NCBI GenBank assembly: GCA_964016885.1
Contig: OZ024740.1
Location: forward strand, 7,874,001 to 7,938,000
From: Eledone cirrhosa
Lineage: Eukaryota
Reading direction: 5' to 3'
Length of the DNA: 64,000 bases
Below, piece after piece: positions 1 through 64,000 of this stretch (within the stretch, counting starts at the first letter, position 1; each line of letters starts with the position of its first letter). The notes beneath the pieces were generated by a model. It saw only the letters and a list, made by a program, of their open reading frames with translations. It had not been told where the DNA came from and searched no databases. Position numbers and translations under genes: made by a program.

Positions 1-3000
1 TCTATTGGTATGTCAGTTTCTATTGGTATGTTAGTTTCTATTGGTATATCAGTTTTGATTGGTATATCAGTTTCGATTGGTATGTCAGTTTCGATTGGTA
101 TGTCAATTTCTATTGGTATATCAGTTTCGATTGGTATATCAGTTTCGATTGATATATCAGTTTCGATTAGTATGTCAGTTTCTAATGGTATGTCAGTTTC
201 GATTAGTATATCAGTTTCTATTGGTATGTCAGTTTCGATTGGTATGTCAGTTTCGATTGGTATATCAGTTTCGATTAGTATATCAGTTTCGATTGTTATA
301 TCAGTTTCGATTGGTATGTCAGTTTCTATTGGTATATCAGTTTCTATTGGTATGTGAGTTTCGATTGCTGTGTCAGTTTCGATTGGTATGTCAATTTCAA
401 TTGGTATATCAGTTTTGATTAGTATGTCAGTTTCTATTGGTATGTCAGTTTCGATTGGTATATCAGTTTCGATTGGTATGTCAGTTTCGATTAGTATATC
501 AGTTTCGATTGGTATGTCAGTTTCGATTGGTATATCAGTTTCGATTGGTATGTCAGTTTCGATTAGTATATCAGTTTCTATTGGTATATCAGTTTCTATT
601 GGTATGTCAGTTTCGATTGGTATATCAGTTTCGATTGGTATGTCAGTTTCGATTAGTATGTCAGTTTCTAATGGTATGTCAGTTTCGATTAATATATCAG
701 TTTCTATTGGTATGTCAGTTTCGATTGGTATGTCAGTTTCGATTGGTATATCAGTTTCGATTAGTATATCAGTTTCGATTGTTATATCAGTTTCGATTGG
801 TATGTCAGTTTCTATTGGTATATCAGTTTCTATTGGTATGTCAGTTTCGATTGGTGTGTCAGTTTCGATTGGTATCTCAATTTCGATTGGTATATCAGTT
901 ACGATTGGTATGTTAGTTACTATTGGTATATCAGTTTCGATTAGTATATCAGTTTCTATTGGTATGTCAGTTTCGATTGGTATGTCAGTTTCTATTGGTA
1001 TATCAGTTTCAAATGGTATGTCTGTTTCGATTAGTATATCAGTTTCTATATGTATATCAGTTTCAATTGTTATGTCAGTTTCTATTGGTATATCAGTTTC
1101 TATTGGTATGTCAGTTTCTATTTGTATATCAGTTTCAATTGGTATGTTAGTTTCTATTGGTAAGTCAGCTTTGATTAGTATATCAGTTACCATTGGTATC
1201 TCAGTTTCTATTGGTATGTCAGTTTCGATTGGTATATCAGTTTCGATTGGTATGTCAGTTTCGATTGGTATATCAGTTTCGATTGGTGTGTCAGTTTCGA
1301 TTAGTATATCAGTTTCTATTGGTATATCAGTTTCTATTGGTATGTCAGTTTTGATTGTTATATCAGTTTCGATTAGTATGTCAGTTTCGATTGGTATGTC
1401 AGTTTCGATTGGTATATCAGTTCCGATTGGTATGTCAGTTTCTATTGGTATGTCAGTTTCTATTGGTATGTTAGTTTCTATTGGTATATCAGTTTTGATT
1501 GGTATATCAGTTTCGATTGGTATGTCAGTTTCGATTGGTATGTCAATTTCTATTGGTATATCAGTTTCGATTGGTATATCAGTTTCGATTGATATATCAG
1601 TTTCGATTAGTATGTCAGTTTCTAATGGTATGTCAGTTTCGATTAGTATATCAGTTTCTATTGGTATGTCAGTTTCGATTGGTATGTCAGTTTCGATTGG
1701 TATATCAGTTTCGATTAGTATATCAGTTTCGATTGTTATATCAGTTTCGATTGGTATGTCAGTTTCTATTGGTATATCAGTTTCTATTGGTATGTGAGTT
1801 TCGATTGCTGTGTCAGTTTCGATTGGTATGTCAATTTCAATTGGTATATCAGTTTTGATTAGTATGTCAGTTTCTATTGGTATGTCAGTTTCGATTGGTA
1901 TATCAGTTTCGATTGGTATGTCAGTTTCGATTAGTATATCAGTTTCGATTGGTATGTCAGTTTCGATTGGTATATCAGTTTCGATTGGTATGTCAGTTTC
2001 GATTAGTATATCAGTTTCTATTGGTATATCAGTTTCTATTGGTATGTCAGTTTTGATTGGTATATCAGTTTCGATTAGTATGTCAGTTTCGATTGGTATG
2101 TCAGTTTCGATTGGTATATCAGTTTCGATAGGTATATCAGTATCTATTGGTATATCAGTTTCTATTGGTATATCAGTTTCTATTGGTATGTCAGTTTTGA
2201 TTGGTATATCAGTTTCGATTAGTATGTCAGTTTTGATTGGTATGTCAGTTTCGATTGGTATATCAGTTTCGATAGGTATATCAGTTTCGATTGGTATATC
2301 AGTTTCTGTTGGATTGTCAGTTTCGATTGGTATGTCAGTTTCTATTGGAATGTCAGTTTCGATTGTAATGTCAGTTTCGATTGGTATGTCAGTTTCTGTT
2401 GGTATATCAGTTTCGATTGATATATCAGTTTCGATTAGTATGTCAGTTTCTAACGGTATGTCAGTTTCGATTAGTATATCAGTTTCTATTGGTATGTCAG
2501 TTTCGATTGGTATGTCAGTTTCGATTGGTATATCAGTTTCGATTAGTATATCAGTTTCGATTGTTATATCAGTTACGATTGGTATGTCAGTTTCTATTGG
2601 TATATCAGTTTTGATTGGTATGTCAGTTTCTATTGGTATGTCAGTTTCTATTGGTATGTCAGTTTCTATTGGTATGTCAGTTTCTGTTTTGATTGGTATC
2701 TCAGATTCGATTGGTATGTCAGTTTCGATTGGTATGTCAGTTTCTATTCGTATATCAGTTTCTATTGGTATGACAGTTTCGATTGGTGTGTCAGTTTCGA
2801 TTGGTATGTCAATTTCAATTGGTATATCAGTTTTGATTAGTATGTCAGTTTCTAATGGTATGTCAGTTTCGATTAGTATATCAGTTTCTATTGGTATGTC
2901 AGTTTCGATTGGTATGTCAGTTTCGATTGGTATATCAGTTTCGATTAGTATATCAGTTTCGATTGTTATATCAGTTTCGATTGGTATGTCAGTTTCTATT

Positions 3001-6000
3001 GGTATATCAGTTTCTATTGGTATGTCAGTTTCGATTGCTGTGTCAGTTTCGATTGGTATGTCAATTTCAATTGGTATATCAGTTTTGATTAGTATGTCAG
3101 TTTCTATTGGTATGTCAGTTTCGATTGGTATATCAGTTTCGATTGGTATGTCAGTTTCGATTAGTATATCAGTTTCGATTGGTATGTCAGTTTCGATTGG
3201 TATATCAGTTTCGATTGGTATGTCAGTTTCGATTAGTATATCAGTTTCTATTGGTATATCAGTTTCTATTGGTATGTCAGTTTTGATTGGTATATCAGTT
3301 TCGATTAGTATGTCAGTTTCGATTGGTATGTCAGTTTCGATTGGTATATCAGTTTCGATAGGTATATCAGTTTCGATTGGTATATCAGTTTCTATTGGTA
3401 TATCAGTTTCTATTGGTATGTCAGTTTTGATTGGTATATCAGTTTCGATTAGTATGTCAGTTTCGATTGGTATGTCAGTTTCGATTGGTATATCAGTTTC
3501 GATAGGTATATCAGTTTCGATTGGTATATCAGTTTCTGTTGGATTGTCAGTTTCGATTGGTATGTCAGTTTCTATTGGAATGTCAGTTTCGATTGGAATG
3601 TCAGTTTCGATTGGTATATCAGTTTCGATTAGTATATCAGTTTCGATTGTTATATCAGTTACGATTGGTATGTCAGTTTCTATTGGTATATCAGTTTTGA
3701 TTGGTATGTCAGTTTCTATTGGTATGTCAGTTTCTATTGGTATGTCAGTTTCTATTGGTATGTCAGTTTCTGTTTTGATTGGTATATCAGTTTCGATTGG
3801 TATGTCAGTTTCTATTGGTATATCAGTTTCTATTGGTATGTCAGTTTCGATTGGTATGTCAGTTTCGATTGGTATGTCAATTTCGATTGGTATATCAGTT
3901 TCGATTAGTATGTCAGTTTCTATTGGTATGTCAGTTTCTATTGGTATATCTGTTTCGATTGGTATGTCAGTTTCCATTGGTAGATCAGTTACGATTGGCA
4001 TGTTAGTTACTATTGGTATATCAGTTTTGATTAGTATATCAGTTTCCACTGGTATGTAAGTTTCGATAGGTATGTAAGTCCTCGATTGGTATGTCAGTTT
4101 CGATTGTTATGTCAGTGTCGATTGGTATATCAGTTTCGATTGGTATGTCCGTTTGGATTGGTATGTCAGTTTCGATTGGTATGTCAGTTTTGATTGGTAT
4201 ATCAGTTTCCATTGGTATATCAGTTTCAATTAGTATGTCAGTTTCGATTGGTATATCAGTTTCGATTAGTATATAAGTTACTATTGGTATGTCAGTTTCG
4301 ATTGGTATGTCAGATTCTATTGGTATATCAGTTTCGATTTGTATTTCAGTTTCGATTGGTATATCAGTTTCTATTGCTATATCACTTTCTATTGGTATAT
4401 CAGTTTTCGATTAGTATGTCAGTTTCGATTGGTATGTCAGTTTCGATTGGTATATCAGTTTTGATAGGTATATCAGTTTCGATTGGTATGTCAGTTTTGA
4501 TTGGTATAACAGTTTCTATTGCTATATCAGTTTCTGTTGGATTGTCATTTTCGATTGCTATGTCAGTTTCGATTGGTATGTCAGTTTCTATTGGTATATC
4601 AGTTTCGATTGATATATCAGTTTCGATTGGTATGTCAGTTTCGATTGGTATGTCAGTTTCTATTGGTATATCAGTTTCTATTGGTATGTCAGTTTCGATT
4701 GCTGTGTCAGTTTCGATTGGTATGTCAATTTCAATTGGTATATTAGTTTTGATTAGTATGTCAGTTTCTATTGGTATGTCAGTTTCGATTGGTATATCAG
4801 TTTCGATTGGTATGTCAGTTTCGATTAGTATATCAGTTTCGATTGGTATGTCAGTTTCGATTGGTATATCAGTTTCGATTGGTATGTCAGTTTCGATTAG
4901 TATATCAGTTTCTATTGGTATATCAGTTTCTATTGGTATGTCAGTTTTGATTGGTATATCAGTTTCGATTAGTATGTCAGTTTCGATTGGTATGTCAGTT
5001 TCGATTGGTATATCAGTTTCGATAGGTATATCAGTTTCGATTGGTATATCAGTTTCTATTGGTATATCAGTTTCTATTGGTATGTCAGTTTTGATTGGTA
5101 TATCAGTTTCGATTAGTATGTCAGTTTCGATTGGTATGTCAGTTTCGATTGGTATATCAGTTTCGATAGGTATATCAGTTTCGATTGGTATATCAGTTTC
5201 TGTTGGATTGTCAGTTTCGATTGGTATGTCAGTTTCTATTGGAATGTCAGTTTCGATTGGAATGTCAGTTTCGATTGGTATATCTGTTTCGATTAGTATA
5301 TTAGTTTCGATTGTTATATCAGTTACGATTGGTATGTCAGTTTCTATTGGTATATCAGTTTCTATTGGTATGTCAGTTTTGATTGGTATATCAGTTTCGA
5401 TTAGTATGTCAGTTTCGATTGGTATGTCAGTTTCGATTGGTATATCAGTTTCGATAGGTATATCAGTTTCGATTGGTATATCAGTTTCTGTTGGATTGTC
5501 AGTTTCGATTGGTATGTCAGTTTCTATTGGAATGTCAGTTTCGATTGGAATGTCAGTTTCGATTGGTATGTCAGTTTCTGTTGGTATATCAGTTTCGATT
5601 GATATATCAGTTTCGATTAGTATGTCAGTTTCTAACGGTATGTCAGTTTCGATTAGTATATCAGTTTCTATTGGTATGTCAGTTTCGATTGGTATGTCAG
5701 TTTCGATTGGTATATCAGTTTCGATTAGTATATCAGTTTCGATTGTTATATCAGTTACGATTGGTATGTCAGTTTCTATTGGTATATCAGTTTCGATTGG
5801 TATGTCAGTTTCTATTGGTATGTCAGTTTCTATTGGTATGTCAGTTTCTATTGGTATGTCAGTTTCTGTTTTGATTGGTATCTCAGATTCGATTGGTATG
5901 TCAGTTTCGATTGGTATGTCAGTTTCTATTCGTATATCAGTTTCTATTGGTATGACAGTTTCGATTGGTGTGTCAGTTTCGATTGGTATGTCAATTTCAA

Positions 6001-9000
6001 TTGGTATATCAGTTTTGATTAGTATGTCAGTTTCTAATGGTATGTCAGTTTCGATTAGTATATCAGTTTCTATTGGTATGTCAGTTTCGATTGGTATGTC
6101 AGTTTCGATTGGTATATCAGTTTCGATTAGTATATCAGTTTCGATTGTTATATCAGTTTCGATTGGTATATCAGTTTCTATTGGTATATCAGTTTCTATT
6201 GGTATGTCAGTTTCGATTGCTGTGTCAGTTTCGATTGGTATGTCAATTTCAATTGGTATATCAGTTTTGATTAGTATGTCAGTTTCTATTGGTATGTCAG
6301 TTTCGATTGGTATATCAGTTTCGATTGGTATGTCAGTTTCGATTAGTATATCAGTTTCGATTGGTATGTCAGTTTCGATTGCTATATCAGTTTCGATTGG
6401 TATGTCAGTTTCGATTAGTATATCAGTTTCTATTGGTATATCAGTTTCTATTGGTATGTCAGTTTTGATTGGTATATCAGTTTCGATTAGTATGTCAGTT
6501 TCGATTGGTATGTCAGTTTCGATTGGTATATCAGTTTCGATAGGTATATCAGTTTCGATTGGTATATCAGTTTCTATTGGTATATCAGTTTCTATTGGTA
6601 TGTCAGTTTTGATTGGTATATCAGTTTCGATTAGTATGTCAGTTTCGATTGTTATGTCAGTTTCGATTGGTATATCAGTTTCGATAGGTATATCAGTTTC
6701 GATTGGTATATCAGTTTCTGTTGGATTGTCAGTTTCGATTGGTATGTCAGTTTCTATTGGAATGTCAGTTTCGATTGGAATGTCAGTTTCGATTGGTATA
6801 TCAGTTTCGATTAGTATATCAGTTTCGATTGTTATATCAGTTTCGATTGGTATGTCAGTTTCTATTGGTATATCAGTTTTGATTGGTATGTCAGTTTCTA
6901 TTGGTATGTCAGTTTCTATTGGTATGTCAGTTTCTATTGGTATGTCAGTTTCTGTTTTGATTGGTATATCAGTTTCGATTGGTATGTCAGTTTCTATTGG
7001 TATATCAGTTTCTATTGGTATGTCAGTTTCGATTGGTATGTCAGTTTCGATTGGTATGTCAATTTCGATTGGTATATCAGTTTCGATTAGTATGTCAGTT
7101 TCTATTGGTATGTCAGTTTCTATTGGTATATCTGTTTCGATTGGTATGTCAGTTTCCATTGGTAGATCAGTTACGATTGGCATGTTAGTTACTATTGGTA
7201 TATCAGTTTTGATTAGTATATCAGTTTCTACTGGTATGTAAGTTTCGATAGGTATGTTAGTCCTCGATTGGTATGTCAGTTTCGATTGTTATGTCAGTGT
7301 CGATTGGTATATCAGTTTCGATTGGTATGTCCGTTTGGATTGGTATGTCAGTTTCGATTGGTATGTCAGTTTTGATTGGTATATCAGTTTCCATTGGTAT
7401 ATCAGTTTCAATTAGTATGTCAGTTTCGATTGGTATATCAGTTTCGATTAGTATATAAGTTACTATTGGTATGTCAGTTTCGATTGGTATGTCAGATTCT
7501 ATTGGTATATCAGTTTCGATTTGTATTTCAGTTTCGATTGGTATATCAGTTTCTATTGCTATATCACTTTCTATTGGTATATCAGTTTTCGATTAGTATG
7601 TCAGTTTCGATTGGTATGTCAGTTTCGATTGGTATATCAGTTTTGATAGGTATATCAGTTTCGATTGGTATGTCAGTTTTGATTGGTATAACAGTTTCTA
7701 TTGCTATATCAGTTTCTGTTGGATTGTCATTTTCGATTGCTATGTCAGTTTCGATTGGTATGTCAGTTTCTATTGGTATATCAGTTTCGATTGATATATC
7801 AGTTTCGATTGGTATGTCAGTTTCGATTGGTATGTCAGTTTCTATTGGTATATCAGTTTCTATTGGTATGTCAGTTTCGATTGCTGTGTCAGTTTCGATT
7901 GGTATGTCAATTTCAATTGGTATATTAGTTTTGATTAGTATGTCAGTTTCTATTGGTATGTCAGTTTCGATTGGTATATCAGTTTCGATTGGTATGTCAG
8001 TTTCGATTAGTTTATCAGTTTCGATTGGTATGTCAGTTTCGATTGGTATATCAGTTTCGATTGGTATGTCAGTTTCGATTAGTATATCAGTTTCTATTGG
8101 TATATCAGTTTCTATTGGTATGTCAGTTTTGATTGGTATATCAGTTTCGATTAGTATGTCAGTTTCGATTGGTATGTCAGTTTCGATTGGTATATCAGTT
8201 TCGATAGGTATATCAGTTTCGATTGGTATATCAGTTTCTATTGGTATATCAGTTTCTATTGGTATGTCAGTTTTGATTGGTATATCAGTTTCGATTAGTA
8301 TGTCAGTTTCGATTGGTATGTCAGTTTCGATTGGTATATCAGTTTCGATAGGTATATCAGTTTCGATTGGTATATCAGTTTATGTTGGATTGTCAGTTTC
8401 GATTGGTATGTCAGTTTCTATTGGAATGTCAGTTTCGATTGGAATGTCAGTTTCGATTGGTATGTCAGTTTCTGTTGGTATATCAGTTTCGATTGATATA
8501 TCAGTTTCGATTAGTATGTCAGTTTCTAACGGTATGTCAGTTTCGATTAGTATATCAGTTTCTATTGGTATGTCAGTTTCGATTGGTATGTCAGTTTCGA
8601 TTGGTATATCAGTTTCGATTAGTATATCAGTTTCGATTGTTATATCAGTTACGATTGGTATGTCAGTTTCTATTGGTATATCAGTTTTGATTGGTATGTC
8701 AGTTTCTATTGGTATGTCAGTTTCTATTGGTATGTCAGTTTCTATTGGTATGTCAGTTTCTGTTTTGATTGGTATCTCAGATTCGATTGGTATGTCAGTT
8801 TCGATTGGTATGTCAGTTTCTATTCGTATATCAGTTTCTATTGGTATGACAGTTTCGATTGGTGTGTCAGTTTCGATTGGTATGTCAATTTCAATTGGTA
8901 TATCAGTTTTGATTAGTATGTCAGTTTCTAATGGTATGTCAGTTTCGATTAGTATATCAGTTTCTATTGGTATGTCAGTTTCGATTGGTATGTCAGTTTC

Positions 9001-12000
9001 GATTGGTATATCAGTTTCGATTAGTATATCAGTTTCGATTGTTATATCAGTTTCGATTGGTATGTCAGTTTCTATTGGTATATCAGTTTCTATTGGTATG
9101 TCAGTTTCGATTGCTGTGTCAGTTTCGATTGGTATGTCAATTTCAATTGGTATATCAGTTTTGATTAGTATGTCAGTTTCTAATGGTATGTCAGTTTCGA
9201 TTAGTATATCAGTTTCTATTGGTATGTCAGTTTCGATTGGTATGTCAGTTTCGATTGGTATATCAGTTTCGATTGGTATGTCAGTTTCGATTAGTATATC
9301 AGTTTCGATTGGTATGTCAGTTTCGATTGGTATATCAGTTTCGATTGGTATGTCAGTTTCGATTAGTATATCAGTTTCTATTGGTATATCAGTTTCTATT
9401 GGTATGTCAGTTTTGATTGGTATATCAGTTTCGATTAGTATGTCAGTTTCGCTTGGTATGTCAGTTTCGATTGGTATATCAGTTTCGATAGGTATATCAG
9501 TTTCGATTGGTATGTCAATTTCAATTGGTATATTAGTTTTGATTAGTATGTCAGTTTCTATTGGTATGTCAGTTTCGATTGGTATATCAGTTTCGATTGG
9601 TATGTCAGTTTCGATTAGTTTATCAGTTTCGATTGGTATGTCAGTTTCGATTGGTATATCAGTTTCGATTGGTATGTCAGTTTCGATTAGTATATCAGTT
9701 TCTATTGGTATATCAGTTTCTATTGGTATGTCAGTTTTGATTGGTATATCAGTTTCGATTAGTATGTCAGTTTCGATTGGTATGTCAGTTTCGATTGGTA
9801 TATCAGTTTCGATAGGTATATCAGTTTCGATTGGTATATCAGTTTCTATTGGTATATCAGTTTCTATTGGTATGTCAGTTTTGATTGGTATATCAGTTTC
9901 GATTAGTATGTCAGTTTCGATTGGTATGTCAGTTTCGATTGGTATATCAGTTTCGATAGGTATATCAGTTTCGATTGGTATATCAGTTTATGTTGGATTG
10001 TCAGTTTCGATTGGTATGTCAGTTTCTATTGGAATGTCAGTTTCGATTGGAATGTCAGTTTCGATTGGTATGTCAGTTTCTGTTGGTATATCAGTTTCGA
10101 TTGATATATCAGTTTCGATTAGTATGTCAGTTTCTAACGGTATGTCAGTTTCGATTAGTATATCAGTTTCTATTGGTATGTCAGTTTCGATTGGTATGTC
10201 AGTTTCGATTGGTATATCAGTTTCGATTAGTATATCAGTTTCGATTGTTATATCAGTTACGATTGGTATGTCAGTTTCTATTGGTATATCAGTTTTGATT
10301 GGTATGTCAGTTTCTATTGGTATGTCAGTTTCTATTGGTATGTCAGTTTCTATTGGTATGTCAGTTTCTGTTTTGATTGGTATCTCAGATTCGATTGGTA
10401 TGTCAGTTTCGATTGGTATGTCAGTTTCTATTCGTATATCAGTTTCTATTGGTATGACAGTTTCGATTGGTGTGTCAGTTTCGATTGGTATGTCAATTTC
10501 AATTGGTATATCAGTTTTGATTAGTATGTCAGTTTCTAATGGTATGTCAGTTTCGATTAGTATATCAGTTTCTATTGGTATGTCAGTTTCGATTGGTATG
10601 TCAGTTTCGATTGGTATATCAGTTTCGATTAGTATATCAGTTTCGATTGTTATATCAGTTTCGATTGGTATGTCAGTTTCTATTGGTATATCAGTTTCTA
10701 TTGGTATGTCAGTTTCGATTGCTGTGTCAGTTTCGATTGGTATGTCAATTTCAATTGGTATATCAGTTTTGATTAGTATGTCAGTTTCTAATGGTATGTC
10801 AGTTTCGATTAGTATATCAGTTTCTATTGGTATGTCAGTTTCGATTGGTATGTCAGTTTCGATTGGTATATCAGTTTCGATTGGTATGTCAGTTTCGATT
10901 AGTATATCAGTTTCGATTGGTATGTCAGTTTCGATTGGTATATCAGTTTCGATTGGTATGTCAGTCTCGATTAGTATATCAGTTTCTATTGGTATATCAG
11001 TTTCTATTGGTATGTCAGTTTTGATTGGTATATCAGTTTCGATTAGTATGTCAGTTTCGCTTGGTATGTCAGTTTCGATTGGTATATCAGTTTCGATAGG
11101 TATATCAGTTTCGATTGGTATATCAGTTTCTATTGGTATATCAGTTTCTATTGGTATGTCAGTTTTGATTGGTATATCAGTTTCGATTAGTATGTCAGTT
11201 TCGATTGGTATGTCAGTTTCGATTGGTATATCAGTTTCGATAGGTATATCAGTTTCGATTGGTATATCAGTTTCTGTTGGATTGTCAGTTTCGATTGGTA
11301 TGTCAGTTTCTATTGGAATGTCAGTTTCGATTGGAATGTCAGTTTCGATTGGTATATCAGTTTCGATTAGTATATCAGTTTCGATTGTTATATCAGTTAC
11401 GATTGGTATGTCAGTTTCTATTGGTATATCAGTTTTGATTGGTATGTCAGTTTCTATTGGTATGTCAGTTTCTATTGGTATGTCAGTTTCTATTGGTATG
11501 TCAGTTTCTGTTTTGATTGGTATATCAGTTTCGATTGGTATGTCAGTTTCTATTGGTATATCAGTTTCTATTGGTATGTCAGTTTCGATTGGTATGTCAG
11601 TTTCGATTGGTATGTCAATTTCGATTGGTATATCAGTTTCGATTAGTATGTCAGTTTCTATTGGTATGTCAGTTTCTATTGGTATATCTGTTTCGATTGG
11701 TATGTCAGTTTCCATTGGTAGATCAGTTACGATTGGCATGTTAGTTACTATTGGTATATCAGTTTTGATTAGTATATCAGTTTCTACTGGTATGTAAGTT
11801 TCGATAGGTATGTTAGTCCTCGATTGGTATGTCAGTTTCGATTGTTATGTCAGTGTCGATTGGTATATCAGTTTCGATTGGTATGTCCGTTTGGATTGGT
11901 ATGTCAGTTTCGATTGGTATGTCAGTTTTGATTGGTATATCAGTTTCCATTGGTATATCAGTTTCAATTAGTATGTCAGTTTCGATTGGTATATCAGTTT

Positions 12001-15000
12001 CGATTAGTATATAAGTTACTATTGGTATGTCAGTTTCGATTGGTATGTCAGATTCTATTGGTATATCAGTTTCGATTTGTATTTCAGTTTCGATTGGTAT
12101 ATCAGTTTCTATTGCTATATCACTTTCTATTGGTATATCAGTTTTCGATTAGTATGTCAGTTTCGATTGGTATGTCAGTTTCGATTGGTATATCAGTTTT
12201 GATAGGTATATCAGTTTCGATTGGTATGTCAGTTTTGATTGGTATAACAGTTTCTATTGCTATATCAGTTTCTGTTGGATTGTCATTTTCGATTGCTATG
12301 TCAGTTTCGATTGGTATGTCAGTTTCTATTGGTATATCAGTTTCGATTGATATATCAGTTTCGATTGGTATGTCAGTTTCGATTGGTATGTCAGTTTCTA
12401 TTGGTATATCAGTTTCTATTGGTATGTCAGTTTCGATTGCTGTGTCAGTTTCGATTGGTATGTCAATTTCAATTGGTATATTAGTTTTGATTAGTATGTC
12501 AGTTTCTATTGGTATGTCAGTTTCGATTGGTATATCAGTTTCGATTGGTATGTCAGTTTCGATTAGTATATCAGTTTCGATTGGTATGTCAGTTTCGATT
12601 GGTATATCAGTTTCGATTGGTATGTCAGTTTCGATTAGTATATCAGTTTCTATTGGTATATCAGTTTCTATTGGTATGTCAGTTTTGATTGGTATATCAG
12701 TTTCGATTAGTATGTCAGTTTCGATTGGTATGTCAGTTTCGATTGGTATATCAGTTTCGATAGGTATATCAGTTTCGATTGGTATATCAGTTTCTATTGG
12801 TATATCAGTTTCTATTGGTATGTCAGTTTTGATTGGTATATCAGTTTCGATTAGTATGTCAGTTTCGATTGGTATGTCAGTTTCGATTGGTATATCAGTT
12901 TCGATAGGTATATCAGTTTCGATTGGTATATCAGTTTCTGTTGGATTGTCAGTTTCGATTGGTATGTCAGTTTCTATTGGAATGTCAGTTTCGATTGGAA
13001 TGTCAGTTTCGATTGGTATATCAGTTTCGATTAGTATATCAGTTTCGATTGTTATATCAGTTACGATTGGTATGTCAGTTTCTATTGGTATATCAGTTTT
13101 GATTGGTATGTCAGTTTCTATTGGTATGTCAGTTTCTATTGGTATGTCAGTTTCTATTGGTATGTCAGTTTCTGTTTTGATTGGTATATCAGTTTCGATT
13201 GGTATGTCAGTTTCTATTGGTATATCAGTTTCTATCGGTATGTCAGTTTCGATTGGTATGTCAGTTTCGATTGGTATGTCAATTTCGATTGGTATATCAG
13301 TTTCGATTAGTATGTCAGTTTCTATTGGTATGTCAGTTTCTATTGGTATATCTGTTTCGATTGGTATGTCAGTTTCCATTGGTAGATCAGTTACGATTGG
13401 CATGTTAGTTACTATTGGTATATCAGTTTTGATTAGTATATCAGTTTCTACTGGTATGTAAGTTTCGATAGGTATGTTAGTCCTCGATTGGTATGTCAGT
13501 TTCGATTGTTATGTCAGTGTCGATTGGTATATCAGTTTCGATTGGTATGTCCGTTTGGATTGGTATGTCAGTTTCGATTGGTATGTCAGTTTTGATTGCT
13601 ATATCAGTTTCCATTGGTATATCAGTTTCAATTAGTATGTCAGTTTCGATTGGTATATCAGTTTCGATTAGTATATAAGTTACTATTGGTATGTCAGTTT
13701 CGATTGGTATGTCAGATTCTATTGGTATATCAGTTTCGATTTGTATTTCAGTTTCGATTGGTATATCAGTTTCTATTGCTATATCACTTTCTATTGGTAT
13801 ATCAGTTTTCGATTAGTATGTCAGTTTCGATTGGTATGTCAGTTTCGATTGGTATATCAGTTTTGATAGGTATATCAGTTTCGATTGGTATGTCAGTTTT
13901 GATTGGTATAACAGTTTCTATTGCTATATCAGTTTCTGTTGGATTGTCATTTTCGATTGCTATGTCAGTTTCGATTGGTATGTCAGTTTCTATTGGTATA
14001 TCAGTTTCGATTGATATATCAGTTTCGATTGCTATGTCAGTTTCGATTGGTATGTCAGTTTCTATTGGTATATCAGTTTCTATTGGTATGTCAGTTTCGA
14101 TTGGTGTGTCAGTTTCGATTGGTATGTCAATTTCAATTGGTATATCAGTTTTGATTAGTATGTCAGTTTCTAATGGTATGTCAGTTTCGATTAGTATATC
14201 AGTTTCTATTGGTATGTCAGTTTTGATAGGTATGTTATTCCTCGATTTGTATGTCTGTTTCTATTGGTATGTCAGTTTCGATTGGTATGTCAGTTTCTAT
14301 TGGTATATCAGTTTCGAATGGTATGTCTGTTTCGATTAGTATATCAGTTTCTATAAGTATATCAGTTTCAATTGTTATGTCAGTTTCTATTGGTATATCA
14401 GTTTCTATTGGTATGTCAGTTTCGATTGGTATGTCAGTTTCGATTGGTATGTCAATTTCGATTGGTATATCAGTTTCGATTAGTATGTCAGTTTCTATTG
14501 GTATATCTGTTTCGATTGGTAGGTCAGTTTCTATTGGTAGATCAGTTACGATTGGCATGTTATATACTATTGGTATATCAGTTTTGATTAGTATATCAGT
14601 TTCTATTGGTATGTAAGTTTCGATAGGTATGTTAGGCCTCGATTGGTATGTCAGTTTCGATTGTTATGTCAGTGTCGATTGGTATATCAGTTTCGATTGG
14701 TATGTCAGTTTGGATTGGTATGTCAGTTTGGATTGGTATGTCAGTTTCGATTGGTATATCAGTTTCCATTGGTATATCAGTTTCAATTAGTATGTCAGTT
14801 TCGATTGGTATGTCAGTTTCGATTAGTATATCAGTTTCTATTGGTATGTCAGTTTGGATTGGTATATCAGTTTCGATTAGTATGTCAGTTTCGATTGGTA
14901 TGTCTGTTTCGATTGGTATATCAGTTTTGATAGGTATATCAGTTTCGATTGGTATGTCAGTTTTGATTGGTATAACAGTTTCTAATGCTATATCAGTTTC

Positions 15001-15021
15001 TGTTGGATTGTCAGTTTCGAT
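1..15021 (+). repeat. 18-bp tandem satellite array (block 1), consensus TCAGTTTC[G/T]ATTGGTAT[G/A], with near-identical higher-order repeats
   Basis: Continuous 18-bp periodicity. Variant strings recur at offsets of 1440 (1 vs 1441), 3182 (4194 vs 7376), 1608 (8367 vs 9975), 4556 (7376 vs 11932) and 1664 (11932 vs 13596). Confidence 0.98.
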
Positions 15022-16989
15022 GCTAGAGATGCCTACTGACTATAGTAGGTTTTTACATTGTATTTAGGTAAGGCGGGTCTTCTCTATTACTGAGTACCGC
15101 CAAAGGTCTCGGTCCAGTGACATTGTCTTGGAGAGGTGTAAGTGTGTGAGGTCGGAGTTTATCAGCTCGTCCCAAGTTTTTCTAGGTCTGCCTATTCCGT
15201 GGCTACCGTCTATCTTTATTGCCCTGCACTTTGTTATACAGCTATCATCCTTCATGCGCATCACGTGACCATACCAATGTAGCCTTCTCTCTAGTAAACA
15301 ATATCTGATCCCTCTTATTTCTAATTTTTTCCTTAGTTCGTTTATGCTTTGTCGTTCACGTATATTACTATTACACATCCAGCGGAGCATGCAAGCTTCG
15401 TTTCTCTCTAGTGTGCGTATATCCTCTGCACACAATGCCCAGGTCTCACTGCCATGCAACATTGCTGTTCGTATGCAGGCATCGTACAGCCTGCCTTTCA
15501 TTTTTAGGGAGAACCCTTTAGCGGCTAATAGTGGTATAAGCTCTCTGAACTTTTTCCACCCAGTTCTGACTCTAGCTACTGTACTTTCAGAGCACCCTCC
15601 CCCACTGCTGATTTTGTCACCCAGGTAACGGAAGCTGTCCACTATTTCTATAGAACCCTCTGCGCAGTTGAAAGAGCTAGTATTTTTGTGGGCACTTGCT
15701 GCTACTTATATCCCTAGAACACCGGCCACATGTAAAATCTATGTTCTTAGTTAGCTTACCTGTGATCCCACTACATCTTTTATGCACCCAAACTTTGCAT
15801 TTGGGACACAAAATGGAATTTCTACCTACGCCTTTCCTACACTCTGCGCATGGCCACTTCCCGGAGGGGACCGCCGCCTTATTTTCTTTCTTACAAACTA
15901 GAACTTTAGTCTTAGCCAGGTTAATTTTAAGGCCTTTTGATTCTAGGCCATGCTTCCATGTTTGGAATTTCTTCTCTAGCTCGGCCATTGATTCAGCTAT
16001 GAGCGTTAGATCATCTGCGTATAGGAGTTCCCATGGGCAGTCGGTCTTGAACTCCACTGTTATAGCCTGGAGGGCAATAATAAATAGTAGGGGGCTAAGA
16101 ACAGAGCCCTGATGAACACCAACGTTTACACTAAACTCTTCACTATATTCGTTGTTAATTCTAACCTTGCTAACTGTTTCTTTATACATGGCTTGTATAG
16201 CTCTCACAAGCCCTTCATCAACACCTAGTTTTCTAAGAGCCCACCAGATAATGGAACGGGGGACTCTGTCGAAGGCCTTCTCCAAGTCGACGAAAGCTAA
16301 GTATAGGGGTTTACTTTTAGCTAGCTACTTCTCCTGTAGTTGTCGTACAATGAAAAGAGCGTCTGTGGTACTTTTTCCTGACACAAACCCGAACTGCATT
16401 TCATCTAGATCAATTCGCTCTCTGATTAGTTGCGCTATAACTTTTTCCGTGACCTTCATGACCTGGTCGATTAATTTAATGCCTCTATAGTTACTCCTAT
16501 CTAGGGCATCTCCTTTACCCTTATAACAGTTAACGATAATGCTGCTGCGCCAGTCCTTCGGAACAACCCCATTCTGTATGACTTGGTTGACTATCCGGGT
16601 GACCATGGTGTGTCCCACCGTACCAGATGCCTTCAGCATCTCGGCAACTATTTCCGAAGGCCCAGCCGCCTTGCCTGTCTTCATATCTTTGATTGCCTTA
16701 CTTATTATACTACCCTCGACTAACACTGCTGGTCCCTCTATTGGGTCGATGTGGGGGAGACTGTCTTTCTCCCATTTATTCTCCTCATTTAGTAAGCTTT
16801 CGTAGTGACACTTCCAAGCTACCGTCTTATCGGCATCGGTGATGGCAAGTATGCCGTCATCGTTAAGTACACACTTCTCCCCGACAATATCACGGTTTTC
16901 CTTGACACATTGCCTGGCAATCCTGAACACCTCACGTTTTTGGTCATCGCATTGTAGAACATGCTTGAACTTTCATTCCTCTGCTTCCC
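15022..16989 (-). pseudogene. RTE-clade LINE subfamily A, 5'-truncated and cut within the 3' UTR; decayed RT ORF
   Basis: ORF pieces 16325-16930, 15677-16285 and 15064-15642 align to the 24817-27792 protein (QGSVLSP, YADD, PHD, RRLHWYGHVMRM). Nonsense codon at 16325 (TAC>TAG) and +1 A frameshift near 15683-15687. Ends at AGGCATCTCTAGC without a tail. Confidence 0.95.
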
Positions 16990-19734
16990 TGACATACCTA
17001 TCGAAACTGACATACCAATCGAATCTGACATACCAATAGAAACTGATATACTAATCGAAACTGACACACCATTAGAAACTGACATACTAATCGAAACTGA
17101 TATATCAATCGAAACTAATATACCAATAGAAACTGACATACCAATCGAAACTGACATACCAATCGAAACTGATATACTAATCGAAACTGACATACCATTA
17201 GAAACTGACATACTAATCGAAACTGATATATCAATCGAAACTGATATACCAATCGAAACTGATATACCAATAGAAATTGACATACCAATCGAAACTGACA
17301 TACCAATCGAAACTGATATACCAATCAAAACTGATATACCAATAGAAACTAACATACCAATAGAAACTGACATACCAATAGAAACTGACATACCAATCGG
17401 AACTGATATACCAATCGAAACTGACATACCAATCGAAACTGACATACTAATCGAAACTGATATAACAATCAAAACTGACATACCAATAGAAACTGATATA
17501 CCAATAGAAACTGATATACTAATCGAAACTGACACACCAATCGAAACTGATATACCAATCGAAACTGACATACCAATCGAAACTGATATACCAATCGAAA
17601 CTGACATACCAATAGAAACTGAGATACCAATGGTAACTGATATACTAATCAAAGCTGACTTACCAATAGAAACTAACATACCAATTGAAACTGATATACA
17701 AATAGAAACTGACATACCAATAGAAACTGATATACCAATAGAAACTGACATAACAATTGAAACTGATATACATATAGAAACTGATATACTAATCGAAACA
17801 GACATACCATTTGAAACTGATATACCAATAGAAACTGACATACCAATCGAAACTGACATACCAATAGAAACTGATATACTAATCGAAACTGATATACCAA
17901 TAGTAACTAACATACCAATCGTAACTGATATACCAATCGAAATTGACATACCAATCGAAACTGACACACCAATCGAAACTGACATACCAATAGAAACTGA
18001 TATACCAATAGAAACTGACATACCAATCGAAACTGATATAACAATCGAAACTGATATACTAATCGAAACTGATATACCAATCGAAACTGACATACCAATC
18101 GAAACTGACATACCAATAGAAACTGATATATTAATCGAAACTGACATACCATTAGAAACTGACATACTAATCGAAACTGATATATCAATCGAAACTGATA
18201 TACCAATTGAAACTGATATACCAATCGAAACTGACATACAAATCGAAACTGACAATCCAACAGAAACTGATATAGCAATAGAAACTGTTATACCAATCAA
18301 AACTGACATACCAATCGAAACTGATATACCTATCGAAACTGATATACCAATCGAAACTGACATACCAATAGAAACTGACATACTAATCGAAACTGATATA
18401 CCAATCCAAACTGACATACCAATAGAAACTGATATAGCAATAGAAACTGATATACCAATCGAAACTGATATACCAATCAAAACTGATATACCAATAGAAT
18501 CTGACATACCAATCGAAACTGACATACCAATAGAAACTGATATACTAATCGCAACTGACATACCAATGGAAACTGATATACCAATCGAAACTGACATACC
18601 AATCAAAACTGACATACCAATCCAAACTGACATACCAATCAAAACTGATATACCAATCGACACTGACATAACAATCGAAACTGACATACCAATCGAGGAC
18701 TAACATACCTATAGAAACTTACATACCAATAGAAACTGATATACTAATCGAAACTGATATACCAATAGTAACTAACATGCCAATCGTAACTGATCTACCA
18801 AGAGAAACTGTCATACCAATCGAAACAGATATACCAATCGAAACTGATATACCAATAGAAACTGACATACTAATCGAAACTGATATACCAATCGAAATTG
18901 ACATACCAATCGAAACTGACATACCAATCGAAACTGACATACCAATAGAAACTGATATCCCAATAGAAACTGACATACCAATAGAAACTGATATACCAAT
19001 CGAAACTGATATACCAATAGAAACTGACATACCAATCGAAACTGACATACCAATCGAAACTGATATACCAATCAAAACTGATATACCAATAGAAACTGAC
19101 ATACCAATAGAAACTGACATACCAATAGAAACTGACATACCAATCGAAACTGATATACCAATCGAAACTGATATACCAATAGAAACTGACATACCAATCG
19201 AAACTGATATAAAAATCGAAACTGATATACTAATCGAAACTGATATACCAATCGAAACTGACATACCAATCGAAACTGACATACCAATAGAAACTGATAT
19301 ACTAATCGAAACTGACATACCATTAGAAACTGACATACTAATCGAAACTGATATATCAATCGAAACTGATATACCAATAGAAATTGACATGCCAATCGAA
19401 ACTGACATTCCAATCGAAACTGACATACCAATAGTAACTGATATAATAATCGAAACTGACATACCAATAGAAACTGACATACCAATCGAAACTGATATAC
19501 CAATAGAAACTGACATACCAATCGAAACTGATTATCCAACAGAAACTGATATATACCAATCGAAACTGATATACCAATCGAAACTGACATACCAATAGAA
19601 ACTGAAATACTAATCCAAACTGATATAACAATCAAAACTGACATACAAATAGAAACTGTTATAGCAATAGAAACTGACATACCAATAGAAACTGACATAC
19701 CAATAGAAGCTGATATACCAATAGAAACTGACAT
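16990..19734 (-). repeat. Same 18-bp satellite in inverted orientation
   Basis: Plus strand reads GAAACTGA[C/T]ATACCAAT[C/A] throughout. Confidence 0.98.
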
Positions 19735-20062
19735 CATCATCATCATCATCATCAACGTTTAACGTCCGTGTTCCATGCTTGCATGGGTTTGGACGGGGGT
19801 AGTCCCACTTGAGGCAAGAGTGATTTTCTTGCTCGCATAGGACTGTCTGGCAGGTTTTCTACAGTTGGATGCCCTTCCTAACACCAACCACATTTACAGT
19901 GTGGGTCTGGGAGGTTTTTACCGTGTTGCCTACACGGCCACATTACAGCGTGGACTGTGTGTTTTTTTGTCGTGACGCCTACACGATCTCATTTGTTTCG
20001 GCCTGGATGTTGTGGGACCAACATAACTTTACATTGGAAGGGGCGGTGGGGATGGGGTGGTG
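19732..20062 (-). mobile_element. RTE subfamily A distal 3' UTR plus (GAT)n tail
   Basis: Reverse complement of the 3' UTR seen at about 27855-28190 and 60765-61100; (CAT)n at 19732-19753. Confidence 0.95.
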
Positions 20063-20499
20063 ATTGGTATATCAGTTTCGATTAGTATGTCAGTTTCTAT
20101 TGGTATATCAGTTTCGATGGGTATGTCAGTTTCGATTGGTATGTGAGTTTCTATTGGTATATCAGTTTCGATGGGTATGTCAGTTTCTATTGGTATGTCA
20201 GATTCGATTGATATATCAGTTTCGATTAGTATGTCAGTTTCTATTGGTATGTCAGTTTCGATTGGTATGTCAGTTTCTATTGGTATATCAGTTTCGAATG
20301 GTATGTCAGTTTCTATTGGTATATCAGTTTCTATTGGTATGTCTGTTTCGATTAGTATATCAGTTTCTATAAGTATATCAGTTTCAATTGTTATGTCAGT
20401 TTCTATTGGTATATCAGTTTCTATTGGTATGTCAGTTTCGATTTGTATATCAGTTACAATTGGTATGTTAGTTTCTATTGGTAAGTCAGCTTCGATTAG
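20063..20499 (+). repeat. 18-bp satellite
   Basis: 18-bp periodicity; variant order matches about 33445-33843. Confidence 0.97.
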
Positions 20500-22515
20500 G
20501 TAGATGAAGCAGTCAAGGCCAAGAGACAGGCATGGAAAGAATGGAAGAACGGGGGGAGCAGGGTACATTACATAGCTAAGAGGGAAGCAGAGGATAGAAA
20601 ATTCAAGCATGTTTTACAACGTGAGGACCAGAAACAGGAGGTATTCAAGATTGCGAGGCAGTGTGTCAGAGATAGTTGTGATGTCATTGGAGAGAAGTGT
20701 ATCCGGAATGATAAAGGTGAGCTTGCCCTCACAAGTGCTGAGAAGAAAGATGCATGGAAGAGTCATTATGATAGATTACTAAATGAGGAGAATGCATGGG
20801 AAGAAGAGACCCTACCCCACGTAGACCCTATAGAGGGACCAGCAGTACAAGTCAGCGGCAGCGTAGTAAGTAAGGCAATCAGAGATATGAAGATAGGGAA
20901 GGCAACCGGTCCATCGGGTATAGCTGCCGAGATGCTGAAGGCATCTGGGTCTGTAGGTCACACTATAACCACACGTATCGTTAACCAGGTAATACTAGAG
21001 GGGGCCATACCAAAAGATTGGTGCAGTAGCATCATTGTCAACTGCTACAAAGGTAAAGGCGATGCACTAGATAGAGGAAACTATAGAGGTATAAAGTTGA
21101 TGGACCAGGTCATGAAAGTAACAGAAAGAGTTATAGCACAGCTGATTAGGGACCGGGTGAATATAGACGAGATGCAATTTGGGTTTGTACCAGGGAAAGG
21201 CACCACTGATGCCCTCTTCCTTGTGAGGCAATTACAGGAAAAGTACCTAGTTAAAAGTAAGCCACTCTACTTGGCATTTGTCGACCTTGAGAAAGCCTTT
21301 GACAGAGTTCCACGTGCAGTAATCTGGTGGGCTCTTAGAAAACTAGGAGTAGATGAATGGCTTGTGAAAGCGGTACAAGCCATGTATAGGGGAGCAGTCA
21401 GCAAAGTTAGGATTGGCAATGAGTATAGCGAGGAATTTAGCGTACAGGTTGGGGTCCACCAGGGCTCTGTTCTTAGCCCTCTCCTGTTCATCATAGTCCT
21501 GCAGGCAATAACGGAGGAGTTTAAGACCGGATGCCCATGGGAACTCCTGTATGCTGATGACCTCGCACTCATAGCTGAATCTATGGTAGAACTAGAGAAT
21601 AAATTCCAAACCTGGAAGCAGGGACTAGAGAGAAAGGGCCTCAAAGTCAACATGACAAAGACTAAGGTCCTTGTAAGTAGACGAGAAAACAGAAGCCAGA
21701 TCCCCTCAGGGAAATGGCCTTGCTCAGTATGTAGGAAAGGTGTAGGTAGGAACTCCATTCTCTGCCCCAAATGCAAACAATGGGTACACAAGAGATGTAG
21801 CGGGATCTCAGGAAGCTTAATTAAGAATGTAGGATTCACATGCAGCAGCTGTGCTGAAACAGCAAGCAGCAAACAGCCACAGGAAACAAGTACCACCAAT
21901 CTCTGGGAGGGCCCTGTAGAAACAGTAGACAGCTTCTGCTACCTAGGTGACCGAATTAGCAACGGAGGTGGGTGCTCAGAAAGTACAATAACTAGGGTAA
22001 GAACGGGATGGAAGAAGTTTAGGGAACTACTACCACTGCTAGCTGCAAAAGGCTTCTCCCTCAGAATGAAAGGCAGACTGTATGATGCGTGTATCCGAAC
22101 AGCGATGTTGCATGGTAGTGAGACCTGGGCGCTGAAGGTGGAAGACTTACGTAGATTAGAGAGAAACGAAGCCTGCATGCTCCGATGGATGTGTAACAGT
22201 AATATACGTGAACGACAAAGCATAAAGGAATTGAGAGAGAGACTGAGCATAAGAGGAATCAAATGCTGCGTGCAGGAGAGGCGGTTACGCTGGTATGGAC
22301 ATGTGATGCGTATGAAGGATGACAGCTGCATAAAAAGGTGCAGAGCACTAGAAGTTGATGGAAACCGCGGAGTGGGGAGACCCAAGATGACTTGGGATGA
22401 GGTGATAAAAGCCGACCTTACCCAACTAGACCTCTCAAAGTCAATGACACACGACCGTGACTTCTGGCGTCACGCAGTAATACAGGGTACCCGACCTCCC
22501 ATGGGTACATGCTGA
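20500..22515 (+). CDS. Partial RTE-B ORF: reverse transcriptase with embedded PHD finger (no endonuclease)
   Basis: Frame is open from the junction at 20500 through track ORF 20887-22515. Motifs NYRGIKL, AFVDLEKAFD, QGSVLSP, LYADD, YLG, RRLRWYGHVMRM, GRPKMTW. Confidence 0.9.
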   Translation, partial: VDEAVKAKRQAWKEWKNGGSRVHYIAKREAEDRKFKHVLQREDQKQEVFKIARQCVRDSCDVIGEKCIRNDKGELALTSAEKKDAWKSHYDRLLNEENAWEEETLPHVDPIEGPAVQVSGSVVSKAIRDMKIGKATGPSGIAAEMLKASGSVGHTITTRIVNQVILEGAIPKDWCSSIIVNCYKGKGDALDRGNYRGIKLMDQVMKVTERVIAQLIRDRVNIDEMQFGFVPGKGTTDALFLVRQLQEKYLVKSKPLYLAFVDLEKAFDRVPRAVIWWALRKLGVDEWLVKAVQAMYRGAVSKVRIGNEYSEEFSVQVGVHQGSVLSPLLFIIVLQAITEEFKTGCPWELLYADDLALIAESMVELENKFQTWKQGLERKGLKVNMTKTKVLVSRRENRSQIPSGKWPCSVCRKGVGRNSILCPKCKQWVHKRCSGISGSLIKNVGFTCSSCAETASSKQPQETSTTNLWEGPVETVDSFCYLGDRISNGGGCSESTITRVRTGWKKFRELLPLLAAKGFSLRMKGRLYDACIRTAMLHGSETWALKVEDLRRLERNEACMLRWMCNSNIRERQSIKELRERLSIRGIKCCVQERRLRWYGHVMRMKDDSCIKRCRALEVDGNRGVGRPKMTWDEVIKADLTQLDLSKSMTHDRDFWRHAVIQGTRPPMGTC

Positions 22516-22820
22516 AGCATATAAACAATATGCCCCCCCCCCCCCACCGCAAGGTGGCCGTGGAGGTGCCACGGCAAAAAAGCACCCAGCCCACACTGTA
22601 AAGTGGACGTGTAGGCGCCACGAAAAAGCACCCAGCACTCACTGTAAATGAGGTTGGTGTTAGGAAGGGCATCCAGCTGTAGAAATCAAGCCAGATCAGT
22701 TCCTGTATGAGCAAGGCATGGTCAGCCGACCAGACACTGCCCACAACAGGACAACCCGTCTAACCCATGCTAGCGTGGAAGAACGGACGTAAAACGGTGA
22801 TGATGATGATGATGATGATG
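20500..22820 (+). mobile_element. RTE-clade LINE subfamily B, 5'-truncated, with complete 3' UTR and (GAT)n tail
   Basis: RT ORF, 3' UTR 22516-22797 sharing the GGTTGGTGTTAGGAAGGGCATCCA block with subfamily A, and a (TGA)n tail to 22820. Confidence 0.96.
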
Positions 22821-23790
22821 TCAGTTTAGATTGGTATATCAGTTTCGATTGGTATGTCAGTTTCTATTGGTATATCAGTTTCTATTGGTATGTCAGTTTC
22901 TATTGGTATGTCAGTTTCTATTGGTATGTCAGTTTCTATAAGTATATCAGTTTCAATTGTTATGTCAGTTTCTATTGGTATGTCAGTTTCGATTGGTATA
23001 TCAGTTTGGATTAGTATTTCAGTTTCGATTGGTATGTCAGTTTCGATTGGTATATCAGTTTCGATAGGTATATCAGTTTCGATTGGTATATCAGTTTCTG
23101 TTGGATTGTCAGTTTCGATTGGTATGTCAGTTTCTATTGGTATATCAGTTTCGATTGGTATGTCAGTTTCTATTGGTATGTCAGTTTCGATTATGATATC
23201 AGTTACTATTGGTATGTCAGTTTCGATTGGAATGTCAGTTTCGATTGGTATGTCAGTTTATATCGGTATATCTGTTTCGATTGGTATGTCAGTTGCGATT
23301 AGTATATCAGTTTCGATTGATATATCAGTTTCGATTAGTATGTCAGTTTCTAATGGTATGTCAGTTTCGATTAGTATATCAGTTTCGATTGGTATGTCAG
23401 TTTCGATTGGCATGTCAGTTTCTATTGGTATATTAGTTTCGATTGATATATCAGTTTCGATTAGTATGTCAGTTTCTAATGGTATGTCAGTTTCGATTAG
23501 TATGTCAGTTTCGATTGGTATGTCAGTTTTGCTTGGTATATCAGTTTCGATTAGTATATCAGTTTCGATTGTTATATCAGTTTCGATTGGTATGTCAGTT
23601 TCTATTGGTATATCAGTTTCGATTGGTATATCAGTTTCGATTGGTATGTCAGTTTCTATTTGTATGTCAGTTTCTATTGGTATGTCAGTTTCTATTGGTA
23701 TATCAGTTTTGATTGGTATATCAGTTTCTATTGGTATGTCAGTTTCGATTGGTATGTCAGTTTAGATTGGTATATCAGTTTCGATTAGTA
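22818..23790 (+). repeat. 18-bp satellite
   Basis: 18-bp periodicity; variant order paralogous to about 33863-34850. Confidence 0.97.
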
Positions 23791-24051
23791 AAAAAAAAAA
23801 AAAAAAAATCCTTTCCTTCTTCCTTCTTCGAAGGCATGGGGCGGTCAAACGCCTAAATGCAAGGACCCCATTCAATCATTACCTTCTTGCTAGCTATTTT
23901 CAAACCTTAATTCCTAACGTATTTTCAAACCTCAATCCCTAATTCTAGCGTATCTTCAAAACAAAAAAACAAAATCCTTTCCTTCTTCCTTCTTCGAAGG
24001 CTTGCGGCGGTCAAACGCCTAACACACACAGCCATCATGCGGCCACCCCCC

Positions 24052-24093
<42 letters not shown>

Positions 24094-24622
24094 GATAGGA
24101 ATTCACTTCGCCAAATTTCATTGCTTGCTGTCTCTACCCACGATATTCATGTAACGTAATGTACGGATTTCATTTCTCTCCCTCCACAAATCTTAATTCT
24201 AGCGTATTTTCAAAAGAATCCATATTTCGTATCAAGTCCAAATAGCCAATCTATCGCTAAAACAAACTACATTTTCTGTTTCTATTAATTGTTAAATACG
24301 AAAGTTTTTGGGCGTATTCAACAGAACAAATTTTGTATTTTTGTTAATCACTTGTTAAATGCAAGGACCCCATTCAATCATTACCTTCTTGCTAGCTACC
24401 CAACACCCCTCCCTCCCACCCCACGCACCACCATTGCTATTACGTGGACCAATCATAAAACAGAGCCCCCACGCATCACCAGTATTATTACGCGGACCAA
24501 TCAGAAACCAGAGGCCTATACTATCGCTTGCCTGGTTGCCTTTCGATATATGATGGATGGATGGACTGCGGAATCCTGGAGAGTGGAGGTGAGAGAGAGA
24601 AAAATCTGGACGCTCAGCGACA
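23790..24622 (+). other. Non-satellite sequence upstream of the RTE-A ORF (A19 tract, local direct repeats, (CT)n(TA)n); contains the probable RTE 5' UTR, boundary unresolved
   Basis: A-tract 23790-23808; about 48-bp repeat at 23809 and 23975; about 42-bp repeat at 23855 and 24357; (CT)n(TA)n 24052-24093. Confidence 0.6.
24437..24520 (+). promoter_or_regulatory. Candidate internal promoter of RTE-A: duplicated motif with two CCAAT boxes
   Basis: ATTACGTGGACCAATCATAAAACAGAG and ATTACGCGGACCAATCAGAAACCAGAG, CCAAT at 24449 and 24497, about 120-170 bp upstream of ATG 24623. Confidence 0.3.
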
Positions 24623-27600
24623 ATGCCAAAGATAAAGACAAATTCACCTCTTGGACGAGAATGCGAGCACTCCTCACTGTTTCGACCGCGGACGGCTAAC
24701 ATAACCCCATCGCCCCCCGCCCCCCACCGCCCCAACCCCCAAACGCAATCCAAAACTTCAGAGTTGGTACCATAAATGTAGGCACCCTAAAGGGTCGCGC
24801 TAACGAGGTTGTAGAAATGCTTGAACATAAGGAGGTCGATGTTTGTTGTATTCAAGAGACCAGGTGGAGGGGTGGGTCTGCTAGGTTCATTGAGGGTAAA
24901 AAACGATGTTATAAGCTTTTCTGGGTGGGAAACGACGATGGGCTGGGTGGAGTAGGAATCATGGTAGCAGAAAAGTGGGCAGATAAGATAATAGACGTAA
25001 ATAGAGTGAACGACAGAATAATTAAAATACGACTTGTCCTCAATAGAACTACGGTGACAGTAATATCTGCGTACGCACCCCAATCCGGACTGCCCGGCAC
25101 TATAAAAGACAGATTCTATGAGACACTGATGCTAACTACCTCCCAAATATCCGACAGTGACTATATAATTATCGCAGGCGACCTAAATGGTCACGTTGGA
25201 CAACATTGTGACGGCTACGACGAAATCCATGGAGGCTATGGGTTTGGTACTAGAAATGAGGAAGGCTCCAGAATCCTGGAATTCTGTGATGCAAATAACC
25301 TAACTATCTGTAACACTAACTTCAAAAAACGTGACAATCACCTGATCACCTATAGATCCGGGGAACACACAAGCCAGGTAGATTATATCCTTACCAGAAG
25401 ACGTGACAGAGTGTCTGTTGTAAACACTAAATCCCTCCCCCATGAAGAATGCACCTCCCAACATAGACTGATAATTAGCGACCTCATAGTCAGGACGAGA
25501 CGTACTCGACAGCAGAAGAGGACTATCCTCAGGAGAAAAATATGGAAGCTAAAGGACCCCACAGCCAGGAATAAATTTCAAAGCATATTACTTGATGCTT
25601 TCGACAGTAAGGAAGAACATTTAGAGTCGGACAATATAGAGGGAGAGTGGGAATTTCTGAAAGCAAACCTGCTGTTGGCGACAGACGAAGTCTGTGGCTG
25701 GAGCAGGCCTGTAGGCAGGAGGAGAGTAACATGGTGGTGGAACAGTAAGGTGGAGGGGTCAATTAAGGCCAAAAAGCAGGCTTGGAAAGTATGGCGGGAT
25801 GGGGGAAGTAGAGAGGACTATCAAGTGGCCAGGAGGGAAGCCAGGAGACAAGTGTACTTAGCAAGAAGGGAAGCTGAGGAAAGAAAGTTCAAGCATGTTC
25901 TACAACGCGATGACCAAAAACGTGAGGTGTTCAGGATTGCTAGGCAATGCGTCAAGGAAAACCGTGATATTGTCGGGGAGAAGTGTGTACTAAACGACGA
26001 TGGCACACTTGCCATCACCGACGCTGATAAGAAGGTAGCTTGGAAGTGTCACTATGAAAGGCTACTAAATGAGGAGAATAATTGGGAGAAAGGCAGTCTC
26101 CCCCATATCGACCCAATAGAGGGACCAGCAGTGTTAGTCGAGGGGAGTATAATAAGTAAGGCAATCAAGGATATGAAGACGGGTAAGGCGGCTGGGCCTT
26201 CGGAAATAGTTGCTGAGATGCTGAAGGCATCTGGCACGGTGGGACACACCATGGTCACCCGCATAGTTAACCAAGTCGTACAGAATGGGGTTGTTCCGAA
26301 GGACTGGCATAGCAGCATCATCGTTAACTGTTATAAGGGTAAAGGAGACGCCCTAGATAGGAGTAACTATAGAGGCATTAAAGTAATCGACCAGGTCATG
26401 AAGGTCACGGAAAAAGTAATAGCGCAACTAATCAGAGAGAGAATTGACCTAGATGAAATGCAGTTCGGGTTTGTGTCAGGCAAAAGTACCACAGACGCTC
26501 TTTTCATAGTACGACAACTACAGGAGAAGTACCTAGCTAAAGGTAAACCCCTCTACTTAGCTTTTGTCGACTTGGAGAAAGCCTTCGACAGAGTCCCCCG
26601 CTCCATTATCTGGTGGGCTCTTAGAAAACTAGGCGTTGACGAATGGCTTGTGAGGGCTATACAAGCCATGTATAAAGAAACAGTCAGCAAGGTTAGAATT
26701 AACAACGAATATAGTGAAGAGTTTAGCGTAAAAGTTGGCGTCCATCAGGGCTCTGTTCTCAGCCCACTACTATTTATTATTGCCCTTCAGGCTATAACAG
26801 AGGAGTTCAAGACAGGCTGCCCATGGGAACTCCTATACGCAGACGACCTGACACTCATAGCGGAATCAATGGCCGAGCTAGAGAAGAAATTCCAAACATG
26901 GAAGCACGGCCTAGAGTCAAAAGGACTTAAAATTAACCTGGCTAAGACCAAAGTACTAGTTTGTAGGAAAGAAAACAAGGCGGCGGTCCCTTCTGGGAAA
27001 TGGTCGTGCTCGGTGTGTAGGAAAGGCGTAGGTAGAAACTCCATTTTATGTCCTAAATGCAAAGTATGGGTGCATAAAAGATGTGGTGGGATCACAGGTA
27101 AGCTAACTAAGAACATAGATTTTACATGTGGCCGGTGCTCTGGTGCAATAAGTAGCAGCAAGTGCCCACAAACTACTAGCTCTTTCAATTGCGCAGAGGG
27201 TTCTATAGAAATAGTGGACAGCTTCCGTTACCTGGGCGATAAAATCAGCAGTGGGGGAGGGTGCTCTGAAAGTACTGTAGCTAGAGTCAGAACTGGTTGG
27301 AAAAAGTTCAGAGAGCTTATACCACTATTAGCTGCTAAAGGGTTCTCACTAAAAATGAAAGGCAGGTTGTACGATGCCTGCATACGAACAGCAATGCTGC
27401 ATGGCAGTGAGACCTGGGCATTGTGTGCAGAGGATATACGCAGACTAGAGAGGAACGAAGCTTGCATGCTCCGCTGGATGTGTAACAGTAATATACGTGA
27501 ACGGCAAAGCATAAACGAACTAAGGAAAAAATTAGAGATAAGAGGGATCAGATGTTGTTTACTCGAGAGAAGGCTACGTTGGTATGGACACGTGATGCGC

Positions 27601-27792
27601 ATGAAAGTCGATAGCTGTATAACAAAGTGCAGGGCAATAAAGATAGACGGTAGTCACGGAATAGGCAGACCTAGAAAAACCTGGGACGAGCTGATAAACT
27701 CCGACATCACACACTTACACCTCTCCAAGACAATGTCACTGGACCGAGACCTTTGGCGGTACTCAGTAACAGAGAAGACCCGCCTTACCTAA
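24623..27792 (+). CDS. RTE-A polyprotein: AP endonuclease, RT, PHD finger; one -1 frameshift near 24736-24740 (uninterrupted part 24817-27792, 991 aa)
   Basis: APE motifs GTINV, CIQET, SAYAPQ, AGDLNGHVG, SQVDYIL, SQHRL; RT motifs DLEKAFD, QGSVLSP, YADD, YLG. The N-terminus MPKIKTNSPLGRECEH aligns in frame with the 57.6-kb copy. Confidence 0.9.
27007..27138 (+). other. C4HC3 PHD-type zinc finger coding segment inside the RT
   Basis: CSVC-x10-CPKC-x4-H-x2-C-x14-CGRC; all eight ligands are conserved in all five RT copies. Confidence 0.85.
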
Positions 27793-28190
27793 ATATATAG
27801 TAAAACCTACTCCAGCCAGTAGGCATCTCTAACAAAATACACCCCGTCCCACCACCACCACCCCCACCCGATCCACACCACCCCGTTCTATGTAAAGTTA
27901 TGCTGGTGCCGCGCCATCGAGGCCGAAACAAATGAGATCGTGTAGGTGTCACGACAAAAAAACACACAGTCCACGCTGTAATGTGGCCGTGTAGGCAACA
28001 CGGTAAAAACCTCCCAGACCCACACTGTAAATGTGGTTGGTGTTAGGAAGGGCATCCAACTGTAGAAAACCTGCCAGACAGTCCTATGCGAGCAAGACAA
28101 TCACTCTTGCCTCAAGTGGGACTACCCCCGTCCAAACCCATGCAAGCGTGGAACACGGACGTTAAACGTTGATGATGATGATGATGATGA

Positions 28191-28525
28191 CAACCAGTAC
28201 TACTACCATCATTACTACAACTACAACTACTACCAGTACTACCGGTACTACTACCACCATTACTACAACTACAACGAGCACTACTACCACCATTACTACA
28301 ACTACTACTACTACCAGTACTACTACCACCATTACTACAACTACAACCAGCACTACTACCACCATTACTACAACTACTACCAGCACTACTACCACCATTA
28401 CTACAACTACTACTACTACCAGTACTACTACCACCATTACTACAGCTACAACTACTACCAGCACTACTACCACCATTACTACAACTACAACCAGTTCTAC
28501 TACCAACATTACTACAACCACAACA
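28191..28525 (+). repeat. Cryptic trinucleotide minisatellite (ACN-rich; unit about 30-36 bp ACCAG[C/T]ACTACTACCACCATTACTACAACTAC)
   Basis: About 9 copies of CTACTACCACCATTACTACA. Confidence 0.9.
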
Positions 28526-28684
28526 GCAAAACAGAAAAATACCAAAATTCCCCTCCCCACCATCCACCCACCTTGATTTCCCCACCCCCACAAAACAATC
28601 AACAGAAATAAATAAATTTTTTGGAGCTGGGGGTGTGGTTAAGAAAAAGATTTCTATTTTTGAAATATGATAACATGTCTCTTA

Positions 28685-28922
28685 GAAGAAGAAGAAGAAG
28701 AAGAAGAAGGCAAGGAAGAAGAAGAAGAAGAAGAAGAAGAAGAAGAAGAAGAAGAAGAAGAAGAAGAAGAAGAAAAAGAAGAAGAAGAAGAAAAAGAAGA
28801 AAAAGAAGAAGAAAAAGAAGAAGAAGAAGAAGAAGAAGAAAAAGAATAAGAATAAGAAAAAGAAGAAAAAGAAAAAGAAGAAGAAGAAGAAGAAGAAGAA
28901 GAAGAAGGCAAAGAGGAAGAAG
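28685..28922 (+). repeat. (GAA)n microsatellite, imperfect
   Basis: About 240-bp polypurine tract. Confidence 0.97.
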
Positions 28923-28989
28923 CAAGTCTGAGATGAAGAATTTAGGAAGGAAATATAAAGGTGCATGACATGGCAAGGGAAAAACAAGA

Positions 28990-28990
<1 letters not shown>

Positions 28991-29021
<31 letters not shown>
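28991..29021 (+). repeat. Poly(A) tract
   Basis: 31 consecutive A. Confidence 0.95.
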
Positions 29022-29022
<1 letters not shown>

Positions 29023-29145
29023 AATATTTGAATTGTGTGATGACATGCCAAGTACTGCAGGCAGATTTTTATAGTATTTATTTTGTTGTTACTTTTGTTG
29101 GTTTGATGTTTTGCAGCTGACTGAATTGTCTAAGTCTATTGTCTG

Positions 29146-29232
29146 ACACACACACACACACACAACCACCATACATATATACATACATACCTACACATCT
29201 ATTTATCTCTCTCTCTATATATATATAGATAT
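29146..29232 (+). repeat. Compound microsatellite (CA)n/(ATAC)n/(CT)n/(TA)n
   Basis: Read directly from the sequence. Confidence 0.85.
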
Positions 29233-29392
29233 ACGACCAAATGTTAAACAAGGTTCATTGATTACTCAATGAATATAGTTTTACAATAGATTAAAAGCAC
29301 TCTACAGTGAAGTTTTCAGGAGTTATTAATATTATTCAAAATATTAATAAATGAAGACATTCACATAATCAAAATATATATCATTATTATTT

Positions 29393-29580
29393 GGTGGATT
29401 GGCAGTATCGGTAGAGGGTCGGACGTCATGCTTTCCAGCATAGTTACGTCCCTTTACGATCCGAGTTCAAATCCTGGCGAGGTTGACTTTACCTTTAATC
29501 CTTACAGGGTCGATAAAATAAAGTACCAGTAATGCACTGGGTGATTGCTGGCCTTGTGCCTAAAGTAGAAACAATTATTA
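29393..29580 (+). mobile_element. tRNA-derived SINE, degenerate
   Basis: A-box-like TGGCAGTATCGG (29400), B-box GAGTTCAAATCC (29463), central GACTTTACCTTTAATCCTTACAGGGTCGATAAAATAAAGTACCAGT resembling conserved invertebrate SINE cores (from memory), (ATT)n end. Confidence 0.7.
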
Positions 29581-29840
29581 TATATATTTCGGAGGTGCTG
29601 TGCTGTTTTTTCGGTGCGTCCTCATCAGATAAAATGCATAAATTGATGTATGACGTACCTCAGCTGTGCTGATGGTTCAATTCTAGTATTGGCAGTCTTG
29701 TTTTGTTGTAATTAATCACTGCCAAGACTGGAATTGAACCATCAGCACGGTTGAGGTGTGTCTTACATCAATTTATGTATTTTGTCTGATGAGGACGTGC
29801 TGAAAAAACAGCACAGTACCTCCGAAATATCTATAATAAT
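29574..29840. repeat. Long inverted repeat: 123-bp arms (29574-29696 and 29718-29840), 21-nt loop
   Basis: Base-by-base pairing without indels: 109 Watson-Crick, 11 G.T, 3 other mismatches. Confidence 0.95.
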
Positions 29841-29845
29841 AATAA

Positions 29846-29885
<40 letters not shown>

Positions 29886-29904
29886 GTATATATATATGTA
29901 TATA
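29846..29904 (+). repeat. (TA)n microsatellite
   Basis: Read directly from the sequence. Confidence 0.95.
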
Positions 29905-31400
29905 AATCTGGTGGGCTCTTAGAAAACTAGGAGTAGATGAATGGCTTGTGAAAGCGGTACAAGCCATGTATAGGGGAGCAGTCAGCAAAGTTAGGATTGG
30001 CAATGAGTATAGCGAGGAATTTAGCGTACAGGTTGGGGTCCACCAGGGCTCTGTTCTTAGCCCTCTCCTGTTCATCATAGTCCTGCAGGCAATAACGGAG
30101 GAGTTTATGACCGGATGCCCATGGGAACTCCTGTATGCTGATGACCTCGCACTCATAGCTGAATCTATGGTAGAACTAGAGAATAAATTCCAAACCTGGA
30201 AGCAGGGACTAGAGAGAAAGGGCCTCAAAGTCAACATGACAAAGACTAAGGTCCTTATAAGTAGACGAGAAAACAGAACGCAGATCCCCTCAGGGAAATG
30301 GCCTTGCTCAGTATGTAGGAAAGGTGTAGGTAGGAACTCCATTCTTTGCCCCAAATGCAAACAATGGGTACACAAGAGATGTAGCGGGATCTCAGGAAGC
30401 TTAATTAAGAATGTAGGATTCACATGCAGCAGCTGTGCTGAAACAGCAAGCAATCAGCCACAGGAAACAAGTACCACCAATCTCTGGGAGGGCCCTGTAG
30501 AAACAGTAGACAGCTTCTGCTACCTAGGTGACCGAATTAGCAACGGAGGTGGGTGCTCAGAAAGTACAATAACTAGGGTAAGAACGGGATGGAAGAAGTT
30601 TAGGGAACTACTACCACTGCTAGCTGCAAAAGGCTTCTCCCTCAGAATGAAAGGCAGACTGTATGATGCGTGTATCCGAACAGCGATGTTGCATGGTAGT
30701 GAGACCTGGGCGCTGAAGGTGGAAGACTTACGTAGATTAGAGAGAAACGAAGCCTGCATGCTCCGATGGATGTGTAACAGTAATATACGTGAACGACAAA
30801 GCATAAATGAATTGAGAGAGAGACTGAGCATAAGAGGAATCAAATGCTGCGTGCAGGAGAGGCGGTTACGCTGGTATGGACATGTGATGCGTATGAAGGA
30901 TGACAGCTGCATAAAAAGGTGCAGAGCACTAGAAGTTGATGGAAACCGCGGAGTGGGGAGACCCAAGATGACTTGGGATGAGGTGATAAAAGCCGACCTT
31001 ACCCAACTACACCTCTCAAAGTCAATTACACACGACCGTGACTTCTGGCGTCACGCAGTAATACAGGGTACCCGACCTCCCATGGGTACATGCTGAAGCA
31101 TATAAACAATATGCCCCCACCCCCCACCGCAAGGTGGTCGTGGAGGTGCCACGGCAAAAAAGCACCCAGCCCACACTGTAAAGTGGACGTGTAGGCGCCA
31201 CGAAAAAGCACCCAGCACTCACTGTAAATGAGGTTGGTGTTAGGAAGGGCATCCAGCTGTAGAAATCAAGCCAGATCAGTTCCTGTATGAGCAAGGCATG
31301 GTCAGCCGACCAGACACTGCCCACAACAGGACAACCCGTCTAACCCATGCCAGCGTGGAAGAACGGACGTAAAACGGTGATGATGATGATGATGATGATG

Positions 31401-31402
<2 letters not shown>
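29905..31402 (+). mobile_element. RTE subfamily B, heavily 5'-truncated, inserted in a (TA)n tract
   Basis: Near-identical to 21321-22820; (TA)n on both sides; tail GATGAT runs into ATATAT. Confidence 0.96.
29906..31096 (+). CDS. Partial RTE-B RT ORF (C-terminal half with PHD finger)
   Basis: Track ORF 29948-31096, frame open from 29906; only a few residues differ from the 20887-22515 protein. Confidence 0.85.
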   Translation: MWWALRKLGVDEWLVKAVQAMYRGAVSKVRIGNEYSEEFSVQVGVHQGSVLSPLLFIIVLQAITEEFMTGCPWELLYADDLALIAESMVELENKFQTWKQGLERKGLKVNMTKTKVLISRRENRTQIPSGKWPCSVCRKGVGRNSILCPKCKQWVHKRCSGISGSLIKNVGFTCSSCAETASNQPQETSTTNLWEGPVETVDSFCYLGDRISNGGGCSESTITRVRTGWKKFRELLPLLAAKGFSLRMKGRLYDACIRTAMLHGSETWALKVEDLRRLERNEACMLRWMCNSNIRERQSINELRERLSIRGIKCCVQERRLRWYGHVMRMKDDSCIKRCRALEVDGNRGVGRPKMTWDEVIKADLTQLHLSKSITHDRDFWRHAVIQGTRPPMGTC

Positions 31403-31438
<36 letters not shown>

Positions 31439-31548
31439 GTGTATATATATGTATATATATATATATATATCTATATATATATATATATATATATATCTAT
31501 ACATATATATCTATATATATATCTATATATATATATATATATATATAT
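31401..31548 (+). repeat. (TA)n microsatellite, imperfect
   Basis: Read directly from the sequence. Confidence 0.95.
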
Positions 31549-32244
31549 GGACCGAGACCTTTGGCGGTACTCAGTAATAGAGAAGACCCGCCTTACCTAA
31601 ATACAAAGTAAAACCTACTACAGCCAGTAGGCATCTCTAACAAAATACACCCCCGTCCCCCCACCCCATCCACACCACCCCTTCAATGTAAAGTTATGTT
31701 GGTGCCACAACATCCAGGCCGAAACAAATGAGATCGTGTAGACACAGTCCACGCTGTAATGTGGAAGGGCATCCAGCTGTAGAAAACCTGCCAGACAGTC
31801 CACGCTGTAATGTGGTCGTGTAGGTAACACGGTAAAAACCTCCCAGCCCCACACTGTAAATGTGGTTGGTGTTAGGAAGGGCATCCAGCTGTAGAAAACC
31901 TGCCAGACAGTCCACGCTGTAATGTGGCCGTGTAGGTAACACGGTAAAAACCTCCCAGCCCCACACTGTAAATGTGGTTGGTGTTAGGAAGGGCATCCAG
32001 CTGTAGAAAACCTGCCAGACAGTCCACGCTGTAATGTGGCCGTGTAGGTAACACGGTAAAAACCTCCCAGCCCCACACTGTAAATGTGGTTGGTGTTAGG
32101 AAGGGCATCCAGCTGTAGAAAACCTGCTAGACAGTCCTATGCGAGCAAGACAATCACTCTTGCCTCAAGTGGGAAAACCCCCGTCCAAACCCATGCAAGC
32201 GTGGAACACGGACGTTAAACGATGTTGATGATGATGATGATGAT
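31548..32244 (+). mobile_element. RTE subfamily A 3'-terminal fragment with an amplified 3' UTR segment and (GAT)n tail
   Basis: Starts TGGACCGAGACCTTTGGCGG (equivalent to 27740); tail 32221-32244. Confidence 0.95.
31744..32137 (+). repeat. 112-bp tandem repeat (3 full copies plus one internally deleted copy) within the RTE-A 3' UTR
   Basis: ACAGTCC at 31744, 31795, 31907, 32019 and 32131. Confidence 0.95.
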
Positions 32245-35200
32245 ATCAGTTTCGATTGTTATATCAGTTTCGATTGGTATGTCAGTTTCTATTGGTATAT
32301 CAGTTTCTATTGGTATGTCAGTTTTGATTGGTGTGTCAGTTTCGATTGGTATGTCAATTTCGATTGGTATATCAGTTACGATTGGTATGTTAGTTACTAT
32401 TGGTATATCAGTTTCGATTAGTATATCAGTTTCTATTGGTATGTCAGTTTCGATTGGTATGTCAGTTTCTATTGGTATATCAGTTTCGAATGGTATGTCT
32501 GTTTCGATTAGTATATCAGTTTCTATAAGTATATCAGTTTCAATTGTTATGTCAGTTTCTATTGGTATATCAGTCTCTATTGGTATGTCAGTTTCGATTT
32601 GTATATCAGTTACAATTGGTATGTTAGTTTCTATTGGTAAGTCAGCTTTGATTAGTATATCAGTTACCATTGGTATCTCAGTTTCTATTGGTATGTCAGT
32701 TTCGATTGGTATATCAGTTTCGATTGGTATGTCAATTTCGATTGGTATATCAGTTTCGATTGGTATGTCAATTTCGATTAGTATATCAGTTTCTATTGGT
32801 ATATCAGTTTCTATTGGTATGTCAGTTTTGATTGGTATATCAGTTTCGATTAGTATGTCAGTTTCGATTGGTATGTCAGTTTCGATTGGTATATCAGTTT
32901 CGATAGGTATATCAGTTTCGATTGGTATATCAGTTTCTATTGGTATATCAGTTTCTATTGGTATGTCAGTTTTGATTGGTATATCAGTTTCGATTAGTAT
33001 GTCAGTTTCGATTGGTATATCAGTTTCGATTGGTATATCAGTTCCGATTGGTATGTCAGTTTCTATTGGTATGACAGTTTCTATTGGTATGTAAGTTTCT
33101 ATTGGTATATCAGTTTTGATTGGTATATCAGTTTCGATTGGTATGTCAGTTTCGATTGTTATGTCAATTTCTATTGGTATATCAGTTTCGATTGGTATAT
33201 CAGTTTCGATTGATATATCAGTTTCGATTAGTATGTCAGTTTCTAATGGTATGTCAGTTTCGATTAGTATATCAGTTTCGATTGGTATGTCAGTTTCTAT
33301 TGGTATATTAGTTTCGATTGATATATCAGTTTCGATTAGTATGTCAGTTTCTAATGGTGTGTCAGTTTCGATTAGTATATCAGTTTCGATTGGTATGTCA
33401 GATTCGATTGGTATGTCAGTTTCGATTGGTATGTCAATTTCGATTGGTATATCAGTTTCGATTAGTATGTCAGTTTCTATTGGTATATCAGTTTCGATGG
33501 CTATGTCAGTTTCGATTGGTATGTGAGTTTCTATTGGTATATCAGTTTCGATGGGTATGTCAGTTTCTATTGGTATGTCAGATTCGATTGATATATCAGT
33601 TTCGATTAGTATGTCAGTTTCTATTGGTATGTCAGTTTCGATTGGTATGTCAGTTTCTATTGGTATATCAGTTTTGAATGGTATGTCTGTTTCGATTAGT
33701 ATATCAGTTTCTATAAGTATATCAGTTTCAATTGTTATGTCAGTTTCTATTGGTATATCAGTTTCTATTGGTATGTCAGTTTCGATTTGTATATCAGTTA
33801 CAATTGGTATGTTAGTTTCTATTGGTAAGTCAGCTTTGATTAGTATATCAGTTTCGATTGGTATGTCAGTTTAGATTGGTATATCAGTTTCGATTGGTAT
33901 GTCAGTTTCTATTGGTATATCAGTTTCTATTGGTATGTCAGTTTCTATTGGTATGTCAGTTTCTATAAGTATATCAGTTTCAATTGTTATGTCAGTTTCT
34001 ATTGGTATGTCAGTTTCGATTGGTATATCAGTTTCTATTGGTATGTCAGTTTTGATTGGTATATCAGTTTGGATTAGTATTTCAGTTTCGATTGGTATGT
34101 CAGTTTCGATTGGTATATCAGTTTCGATAGGTATATCAGTTTCGATTGGTATATCAGTTTCTGTTGGATTGTCAGTTTCGATTGGTATGTCAGTTTCTAT
34201 TGGTATATCAGTTTCGATTGGTATGTCAGTTTCTATTGGTATGTCAGTTTCGATTATTATATCAGTTACTATTGGTATGTCAGTTTCGATTGGAATGTCA
34301 GTTTCGATTGGTATGTCAGTTTATATCGGTATATCTGTTTCGATTGGTATGTCAGTTGCGATTAGTATATCAGTTTCGATTGGTATGTCAGTTTCTATTG
34401 GTATATCAGTTTCGATTGATATATCAGTTTCGATTAGTATGTCAGTTTCTAATGGTATGTCAGTTTCGATTAGTATATCAGTTACGATTGGTATGTCAGT
34501 TTCGATTGGCATGTCAGTTTCTATTGGTATATTAGTTTCGATTGATATATCAGTTTCGATTAGTATGTCAGTTTCTAATGGTATGTCAGTTTCGATTAGT
34601 ATGTCAGTTTCGATTGGTATGTCAGTTTTGCTTGGTATATCAGTTTCAATTAGTATATCAGTTTCGATTGTTATATCAGTTTCGATTGGTATGTCAGTTT
34701 CTATTGGTATATCAGTTTCGATTGGTATATCAGTTTCGATTGGTATGTCAGTTTCTATTTGTATGTCAGTTACTATTGGTATGTCAGTTTCTATTGGTAT
34801 ATCAGTTTTGATTGGTATATCAGTTTCGATTGGTATGTCAGTTTCGATTGGTATATCAGTCTCGATTGGTATATCAGTTTCGATTGGTATATCAGTTTCA
34901 ATTAGTATGTCAGTTTCGATTGGTATGTCAGTTTGGATTGGTATGTCAATTTCGATTGGTATATCAGTTTCGATTGGTATATCAGTTTCAATTGGTATAT
35001 CAGTTTCTATTGGTATGTCAGTTTCTATTGGTATGTCAGTTTCTATTGGTATGTCAGTTTCTATTGGTATATCAGCTTCGATTGTTATATCAGTTTTGTT
35101 TAGTATGTCAGTTTCTATTGGTATGTCAGTTTCGATTGGTATATCAGTTTCGATTGGTATGTCACTTCCTATTGGTATATCAGTTTCGATTGGTATGTCA

Positions 35201-38200
35201 GTTTCTATTGGTATGTCAGTTTCGATTATTTATATCAGTTACTATTAGGTATGTCAGTTTCGATTGTTATGTCAGTTTCGATTGGTATATCAGTTTCTAT
35301 TGGTATGACAGTTTCGATTGGTATATCAGTTTCGATTGGTATGTCAGTTTGGATTGGTATGTCAGTTCCGGTTGGTATGTCAGTTTCGATTGGTATGTCA
35401 GTTTCGATTGGTATGTCAGTTTCGATTGGTATATCAGTTACTATTGGTATGTCAGTTTCGATTGTTATGTCAGTTTCGATTGGTATATCAGTTTCTATTG
35501 GTATGACAGTTTCGATTGGTATATCAGTTTCGATTGGTATGTCAGTTTGGATTGGTATGTCAGTTCCGGTTGGTATGTCAGTTTCGATTGGTATGTCAGT
35601 TTCGATTGGTATGTCAGTTTCGATTGGTATATCAGTTTCGATTGGTATGTCAGTTTCGATTGTTATGTCAGTTTCAATTGGTATGTCAGTTTGGATTGGT
35701 ATGTCAGTTCCGATTGGTATGTCAGTATCTATTGGTATATCAGTTTCTATTGGTATGTCAGTTTCTATTGGTATGTCAGTTTCTATTGGTACGTCAGTTT
35801 CTATTGGTATGTCAGTTTCTATTGGTATATCAGCTTCGATTGTTATATCAGTTTTGTTTAGTATGTCAGTTTCTATTGGTATGTCAGTTTCGATTAGTAT
35901 ATCAGTTTCTATTGGTATGTCAGTTTAGATTGCTATGACAGTTTTGATTGGTATGTTAGTTTCGATTGGTATATCAGTTTCGATTGGTATGACAGTTCCG
36001 ATTGGTATATCAGTTTCGATTGGTATGTCAGTTTGGATTGGTACGTCAGTTCCGATTGGTATGTCAGTTTCGATTGGTATATCAGTTTTAAATGGTGTGT
36101 CTGTTTCGATTAGTATATCAGTTTCTATAAGTATATCAGTTTCAATTGTTATGTCAGTTTCTATTGGTATATCAGTTTCTATTGGTATGTCAGTTTCGAT
36201 TTGTATATCAGTTACAATTGGTATGTTAGTTTCTATTGGTAAGTCAGCTTTGATTAGTATATCAGTTTCGATTGGTATGTCAGTTTAGATTGGTATATCA
36301 GTTTCGATTGGTATGTCAGTTTCTATTGGTATATCAGTTTCTATTGGTATGTCAGTTTCTATTGGTATGTCAGTTTCTATAAGTATATCAGTTTCAATTG
36401 TTATGTCAGTTTCTATTGGTATGTCAGTTTCGATTGGTATATCAGTTTGGATTAGTATTTCAGTTTCGATTGGTATGTCAGTTTCGATTGGTATATCAGT
36501 TTCGATAGGTATATCAGTTTCGATTGGTATATCAGTTTCTGTTGGATTGTCAGTTTCGATTGGTATGTCAGTTTCAAATGTTATATCAGTTTCGATTGGT
36601 ATGTCAGTTTCTATTGGTATGTCAGTTTCGATTATTATATCAGTTACTATTGGTATGTCAGTTTCGATTGGAATGTCAGTTTCGATTGGTATGTCAGTTT
36701 ATATCGGTATATCTGTTTCGATTGGTATGTCAGTTGCGATTAGTATATCAGTTTCGATTGGTATGTCAGTTTCTATTGGTATATCAGTTTCGATTGATAT
36801 ATCAGTTTCGATTAGTATGTCAGTTTCTAATGGTATGACAGTTTCGATTAGTATATCAGTTACGATTGGTATGTCAGTTTCGATTGGCATGTCAGTTTCT
36901 ATTGGTATATTAGTTTCGATTGATATATCAGTTTCGATTAGTATGTCAGTTTCTAATGGTATGTCAGTTTCGATTAGTATGTCAGTTTCGATTGGTATGT
37001 CAGTTTTGCTTGGTATATCAGTTTCGATTAGTATATCAGTTTCGATTGTTATATCAGTTTCGATTGGTATGTCAGTTTCTATTGGTATATCAGTTTCGAT
37101 TGGTATATCAGTTTCGATTGGTATGTCAGTTTATATTTGTGTGTCAGTTACTATTGGTATGTCAGTTTCTATTGGTATATCAGTTTTGATTGGTATATCA
37201 GTTTCGATTGGTATGTCAGTTTCGATTGGTATATCAGTTTCGATTGGTATATCAGTTTCAATTAGTATGTCAGTTTCGATTGGTATGTCAGTTTGGATTG
37301 GTATGTCAATTTCGATTGGTATATCAGTTTCGATTGGTATATCAGTTTCAATTGGTATATCAGTTTCTATTGGTATGTCAGTTTCTATTGGTATGTCAGT
37401 TTCTATTGGTATGTCAGTTTCTATTGGTATATCAGCTTCGATTGTTATATCAGTTTTGTTTAGTATGTCAGTTTCTATTGGTATGTCAGTTTCGATTGGT
37501 ATATCAGTTTCGATTGGTATGTCACTTCCTATTGGTATATCAGTTTCGATTGGTATGTCAGTTTCTATTGGTATGTCAGTTTCGATTATTTATATCAGTT
37601 ACTATTGGTATGTCAGTTTCGATTGTTATGTCAGTTTCGATTGGTATATCAGTTTCTATTGGTATGACAGTTTCGATTGGTATATCCGTTTCGATTGGTA
37701 TGTCAGTTTGGATTGGTATGTCAGTTCCGGTTGGTATGTCAGTTTCGATTGGTATGTCAGTTTCGATTGGTATGTCAGTTTCGATTGTTATGTCAGTTTC
37801 GATTGGTATGTGAGTTCCGATTGGTATGTCAGTTTCGATTGGTATATCAGTTTCGATTGGTATGTCAGTTTCGATTGTTATGTCAGTTTCAATTGGTATG
37901 TCAGTTTGGATTGGTATGTCAGTTCCGATTGGTATGTCAGTATCTATTGGTATATCAGTTTCTATTGGTATGTCAGTTTCTATTGGTATGTCAGTTTCTA
38001 TTGGTACGTCAGTTTCTATTGGTATGTCAGTTTCTATTGGTATATCAGCTTCGATTGTTATATCAGTTTTGTTTAGTATGTCAGTTTCTATTGGTATGTC
38101 AGTTTCGATTAGTATATCAGTTTCTATTGGTATGTCAGTTCAGATTGCTATGACAGTTTTGATTGGTATGTTAGTTTCGATTGGTATATCAGTTTCGATT

Positions 38201-41200
38201 GGTATGACAGTTCCGATTGGTATATCAGTTTCGATTGGTATGTCAGTTTGGATTGGTACGTCAGTTCCGATTGGTATGTCAGTTTCGATTGGTATATCAG
38301 TTTCGATTGGTATATCAGTTTCGATTGGTATATCAGTTTCGAATGGTATGTCAGTTTGTATTGGTATGTCAATTTCGATTGGTATATCAGTTTCGATTGG
38401 TATATCAGTTTCGATTGGTATGTCAGTTTCTATTGATATATCAGTTTCTATTGGTATGTCAGTTTCGATAGGTATGTCTGTTTTTATTGGTATATCAGTT
38501 TCGAATAGTATGTCAGTTTATATTGGTATGTCAGATTCGTTTATTATATCAGTTACTATTGGTATGTCAGTTTCGATTGGTATGTCAGTTTCGATTGGTA
38601 TATCAGTTTCTGTTGGTACGTCAGTTTCGATACGTATGTTAGTCCTCGATTTGTATGTCAGTTTCTATTGGTATATCAGTTTCGATGGTTATGTCAGTTT
38701 CGATTGGTATGTCAGTTTCTATTGGTATATCAGTTTCGATTGGTATGTCAGTTTCGATTGGTATATCAGTTTCTGTTGGTACGTCAGTTTCGATACGTAT
38801 GTTAGTCCTCGATTTGTATATCAGTTTCTATTAGTATATCAGTTTCAATTGTTATGTCAATTTCTATTGGTATATCAGTTTCTATTTGTATGTCAGTTTC
38901 TATTTGTATATCAGTTACAATTGGTATGTTAGTTTCTATTGGTAAGTCAGCTTCGATTAGTATATCAGTTTCGATTGGTATGTCAGTTTCGATTGGTATA
39001 TCAGTTTCGATTGGTATGTCACTTCCTATTGGTATATCAGTTTCGATTGGTATGTCAGTTTCTAATGGTATGTCAGTTTCGATTATTTATATCAGTTACT
39101 ATTGGTATGTCAGTTTCGTTTTGTTATGTCAGTTTCGATTGGTATATCAGTTTCTATTGGTATGACAGTTTCGATTGGTATATCAGTTTCGATTGGTATG
39201 TCAGTTTGGATTGGTATGTCAGTTCCGGTTGGTATGTCAGTTTCGATAGGTATGTCAGTTTCGATTGGTATGTCAGTTTCGATTGGTATGTCAGTTTCGA
39301 TTGGTATATCAGTTTCGATTGGTATATCAGTTTCAATTGGTATGTCAGTTTCGATTGGTATGTCAGTTTGGATTGGTATGTCAATTTCGATTGGTATATA
39401 AGTTTCGATTGGTATATCATTTTCAATTGGTATATCAGTTTCTATTGGTATGTCAGTTTCTATTGGTATGTCAGTTTCTATTGGTATGTCAGTTTCTATT
39501 GGTATATAAACTTCGATTGTTATATCAGTTTTGTTTAGTATGTCAGTTTCTATTGGTATGTCAGTTTGGATTAGTATATCAGTGTCTATAGGTATGTCAG
39601 TTTAGATTGCTATGACAGTTTTTATTGATATGTTAGTTTCGATTGGTATATCAGTTTCGATTGGTATGTCAGTTTCTATTGATATATCAGTTTCTATTGG
39701 TATGTCAGTTTCGATAGGTATGTCAGTTTTTATTGGTATATTAGTTTCGAATAGTATGTCAGTTTCTATTGGTATGTCAGTTACGATTATTATATCAGTT
39801 GCTATTGGTATGTCAGTTTCGATTGGTATGTCAGTTTCGATTGGTATATCAGTTTCTGTTGGTATGTCAGTTTCTATTGGTATATCAGCTTAGATTGGTA
39901 TATCTGTTTAGATTAGTATGTCAGTATCTATTGGTATGTCAGTTTCGGTCAGTATATCAGTTTCTATAGGTATGTCAGTTTCTATTGGTATGTCAGTTTC
40001 TATTGGTATATCAGTTTCTATTGGTATGTCAGTTTTGATTGGTATATCAGTTTCGATTAGTATGTCAGTTTCGATTGGTATGTCAGTTTCGATTGGTATA
40101 TCAGTTTCGATTGGTATGTCAGTTTCTATTGGTATGTCAGTTTCTATTGGTATGTCAGTTTCTATTGGTATATCAGTTTTGATTGGTATATCAGTTTCGA
40201 TTGGTATGTTAGTTTCGATTGGTATGTCAATTTCTATTGGTATATCAGTTTCGATTAGTATATCAGTTTCGATTGATATATCAGTTTCGATTAGTATGTC
40301 AGTTTCTAATGGTATGTCAGTTTCGATTAGTATATCAGTTTCGATTGGTATGTCAGTTTTGATTGGTATGTCAGTTTCTATTGGTATATTAGTTTCGATT
40401 GATATATCAGTTTCGATTAGTATGTCAGTTTCTAATGGTGTGTCAGTTTCGATTAGTATATCAGTTTCTATTGGTATGTCAGTTTCGATTGGTATGTCAA
40501 TTTATATTGGTATATCAGTTTCTATTGGTATGTCAGATTCGATTGGTATGTCAGTTTCGATTGGTATGTCAATTTCGATTGGTATATCAGTTTTGATTAG
40601 TATGTCAGTTTCTATTGGTATGTCAGTTTCGATAGGAATGTTAGTCCTCGATTTGTATGTTAGTTTCTATTGGTATGTCAGTTTCGATTGGTATGTCAGT
40701 TTCTATTGGTATATCAGTTTCGAATGGTATGTCTGTTTCGATTAGTATGTCAGTTTCTATAAGTATATCAGTTTCAATTGTTATGTCAGTTTCTATTGGT
40801 ATATCAGTTTCTATTGGTATGTCAGTTTCGATTTGTGTATCATTTACAATTGGTATGTTAGTTTCTATTGGTAAGTCAGCTTCGATTAGTATATCAGTTT
40901 CGATTGGTATGTCAATTTAGATTGGTATATCAGTTTCGATTGGTATGTCAGTTTCTATTGGTATATCAGTTTCGATTGGTATGTCAGTTTCTATTGGTAT
41001 GTCAGTTTCTATTGGTATGTCAGTTTCTATTGGTATGTCAGTTTCTATAAGTATATCAGTTTCAATTGTTATGTCAGTTTCGATTGGTATATCAGTTTCT
41101 ATTGGTATGTCAGTTTTGATTGGTATATCAGTTTGGATTAGTATTTCAGTTTCGATTGGTATGTCAGTTTCGATTGGTATATCAATTTCGATAGGTATAT

Positions 41201-44200
41201 CAGTTTCGATTGGTATATCAGTTTCTGTTGGATTGTCAGTTTCGATTGGTATGTCAGTTTCTATTGGTATATCAGTTTCGATTGGTATGTCAGTTTCTAT
41301 TGGTATGTCAGTTTCGATTATTATATCAGTTACTATTGGTATGTCAGTTTCGATTGTTATGTCAAGTTTCAATTGGTACGTCAGTTTCTATTGGTATGTC
41401 AGTTTCTATTGGTATATCAGCTTCGATTGTTATATCAGTTTTGTTTAGTATGTCAGTTTCTATTGGTATGTCAGTTTTGATTAGTATATCAGTTTCTATT
41501 GGTATGTCAGTTTAGATTGCTATGACAGTTTTGATTGGTATATCAGTTTCGATTGGTATGTCAGTTTGGATTGGTACGTCAGTTCCGATTGGTATGTCAG
41601 TTTCGATTGGTATATCAGTTTCGATTGGTATATCAGTTTTGATTGGTATATCAGTTTCGATTGGTATGTCAGTTTCGATTGTTATGTCAGTTTGTATTGG
41701 TATGTCAATTTCGATTGGTATATCAGTTTCGATTGGTATATCAGTTTCGATTGGTATGTCAGTTTCTATTGATATATCAGTTTCTATTGGTATGTCAGTT
41801 AGATAGGTATGTCAGTTTTTATTGGTATATCAGTTTCGAATAGTATGTCAGTTTCTATTGGTATGTCAGTTTCGTTTATTATATCAGTTACTATTGGTAT
41901 GTCAGTTTCGATTGGTATATCAGTTTCTGTTGGTATGTCAGTTTCTATTGGAATATCAGCCTCGATTGCTATATCAGTTTAGATTAGTATGTCAGTTTCT
42001 ATTGGTATGTCAGTTTCGGTCAGTATATCAGTTTCTATTGGTATGTCAGTTTTGATTTCTATGTCAGTTTCAATTGGTATATCAGTTTCGATTGGTATAT
42101 CACTTTCGATTGGTATGTAAGTTTCGAATGGTATATCAGTTTCAATTGGTATGTCAGTTTCTATTGGTATATCAGTTTCGATTGGTATGTCAGATTTGAT
42201 TGGTATATCAGTTTCGATTGGTATATCGGTTTCTAATGGTATGTCAGTTTCGATTATTATATCAGTTACTATATTATCTCAGTTTCGATTGGTATGTCAG
42301 TTTCGATTGGTACATCAGTTCCGATTGGTATGTCAGTTTCTATTGGTATATCAGTTTCTATTGGTATGTCTGTTTCTATTGGTATATCAGTTTCGATTGG
42401 TATGTTAGTTTCTATTGGTATGTCAGTTTCGATTATTATATCAGTTACTAGTGGTATATCAGTTTCTATTGGTACGTCATTTTCGATACGTATGTTAGTC
42501 CTCGATTTGTATGTCAGTTTCTATTGGTATATCAGTTTCGATGGTTATGTCAGTTTCGATTGGTATGTCAGTTTCTATTGGTATATCAGTTTCGAATGGT
42601 ATGTCTGTTTCGATTAGTATATCAGTTTCTATTAGTATATCAGTTTCAATTGTTATGTCAGTTTCTCTTGGTATATCAGTTTCTATTGGTATGTCAGTTT
42701 CTATTTGTATATCAGTTACAATTGGTATGTTAGTTTCTATTGGTAAGTCAGCTTCGATTATTATATCAGTTTCGATTGGTATGTCAGTTTCGATTGGTAT
42801 ATCAGTTTCGATTGGTATGTCACTTCCTATTGGTATATCAGTTTCGATTGGTATGTCAGTTTCTATTGGTATGTCAGTTTCGATTATTTATATCAGTTAC
42901 TATTGGTATGTCAGTTTCGATTGTTATGTCAGTTCCGATTGGTATATCAGTTTCTATTGGTATGACAGTTTCGATTGGTATATCAGTTTCGATTGGTATG
43001 TCAGTTTGGATAGGTATGTCAGTTCCGGTTGGTATGTCAGTTTCGATTGGTATGTCAGTTTCGATTGGTATGTCAGTTTCGATTGGTATATCAGTTTCGA
43101 TTGGTAGATCAGTTTCTATTGGTATATCAGTTTCGATTGGTATGTCAGTTTCGATTGGTATGTCAGTTTGGATTGGTATGTCAATTTCGATTGGTATATC
43201 AGTTTCTATTGGTATGTCAGTTTCTATTGGTATGTCAGTTTCTATTGGTATATCAGTTTCGATGGGTATGTCAGTTTCGATTGGTATGTGAGTTTCTATT
43301 GGTATATCAGTTTCGATTAGTATGTCAGTTTCTATTGGTATGTCAGTTTCGATAGGAATGTTAGTCCTCGATTTGTATGTCAGTTTCTATTGGTATGTCA
43401 GTTTCGATTGGTATGTCAGTTTCTATTGGTATATCAGTTTCGAATGGTATGTCTGTTTCGATTAGTATATCAGTTTCTATAAGTATATCAGTTTCAATTG
43501 TTATGTCAGTTTCTATTGGTATATCAGTTTCTATTGGTATGTCAGTTTCGATTTGTATATCAGTTACAATTGGTATGTTAGTTTCTATTGGTAAGTCAGC
43601 TTCGATTAGTATATCAGTTTCGATTGGTATGTCAGTTTAAATTGGTATATCAGTTTCGATTGGTATGTCAGTTTTTATTGGTATATCAGATTCTATTGGT
43701 ATGTCAGTTTCTATTGGTATGTCAGTTTCTATTGGTATGTCAGTTTCTATAAGTATATCAGTTTCAATTGTTACGTCAGTTTCTATTGGTATGTCAGTTT
43801 CGATTGGTATATCAGTTTCTATTGGTATGTCAGTTTTGATTGGTATATCAGTTTGGATTAGTATTTCAGTTTCGATTGGTATGTCAGTTTCGATTGGTAT
43901 ATCAGTTTCGATAGGTATATCAGTTTCGATTGGTATATCAGTTTCTGTTGGATTGTCAGTTTCGATTGGTATGTCAGTTTCTATTGGTATATCAGTTTCG
44001 ATTGGTATGTCAGTTTCTATTGGTATGTCAGTTTCGATTATTATATCAGTTACTATTGGTATGTCAGTTTCGATTGGAATGTCAGTTTAGATTGGTATGT
44101 CAGTTTATATCGGTATATCTGTTTCGATTGGTATGTCAGTTTCTGTTGGATTGTCAGTTTCGATTGGTATGTCAGTTTCTATTGGTATGTCATTTTCTAT

Positions 44201-47200
44201 TGGTATGTCAGTTTCTATTGGTATATCAGTTTTGAGTGGTATATCAGTTTCGATTGGTATGTCAGTTTCGATTGGTATGTCAGTTTCTATTGGTATGTCA
44301 GTTTCGATTATTATATCACTAACTATTGGTATGTCAGTTTCGATTGTTATGTCAGTTTCAATTGGTATGTCAGTTTGGATTGGTATGTCAGTTCCGATTG
44401 GTATGTCAGTTTCGATTGGTATATCAGTTTGGATTGGTATGTCAGTTTCGATTGGTATGTCAGTTTGGATTGGTATGTCAATTTCGATTGGTATATCAGT
44501 TTCGATTGGTATATCACTTTCGATTGGTATATCAGTTTCTATTGGTATGTCAGTTTCTATTGGTATGTCAGTTTCTATTGGTATGTCAGTTTCTATTGGT
44601 ATATCAGTTTCGAATGGTATGTCTGTTTCGATTAGTATATCAGTTTCTATTAGTATATCAGTTTCAATTGTTATGTCAGTTTCTATTGGTATATCAGTTT
44701 CTATTGGTATGTCAGTTTCTATTTGTATATCAGTTACAATTGGTATGTTAGTTTCTATTGGTAAGTCAGCTTTGATTAGTATATCAGTTTCGATTGGTAT
44801 GTCAGTTTCGATTGGTATATCAGTTTCGATTGGTATGTCACTTCCTATTGGTATATCAGTTTCGATTGGTATGTCAGTTTCTATTGGTATGTCAGTTTCG
44901 ATTATTTATATCAGTTACTATTGGTATGTCAGTTTCGATTGTTATGTCAGTTCCGATTGGTATATCAGTTTCTATTGGTATGACAGTTTCGATTGGTATA
45001 TCAGTTTCGATTGGTTTGTCAGTTTGGATAGGTATGTCAGTTTCGATTGGTATGTCAGTTTCGATTGGTATGTCAGTTTCGATTGGTATATCAGTTTCGA
45101 TTGGTATATCAGTTTCTATTGGTATATCAGTTTCGATTGGTATGTCAGTTTCGATTGGTATGTCAGTTTCGATTGGTATGTCAATTTCGATTGGTATATC
45201 AGTTTCGATTGGTATATCAGTTTCAATTGGTATATCAGCTTCGATTGTTATATCAGTTTTGTTTAGTATGTCAGTTTCTATTGGTATGTCAGTTTCGATT
45301 AGTATATCAGTTTCTATTGGTATGTCAGTTTAGATTGCTATGACAGTTTCGATTGGTATGTCAATTTCGATTGGTATATCAGTTTCGATTAGTATGTCAG
45401 TTTCTATTGGTATATCAGTTTCGATGGGTATGTCAGTTTCGATTGGTATGTGAGTTTCTATTGGTATATCAGTTTCGATTAGTATGTCAGTTTCTATTGG
45501 TATGTCAGTTTCGATAGGAATGTTAGTCCTCGATTTGTATGTCAGTTTCTATTGGTATGTCAGTTTCGATTGGTATGTCAGTTTCGATTGGTATATCAGT
45601 TTCGATAGGTATATCAGTTTCGATTGCTATATCAGTTTTTGTTGGATTGTCAGTTTCGATTGGTATGTCAGTTTCTATTGGTATATCAGTTTCGATTGGT
45701 ATGTCAGTTTCTATTGGTATATCAGTTTTGATTGGTATATCAGTTTCGATTGGTATGTCAGTTTCGATTGGTATGTCAGTTTCTATTGGTATGTCAGTTT
45801 CGATTATTATATCACTAACTATTGGTATGTCAGTTTCGATTGTTATGTCAGTTTCAATTGGTATGTCAGTTTGGATTGGTATGTCAGTTCCGATTGGTAT
45901 GTCAGTTTCTATTGGTATATCAGTTTCTATTGGTATGTCAGTTACTATTGGTATGTCAGTTTCTATTGGTACGTCAGTTTCTATTGGTATGTCAGTTCCT
46001 ATTGGTATATCAGCTTCGATTGTTATATCAGTTTTGTTTAGTATGTCAGTTTCTATTGGTATGTCAGTTTTGATTAGTATATCAGTTTCTATTGGTATGT
46101 CAGTTTAGATTGCTATGAGAATTTTGATTGGTATATCAGTTTCGATTGGTATGTCAGTTTGGATTGGTACGTCAGTTCCGATTGGTATGTCAGTTTCGAT
46201 TGGTATATCAGTTTCGATTGGTATATCAGTTTCGATTGGTATATCAGTTTCGATTGGTATGTCAGTTTCGATTGCTATGTCAGTTTGTATTGGTAAGTCA
46301 ATTTCGATTGGTATATCAGTTTCGATTGGTATATCAGTTTCGATTGGTATGTCAGTTTCTATTGATATATCAGTTTCTATTGGTATGTCAGTTTCGATAG
46401 GTATGTCAGTTTTTATTGGTATATCAGTTTCGAATAGTATGTCAGTTTCTATTGGTATGTCAGTTTCGTTTATTATATCAGTTACTATTGGTATGTCAGT
46501 TTCGATTGGTATATCAGTTTCTGTTGGTATGTCAGTTTCTATTGGAATATCAGCTTCGATTGGTATATCAGTTTAGATTAGTATGTCAGTTTCTATTCGT
46601 ATGTCAGTTTCGGTCAGTATATCAGTTTCTATTGGTATGTCAGTTTTGATTGCTATGTCAGTTTCAATTGGTATATCAGTTTCGATTGGTATATCACTTT
46701 CGATTGGTATGTCAGTTTCGATTATTATATCAGTTACTATATTATCTCAGTTTCGATTGGTATGTCAGTTTGGATTGGTACATCAGTTTCGATTGGTATG
46801 TCAGTTTCTATTGGTATATCAGTTTCTATTGGTATGTCTGTTTCTATTGGTATATCAGTTTCGATTGGTATGTTAGTTTCTATTGGTATGTCAGTTTCGA
46901 TTATTATATCAGTTACTATTGGTATATCAGTTTCTATTGGTACGTCAGTTTCGATACGTATGTTAGTCCTCGATTTGTATGTCAGTTTCTTTTGGTATAT
47001 CAGTTTCGATGGTTATTTCAGTTTCGATTGGTATGTCAGTTTCTATTGGTATATCAGTTTCGAATGGTATGTCTGTTTCGATTAGTATATCAGTTTCTAT
47101 TAGTATATCAGTTTCAATTGTTATGTCAGTTTCTATTGGTATGTCAGTTTCTATTTGTATATCAGTTACAATTGGTATGTTAGTTTCTATTGGTAAGTCA

Positions 47201-50200
47201 GCTTCGATTAGTATATCAGTTTCGATTGGTATGTCAGTTTCGATTGGTATATCAGTTTCGATTGGTATGTCACTTCCTATTGGTATATCAGTTTCGATTG
47301 GTATGTCAGTTTCTATTGGTATGTCAGTTTCGATTATTTATATCAGTTACTATTGGTATGTCAGTTTCGATTGTTATGTCAGTTCCGATTGGTATATCAG
47401 TTTCTATTGGTATGACAGTTTCGATTGGTATATCAGTTTCGATTGGTATGTCAGTTTGGATAGGTATGTCAGTTCCGGTTGGTATGTCAGTTTCGATTGG
47501 TATGTCAGTTTCGATTGGTATGTCAGTTTCGATTAGTATATCAGTTTCGATTGGTATATCAGTTTCTATTGGTATATCAGTTTCGATTGGTATGTCAGTT
47601 TCGATTGGTATGTCAGTTTGTATTGGTATGTCAATTTCGATTGGTATATCAGTTTCGATTGGTATATCAGCTTCAATTGGTATATCAGTTTCTATTGGTA
47701 TGTCAGTTTCTATTGGTATGTCAGTTTCTATTGGTATGTCAGTTTCTATTTGTATATCAGCTTCGATTGTTATATCAGTTTTGTTTAGTATGTCAGTTTC
47801 TATTGGTATGTCAGTTTCGATTAGTATATCAGTTTCTATTGGTATGTCAGTTTAGATTGCTATGACAGTTTTGATTGGTATGTTAGTTTCGATTGGTATG
47901 TCAGTTTCTATTGATATATCAGTTTCTATTGGTATGTCAGTTTCGATAGGTATGTCAGTTTTTATTGGTATATCAGTTTCGAATAGTATGTCAGTTTCTA
48001 TTGGTATGTCAGTTTCGATTATTATATCAGTTGCTATTGGTATGTCAGTTTCGATTGGTATGTCAGTTTCGATTGGTATATCAGTTTCTGTTGGTATGTC
48101 AGTTTCTATTGGTATATCAGCTTCGATTGGTATATCAGTTTAGATTAGTATGTCAGTATCTATTGGTATGTCAGTTTCAGTAGGTATATCAGTTTCTATA
48201 GGTATGTCAGTTTCTATTGGTATGTCAGTTTCTATTGGTATATCAGTTTCTATTGGTATGTCAGTTTTGATTGGTATATCAGTTTCGATTAGTATGTCAG
48301 TTTCGATTGGTATGTCAGTTTCGATTGGTATATCAGTTTCGATTGGTATGTCAGTTTCTATTGGTATGTCAGTTTCTATTGGTATGTCAGTTTCTATTGG
48401 TATATCAGTTTTGATTGGTATATCAGTTTCGTTTGGTATGTCAGTTTCGATTGGTATGTCAATTTCTATTGGTATATCAGTTTCGATTAGTATATCAGTT
48501 TCGATTGATATATCAGTTTCGATTAGTATGTCAGTTTCTAATGGTATGTCAGTTTCGATTAGTATATCAGTTTCGATTGGTATGTCAGTTTCGATTGGTA
48601 TGTCAGTTTCTATTGGTATATTAGTTTCGATTGATATATCAGTTTCGATTAGTATGTCAGATTCTAACGGTGTGTCAGTTTCGATTAGTATATCAGTTTC
48701 TATTGGTATGTCAGTTTCGATTGGTATGTCAGTTTATATTGGTATATCAGTTTCTATTGGTATGTCAGATTCGATTGGTATGTCAGTTTCGATTGGTATG
48801 TCAATTTCGATTGGTATATCAGTTTCGATTAGTATGTCAGTTTCTATTGGTATATCAGTTTCGATGGGTATGTCAGTTTCGATTGGTATGTGAGTTTCTA
48901 TTGGTATATCAGTTTCGATTAGTATGTCAGTTTCTATTGGTATGTCAGTTTCGATAGGAATGTTAGTCCTCGATTTGTATGTCAGTTTCTATTGGTATGT
49001 CAGTTTCGATTGGTATGTCAGTTTCTATTGGTATATCAGTTTCGAATGGTATGTCTGTTTCGATTAGTATATCAGTTTCTATAAGTATATCAGTTTCAAT
49101 TGTTATGTCAGTTTCTATTGGTATATCAGTTTCTATTGGTATGTCAGTTTCGATTTGTATATCAGTTACAATTGGTATGTTAGTTTCTATTGGTAAGTCA
49201 GCTTCGATTAGTATATCAGTTTCGATTGGTATGTCAGTTTAGATTGGTATATTAGTTTCGATTGGTATGTCAGTTTTTATTGGTATATCAGATTCTATTG
49301 GTATGTCAGTTTCTATTGGTATGTCAGTTTCTATTGGTATGTCAGTTTCTATAAGTATATCAGTTTCAATTGTTACGTCAGTTTCTATTGGTATGTCAGT
49401 TTCGATTGGTATATCAGTTTCTATTGGTATGTCAGTTTTGATTGGTATATCAGTTTGGATTAGTATTTCAGTTTTGATTGGTATGTCAGTTTCGATTGGT
49501 ATATCAGTTTCGATAGGTATATCAGTTTCGATTGGTATATCGGTTTCTGTTGGATTGTCAGTTTCGATTGGTATGTCAGTTTCTATTGGTATATCAGTTT
49601 CGATTGGTATGTCAGTTTCTATTGGTATGTCAGTTTCGATTGGAATGTCAGTTTTGATTGGTATGTCAGTTTATATCGGTATATCTGTTTCGATTGGTAT
49701 GTCAGTTTCTGTTGGATTGTCAGTTTCGATTGGTATGTCAGTTTCTATTGGTATGTCATTTTCTATTAGTATGTCAGTTTCTATTGGTATATCAGTTTTG
49801 ATTGGTATATCAGTTTCGATTGGTATGTCAGTTTCGATTGGTATGTCAGTTTCTATTGGTATGTCAGTTTCGATTATTATATCACTAACTATTGGTATGA
49901 CAGTTTCGATTGTTATGTCAGTTTCAATTGGTATGTCAGTTTGGATTGGTATGTCAGTTCCGATTGGTATGTCAGTTTCGATTGGTATATCAGTTTGGAT
50001 TTGTATATCAGTTTCGATTGGTATGTCAGTTTCTATTGGTATGTCAGTTTCGATTATTTATATCAGTTACTATTGGTATGTCAGTTTCGATTGTTATGTC
50101 AGTTCCGATTGGTATATCAGTTTCTATTGGTATGACAGTTTCGATTGGTATATCAGTTTTGATTGGTATGTCAGTTTGGATAGGTATGTCAGTTCCGGTT

Positions 50201-53200
50201 GGTATGTCAGTTTCGATTGGTATGTCAGTTTCGATTGGTATGTCAGTTTCGATTGGTATATCAGTTTCGATTGGTATATCAGTTTCTATTGGTATATCAG
50301 TTTCGATTGGTATGTCAGTTTCGATTGGTATGTCAGTTTGGATTGGTATGTCAATTTCGATTGGTATATCAGTTTCGATTGGTATATCAGTTTCAATTAG
50401 TATATCAGTTTCTATTGGTATGTCAGTTTCTATTGGTATGTCAGTTTCTATTGGTATGTCAGTTTCTATTGGTATATCAGCTTCGATTGTTATATCAGTT
50501 TTGTTTAGTATGTCAGTTTCTATTGGTATGTCAGTTTCGATTAGTATATCAGTTTCTATTGGTATGTCAGTTTAGATTGCTATGACAGTTTTGATTGGTA
50601 TGTTAGTTTCGATTGGTATGTCAGTTTCTATTGATATATCAGTTTCTATTGGTATGTCAGTTTCGATAGGTATGTCAGTTTTTATTGGTATATCAGTTTC
50701 GAATAGTATGTCAGTTTCTATTGGTATGTCAGTTTCGATTATTATATCAGTTGCTATTGGTATGTCAGTTTCGATTGGTATGTCAGTTTCGATTGGTATA
50801 TCAGTTTCTGTTGGTATGTCAGTTTCTATTGGTATATCAGCTTCGATTGGTATATCAGTTTAGATTAGTATGTCAGTATCTATTGGTATGTCAGTTTCAG
50901 TAGGTATATCAGTTTCTATAGGTATGTCAGTTTCTATTGGTATGTCAGTTTCTATTGGTATATCAGTTTCTATTGGTATGTCAGTTTCGATTGGTATATC
51001 AGTTTCGATTGGTATGTCAGTTTCTATTGGTATGTCAGTTTCTATTGGTATGTCAGTTTCTATTGGTATATCAGTTTTGATTGGTATATCAGTTTCTTTT
51101 GGTATGTCAGTTTCGATTGGTATGTCAATTTCTATTGGTATATCAGTTTCGATTAGTATATCAGTTTCGATTGATATATCAGTTTCGATTAGTATGTCAG
51201 TTTCTAATGGTATGTCAGTTTCGATTAGTATATCAGTTTCGATTGGTATGTCAGTTTCGATTGGTATGTCAGTTTCTATTGGTATATTAGTTTCGATTGA
51301 TATATCAGTTTCGATTAGTATGTCAGTTTCTAATGGTGTGTCAGTTTCGATTAGTATATCAGTTTCTATTGGTATGTCAGTTTCGATTGGTATGTCAGTT
51401 TATATTGGTATATCAGTTTCTATTGGTATGTCAGATTCGATTGGTATGTCAGTTTCGATTGGTATGTCAATTTCGATTGGTATATCAGTTTCGATTAGTT
51501 TGTCAGTTTCTATTGGTATATCAGTTTCGATGGGTATGTCAGTTTCGATTGGTATGTGAGTTTCTATTGGTATAACAGTTTCGATTAGTATGTCAGTTTC
51601 TATTGGTATGTCAGTTTCGATAGGAATGTTAGTCCTCGATTTGTATGTCAGTTTCTATTGGTATGTCAGTTTCGATTGGTATGTCAGTTTCTATTGGTAT
51701 ATCAGTTTCGAATGGTATGTCTGTTTCGATTAGTATATCAGTTTCTATAAGTATATCAGTTTCAATTGTTATGTCAGTTTCTATTGGTATATCAGTTTCT
51801 ATTGGTATGTCAGTTTCGATTTGTATATCAGTTACAATTGGTATGTTAGTTTCTATTGGTAAGTCAGCTTCGATTAGTATATCAGTTTCGATTGGTATGT
51901 CAGTTTAGATTGGTATATCAGTTTCGATTGGTATGTCAGTTTTTATTGGTATATCAGATTCTATTGGTATGTCAGTTTCTATTGGTATGTCAGTTTCTAT
52001 TGGTATGTCAGTTTCTATAAGTATATCAGTTTCAATTGTTACGTCAGTTTCTATTGGTATGTCAGTTTCGATTGGTATATCAGTTTCTATTGGTATGTCA
52101 GTTTTGATTGGTATATCAGTTTGGATTAGTATTTCAGTTTTGATTGGTATGTCAGTTTCGATTGGTATATCAGTTTCGATAGGTATATCAGTTTCGATTG
52201 GTATATCAGTTTCTGTTGGATTGTCAGTTTCGATTGGTATGTCAGTTTCTATTGGTATATCAGTTTCGATTGGTATGTCAGTTTTGATAGGTATGTCAGT
52301 TTTCATTGGTATATCAGTTTCGAATAGTAAGTCAGTTTCTATTGGTATGTCAGTTTCGATTATTATATCAGTTACTATTGGTATGTCAGTTTCGATTGGA
52401 ATGTCAGTTTCGATTGGTATGTCAGTTTATATCGGTATATCTGTTTCGATTGGTATGTCAGTTTCTGTTGGATTGTCAGTTTCGATTGGTATGTCAGTTT
52501 CTATTGGTATGTCATTTTCTATTAGTATGTCAGTTTCTATTGGTATATCAGTTTTGATTGGTATATCAGTTTCGATTGGTATGTCAGTTTCGATTGGTAT
52601 GTCAGTTTCTATTGGTATGTCAGTTTCGATTATTATATCACTAACTATTGGTATGTCAGTTTCGATTGTTATGTCAGTTTCAATTGGTATGTCAGTTTGG
52701 ATTGGTATGTCAGTTCCGATTGGTATGTCAGTTTCGATTGGTATATCAGTTTGGATTGGTATGTCAGTTTCGATTGGTATGTCAGTTTGGATTGGTATGT
52801 CAATTTCGATTGGTATATCAGTTTCGATTGGTATATCAGTTTCGATTGGTATATCAGTTTCTATTGGTATGTCAGTTTCTATTGGTATGTCAGTTTCTAT
52901 TGGTATATCAGCTTCGATTGTTATATCAGTTTTGTTTAGTATGTCAGTTTCTATTGGTATGTCAGTTTTGATTAGTATATCAGTTTCTATTGGTATGTCA
53001 GTTTAGATTGCTATGACAGTTTTGATTGGTATGTTAGTTTCGATTGGTATATCAGTTTCGATTGGTATGTCAGTTTCTATTGATATATCAGTTTCTATTG
53101 GTATGTCAGTTTTGATAGGTATGTCAGTTTTCATTGGTATATCAGTTTCGAATAGTAAGTCAGTTTCTATTGGTATGTCAGTTTCGATTATTATATCAGT

Positions 53201-56200
53201 TGCTATTGGTATGTCAGTTTCGATTGGTATATGAGTTTCTGTTGGTATGTCTGTTTCTATTGGTATATCAGCTTCGATTGGTATATCAGTTTAGATTAGT
53301 ATCTCAGTTTCTATTGGTATGTCAGTTTCGGTCAGTATATCAGTTTCTAGTGGTATGTCAGTTTTGATTGCTATGTCAGTTTCAATTGGTATATCAGTTT
53401 CGATTGGTATATCACTTTCGATTGGTATATCAGTTTCTATTGGTATATCAGTTTCGATTGGTATGTCAGATTTGATTGGTATATCAGTTTCGATTGGTAT
53501 ATCAGTTTCTAATGGTATGTCAGTTTCGATTATTATATCAGTTACTATTGGTATCTCACTTTCGATTGGTATGTCAGTTTCGATTGGTACATCAGTTTCG
53601 ATTGGTATGTCAGTTTCTATTGGTATATCAGTTTCTATTTGTATGTCTGTTTCAATAGGTATGTCAGTTTCTATTGGTATATCAGTTTCGATTGGTATGT
53701 TAGTTTCTATTGGTATGTCAGTTTCGATTATTATATCAGTTACTATTGGTATGTCAGTTTCGATTGTTATGTCAGTTTCGATTAGTATATCAGTTTCTAT
53801 TGGTACGTCAGTTTCGATAAGTATGTTAGTCCTCGATTTGTATGTCAGTTTCTATTGGTATATCAGTTTCGATGATTATGTCAGTTTCGGTTGGTATGTC
53901 AGTTTCTATTGGTATATCAGTTTCGAATGGTATGTCTGTTTCGATTAGTATATCAGTTTCTATTAGTATATCAGTTTCAATTGTTATGTCAGTTTCTATT
54001 GGTATATCAGTTTCTATTGGTATGTCAGTTTCTATTTGCATATCAGTTACAATTGGTATGTTAGTTTCTATTGGTAAGTAAGCTTCGATTAGTATATCAG
54101 TTTCGATTGGTATGTCAGTTTCGATTGGTATATCAGTTTCGATTGGTATGTCAGTTTCTATTGGTATATCAGTTTCTATTGGTATGTCAGTTTCTATTGG
54201 TATGTCAGTTTCTATTGCTATATCAGTTTCTATTAGTATGTCAGTTTCGATAGGTATGTCACTTCCTATTGGTATATCAGTTTCGATTGGTATGTCAGTT
54301 TCTATTGTTATGTCAGTTTCGATTATTTATATCAATTACTATTGGTATGTCAGTTTCGATTGGTATATCAGTTTCTATTGGTATGACAGTTTCGATTGGT
54401 ATATCAGTTTCGATTGGTATGTCAGTTTGAATTGGTATGTCAGTTCCGATTGGTATGTCAGTTTCGATTGGTATGTCAGTTTCGATTGGTATATCAGTTT
54501 CGATTGGTATATCAGCTTCGATTGGTATATCACTTTCGATTGGTATGTCAGTTTCTATTGGTATGTCAGTTTCTATTGGTATGTCAGTTTCTATTGGTAT
54601 ATCAGTTTTGATTGGTATATCAGTTTCGATTGGTATGTCAGCTTCGATTGGTATGTCAGTTTCTATTGGTATGTCAGTTTTGATTATTATATCACTAACT
54701 ATTGGTATGTCAGTTTCGATTGTTATTACAGTTTCAATTGGTATGTCAGTTTCGATTAGTATATCAGTTTCGATTGGTATATCAGTTTCGATTGGTATAT
54801 CAGTTTCGATTGGTATGTCAGTTTCGATTGGTATGTCAGTTTGGATTGGTATGTCAATTTCGATTGTTATATCAGTTTCGATTGGTATATCAGTTTCGAT
54901 TGGTATATCAGTTTCTATTGGTATGTCAGTTTCTATTGGTATGTCAGTTTCTATTGGTATGTCAGTTTCTATTGGTATATCAGCTTCGATTGTTATATCA
55001 GTTTTGTTTAGTATGTCAGTTTCTATTGGTATGTCAGTTTCGATTAGTACATCAGTTTCTATTGGTATATCAGTTTAGATTGCTATGACAGTTTTGATTG
55101 GTATGTTAGTTTCGATTGGTATATCAGTTTCGATTGGTATGTCAGTTTCAATTGATATATCAGTTTCTATTGGTATGTCAGTTTCGAATAGTAAGTCAGT
55201 TTCTATTGGTATGTCAGTTTCGATTATTATATCAGTTGTTATTGGTATGTCAGTTTCGATTGGTATGTCAGTTTCGATTGGTATATCAGTTTCTGTTGGT
55301 ATGTCAGTTTCTATTGGTATATCAGCTTCGATTGGTATATCAGTTTAGATTAGTATGTCAGTTTCTATTGGTATGTCAGTTTCGGTCAGTATATCAGTTT
55401 CTATAGGTATGTCAGTTTCTATTGGTATGTCAGTTTCTATTGGTATATTAGTTTTGATTGGTATATCAGTTTCGATTGGTATGTCAGTTTCTATTGGTAT
55501 GTCAGTTTCGATTATTATATCATTAACTATTGGTATGTCAGTTTCGATTGTTATGTCAGTTTCGATTGATATATCAGTTTCTATTGGTATGACAGTTCCG
55601 ATTGGAATATCAGTTTCGATTTGTATGTCAGTTTGGATTGGTATGTCAGTTCCGATTGGTATGTCATTTTCGATTGGTATATCAGTTTCGATTGGTATAT
55701 CAGTTTCGATTGGTATATCAGTTTCGATTGGTATGTCAGTTTCGATTGGTATGTCAGTTTGTATTGGTATGTCAATTTCGATTGGTATATCAGTTTCGAT
55801 TGGTATATCAGTTTCGATTGGTATGTCAGTTTCTATTGATATATCAGTTTCTATTGGTATGTCAGTTTCGTAAGGTATGTCAGTTTTTATTGGTATATCA
55901 GTTTCGAATAGTATGTCAGTTTCTATTGGTATGTCAGTTTCGATTATTATATCAGTTACTATTGGTATGTCAGTTTCGATTGGTATGTCAGTTTCGATTG
56001 GTATATCAGTTTCTGTTGGTATGTCAGTTTCTATTGGTATATCAGTTTCGACTGGTATATCACTTTCGATTGGTATGTCAGTTTCGATTGGTATATCAGT
56101 TTCGATTGGTATGTCAGTTTCTATTGGTATATCAGTTTCGACTGGTATGTCAGCTTTGATTGGTATATCAGTTTCGATTGGTATATCAGTTTCTAATGGT

Positions 56201-57576
56201 ATGTCAGTTTCGATTATTATATCAGTTACTATTGGTATCTCAGTTTCGATCGGTACGTCAGTTTCGATTGGTACATCAGTTTCGATTGGTATGTCAGTTT
56301 CTATTGGTATATCAGTTTCTATTGGTATGTCTGTTTCAATAGGTATGTCTGTTTCTATTGGTATATCAGTTTCGATTGGTATGTTAGTTTCTATTGGTAT
56401 GTCAGTTTCGATTATTATATCAGTTACTATTGGTATGTCAGTTTCAATTGTTATGTCAGTTTCGATTAGTATATCAGTTTCTATTGGTACGTCAGTTTCG
56501 ATACGTATGTTAGTGCTCGATTTGTATGTCAGTTTCTATTGGTATATCAGTTTCGATGGTTATGTCAGTTTCGATTGGTATGTCAGTTTCTATTGGTATA
56601 TCAGTTTCGAATGGTATGTCTGTTTCGATTAGTATATCAGTTTCTATTAGTATATCAGTTTCAATTGTTATGTCAGTTTCTATTGGTATATCAGTTTCTA
56701 TTGGTGTGTCAGTTTCTATTTGTATATCAGTTACAATTGGTATGTTAGTTTCTATTGGTAAGTCAGCTTCGATTAGTATATCAGTTTCGATTGGTATGTC
56801 AGTTTCGATTGATATATCAGTTTCGATTGGTATGTCAATTTCTATTGGTATATCAGTTTCTATTGGTATGTCAGTTTCTATTGGTATGTCAGTTTCTATT
56901 GCTATATCAGTTTCTATTAGTATTTCAGTTTCGATAGGTATGTCACTTCCTATTGGTATATCAGTTTCGCTTTGTATGTCAGTTTCAATTGGTATGTCAG
57001 TTTCGATTATTTATATCAGTTACTATTGGTATGTCAGTTTCGATTGTTATGTCAGTTTCGATTGGTATATAAGTTTCTATTGGTATGACAGTTTCGATTG
57101 GTATATCAGTTTCGACTGTTATATCAGTTTTGTTTAGTATGTCAGTTTCTATTGGTATGTCAGTTTCGATTAGTATATCTGTTTCTATTGGTATGTCAAT
57201 TTAGATTGCTATGACAGTTTTGATTGGTATATTAGTTTCGATTGGTATATCAGTTTCGATTGGTATGTCAGTTTCTATTGATATATCAGTTTCTATTGGT
57301 ATGTCAGTTTCGATAGGTATGTCAGTTTTTATTGGTATATCAGTTTCGAATAGTATGTCAGTTTCTATTGGTATGTCAGTTTCGATTATTATATCAGTTA
57401 CTATTGGTATGTCAGTTTCGATTGGTATGTCAGTTTCGATTGGTATATCAGTTTCTGTTGGTATGTCAGTTTCTATTGGTATATCAGCTTCGATTGGTAT
57501 ATCAGTTTAGATTAGTATGTCAGTTTCTATTGGTATGTCAGTTTCGGTCAGTATATCAGTTTCTATAGGTATGTCA
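32243..57576 (+). repeat. 18-bp satellite array (block 2), more diverged, with patchwork higher-order repeats of about 2.4-2.7 kb
   Basis: Recurrence offsets 2414 (33899/36313), 2720 (47862/50582), 2666 (48979/51645) and 4593 (41522/46115). Confidence 0.98.
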
Positions 57577-60500
57577 AATTCACCTCGTGGACGAGAATGC
57601 GAGCACTCTTCTTTGTTTCGCCCGCGGATGGCTAACATAACCCCATCTCCCCCCGCCCCCCACCAACCCCACCCTCCAAACGCGATCCAAAACTTCAGAG
57701 TTGGTACCATAAATGTAGGCACCCTAAACGGTCGCGCTAACGATGTTGTAGAAATGCTTGAACGTAAGGAGGTCGATGTTTGTTGTATTCAAGAGACCAG
57801 GTGGAGGGGTGGGTCTGCTAGATTCATTGAGGGTAAAAAACGATGTTATAAGCTTTTCTGGGTGGGAAACGACGATGGGCTGGGTGGAGTAGGAATCATG
57901 GTAGCAGAAAAGTGGGCAGATAAGATAATAGACGTAAATAGAGTGAACGACAGAATAATTAAAATACGACTTGTCCTCAATAGAACTACGGTGACAGTAA
58001 TATCTGCGTACGCACCCCAATCCGGACTGCCCGGCACTATAAAAGACAGATTCTATGAGACACTGATGCTAACTACCTCCCAAATATCCGACAGTGACTA
58101 TATAATTATCGCAGGCGACCTAAATGGTCACGTTGGACAACATTGTGACGGCTACGACGAAATCCATGGAGGCTATGGGTTTGGTACTAGAAATGAGGAA
58201 GGCTCCAGAATCCTGGAATTCTGTGATGCAAATAACCTAACTATCTGTAACACTAACTTCAAAAAACGTGACAATCACCTGATCACCTATAGATCCGGGG
58301 AACACACAAGCCAGGTAGATTATATCCTTACCAGAAGACGTGACAGAGTGTCTGTTGTAAACACTAAATCCCTCCCCCATGAAGAATGCACCTCCCAACA
58401 TAGACTGATAATTAGCGACCTCATAGTCAGGACGAGACGTACTCGACAGCAGAAGAGGACTATCCTCAGGAGAAAAATATGGAAGCTAAAGGACCCCACA
58501 GCCAGGAATAAATTTCAAAGCATATTACTTGATGCTTTCGACAGTAAGGAAGAACATTTAGAGTCGGACAATATAGAGGGAGAGTGGGAATTTCTGAAAG
58601 CAAACCTGCTGTTGGCGACAGACGAAGTCTGTGGCTGGAGCAGGCCTGTAGGCAGGAGGAGAGTAACATGGTGGTGGAACAGTAAGGTGGAGGGGTCAAT
58701 TAAGGCCAAAAAGCAGGCTTGGAAAGTATGGCGGGATGGGGGAAGTAGAGAGGACTATCAAGTGGCCAGGAGGGAAGCCAGGAGACAAGTGTACTTAGCA
58801 AGAAGGGAAGCTGAGGAAAGAAAGTTCAAGCATGTTCTACAACGCGATGACCAAAAACGTGAGGTGTTCAGGATTGCTAGGCAATGCGTCAAGGAAAACC
58901 GTGATATTGTCGGGGAGAAGTGTGTACTAAACGACGATGGCACACTTGCCATCACCGACGCTGATAAGAAGGTAGCTTGGAAGTGTCACTATGAAAGGCT
59001 ACTAAATGAGGAGAATAAATGGGAGAAAGACAGTCTCCCCCATGTCGACCCAATAGAGGGACCAGCAGTGTTAGTCGAGGGGAGTATAATAAGTAAGGCA
59101 ATCAAGGATATGAAGACGGGTAAGGCGGCTGGGCCTTCGGAAATAGTTGCTGAGATGCTGAAGGCATCTGGCACGGTGGGACACACCATGGTCACCTGCA
59201 TAGTTAACCAAGTCGTACAGAATGGGGTTGTTCCGAAGGACTGGCATAGCAGCATCATCGTTAACTGTTATAAGGGTAAAGGAGACGCCCTAGATAGGAG
59301 TAACTATAGAGGCATTAAAGTAATCGACCAGGTCATGAAGGTCACGGAAAAAGTAATAGCGCAACTAATCAGAGAGAGAATTGACCTAGATGAAATGCAG
59401 TTCGGGTTTGTGTCAGGCAAAAGTACCACAGACGCTCTTTTCATAGTACGACAACTACAGGAGAAGTTCCTAGCTAAAGGTAAACCCCTCTACTTAGCTT
59501 TTGTCGACTTGGAGAAAGCCTTCGACAGAGTCCCCCGCTCCATTATCTGGTGGGCTCTTAGAAAACTAGGCGTTGACGAATGGCTTGTGAGGGCTATACA
59601 AGCCATGTATAAAGAAACAGTCAGCAAGGTTAGAATTAACAACGAATATAGTGAAGAGTTTAGCGTAAAAGTTGGCGTCCATCAGGGCTCTGTTCTCAGC
59701 CCCCTACTATTTATTATTGCCCTTCACGCTATAACAGAAAAGTTCAAGACAGGCTGCCCATGGGAACACCTATACGCAGACGACCTGACACTCATAGCGG
59801 AATCAATGGCCGAGCTAGAGAAGAAATTCCAAACATGGAAGCACGGCCTAGAGTCAAAAGGACTTAAAATTAACCTGGCTAAGACCAAAGTTCTAGTTTG
59901 TAGGAAAGAAAACAAGGCGGCGGTCCCTTCTGGGAAATGGTCGTGCTCGTTGTGTAGGAAAGGCGTAGGTAGAAACTCCATTTTATGTCCTAAATGCAAA
60001 GTATGGGTGCATAAAAGATGTAGTGGGATCACAGGTAAGCTAACTAAGAACATAGATTTTACATGTGGCCGGTGTTCTGGTGCAATAAGTAGCAGCAAGT
60101 GCCCACAAAATACTAGCTCTTTCAATTGCGCAGAGGGTTCTATAGAAATAGTGGACAGCTTCCGTTACCTGGGCGATAAAATCAGTAGTGGGGGAGGGTG
60201 CTCTGAAAGTACTGTAGCTAGAGTCAGAACTGGTTGGAAAAAGTTCAGAGAGCTTATACCACTATTAGCTGCTAAAGGGTTCTCCCTAAAAATGAAAGGC
60301 AGGTTGTACGATGCCTGCATACGAACAGCAATGTTGCATGGCAGTGAGACCTGGGCATTGTGTGCAGAGGATATACGCAGACTAGAGAGGAACGAAGCTT
60401 GCATGCTTCGCTGGATGTGTAACAGTAATATACGTGAACGGCAAAGCATAAACGAACTAAGGAAAAAATTAGAGATAAGAGGGATCAGATGTTGTTTACT

Positions 60501-60741
60501 CGAGAGAAGGCTACGTTGGTATGGACACGTGATGCGCATGAAAGTCGATAGCTGTATAACAAAGTGCAGGGCAATAAAGATAGACGGTAGCCACGGAATA
60601 GGCAGACCTAGAAAGACCTGGGATGAGCTGATAAACTCCGACCTCACACACTTACACCTCTCCAAGACAATGTCACTGGACCGAGACCTTTGGCGGTACT
60701 CAGTAACAGAGAAGACCCGCCTTGCCAGTAGGCATCTCTAA
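57571..60741 (+). CDS. Uninterrupted RTE-A APE-RT-PHD ORF (1056 aa from the satellite-derived ATG at 57571; first element-encoded ATG at 57628)
   Basis: Track ORF 57517-60741; APE and RT motifs present including YADD; a 28-bp deletion removes the normal stop and gives the C-terminus RLASRHL. Confidence 0.92.
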   Translation: MSNSPRGRECEHSSLFRPRMANITPSPPAPHQPHPPNAIQNFRVGTINVGTLNGRANDVVEMLERKEVDVCCIQETRWRGGSARFIEGKKRCYKLFWVGNDDGLGGVGIMVAEKWADKIIDVNRVNDRIIKIRLVLNRTTVTVISAYAPQSGLPGTIKDRFYETLMLTTSQISDSDYIIIAGDLNGHVGQHCDGYDEIHGGYGFGTRNEEGSRILEFCDANNLTICNTNFKKRDNHLITYRSGEHTSQVDYILTRRRDRVSVVNTKSLPHEECTSQHRLIISDLIVRTRRTRQQKRTILRRKIWKLKDPTARNKFQSILLDAFDSKEEHLESDNIEGEWEFLKANLLLATDEVCGWSRPVGRRRVTWWWNSKVEGSIKAKKQAWKVWRDGGSREDYQVARREARRQVYLARREAEERKFKHVLQRDDQKREVFRIARQCVKENRDIVGEKCVLNDDGTLAITDADKKVAWKCHYERLLNEENKWEKDSLPHVDPIEGPAVLVEGSIISKAIKDMKTGKAAGPSEIVAEMLKASGTVGHTMVTCIVNQVVQNGVVPKDWHSSIIVNCYKGKGDALDRSNYRGIKVIDQVMKVTEKVIAQLIRERIDLDEMQFGFVSGKSTTDALFIVRQLQEKFLAKGKPLYLAFVDLEKAFDRVPRSIIWWALRKLGVDEWLVRAIQAMYKETVSKVRINNEYSEEFSVKVGVHQGSVLSPLLFIIALHAITEKFKTGCPWEHLYADDLTLIAESMAELEKKFQTWKHGLESKGLKINLAKTKVLVCRKENKAAVPSGKWSCSLCRKGVGRNSILCPKCKVWVHKRCSGITGKLTKNIDFTCGRCSGAISSSKCPQNTSSFNCAEGSIEIVDSFRYLGDKISSGGGCSESTVARVRTGWKKFRELIPLLAAKGFSLKMKGRLYDACIRTAMLHGSETWALCAEDIRRLERNEACMLRWMCNSNIRERQSINELRKKLEIRGIRCCLLERRLRWYGHVMRMKVDSCITKCRAIKIDGSHGIGRPRKTWDELINSDLTHLHLSKTMSLDRDLWRYSVTEKTRLASRHL

Positions 60742-61100
60742 CAAAATACACACCGTCCCGCCACCACCCCCACCCATCCACACCACCCCGTCCTATGTAA
60801 AGTTATGTTGGTGCCGCGCCATCCAGGCCGAAACAAATGAGATTGTGTAGGTGTCACGACAAAAAAACACACAGTCCACGCTGTAATGTGGCCGTGTAGG
60901 CAACACGGTAAAAACCTCCCAGACCCACACTGTAAATGTGGTTGGTGTTAGGAAGGGCATCCAACTGTAGAAAACCTGCCAGACAGTCCTATGCGAGCAA
61001 GACAATCACTCTTGCCTCAAGTGGGACTACGCCCGTCCAAACCCATGCAAGCGTGGAACACGGACGTTAAACGTTGATGATGATGATGATGATGATGATG
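57575..61100 (+). mobile_element. RTE subfamily A, nearly full coding length, lacking the 5' UTR, flanked by ATGTCA
   Basis: Begins CAAATTCACC (equivalent to 24639); tail 61075-61100; ATGTCA at 57571 and 61098; empty paralogous site at 55409. Confidence 0.96.
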
Positions 61101-64000
61101 TCAGTTTCTATTGGTATGTCAGTTTCTATTGGTATATCAGTTTTGATTGGTATATCAGTTTCGATTGGTATGTCAGTTTCTATTGTTATGTCAGTTTCGA
61201 TTATTATATCATTAACTATTGGTATGTCAATGTCGATTGTTATGTCAGTTTCGATTGGTATATCAGTTTCTATTGGTATGACAGTTCCGATTGGTATATC
61301 AGTTTCGATTGGTATGTCAGTTTGGATTGGTATGTCAGTTCCGATTGGTATGTCAGTCTCAATTGGTATATCAGTTTCAATTGGTATATCAGTTTCGATT
61401 AGTATATCAGTTTCGATTGTTACATCAGTTTCGATTGGTATGTCAGTTTTTATTGGTATATCAGTTTCTATTGGTATGTCAGTTTCGATTGGTATGTCAG
61501 TTTCGATTGGTATGTCAATTTCGATTGATATATCAGTTTCGATTAGTATGTCAGTTTCTATTGGTATATCAGTTTCGATTGGTATATCAGTTTCGATTGG
61601 TATGTCAGTTTCGATTGGTATATCAGTTTCGATTGGTATGTCAGTTTCGATTAGTATATCAGTTTCTATTGGTATGTTAGTTTTGATTGGTATGTCAGAT
61701 TCTATTGGTATATCAGTTTCGATTGGTATATCAGTTTCGATTGGTATATGAGTTTCTATTGGTATATCAGTTTCGATTGGAATGTCAGTTTCGATTGGTA
61801 TATCAGTTTTGATTAGTATGTCAGTTTCTATTGATACATCAGTTTCGAATGGTATATCAGTTTCGATTGGTATGTCAGTTTCGATTGGTATATCAGTTTC
61901 TATTGGTATATCAGTTTCTATTGGTATGTCAGGTTTGATTTGTATATCTGTTTCGATTGGTATATCAGTTCTATTGGTATGTCAGTTTCGATTATTATAT
62001 CAGTTACTATTGGTATCTCAGTTTTGATTGGTATGTCAGTTTCGATTGGTATATCAGTTTCGATTGGTATGTCAGTTTCTATTGGTATATCAGTTTCTAT
62101 TGGTATGTCAGTTTCTATTGGTATGTCAGTTTCTATTGGTATATCAGTTTTGATTGGTATATCAGTTTCGATTGGTATATCAGCTTCGATTGGTATATCA
62201 CTTTCGATTGGTATGTCAGTTTCTATTGGTATGTCAGTTTCGATTGGTATGTCAGTTTCTATTGGTATATCAGTTTGGATTGATATATCAGTTTCGATTA
62301 GTATGTCAGTTTGTAATGGTATGCCAGTTTTGATTAGTATATCAGTTTCTATTGGTATGTCAGTTTCGATTGGTATGTCAGTTTCGATTGGTATGTCAGT
62401 TTCGATTGGTATGTCTGTTTCTATTGGTAGATCAGTTACGATTGGTATGTTAGTCCTCGATTTCTATGTCAGTTTCTATTGGTATATCAGTTTCGATGGG
62501 TATGTCAGTTTCTATTGGTATATCAGTTTCTATTGGTATGTCAGTTTCGATTATTATATCAGTTACTATTGGTATCTCAGTTTCTATTGGTATGTCAGTT
62601 TCGATTGGTATATCAGTTTCGATTGGTATATCAGTTTCAATTGGTATATCAGTTCCTATTGGTATGTCAGTTTTGATTGGTATATCAGTTTCGATTGTTA
62701 CGTCAGTTTCGATTGGTATATCAGTTTCGATAGGTATATCAGTTTCGATTGGTATATCAGTTTCTATTGGTATATCAGTTTCTATTGGTATGTCAGTTTT
62801 GATTGGTATATCAGTTTCTATTAGTATGTCACTTTTGATTGGTATGTCAGTTTCGTTTGGTATATCAGTTTCGATAGGTATATCAGTTTCGATTGGTATG
62901 TCAGTTTTGATTGGTATAACAGTTTCGATTGCTATATCAGTTTCTGTTGGATTGTCAGTTTCGATTATTATATCAGTTACTATTGGTATGTCAGTTTCGA
63001 TTGGAATGTCAGTTTCGATTGGTATGTCAGTTTCTATTGGTATATCTGTTTTTATTGGTATGTCAGTTGCGATTAGTATATCAGTTTCTATAGATATGTA
63101 AGTTTCTATTGGTATATCAGTTTTGATTGGTATATCAGTTTCGATTGGTATGTCAGTTTCGATTGGTATGTCAGTTTCTATTGGTATATCAGTTTCGATT
63201 GATATATCAGTTTCGATTAGTATGTCAGTTTCTAATGGTATGTCAGTTTCGATTAGTATATCAGTTTCTATTGGTATGTCAGTTTCTATTGGTATGTCAG
63301 TTTCTATTGGTATATCAGTTTTGATTGGTATATCAGTTTCGATTGGTATGTCAGTTTCGATTGGTATGTCAGTTTCTATTGGTATATCAGTTTCGATTCG
63401 TATATCAGTTTCGATTGATATATCAGTTTCAATTAGTATGTCAGTTTCTAATGGTATGTCCGTTTCGATTAGTATATCAGTTTCTATTGGTATGTCAGTT
63501 TCGATTGGTATGTCAGTTTCGATTGGTATATCAGTTTCGATTAGTATATCAGTTTCGATTGTTATATCAGTTTCGATTGGTATGTCAGTTTCTATTGGTA
63601 TATCAGTTTCTATTGGTATGTCAGTTTTGATTGGTATGTCAGTTTCGATTGGTATATCAGTTTCGATTGGTATGTCAGTTTCGATTAGTATATCAGTTTC
63701 TATTGGTATGTTAGTTTTGATTGGTATGTCAGATTCTATTGGTATATCAGTTTCGATTGGTATATCAGTTTCGATTGGTATATGAGTTTCTATTGGTATA
63801 TCAGTTTCTACTGGTATGTCAGTTTTGATTGGTATATCAGTTTCGATTAGTATGTCAGTTTCGATTGGTATGTCAGTTTCGATTGGTATATCAGTTTCGA
63901 TAGGTATACCAGTTTCAATCAGTATGTCAGTTTTGATTGGTATAACAGTTTCTATTGCTATATCAGTTTCTATTGGATTGTCAGTTTCTATTGGTATGTC
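61098..64000 (+). repeat. 18-bp satellite array (block 3), continues beyond the window
   Basis: 18-bp periodicity; start is paralogous to about 55409-55700. Confidence 0.98.

Follow-up and report, generated by a model that had tools for sequence, protein, structure and literature searches.

A LINE split in its 3′ UTR and the satellite beside it, apparently inverted in place, in Eledone cirrhosa

Described inversions and permuted insertions

Among the closest described systems are the breaks made by the human L1 element, which in the reported cases led to inversions either at the reciprocal end or at the end of primary reverse transcription, one of them an inversion of 3,275 bp that contained genomic DNA together with the insert (bioRxiv 10.1101/2024.12.14.628481). 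The locus described here lies in a window of 64,000 nucleotides, the whole stretch that we analyzed (assembly GCA_964016885.1, contig OZ024740.1). It resembles these L1 ORF2p-induced local inversions in having kilobase-scale inverted genomic DNA beside an insertion, a breakpoint a few base pairs from the nick, scant homology at one junction and an inverted piece that may include genomic DNA and insert (bioRxiv 10.1101/2024.12.14.628481). The L1 cases in that source are human and somatic, with one end inverted per case, whereas here a LINE with a single endonuclease-reverse transcriptase-PHD (EN-RT-PHD) frame sits in satellite DNA, is split in its 3′ UTR and has both halves inverted.

Duplications through circular intermediates, as those sources present them, share with this locus a permuted order, a short indel at the opening point and 1–4 bp of microhomology at the outer junctions; they draw on a distant, separate donor, whereas the present event appears copy-neutral, with donor and recipient the same (PMC7188851; PMC7450558). 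Inversions of a spacer between inverted repeats offer a further likeness, as both ends of the distal 3′ UTR piece adjoin inverted arms. The micro- and spacer inversions described there span 17–33 bp and need pre-existing repeats, whereas here the arms would be a product of the event (PMC8755829).

The element itself is like the RTE-clade LINEs, described as having one frame of ∼1030–1075 codons with endonuclease and reverse transcriptase (RT) in ∼3.5 kb, in frame size, domains and length; it differs in carrying a PHD finger after the RT, where the RTE-2_OV description gives a C2H2 finger (PMC9115989; PMC10294476). No LINE split with both halves inverted in satellite was found in the literature searched, to the extent of the texts available, which is not proof of absence.

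Layout of the block and its element

The features of the locus, in window positions, are as follows.

1..15021, plus strand: left flank (L), an 18-bp satellite array with higher-order repeat structure (TRF, 831 copies; monomer map)
15017..15025, no strand: junction J1, the end of L joined tail-to-tail with the proximal 3′ UTR, ambiguous by 1–4 bp
15022..16989, minus strand: B, 5′-truncated LINE body (RT, PHD) with proximal 3′ UTR (BLASTN, 93.8–93.9% identity to full-length copies; Pfam RVT_1, PHD)
16990..19734, minus strand: S, inverted satellite of 2.74 kb, which would originally have lain directly upstream of the element
17165..18180, minus strand: portion of S nearly identical to L 643–1658 (1 mismatch in 1016 bp)
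19723..19753, minus strand: J2, where the (TGA)n tail meets the 6-bp target word ATGTCA and, beyond it, satellite other than the original downstream flank
19732..20062, minus strand: D, distal 3′ UTR and (TGA)n tail of the same element as B (95–96% identity to full-length copies)
20035..20062, plus strand: G-rich tract holding the UTR break (C-rich on the element strand)
20062/20063: J3, joined head-to-head with satellite
20063..20502, plus strand: right flank (F), placed by its match to 33443–33685 on what was originally the downstream side of the insertion
20500..22820, plus strand: insertion of a second family inside F, 76% identical; second positive control of the register test
24639..28190, plus strand: full-length reference copy with intact 3′ UTR
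31548..32244, plus strand: 3′ fragment, the nearest match to B and D in the vicinity of the UTR break
33272..33685, plus strand: uninterrupted paralog of the insertion site, with the S end and F start 6 bp apart (33437–33442)
57577..61097, plus strand: full-length copy with 6-bp target duplication and a 1035-aa EN-RT-PHD frame; positive control of the register test

BLASTN identities bear out the original prediction that the block reads, on the minus strand, distal UTR and tail (20062–19732), 2.74 kb of satellite, then body (16989–15022). S is the sole minus-strand satellite among the six arrays of the window. The blocks are circularly permuted in order and point the same way, as in a circular-intermediate duplication. 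The block's outer flanks hold no element remnants, as had been noted before, and a simple inversion between two RTEs is excluded. No unpermuted donor copy is present within the window.

Single frames of 1030 and 1035 aa, with endonuclease (PF03372/PF14529) and RT (PF00078) domains by Pfam, occur in elements of ∼3.2–3.6 kb, and this architecture, with the earlier label, suggests an RTE-clade LINE. B is a dead copy, with stops near 16975 and 16325 and a frameshift near 15683–15716. The TAG at 16325, proposed earlier as distinctive, is indeed private to this copy (the other letter makes up 99.8% of depth in run X6), and B has at least 10 private substitutions. Its ∼6% distance from the full-length copies is concentrated at third positions (76 of 100 differences) and in synonymous codons (71, vs 23 non-synonymous), and so reflects subfamily divergence rather than age. 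Near the UTR break, D agrees with the 31548 copy at five of six informative sites and B at all three of its own. B and D are pieces of one insertion, as predicted. The element family is extremely abundant in the sequencing runs, where loose ends at 15051 continue as intact UTR.

The two ends of the block are, as first proposed, neighbors in the intact UTR: intact copies have 46–58 bp between two anchor motifs and the block retains 30 bp, giving a loss of 16–28 bp. The break sits in the strongest G-quadruplex-type tract of the element's 3′ part, whose G4Hunter score in intact copies, −2.2 to −2.6, is the strongest outside the 5′ end. Junction homology amounts to 1–4 bp at J1 and 1 bp at J3. ATGTCA lies at both natural junctions (16990–16995 and 19729–19734) in a register identical to that of the 57.6-kb insertion, in agreement with the original prediction, although the word occurs in about half of all monomers and is by itself weak evidence as a target-site-duplication-like overlap. 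The element's 5′ join (16989/16990) likewise has the register of the full-length 57577–61097 copy.

Twin priming inverts the 5′ part of a LINE against the upstream flank, while the tail stays on the downstream flank. The present element is similarly split with a small loss at the internal point, but B is still joined to S in sense, and the tail no longer adjoins F. Twin priming was rejected on this wrong orientation of B and tail.

Satellite register of the flanks

The higher-order marker pattern of the satellite indicates where each flank belongs. The last 165 bp of S match 33272–33436 with 2 mismatches, and the first 243 bp of F match 33443–33685 with 2, the next best match having 18. In a 5 × 5 matrix of array ends and starts, continuation from S end to F start scores 45.6 bits, beside 55.7 bits for the flanks of the 57577–61097 copy and 40.0 bits for those of the 20500–22820 insertion, the two positive controls; the remaining 22 of 25 pairs reach at most 17.8 bits. 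In exact register the S end and F start score 65.6 bits, a value that 3 of 2361 null sites also reach (26 of 2361 when three monomers of slack are allowed), and the S-F register is collinear across 131 monomers, spanning both jumps, with 21 mismatches. The earlier statement that the outer flanks are nearly in phase holds at the level of the 18-bp monomer, where they overlap by 1–3 bp, but fails in the higher-order pattern: L end and F start do not continue each other (−9.9 bits). Nor does the satellite past the tail, the S start, continue the S end (−12.9 bits). The pattern also does not show continuity between L end and S start (−13.1 bits); a deletion may thus be concealed at the third break.

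The same site locates one breakpoint. F begins 5–6 bp past the insertion nick, which places the inversion breakpoint within a few base pairs of it. In four of five paralogs of the site the nick is followed, in register, by ATTTCG, a word found in 32 of 2625 monomers; the fifth has it one monomer earlier. After the tail of our element, ATGTCA is followed by GTTTCT instead of ATTTCG, so the tail side retains only the 6-bp target word.

F belongs downstream of the site where the element originally inserted, so donor and recipient coincide. The marker pattern thus shows an original order of L, S, [B, D, tail] and F, all in satellite sense, and a present order of L, inverted (S B), inverted (D tail) and F: as read from the sequence, two adjacent pieces were inverted in place, S with B (4.7 kb) and D with the tail (0.34 kb). 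The event appears copy-neutral, with fewer than 30 bp lost at the two measurable breaks.

These results overturn the proposal that the flanks are the two sides of a plain recipient site, and with it the proposal that an extrachromosomal circle (eccDNA) was reinserted at a new place. We consider it highly improbable that a circle excised elsewhere, or leaving its donor behind, was reinserted inverted into plain satellite: the permutation and the few bases lost where the circle would have opened do match the circular-intermediate signature as described, but that class is defined there by a separate, non-tandem donor (PMC7188851; PMC7450558). Moreover, F is the flank that lay downstream of the donor itself, the outer flanks do not belong to a single site, and the S start does not continue the S end, as it should after simple excision of a circle with a target duplication. 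The match of S end and F refutes this origin unless it arose by chance (3 of 2361). The alternative first offered, that a linear stretch lying between two tandem elements at another locus was copied here, would yield the order D-S-B but is scarcely credible, as it explains neither F's continuation of the S end to within 6 bp nor the meeting of both ends within 16–28 bp in the UTR. Any circle could only have been short-lived and local, returning inverted to its own gap, which is equivalent in sequence terms to two adjacent in-place inversions. The in-place reading predicts that no unpermuted donor with the same SNPs exists in this haplotype.

D abuts inverted satellite arms that are 81–89% complementary and share, where the stem begins, a perfect core of 13 bp. 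A two-step history, in which a 4.7-kb inversion between satellite and UTR was followed by a flip of the spacer D through exchange in these arms, would follow the known spacer inversions (as described in PMC8755829) and account for the 1–3 bp phase overlap of the outer flanks. We hold it to be very unlikely, because exchange in the core predicts ATTTCG after the tail, where GTTTCT is seen, and because the exchange would have to lie in the very first monomer, although the stem extends for at least 440 bp.

How the two pieces may have been inverted

The best explanation, to which we give even odds, is that both chromosome ends were remodeled while the element was inserting itself by target-primed reverse transcription. 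Its endonuclease would open the ATGTCA site, first-strand cDNA would run from the tail through D and then B, and the upstream target end would join the 5′ part of the cDNA. Second-strand synthesis would stall at the cDNA's G-rich tract, where the intermediate would break, leaving two untethered chromosome ends, each with half an element, to fold back and religate inverted. D would be religated onto the downstream target end, which loses 5–6 bp, and S with B onto L, and the two new ends would be joined in phase via the 6-bp ATGTCA. This reading is favored by the L1 inversions described above, the break at the nick, the UTR break in the strongest G4Hunter tract and the register of the 5′ join, and by the S end and F start belonging to one site, 6 bp apart. 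It is weakened by the 1–4 bp of homology at J1 for a 4.7-kb fold-back, by the feeble pairing of tail and G-rich tract (−5.3 kcal/mol, with 38 of 2227 windows equally good) and by the L1 precedent, in which, as reported, one end is inverted per insertion and not both. Two further weaknesses are that the marker pattern does not show L end running on into S start, and that S and L agree at 1015 of 1016 bp while B has accumulated its private substitutions.

That shared sequence places S in L's array. The longest inverted exact matches of the window, 782 and 233 bp, lie in it, and exact direct repeats within L reach 1469 bp. S and L appear to have exchanged sequence long after the insertion (P about 4e-4 had there been no later exchange); were the inversion to date from the insertion, the exchange would have been between inverted copies. 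The tail-side half of S is ∼2–4% diverged from the L end, and earlier units align equally well or better. This half is thus no recent copy, and an inverted duplication of the L end by template switching was rejected. A large flip via the 1-kb inverted match (643–1658/17165–18180) was also set aside, as it leaves the S-end/F register unexplained.

The near identity of S and L 643–1658 is most simply explained by a recent direct orientation. This favors concerted repair long after a normal insertion, in which a break in the G-rich UTR tract, or three clustered breaks, led to inversion of both pieces in place. We regard such later repair as fairly unlikely. It also covers a local circle in which S-B-D closed in satellite phase, opened in the UTR and was reinserted inverted; its sequence outcome is identical, and the in-phase J2 would suit annealing of satellite ends. 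However, one break must then fall ∼6–12 bp from the old nick, by chance or through the weak tail/G-tract pairing.

Alternatively, the retrotransposon itself may have closed a LINE-satellite ring that was reinserted inverted into its own gap, a route we judge unlikely. Reverse transcription would start from a satellite target lying 2.74 kb upstream, and the endonuclease would cut a second time, at the downstream site; this cut would capture the other end of the cDNA, which would bridge both ends of the excised satellite piece; the resulting ring would break at the G-rich UTR tract and be religated inverted. The non-site satellite right after the tail fits this ring as well as it fits end remodeling.

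An assembly or library artifact, due to chimeric reads or to misassembly across near-identical satellite, is quite unlikely. The array does hold exact repeats longer than 1 kb, and nothing for or against J1 appeared among the 15 joints (of 196) and 24 loose ends (of 2818) listed, in runs unlikely to show a private junction: the check covered 4 of 14 runs, mapped to 14985–17030 only, from low-share or RAD libraries of other animals (the best word share among the 14 runs was 0.67–0.70, in one sample; small-share runs X3–X5 were left out). Nevertheless, the sequences that meet at J1 and at J3 are unrelated and joined at base resolution, the two junctions are reciprocal to within 30 bp, and an artifact would require three coordinated joins.

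Implications for LINEs and satellite arrays

The product is functionless, a dead LINE inside an inverted satellite patch, and as a single locus with no coding or regulatory product it is of modest interest. It cautions that a textbook circular-permutation signature can arise in place, with no donor elsewhere, and indicates that higher-order satellite markers suffice to separate in-place from donor-derived permutation using one sequence. If the inversion was coupled to insertion, L1-type end-remodeling inversions would extend from human somatic cells to another type of LINE, in probably inherited DNA and with both ends inverted, and would offer a route for inverted patches into satellite arrays, where they make long inverted repeats. 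Should the ring version be true, LINE-driven inversion and circularization of satellite pieces in the germline could be recurrent, since satellites present an identical target word every 18 bp.

Satellite arrays and LINE copies in the window

Most of the window is an 18-bp satellite, arranged in six arrays with LINE copies between them.

Satellite arrays of the window
1-15021, satellite array (left array, L)
16989-19734, minus strand, satellite array, the sole minus-strand array of the six (inverted satellite, S)
20062-20502, satellite array (right flank, F)
22818-23790, satellite array
32246-57576, satellite array
61101-63997, satellite array

The full-length LINE copies (24639-28190 and 57577-61097) carry an endonuclease, a reverse transcriptase (RT) and a PHD finger in one frame, with open frames of 1030-1035 codons at 24700-27789 and 57634-60738 and the finger just after the RT domain. 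By architecture these copies would be RTE-like. The usual RTE length is 3.2-3.6 kb in the excerpted PMC10294476, and the RTE elements in the excerpted PMC9115989 are alike in architecture but differ from the window copies, with their PHD finger, in finger type. A fragment at 31548 carries 3.3 repeats, at 99% identity, of a 112-bp 3' UTR unit of the element (31763-32137). Copies of a second family (20500-22820 and 29905-31400) are 98.9% identical, and at the former about one target monomer was lost, not duplicated. A non-satellite island (23791-24520, 28199-29021 and 29395-29830) includes (ACT)n- and (GAA)n-type arrays, an A run containing a short local duplication and, by eye, an element of ~250 bp whose terminal inverted repeats are long; one stretch of the island is presumably SINE-like.

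Structure of the inverted block and continuity of its flanks

Read on the minus strand, the block runs from distal 3' UTR and tail (D, 20062-19732) through S (19734-16990) to LINE body and proximal 3' UTR (B, 16989-15022), the order originally predicted. As was also proposed, its two ends adjoin each other in the intact UTR, with 16-28 bp missing between them, and each natural junction carries ATGTCA in the same register as at the 57.6-kb insertion. Identity to the full-length copies is 93.8-93.9% for B and 95-96% for D; for B this distance is subfamily divergence. At informative sites beside the UTR break, B (3/3) and D (5/6) side with the 31548 fragment against both full-length copies, as would be expected of a single element. 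Farther towards the 3' end, D resembles the full-length copies more, with 2 private differences versus 8 for the 31548 fragment (207 columns), so that support for B and D as pieces of a single insertion is moderate. At both satellite insertions of the family (16990-17001, minus strand, and 57565-57576), the 5' junction comes straight after TAGGTA, a rare variant carried by 70 of 2625 monomers; it is present in the paralog of the 57.6-kb site and absent from that of the block's site. A target preference is possible, from two cases noted post hoc.

Rare monomer variants in higher-order order served as markers for which array end runs into which array start. Just ahead of the element's 5' end, the terminal 165 bp of S differ from 33272-33436 at 2 positions; the opening 243 bp of F likewise show 2 mismatches to 33443-33685, where the runner-up has 18. 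These two matched stretches, 6 bp apart, belong to one uninterrupted paralog. F placed after the end of S scores 65.6 bits in exact register, a value reached by 3 of 2361 satellite positions (26 with three monomers of slack), with 14 of 2361 reaching 25 bits. An alignment of 131 monomers, containing 21 mismatches and 16 monomer gaps, places the half of S on the B side, F and the following array along 32246-34820.

In a matrix of five array ends against five array starts, three pairs are outliers: the flanks of the 57.6-kb (55.7) and 20.5-kb (40.0) insertions, which were the positive controls, and the end of S with the start of F (45.6). The remaining 22 pairs score 17.8 or less. This matrix gave no continuity between the end of L and the start of F (-9.9), the end and start of S (-12.9), or the end of L and the start of S (-13.1). 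The outer flanks, described in the original prediction as plain plus-strand satellite nearly in phase, are thus in phase only modulo 18 bp, and in higher-order register F instead continues the end of S. By these markers, F is the side lying downstream of the site where the element itself inserted. S (17165-18180) also has a 1016-bp inverted match with one mismatch to L (643-1658), 15.5 kb apart, which ties S to this array and is a substrate for a larger flip.

Originally the pieces stood as L, S, B, D, tail, F. They now run L, (S B) inverted, (D tail) inverted, F, with two adjacent pieces each flipped in place. As a string, two neighbouring in-place inversions are identical to a circularly permuted inverted block; the flanks decide between the two descriptions, and by them donor and recipient coincide. 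Re-integration of an eccDNA at a new site, as first proposed, is not supported, since F continues the end of S, and the alternative then offered, a segment copied from between two tandem elements, fails on the same evidence.

Breakpoints and proposed origin

Three breaks are required for the present order. The UTR break falls within a tract ~60 bp wide that, apart from the element's 5' end, has the strongest G4Hunter score (-2.2 to -2.6 across three copies); the G-rich strand of this tract is the first-strand cDNA. The second break lies 2.74 kb upstream of the element, in satellite. No close paralog of the start of S exists within the window (best 15 bits) and, as this start also shows no continuity with L, a deletion at this break is possible. 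This start comprises the first eight monomers after the tail (19590-19734, minus strand); almost all the rest of the block has a close paralog. The third break is at the insertion nick itself. ATTTCG, found in 32 of 2625 monomers, directly follows the nick position in four of five site paralogs and lies one monomer earlier in the fifth; in the block, ATGTCA and then GTTTCT come after the tail, and from F the 5-6 bp at this place have been lost. At a control insertion, the monomer after the tail is identical to its paralog. The markers place the ends of both products within the dozen bases set by two endonuclease nicks, as end remodelling during target-primed reverse transcription predicts.

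Such remodelling is in our judgement the likeliest origin of both inversions, at about even odds; the topology is observed, and the timing and steps are what we infer. Second-strand synthesis would stall at the G tract, the stalled intermediate would break, both chromosome ends would be religated in inverted orientation, and the new ends would be joined via ATGTCA. Against this origin, homology at the left junction of the block (15021/15022) is 1-4 bp only, and tail/G-tract pairing on the same strand is weak (-5.3 kcal/mol, equalled by 38 of 2227 windows). In the excerpted text of bioRxiv 10.1101/2024.12.14.628481, human L1 local inversions occur on the reciprocal end or the primary RT end, carry target-duplication-like overlaps and in one case span 3,275 bp with genomic DNA and insert inside; closer cases to the block may be among that paper's figures or supplements. 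It is distinctly unlikely that the cDNA bridged two endonuclease cuts 2.74 kb apart, forming a ring that went back, inverted, into its own gap. A two-step route, first an ordinary inversion and then a flip of D between the inverted satellite arms so created, has a precedent in the excerpted PMC8755829; the arms are 81-89% complementary, with a perfect 13-bp core. This route predicts ATTTCG after the tail, where other hexamers stand, and is highly improbable.

Later exchange, assembly and significance

Between S and L 643-1658, a single base in 1016 differs against about 10 expected (P about 4e-4), although private substitutions in B number at least 10 (other letter at ≥99% of depth in run X6 for 10 of the 40 rows listed, of 246), which argues that sequence moved between S and L well after insertion. 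Such exchange is simplest in direct orientation, and would then make the inversion late, favouring concerted repair at a later time, one form of which is a circle closing and returning to its own gap. Ectopic conversion is not bound to orientation, and we consider later repair unlikely. L 643-1658 lies in a 1440-bp tandem duplication (1-613 = 1441-2053). Exact direct repeats in the left array reach 1469, 1208 and 1168 bp, while the 32-57 kb array has none longer than 516 bp, and reflect either very recent homogenisation or assembly expansion.

An assembly artefact is very unlikely, as chimeric reads would hardly give three coordinated, base-sharp, nearly reciprocal joins. Of the 14 runs listed, one RAD library and three contig sets from a single sample (word share 0.67-0.70) were compared with 14985-17030, the junctions at 19734 and 20062/20063 lying outside this stretch. 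There the family is very abundant; its other copies carry on across the UTR and beyond the truncation point, and the 15021/15022 junction was absent among the rows listed (15 of 196 joints and 24 of 2818 loose ends).

Precedents exist both for local inversions where LINEs insert and for circular-permutation signatures; the titles and excerpts searched hold no LINE split with both halves inverted in satellite. The variant in this window consists of a satellite-embedded LINE broken within its 3' UTR, with both halves inverted and the event readable via higher-order markers. The two full-length copies, with their open frames, are 97.8% identical, and the family may therefore be active.

Follow-up and report, generated by a model that had tools for sequence, protein, structure and literature searches.

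The LINEs that interrupt the 18-bp satellite in the window (the whole stretch of 64,000 nucleotides analysed here) belong to a family, probably of RTE type, that is dispersed across the genome. Their fixed phase within the 18-mer most probably reflects a general target preference rather than homing, likely because the spot they occupy fits the family's general taste for AT-alternating DNA. The four tail/satellite junctions, GATG|TCAGTTTCT (19732, minus), GATG|TCAGTTTAG (22820), GAT|ATCAGTTTCG (32244) and GATG|TCAGTTTCT (61100), are exactly as the preliminary description gave them. It also correctly placed two tail ends outside the satellite, one at 28188 (given as 28190) in an ACT-rich repeat and one at 31402 in (AT)n.

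Satellite blocks and LINE copies in the window.
Feature	Position	Strand	Remarks
18-bp satellite array, monomer TCAGTTTCKATTGGTATR	4..15021	+	Belongs to 2.36-Mb array
Subfamily A, 5' portion of 5'-truncated copy, without 3' end	15022..16988	-	Duplicate of the copy at G000:C1:7871830
Satellite block, inverted	16989..19732	-	
Subfamily A 3' 330 bp, (GAT)7 tail, main-phase junction	19733..20062	-	Duplicate of G000:C1:7871830
Satellite block, short	20062..20502	+	
Subfamily B copy, 5'-truncated	20500..22819	+	RT and PHD frame 20500-22515
Satellite block	22820..23790	+	Ends GT^A, then poly(A) run
Subfamily A copy, near full-length	24095..28188	+	Single long frame 24700-27792 (APE, RT, PHD)
Subfamily B copy, 5'-truncated, within (AT)n run	29905..31402	+	
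Subfamily A 3' fragment	31548..32244	+	112-bp tandem triplication; main-phase tail/satellite junction
Satellite array	32245..57576	+	
Subfamily A copy, APE-RT-PHD frame intact	57575..61099	+	(GAT)8 tail
Satellite array	61100..64000	+	

The array spans G000:C1:7,229,893-~9,587,750 and appears to be the only one in the genome. It holds about 100,000 copies of the 18-bp unit and more than 70 independent insertions. The amount of satellite was estimated from 20 array samples as 2.11 Mb, an estimate from the window alone (~1.5 Mb) being too low. The intact subfamily A copy that ends at 61099 is flanked by a 6-bp target-site duplication (TSD), ATGTCA, at the main phase. The subfamily B copy that ends at 22819 also joins the satellite at this phase through its tail (22799-22819), and no clear TSD was found for it. 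The GT^A at which the block following this copy terminates is the same step that is used for insertion. Direct comparison ties the 19732 junction to the insertion just upstream, at G000:C1:7871830: the element is 99-100% identical at the two places, and 400 nt of the right flank are 97-100% identical. The junction at 19732 is a copy of that insertion and not a separate event. The four window junctions are mutually distinct, as had been proposed, but they are not all products of their own insertions.

The LINE consists of one ORF, in which the Pfam domains Exo_endo_phos and RVT_1 lie within a single 1030-aa frame and a PHD finger downstream of the RT passes the Pfam cut-off. The 600-nt leader contains no frame of at least 150 aa, and hence no ORF1, its longest stop-free stretch being 136 codons. 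Elements are ~4.1 kb (subfamily A) or ~3.85 kb (subfamily B) in length and end in a (GAT)n tail, not poly(A). The single ORF, the length and the tandem-repeat tail are those of RTE elements. The earlier assignment to an RTE-type LINE with two subfamilies is supported, and the family (APE-RT-PHD) likely belongs to the RTE clade. At least 120 homologues were found, with 43-54% identity and no clade name among the matches listed, and Atlas clusters likewise bear none. In the endonuclease, the residues QH align to DH of L1, with Q at the position of L1 D229 in 39 of 39 aligned proteins. The beta-hairpin is apparently two residues shorter by a by-eye count from T-x-x-S to the catalytic D, where HMMER places no gap. 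Both Q at L1-EN position 229 and a hairpin shortened by two residues have been reported as features of plant RTEs (PMC6007223).

Both subfamilies are dispersed across the genome. A total of 29,670 (GAT)n tails were identified, and only ~78 of these (0.26%) are located inside the satellite array. Other searches placed 0 of 30 tails, and 2 of 100 among the matches listed, in the satellite. Most tails (21,887, or 74%) end at AT|RY, compared with 43% of genomic AT dinucleotides. Moreover, 30% of tails are found in (AT)n runs, with ATAYATAY next to 8,971 of them. The (AT)n microsatellite is the main sink for the family. Among the papers listed by literature searches, none concerned an RTE that homes to a satellite or prefers (AT)n.

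Within the array, junctions were collected without restriction on phase, yielding 50 sense junctions with a tail and 12 antisense junctions that represent 51 independent events; a row that lacked a tail and two others that lay outside the array were omitted. The sense site GGT-AT|RTCA accounts for 41 of the 51, antisense AT|ACYA for eight, and sense K-AT|TGG/AGG for two. The bias towards a single phase is thus not due to chance, as claimed before. This search carried a gap limit that could miss far phases behind long tails, and a search free of this limit placed 22 of 23 unique junctions at the main phase (100 matches listed of 230). Both strands use one AT in the quasi-palindrome GT-AT-RT / AY-AT-AC of the satellite, with sense favored over antisense by 41:8 (binomial, n=49, p=2e-6). 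Antisense array insertions appeared as 12 unique junctions in one search and as 10 of 10 rows in another. Consequently, the proposal that a single strand is used does not hold beyond the window. Likewise, the chance estimate of (1/36)^3 was based on the wrong null, since four of four junctions at the main phase has a probability of 0.42 if 41 of 51 is the array-wide rate.

The TSDs in the satellite are mostly 4-6 bp, and tail and target overlap by AT at almost every junction. Because of this overlap, the position of the nick is uncertain by 2 nt, but the junctions are compatible with the bottom-strand site near CTGAYAT^ACC that was originally suggested. The favored site, GGT|ATR, carries TTT at -11..-9 followed by T|A. 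The published signature of Tn-TA RTEs comprises TTT ~10 nt upstream and a TSD that begins at a T|A step (PMC6007223, PMC13295347), and the favored site, judged by its letters, matches this pattern exactly. TTT is intact at 24 of 25 used monomers against 90% expected, a sample without power.

For background insertions, 206 tails were sampled, which gave 164 mapped 5' ends and 66 exact TSDs of at least 5 nt, whereas 98 of the 164 had none of this length. By-eye counting indicates that 49 of the 66 begin at the tail-overlapping AT. Loci L177-L276 in this set were picked for non-microsatellite flanks and so are not random. Most LINE background TSDs are located within AT runs, which makes their start ambiguous and the upstream T-tract unreadable.

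A partner SINE has its 3' end in common with the LINE. Its copies in the array occupy the LINE's phase, all 11 of 11 in the sense orientation. For TSD reading, 16 full-length SINE loci were available, mostly within AT runs. Upstream of the SINE, the ratio of TTT to AAA is 1.44 (gap 6-10), 1.60 (11-15), 1.25 (16-20) and 1.20 (21-25). The near-versus-far odds ratio of 1.25 (z=4.6) is weak yet significant.

The endonuclease likely prefers a TpA step in purine-pyrimidine-alternating DNA and would cut at or beside it. Reverse transcription would then start from the freed 3' AT, annealed to AU in the (GAU)n tail of the RNA, and the other nick would lie ~4-6 bp away. The TTT located 9-11 bp upstream, in the sense orientation only, might cause the ~5-fold greater use of sense sites. 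The T-tract signal is weak (1.25-fold) and is derived from the SINE rather than the LINE, and so it alone does not explain the 5:1 strand ratio or the 25-fold excess in per-site use described below. This excess, together with use of the sense satellite site ~5.6-fold above an (AT)n register, speaks against general target preference.

The preliminary description favored satellite homing or a strong satellite preference, perhaps like that of SART/TRAS or Tx1-clade elements. The phase preference and the use of satellite ATRTC ~25-fold above ATRTC elsewhere would agree with this proposal. However, 99.7% of tails are found elsewhere, both subfamilies are dispersed, both strands are used, the array enrichment is only ~3-fold, and the SINE is not enriched. 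Use of both strands had been named in the preliminary description itself as grounds for refutation. Moreover, a satellite that apparently exists in one array is far too small a sink for a homing family. Homing is refuted as a family property and could be rescued only by a hidden, array-confined sub-lineage, which makes it highly improbable. It is even harder to believe that one or a few ancestral insertions were multiplied by array amplification. There are 16 clusters of duplicates, including the one to which the 19732 junction belongs, but 77 satellite-flanked clusters remain after collapse at 95% flank identity. These include two LINE subfamilies and the SINE, and their differing 5' truncation points and families refute this reading. 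Random nicks selected by tail microhomology alone are very unlikely to account for the register, despite the AT shared by tail and target. The 3-bp match at the same-strand GAT site (K-GAT|TGG) is represented by two independent uses compared to 41 at a site offering 2-3 bp, and ATG monomers (3 pairs) are not favored over ATA (33 vs 27, p=0.61). Furthermore, none of the 12 antisense junctions falls at TGAT|ATACC, although that register would match the tail better, and a SINE with an (AAATG)n tail occupies the identical site. The preliminary description was therefore right that microhomology is insufficient and, as far as these 12 junctions show, that the antisense alternative goes unused, but not that the GAT site does.

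A possible, if doubtful, addition to general motif preference is a regional boost, in which the LINE is drawn to or better tolerated in a heterochromatic array. Tail density there is 3.3-fold over the length share (2.7-fold once duplicates are collapsed), and the antisense site, which lacks the T-tract, is still used ~5-fold above ATACY elsewhere. Collapsing reduces 99 tails to 79 clusters, which indicates that duplication contributes to the density, and the PHD finger would also suit this proposal. However, the density is just 1.2-1.4-fold above nearby DNA (the initial 4.36 Mb of this contig), SINEs number 11 vs ~17 expected, and random 200-kb samples contain similar amounts of elements at 90% identity or more (array 589 bp, genome 753 bp). 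Chromatin tethering (possibly via the PHD finger), a lack of purifying selection and local duplication are candidate causes. Such a boost would be a few-fold extra layer compatible with general target preference. We consider it unlikely that this PHD-bearing animal RTE, with its plant-RTE-type endonuclease, both seeks TA repeats and is actively steered to the satellite. Steering, either by extended sequence read-out or by a PHD finger that reads heterochromatin, would explain the 25-fold excess.

With general target preference as the likely explanation, one candidate for a site-specific RTE is lost. What is gained is a probable animal case of the Tn-TA signature and an occurrence of D229Q beyond plants. 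The array also serves as a natural assay in which the target register of an RTE, its orientation bias and the length of its TSDs can be read to the single base. The RTE clade is held to be non-specific. Should the per-site excess turn out to reflect active targeting, it would illustrate how such a clade can start to become specific for a repeat, and a steered family would be an RTE part-way to repeat specificity.

Site-specific elements of R1 (SART/TRAS) and Tx1 combine an APE nick, tail-target pairing and a fixed phase in a short repeat, and they insert almost exclusively in their own repeat. The present family shares the fixed phase, and probably the nick and the pairing, but differs in that 99.7% of its tails lie elsewhere and that it uses both strands. 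R1 (SART/TRAS) and Tx1 are the sole site-specific APE clades named in one study (PMC6007223). Parallels also exist with the RTE-clade LINEs and SINEs of the Tn-TA group (plant RTEs, Bov-B, Sauria SINE), which likewise feature a single APE-RT ORF, a microsatellite tail and dispersed copies (PMC6007223, PMC13295347). Tn-TA RTEs (same sources) also have a partner SINE with a common 3' end and 1-2 nt of 3' microhomology, and their TSD starts from T|A ~10 nt downstream of TTT, as at the favored satellite site. Unlike these, the present family has a PHD finger after the RT, accumulates strongly in (AT)n, shows a weak T-tract signal genome-wide and has shorter TSDs in the satellite (7-15 bp in Tn-TA RTEs). 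It resembles plant RTEs in Q229 and the apparently shorter hairpin, but resides in an animal host although D229Q was considered 'plant-only' (PMC6007223). RTE-2_OV (PMC9115989), compared by description only, is also a single-ORF RTE (~1,100 aa) with EN, RT and a zinc finger, ~600-nt UTRs and a 3'-end microsatellite, but its finger is called C2H2 and its 3' UTR is mostly microsatellite. The L1-CS LINEs of Cuscuta europaea cluster at fixed positions in the CUS-TR24 satellite monomer because it contains the endonuclease's generic target motif (PMC8091179). Fixed monomer positions with later duplications and inversions are common to both systems, whereas L1-CS belongs to the L1 clade and 91% of its copies are satellite-associated, compared with 0.26% here.

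The LINE carries APE, RT and PHD domains in a single frame and measures ~4.1 kb in subfamily A and ~3.85 kb in subfamily B, which are ~76% identical. Its anatomy and endonuclease features point to membership of the RTE clade. The endonuclease motif SQH (residues 250-258 of the frame) places Q at the position of L1 D229, as do all 39 of the 39 aligned proteins. Homologues number 332 at E<=1e-50, and the PHD-bearing RTE group looks widespread. A further RT-encoding insert in the array is <90% identical to A and B, and its 5' end adjoins GGTATATAT.

The satellite unit is the 18-mer TCAGTTTCKATTGGTATR, in a genome of 3.0 Gb in which the window occupies G000:C1:7874001-7938000. A satellite 25-mer has 31,553 matches genome-wide, the first at C1:7,229,892, in almost a single orientation (31,348 vs 205). 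Satellite makes up 97% of twenty 10-kb samples taken between 7.27 and 9.55 Mb, which scales to a total of 2.11 Mb. Because this total matches the extent of the array around the window, all of the satellite appears to lie within one 2.36-Mb array; individual 25-mer positions cover the first 100 matches. Local duplications are many there.

Features of the array and the elements within it
Feature	Position
Satellite array	G000:C1:7,229,893-~9,587,750
Frame with SQH motif	window 24700-27792
Inverted block	window 15022-20062
Copy upstream of the window (L095)	G000:C1:7869511-7871830
Non-satellite island	window 23790-32244
3' UTR repeat	window 31763-32137
Further RT-encoding insert	L372:6253-10000
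Subfamily B copy L107	G000:C1:8646438
Subfamily B copy L109	G000:C1:8723103
SINE locus L140	G000:C1:7239220-7239566
SINE loci L410, L411, L417, L418	

The four tail/satellite junctions of the window are present as the preliminary description gave them, as are two further tails that end outside the satellite. Searches unrestricted by phase returned 52 sense and 16 antisense rows. With one off-array row per strand, three antisense rows that had been counted twice and a sense row without a tail left out, 50 sense and 12 antisense junctions remain. They represent 51 events: the sense strand accounts for 41 at AT|RTCA (the main phase) and 2 at K-AT|TGG/AGG, the antisense strand for 8 at AT|ACYA. 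The phase bias in the satellite is real, and sense use exceeds antisense use (41:8, p=2e-6). The four window junctions all use one strand, and these 8 of 51 events place insertions on the other as well. Both sites are one AT dinucleotide of GT-AT-RT / AY-AT-AC. Among events whose left flank is satellite, TSD length, counted from that AT, modulo 18 and with any 5' microhomology included, is 4-6 bp in 25/54 sense and 7/10 antisense cases. A wider set that adds loci from phase-restricted patterns holds 99 tails in 79 clusters, 77 of them flanked by satellite (61 at the main phase and 11 on the antisense strand; of the other 5, two are main phase with variant tails). Most array insertions are independent, since their 5' ends differ; the independence proposed for the four junctions holds to that extent, and the one at 19732 is a copy of that at C1:7871830.

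Several copies have unusual structures. Read through, the inverted block gives an element's 3' end, then satellite, then the 5' portion of that element. It matches the copy 2 kb upstream of the window at 99-100% identity but in circularly permuted order, and its two breakpoints fall close to a single point in the 3' UTR. The 8.45-kb island opens with poly(A) precisely at the satellite GT^A step, closes with an RTE tail at this step too, and may be one insertion with cargo. A 112-bp 3' UTR segment is present in 3.3 repeats that are 99% identical; slippage of the reverse transcriptase on its template may have produced them. L107 and L109 have right flanks identical at 200/200 bases and 5' lengths of 3850 vs 2358 bp, reflecting either duplication then deletion, or conversion.

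Satellite homing, as first proposed, is contradicted by the genome-wide distribution. The LINE 3' end with its tail occurs 29,670 times; 63 of 514 tails ending AT|RTC and 11 of 310 ending AT|ACY lie in the array (identical patterns), and ~4 others by hand count bring the array to ~78 tails, or 0.26%. Their density is 3.3-fold over length share (2.7-fold with duplicates collapsed) and 1.2-1.4-fold that of the first 4.36 Mb of C1, figures that are approximate as numerator and denominator patterns differ slightly. Neither the copy distribution nor the orientation of the LINE is that of a site-specific element. A SINE of ~330-360 bp, tRNA-derived by its look, shares its 3' region with subfamily B and carries (GAT)n and (AAATG)n tails. 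It has 21,256 exact 5' matches genome-wide and 11 copies in the array, each in sense orientation, where a hand calculation from array length predicts ~17; the inspected 3' junctions lie at the main phase, and one of them follows an (AAATG)n tail.

A general target preference is evident instead. Tails ending AT|RY number 21,887 (74%, vs 43% of genomic ATs), and ATAYATAY directly follows the tail in 8,971 cases. Satellite adjoins 0 of the first 30 tail loci and 2 tail-variant copies among 100 listed of 482, and 44 of 60 loci drawn from those two sets have an alternating purine-pyrimidine flank. Such runs also close 82 of the 164 left flanks that were mapped, and AT is the starting point of 49 of the 66 exact TSDs. 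AT runs are thus insertion targets rather than only later growth, although expansion after insertion may also occur.

Target-primed reverse transcription that starts at an APE nick is established for this class of element (PMC6007223). The first nick would fall at the TpA step or next to it, the freed 3' AT would pair with AU of the RNA tail, and a second nick would follow 4-6 bp further along. As first argued, pairing is not enough to select the site, because the 3-bp same-strand GAT site is rare (said never to be used, it accounts for 2/51 events), ATG monomers are not preferred to ATA (33 vs 27, p=0.61), and the TGAT|ATACC register is absent from the 12 antisense junctions. At the favoured satellite site, T|A is preceded by TTT at -11..-9, which the antisense site lacks. 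Upstream of the SINE, on the strand counted once per copy, TTT/AAA counts are 749/520 at gaps 6-10, 1204/753 at 11-15, 1062/847 at 16-20 and 1002/838 at 21-25 (near vs far odds ratio 1.25, z=4.6), a T-tract signal that is real but weak.

With background densities from only 200 kb and duplicates kept, per-site use is 6.2e-4 for array ATRTC vs 2.5e-5 elsewhere (25-fold), 1.2e-4 for array ATACY vs 2.2e-5 (5-fold), and 1.1e-4 for (AT)n registers. The 1.25-fold T-tract effect alone does not account for this excess, though TSD length variation and AT runs dilute the measure; the TTT test within the array lacks power to separate used from all monomers. A regional boost of insertion or retention in the array may act on top of sequence preference. 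The cause of the phase bias is probably ordinary, with a modest excess left unexplained.

Among the closest known systems are the L1-CS LINEs in Cuscuta satellite, for which PMC8091179 describes fixed monomer positions arising from a generic motif; 91% of their copies are satellite-associated, vs 0.26% of tails here. The LINE of Eledone cirrhosa carries the D229Q of plant RTEs, though Q at this position is reported only from plant RTEs in PMC6007223. Other RTE elements that bear the Tn-TA insertion signature (PMC6007223, PMC13295347) rank equally among the closest systems, and the favoured satellite site shows this signature, TTT then T|A.
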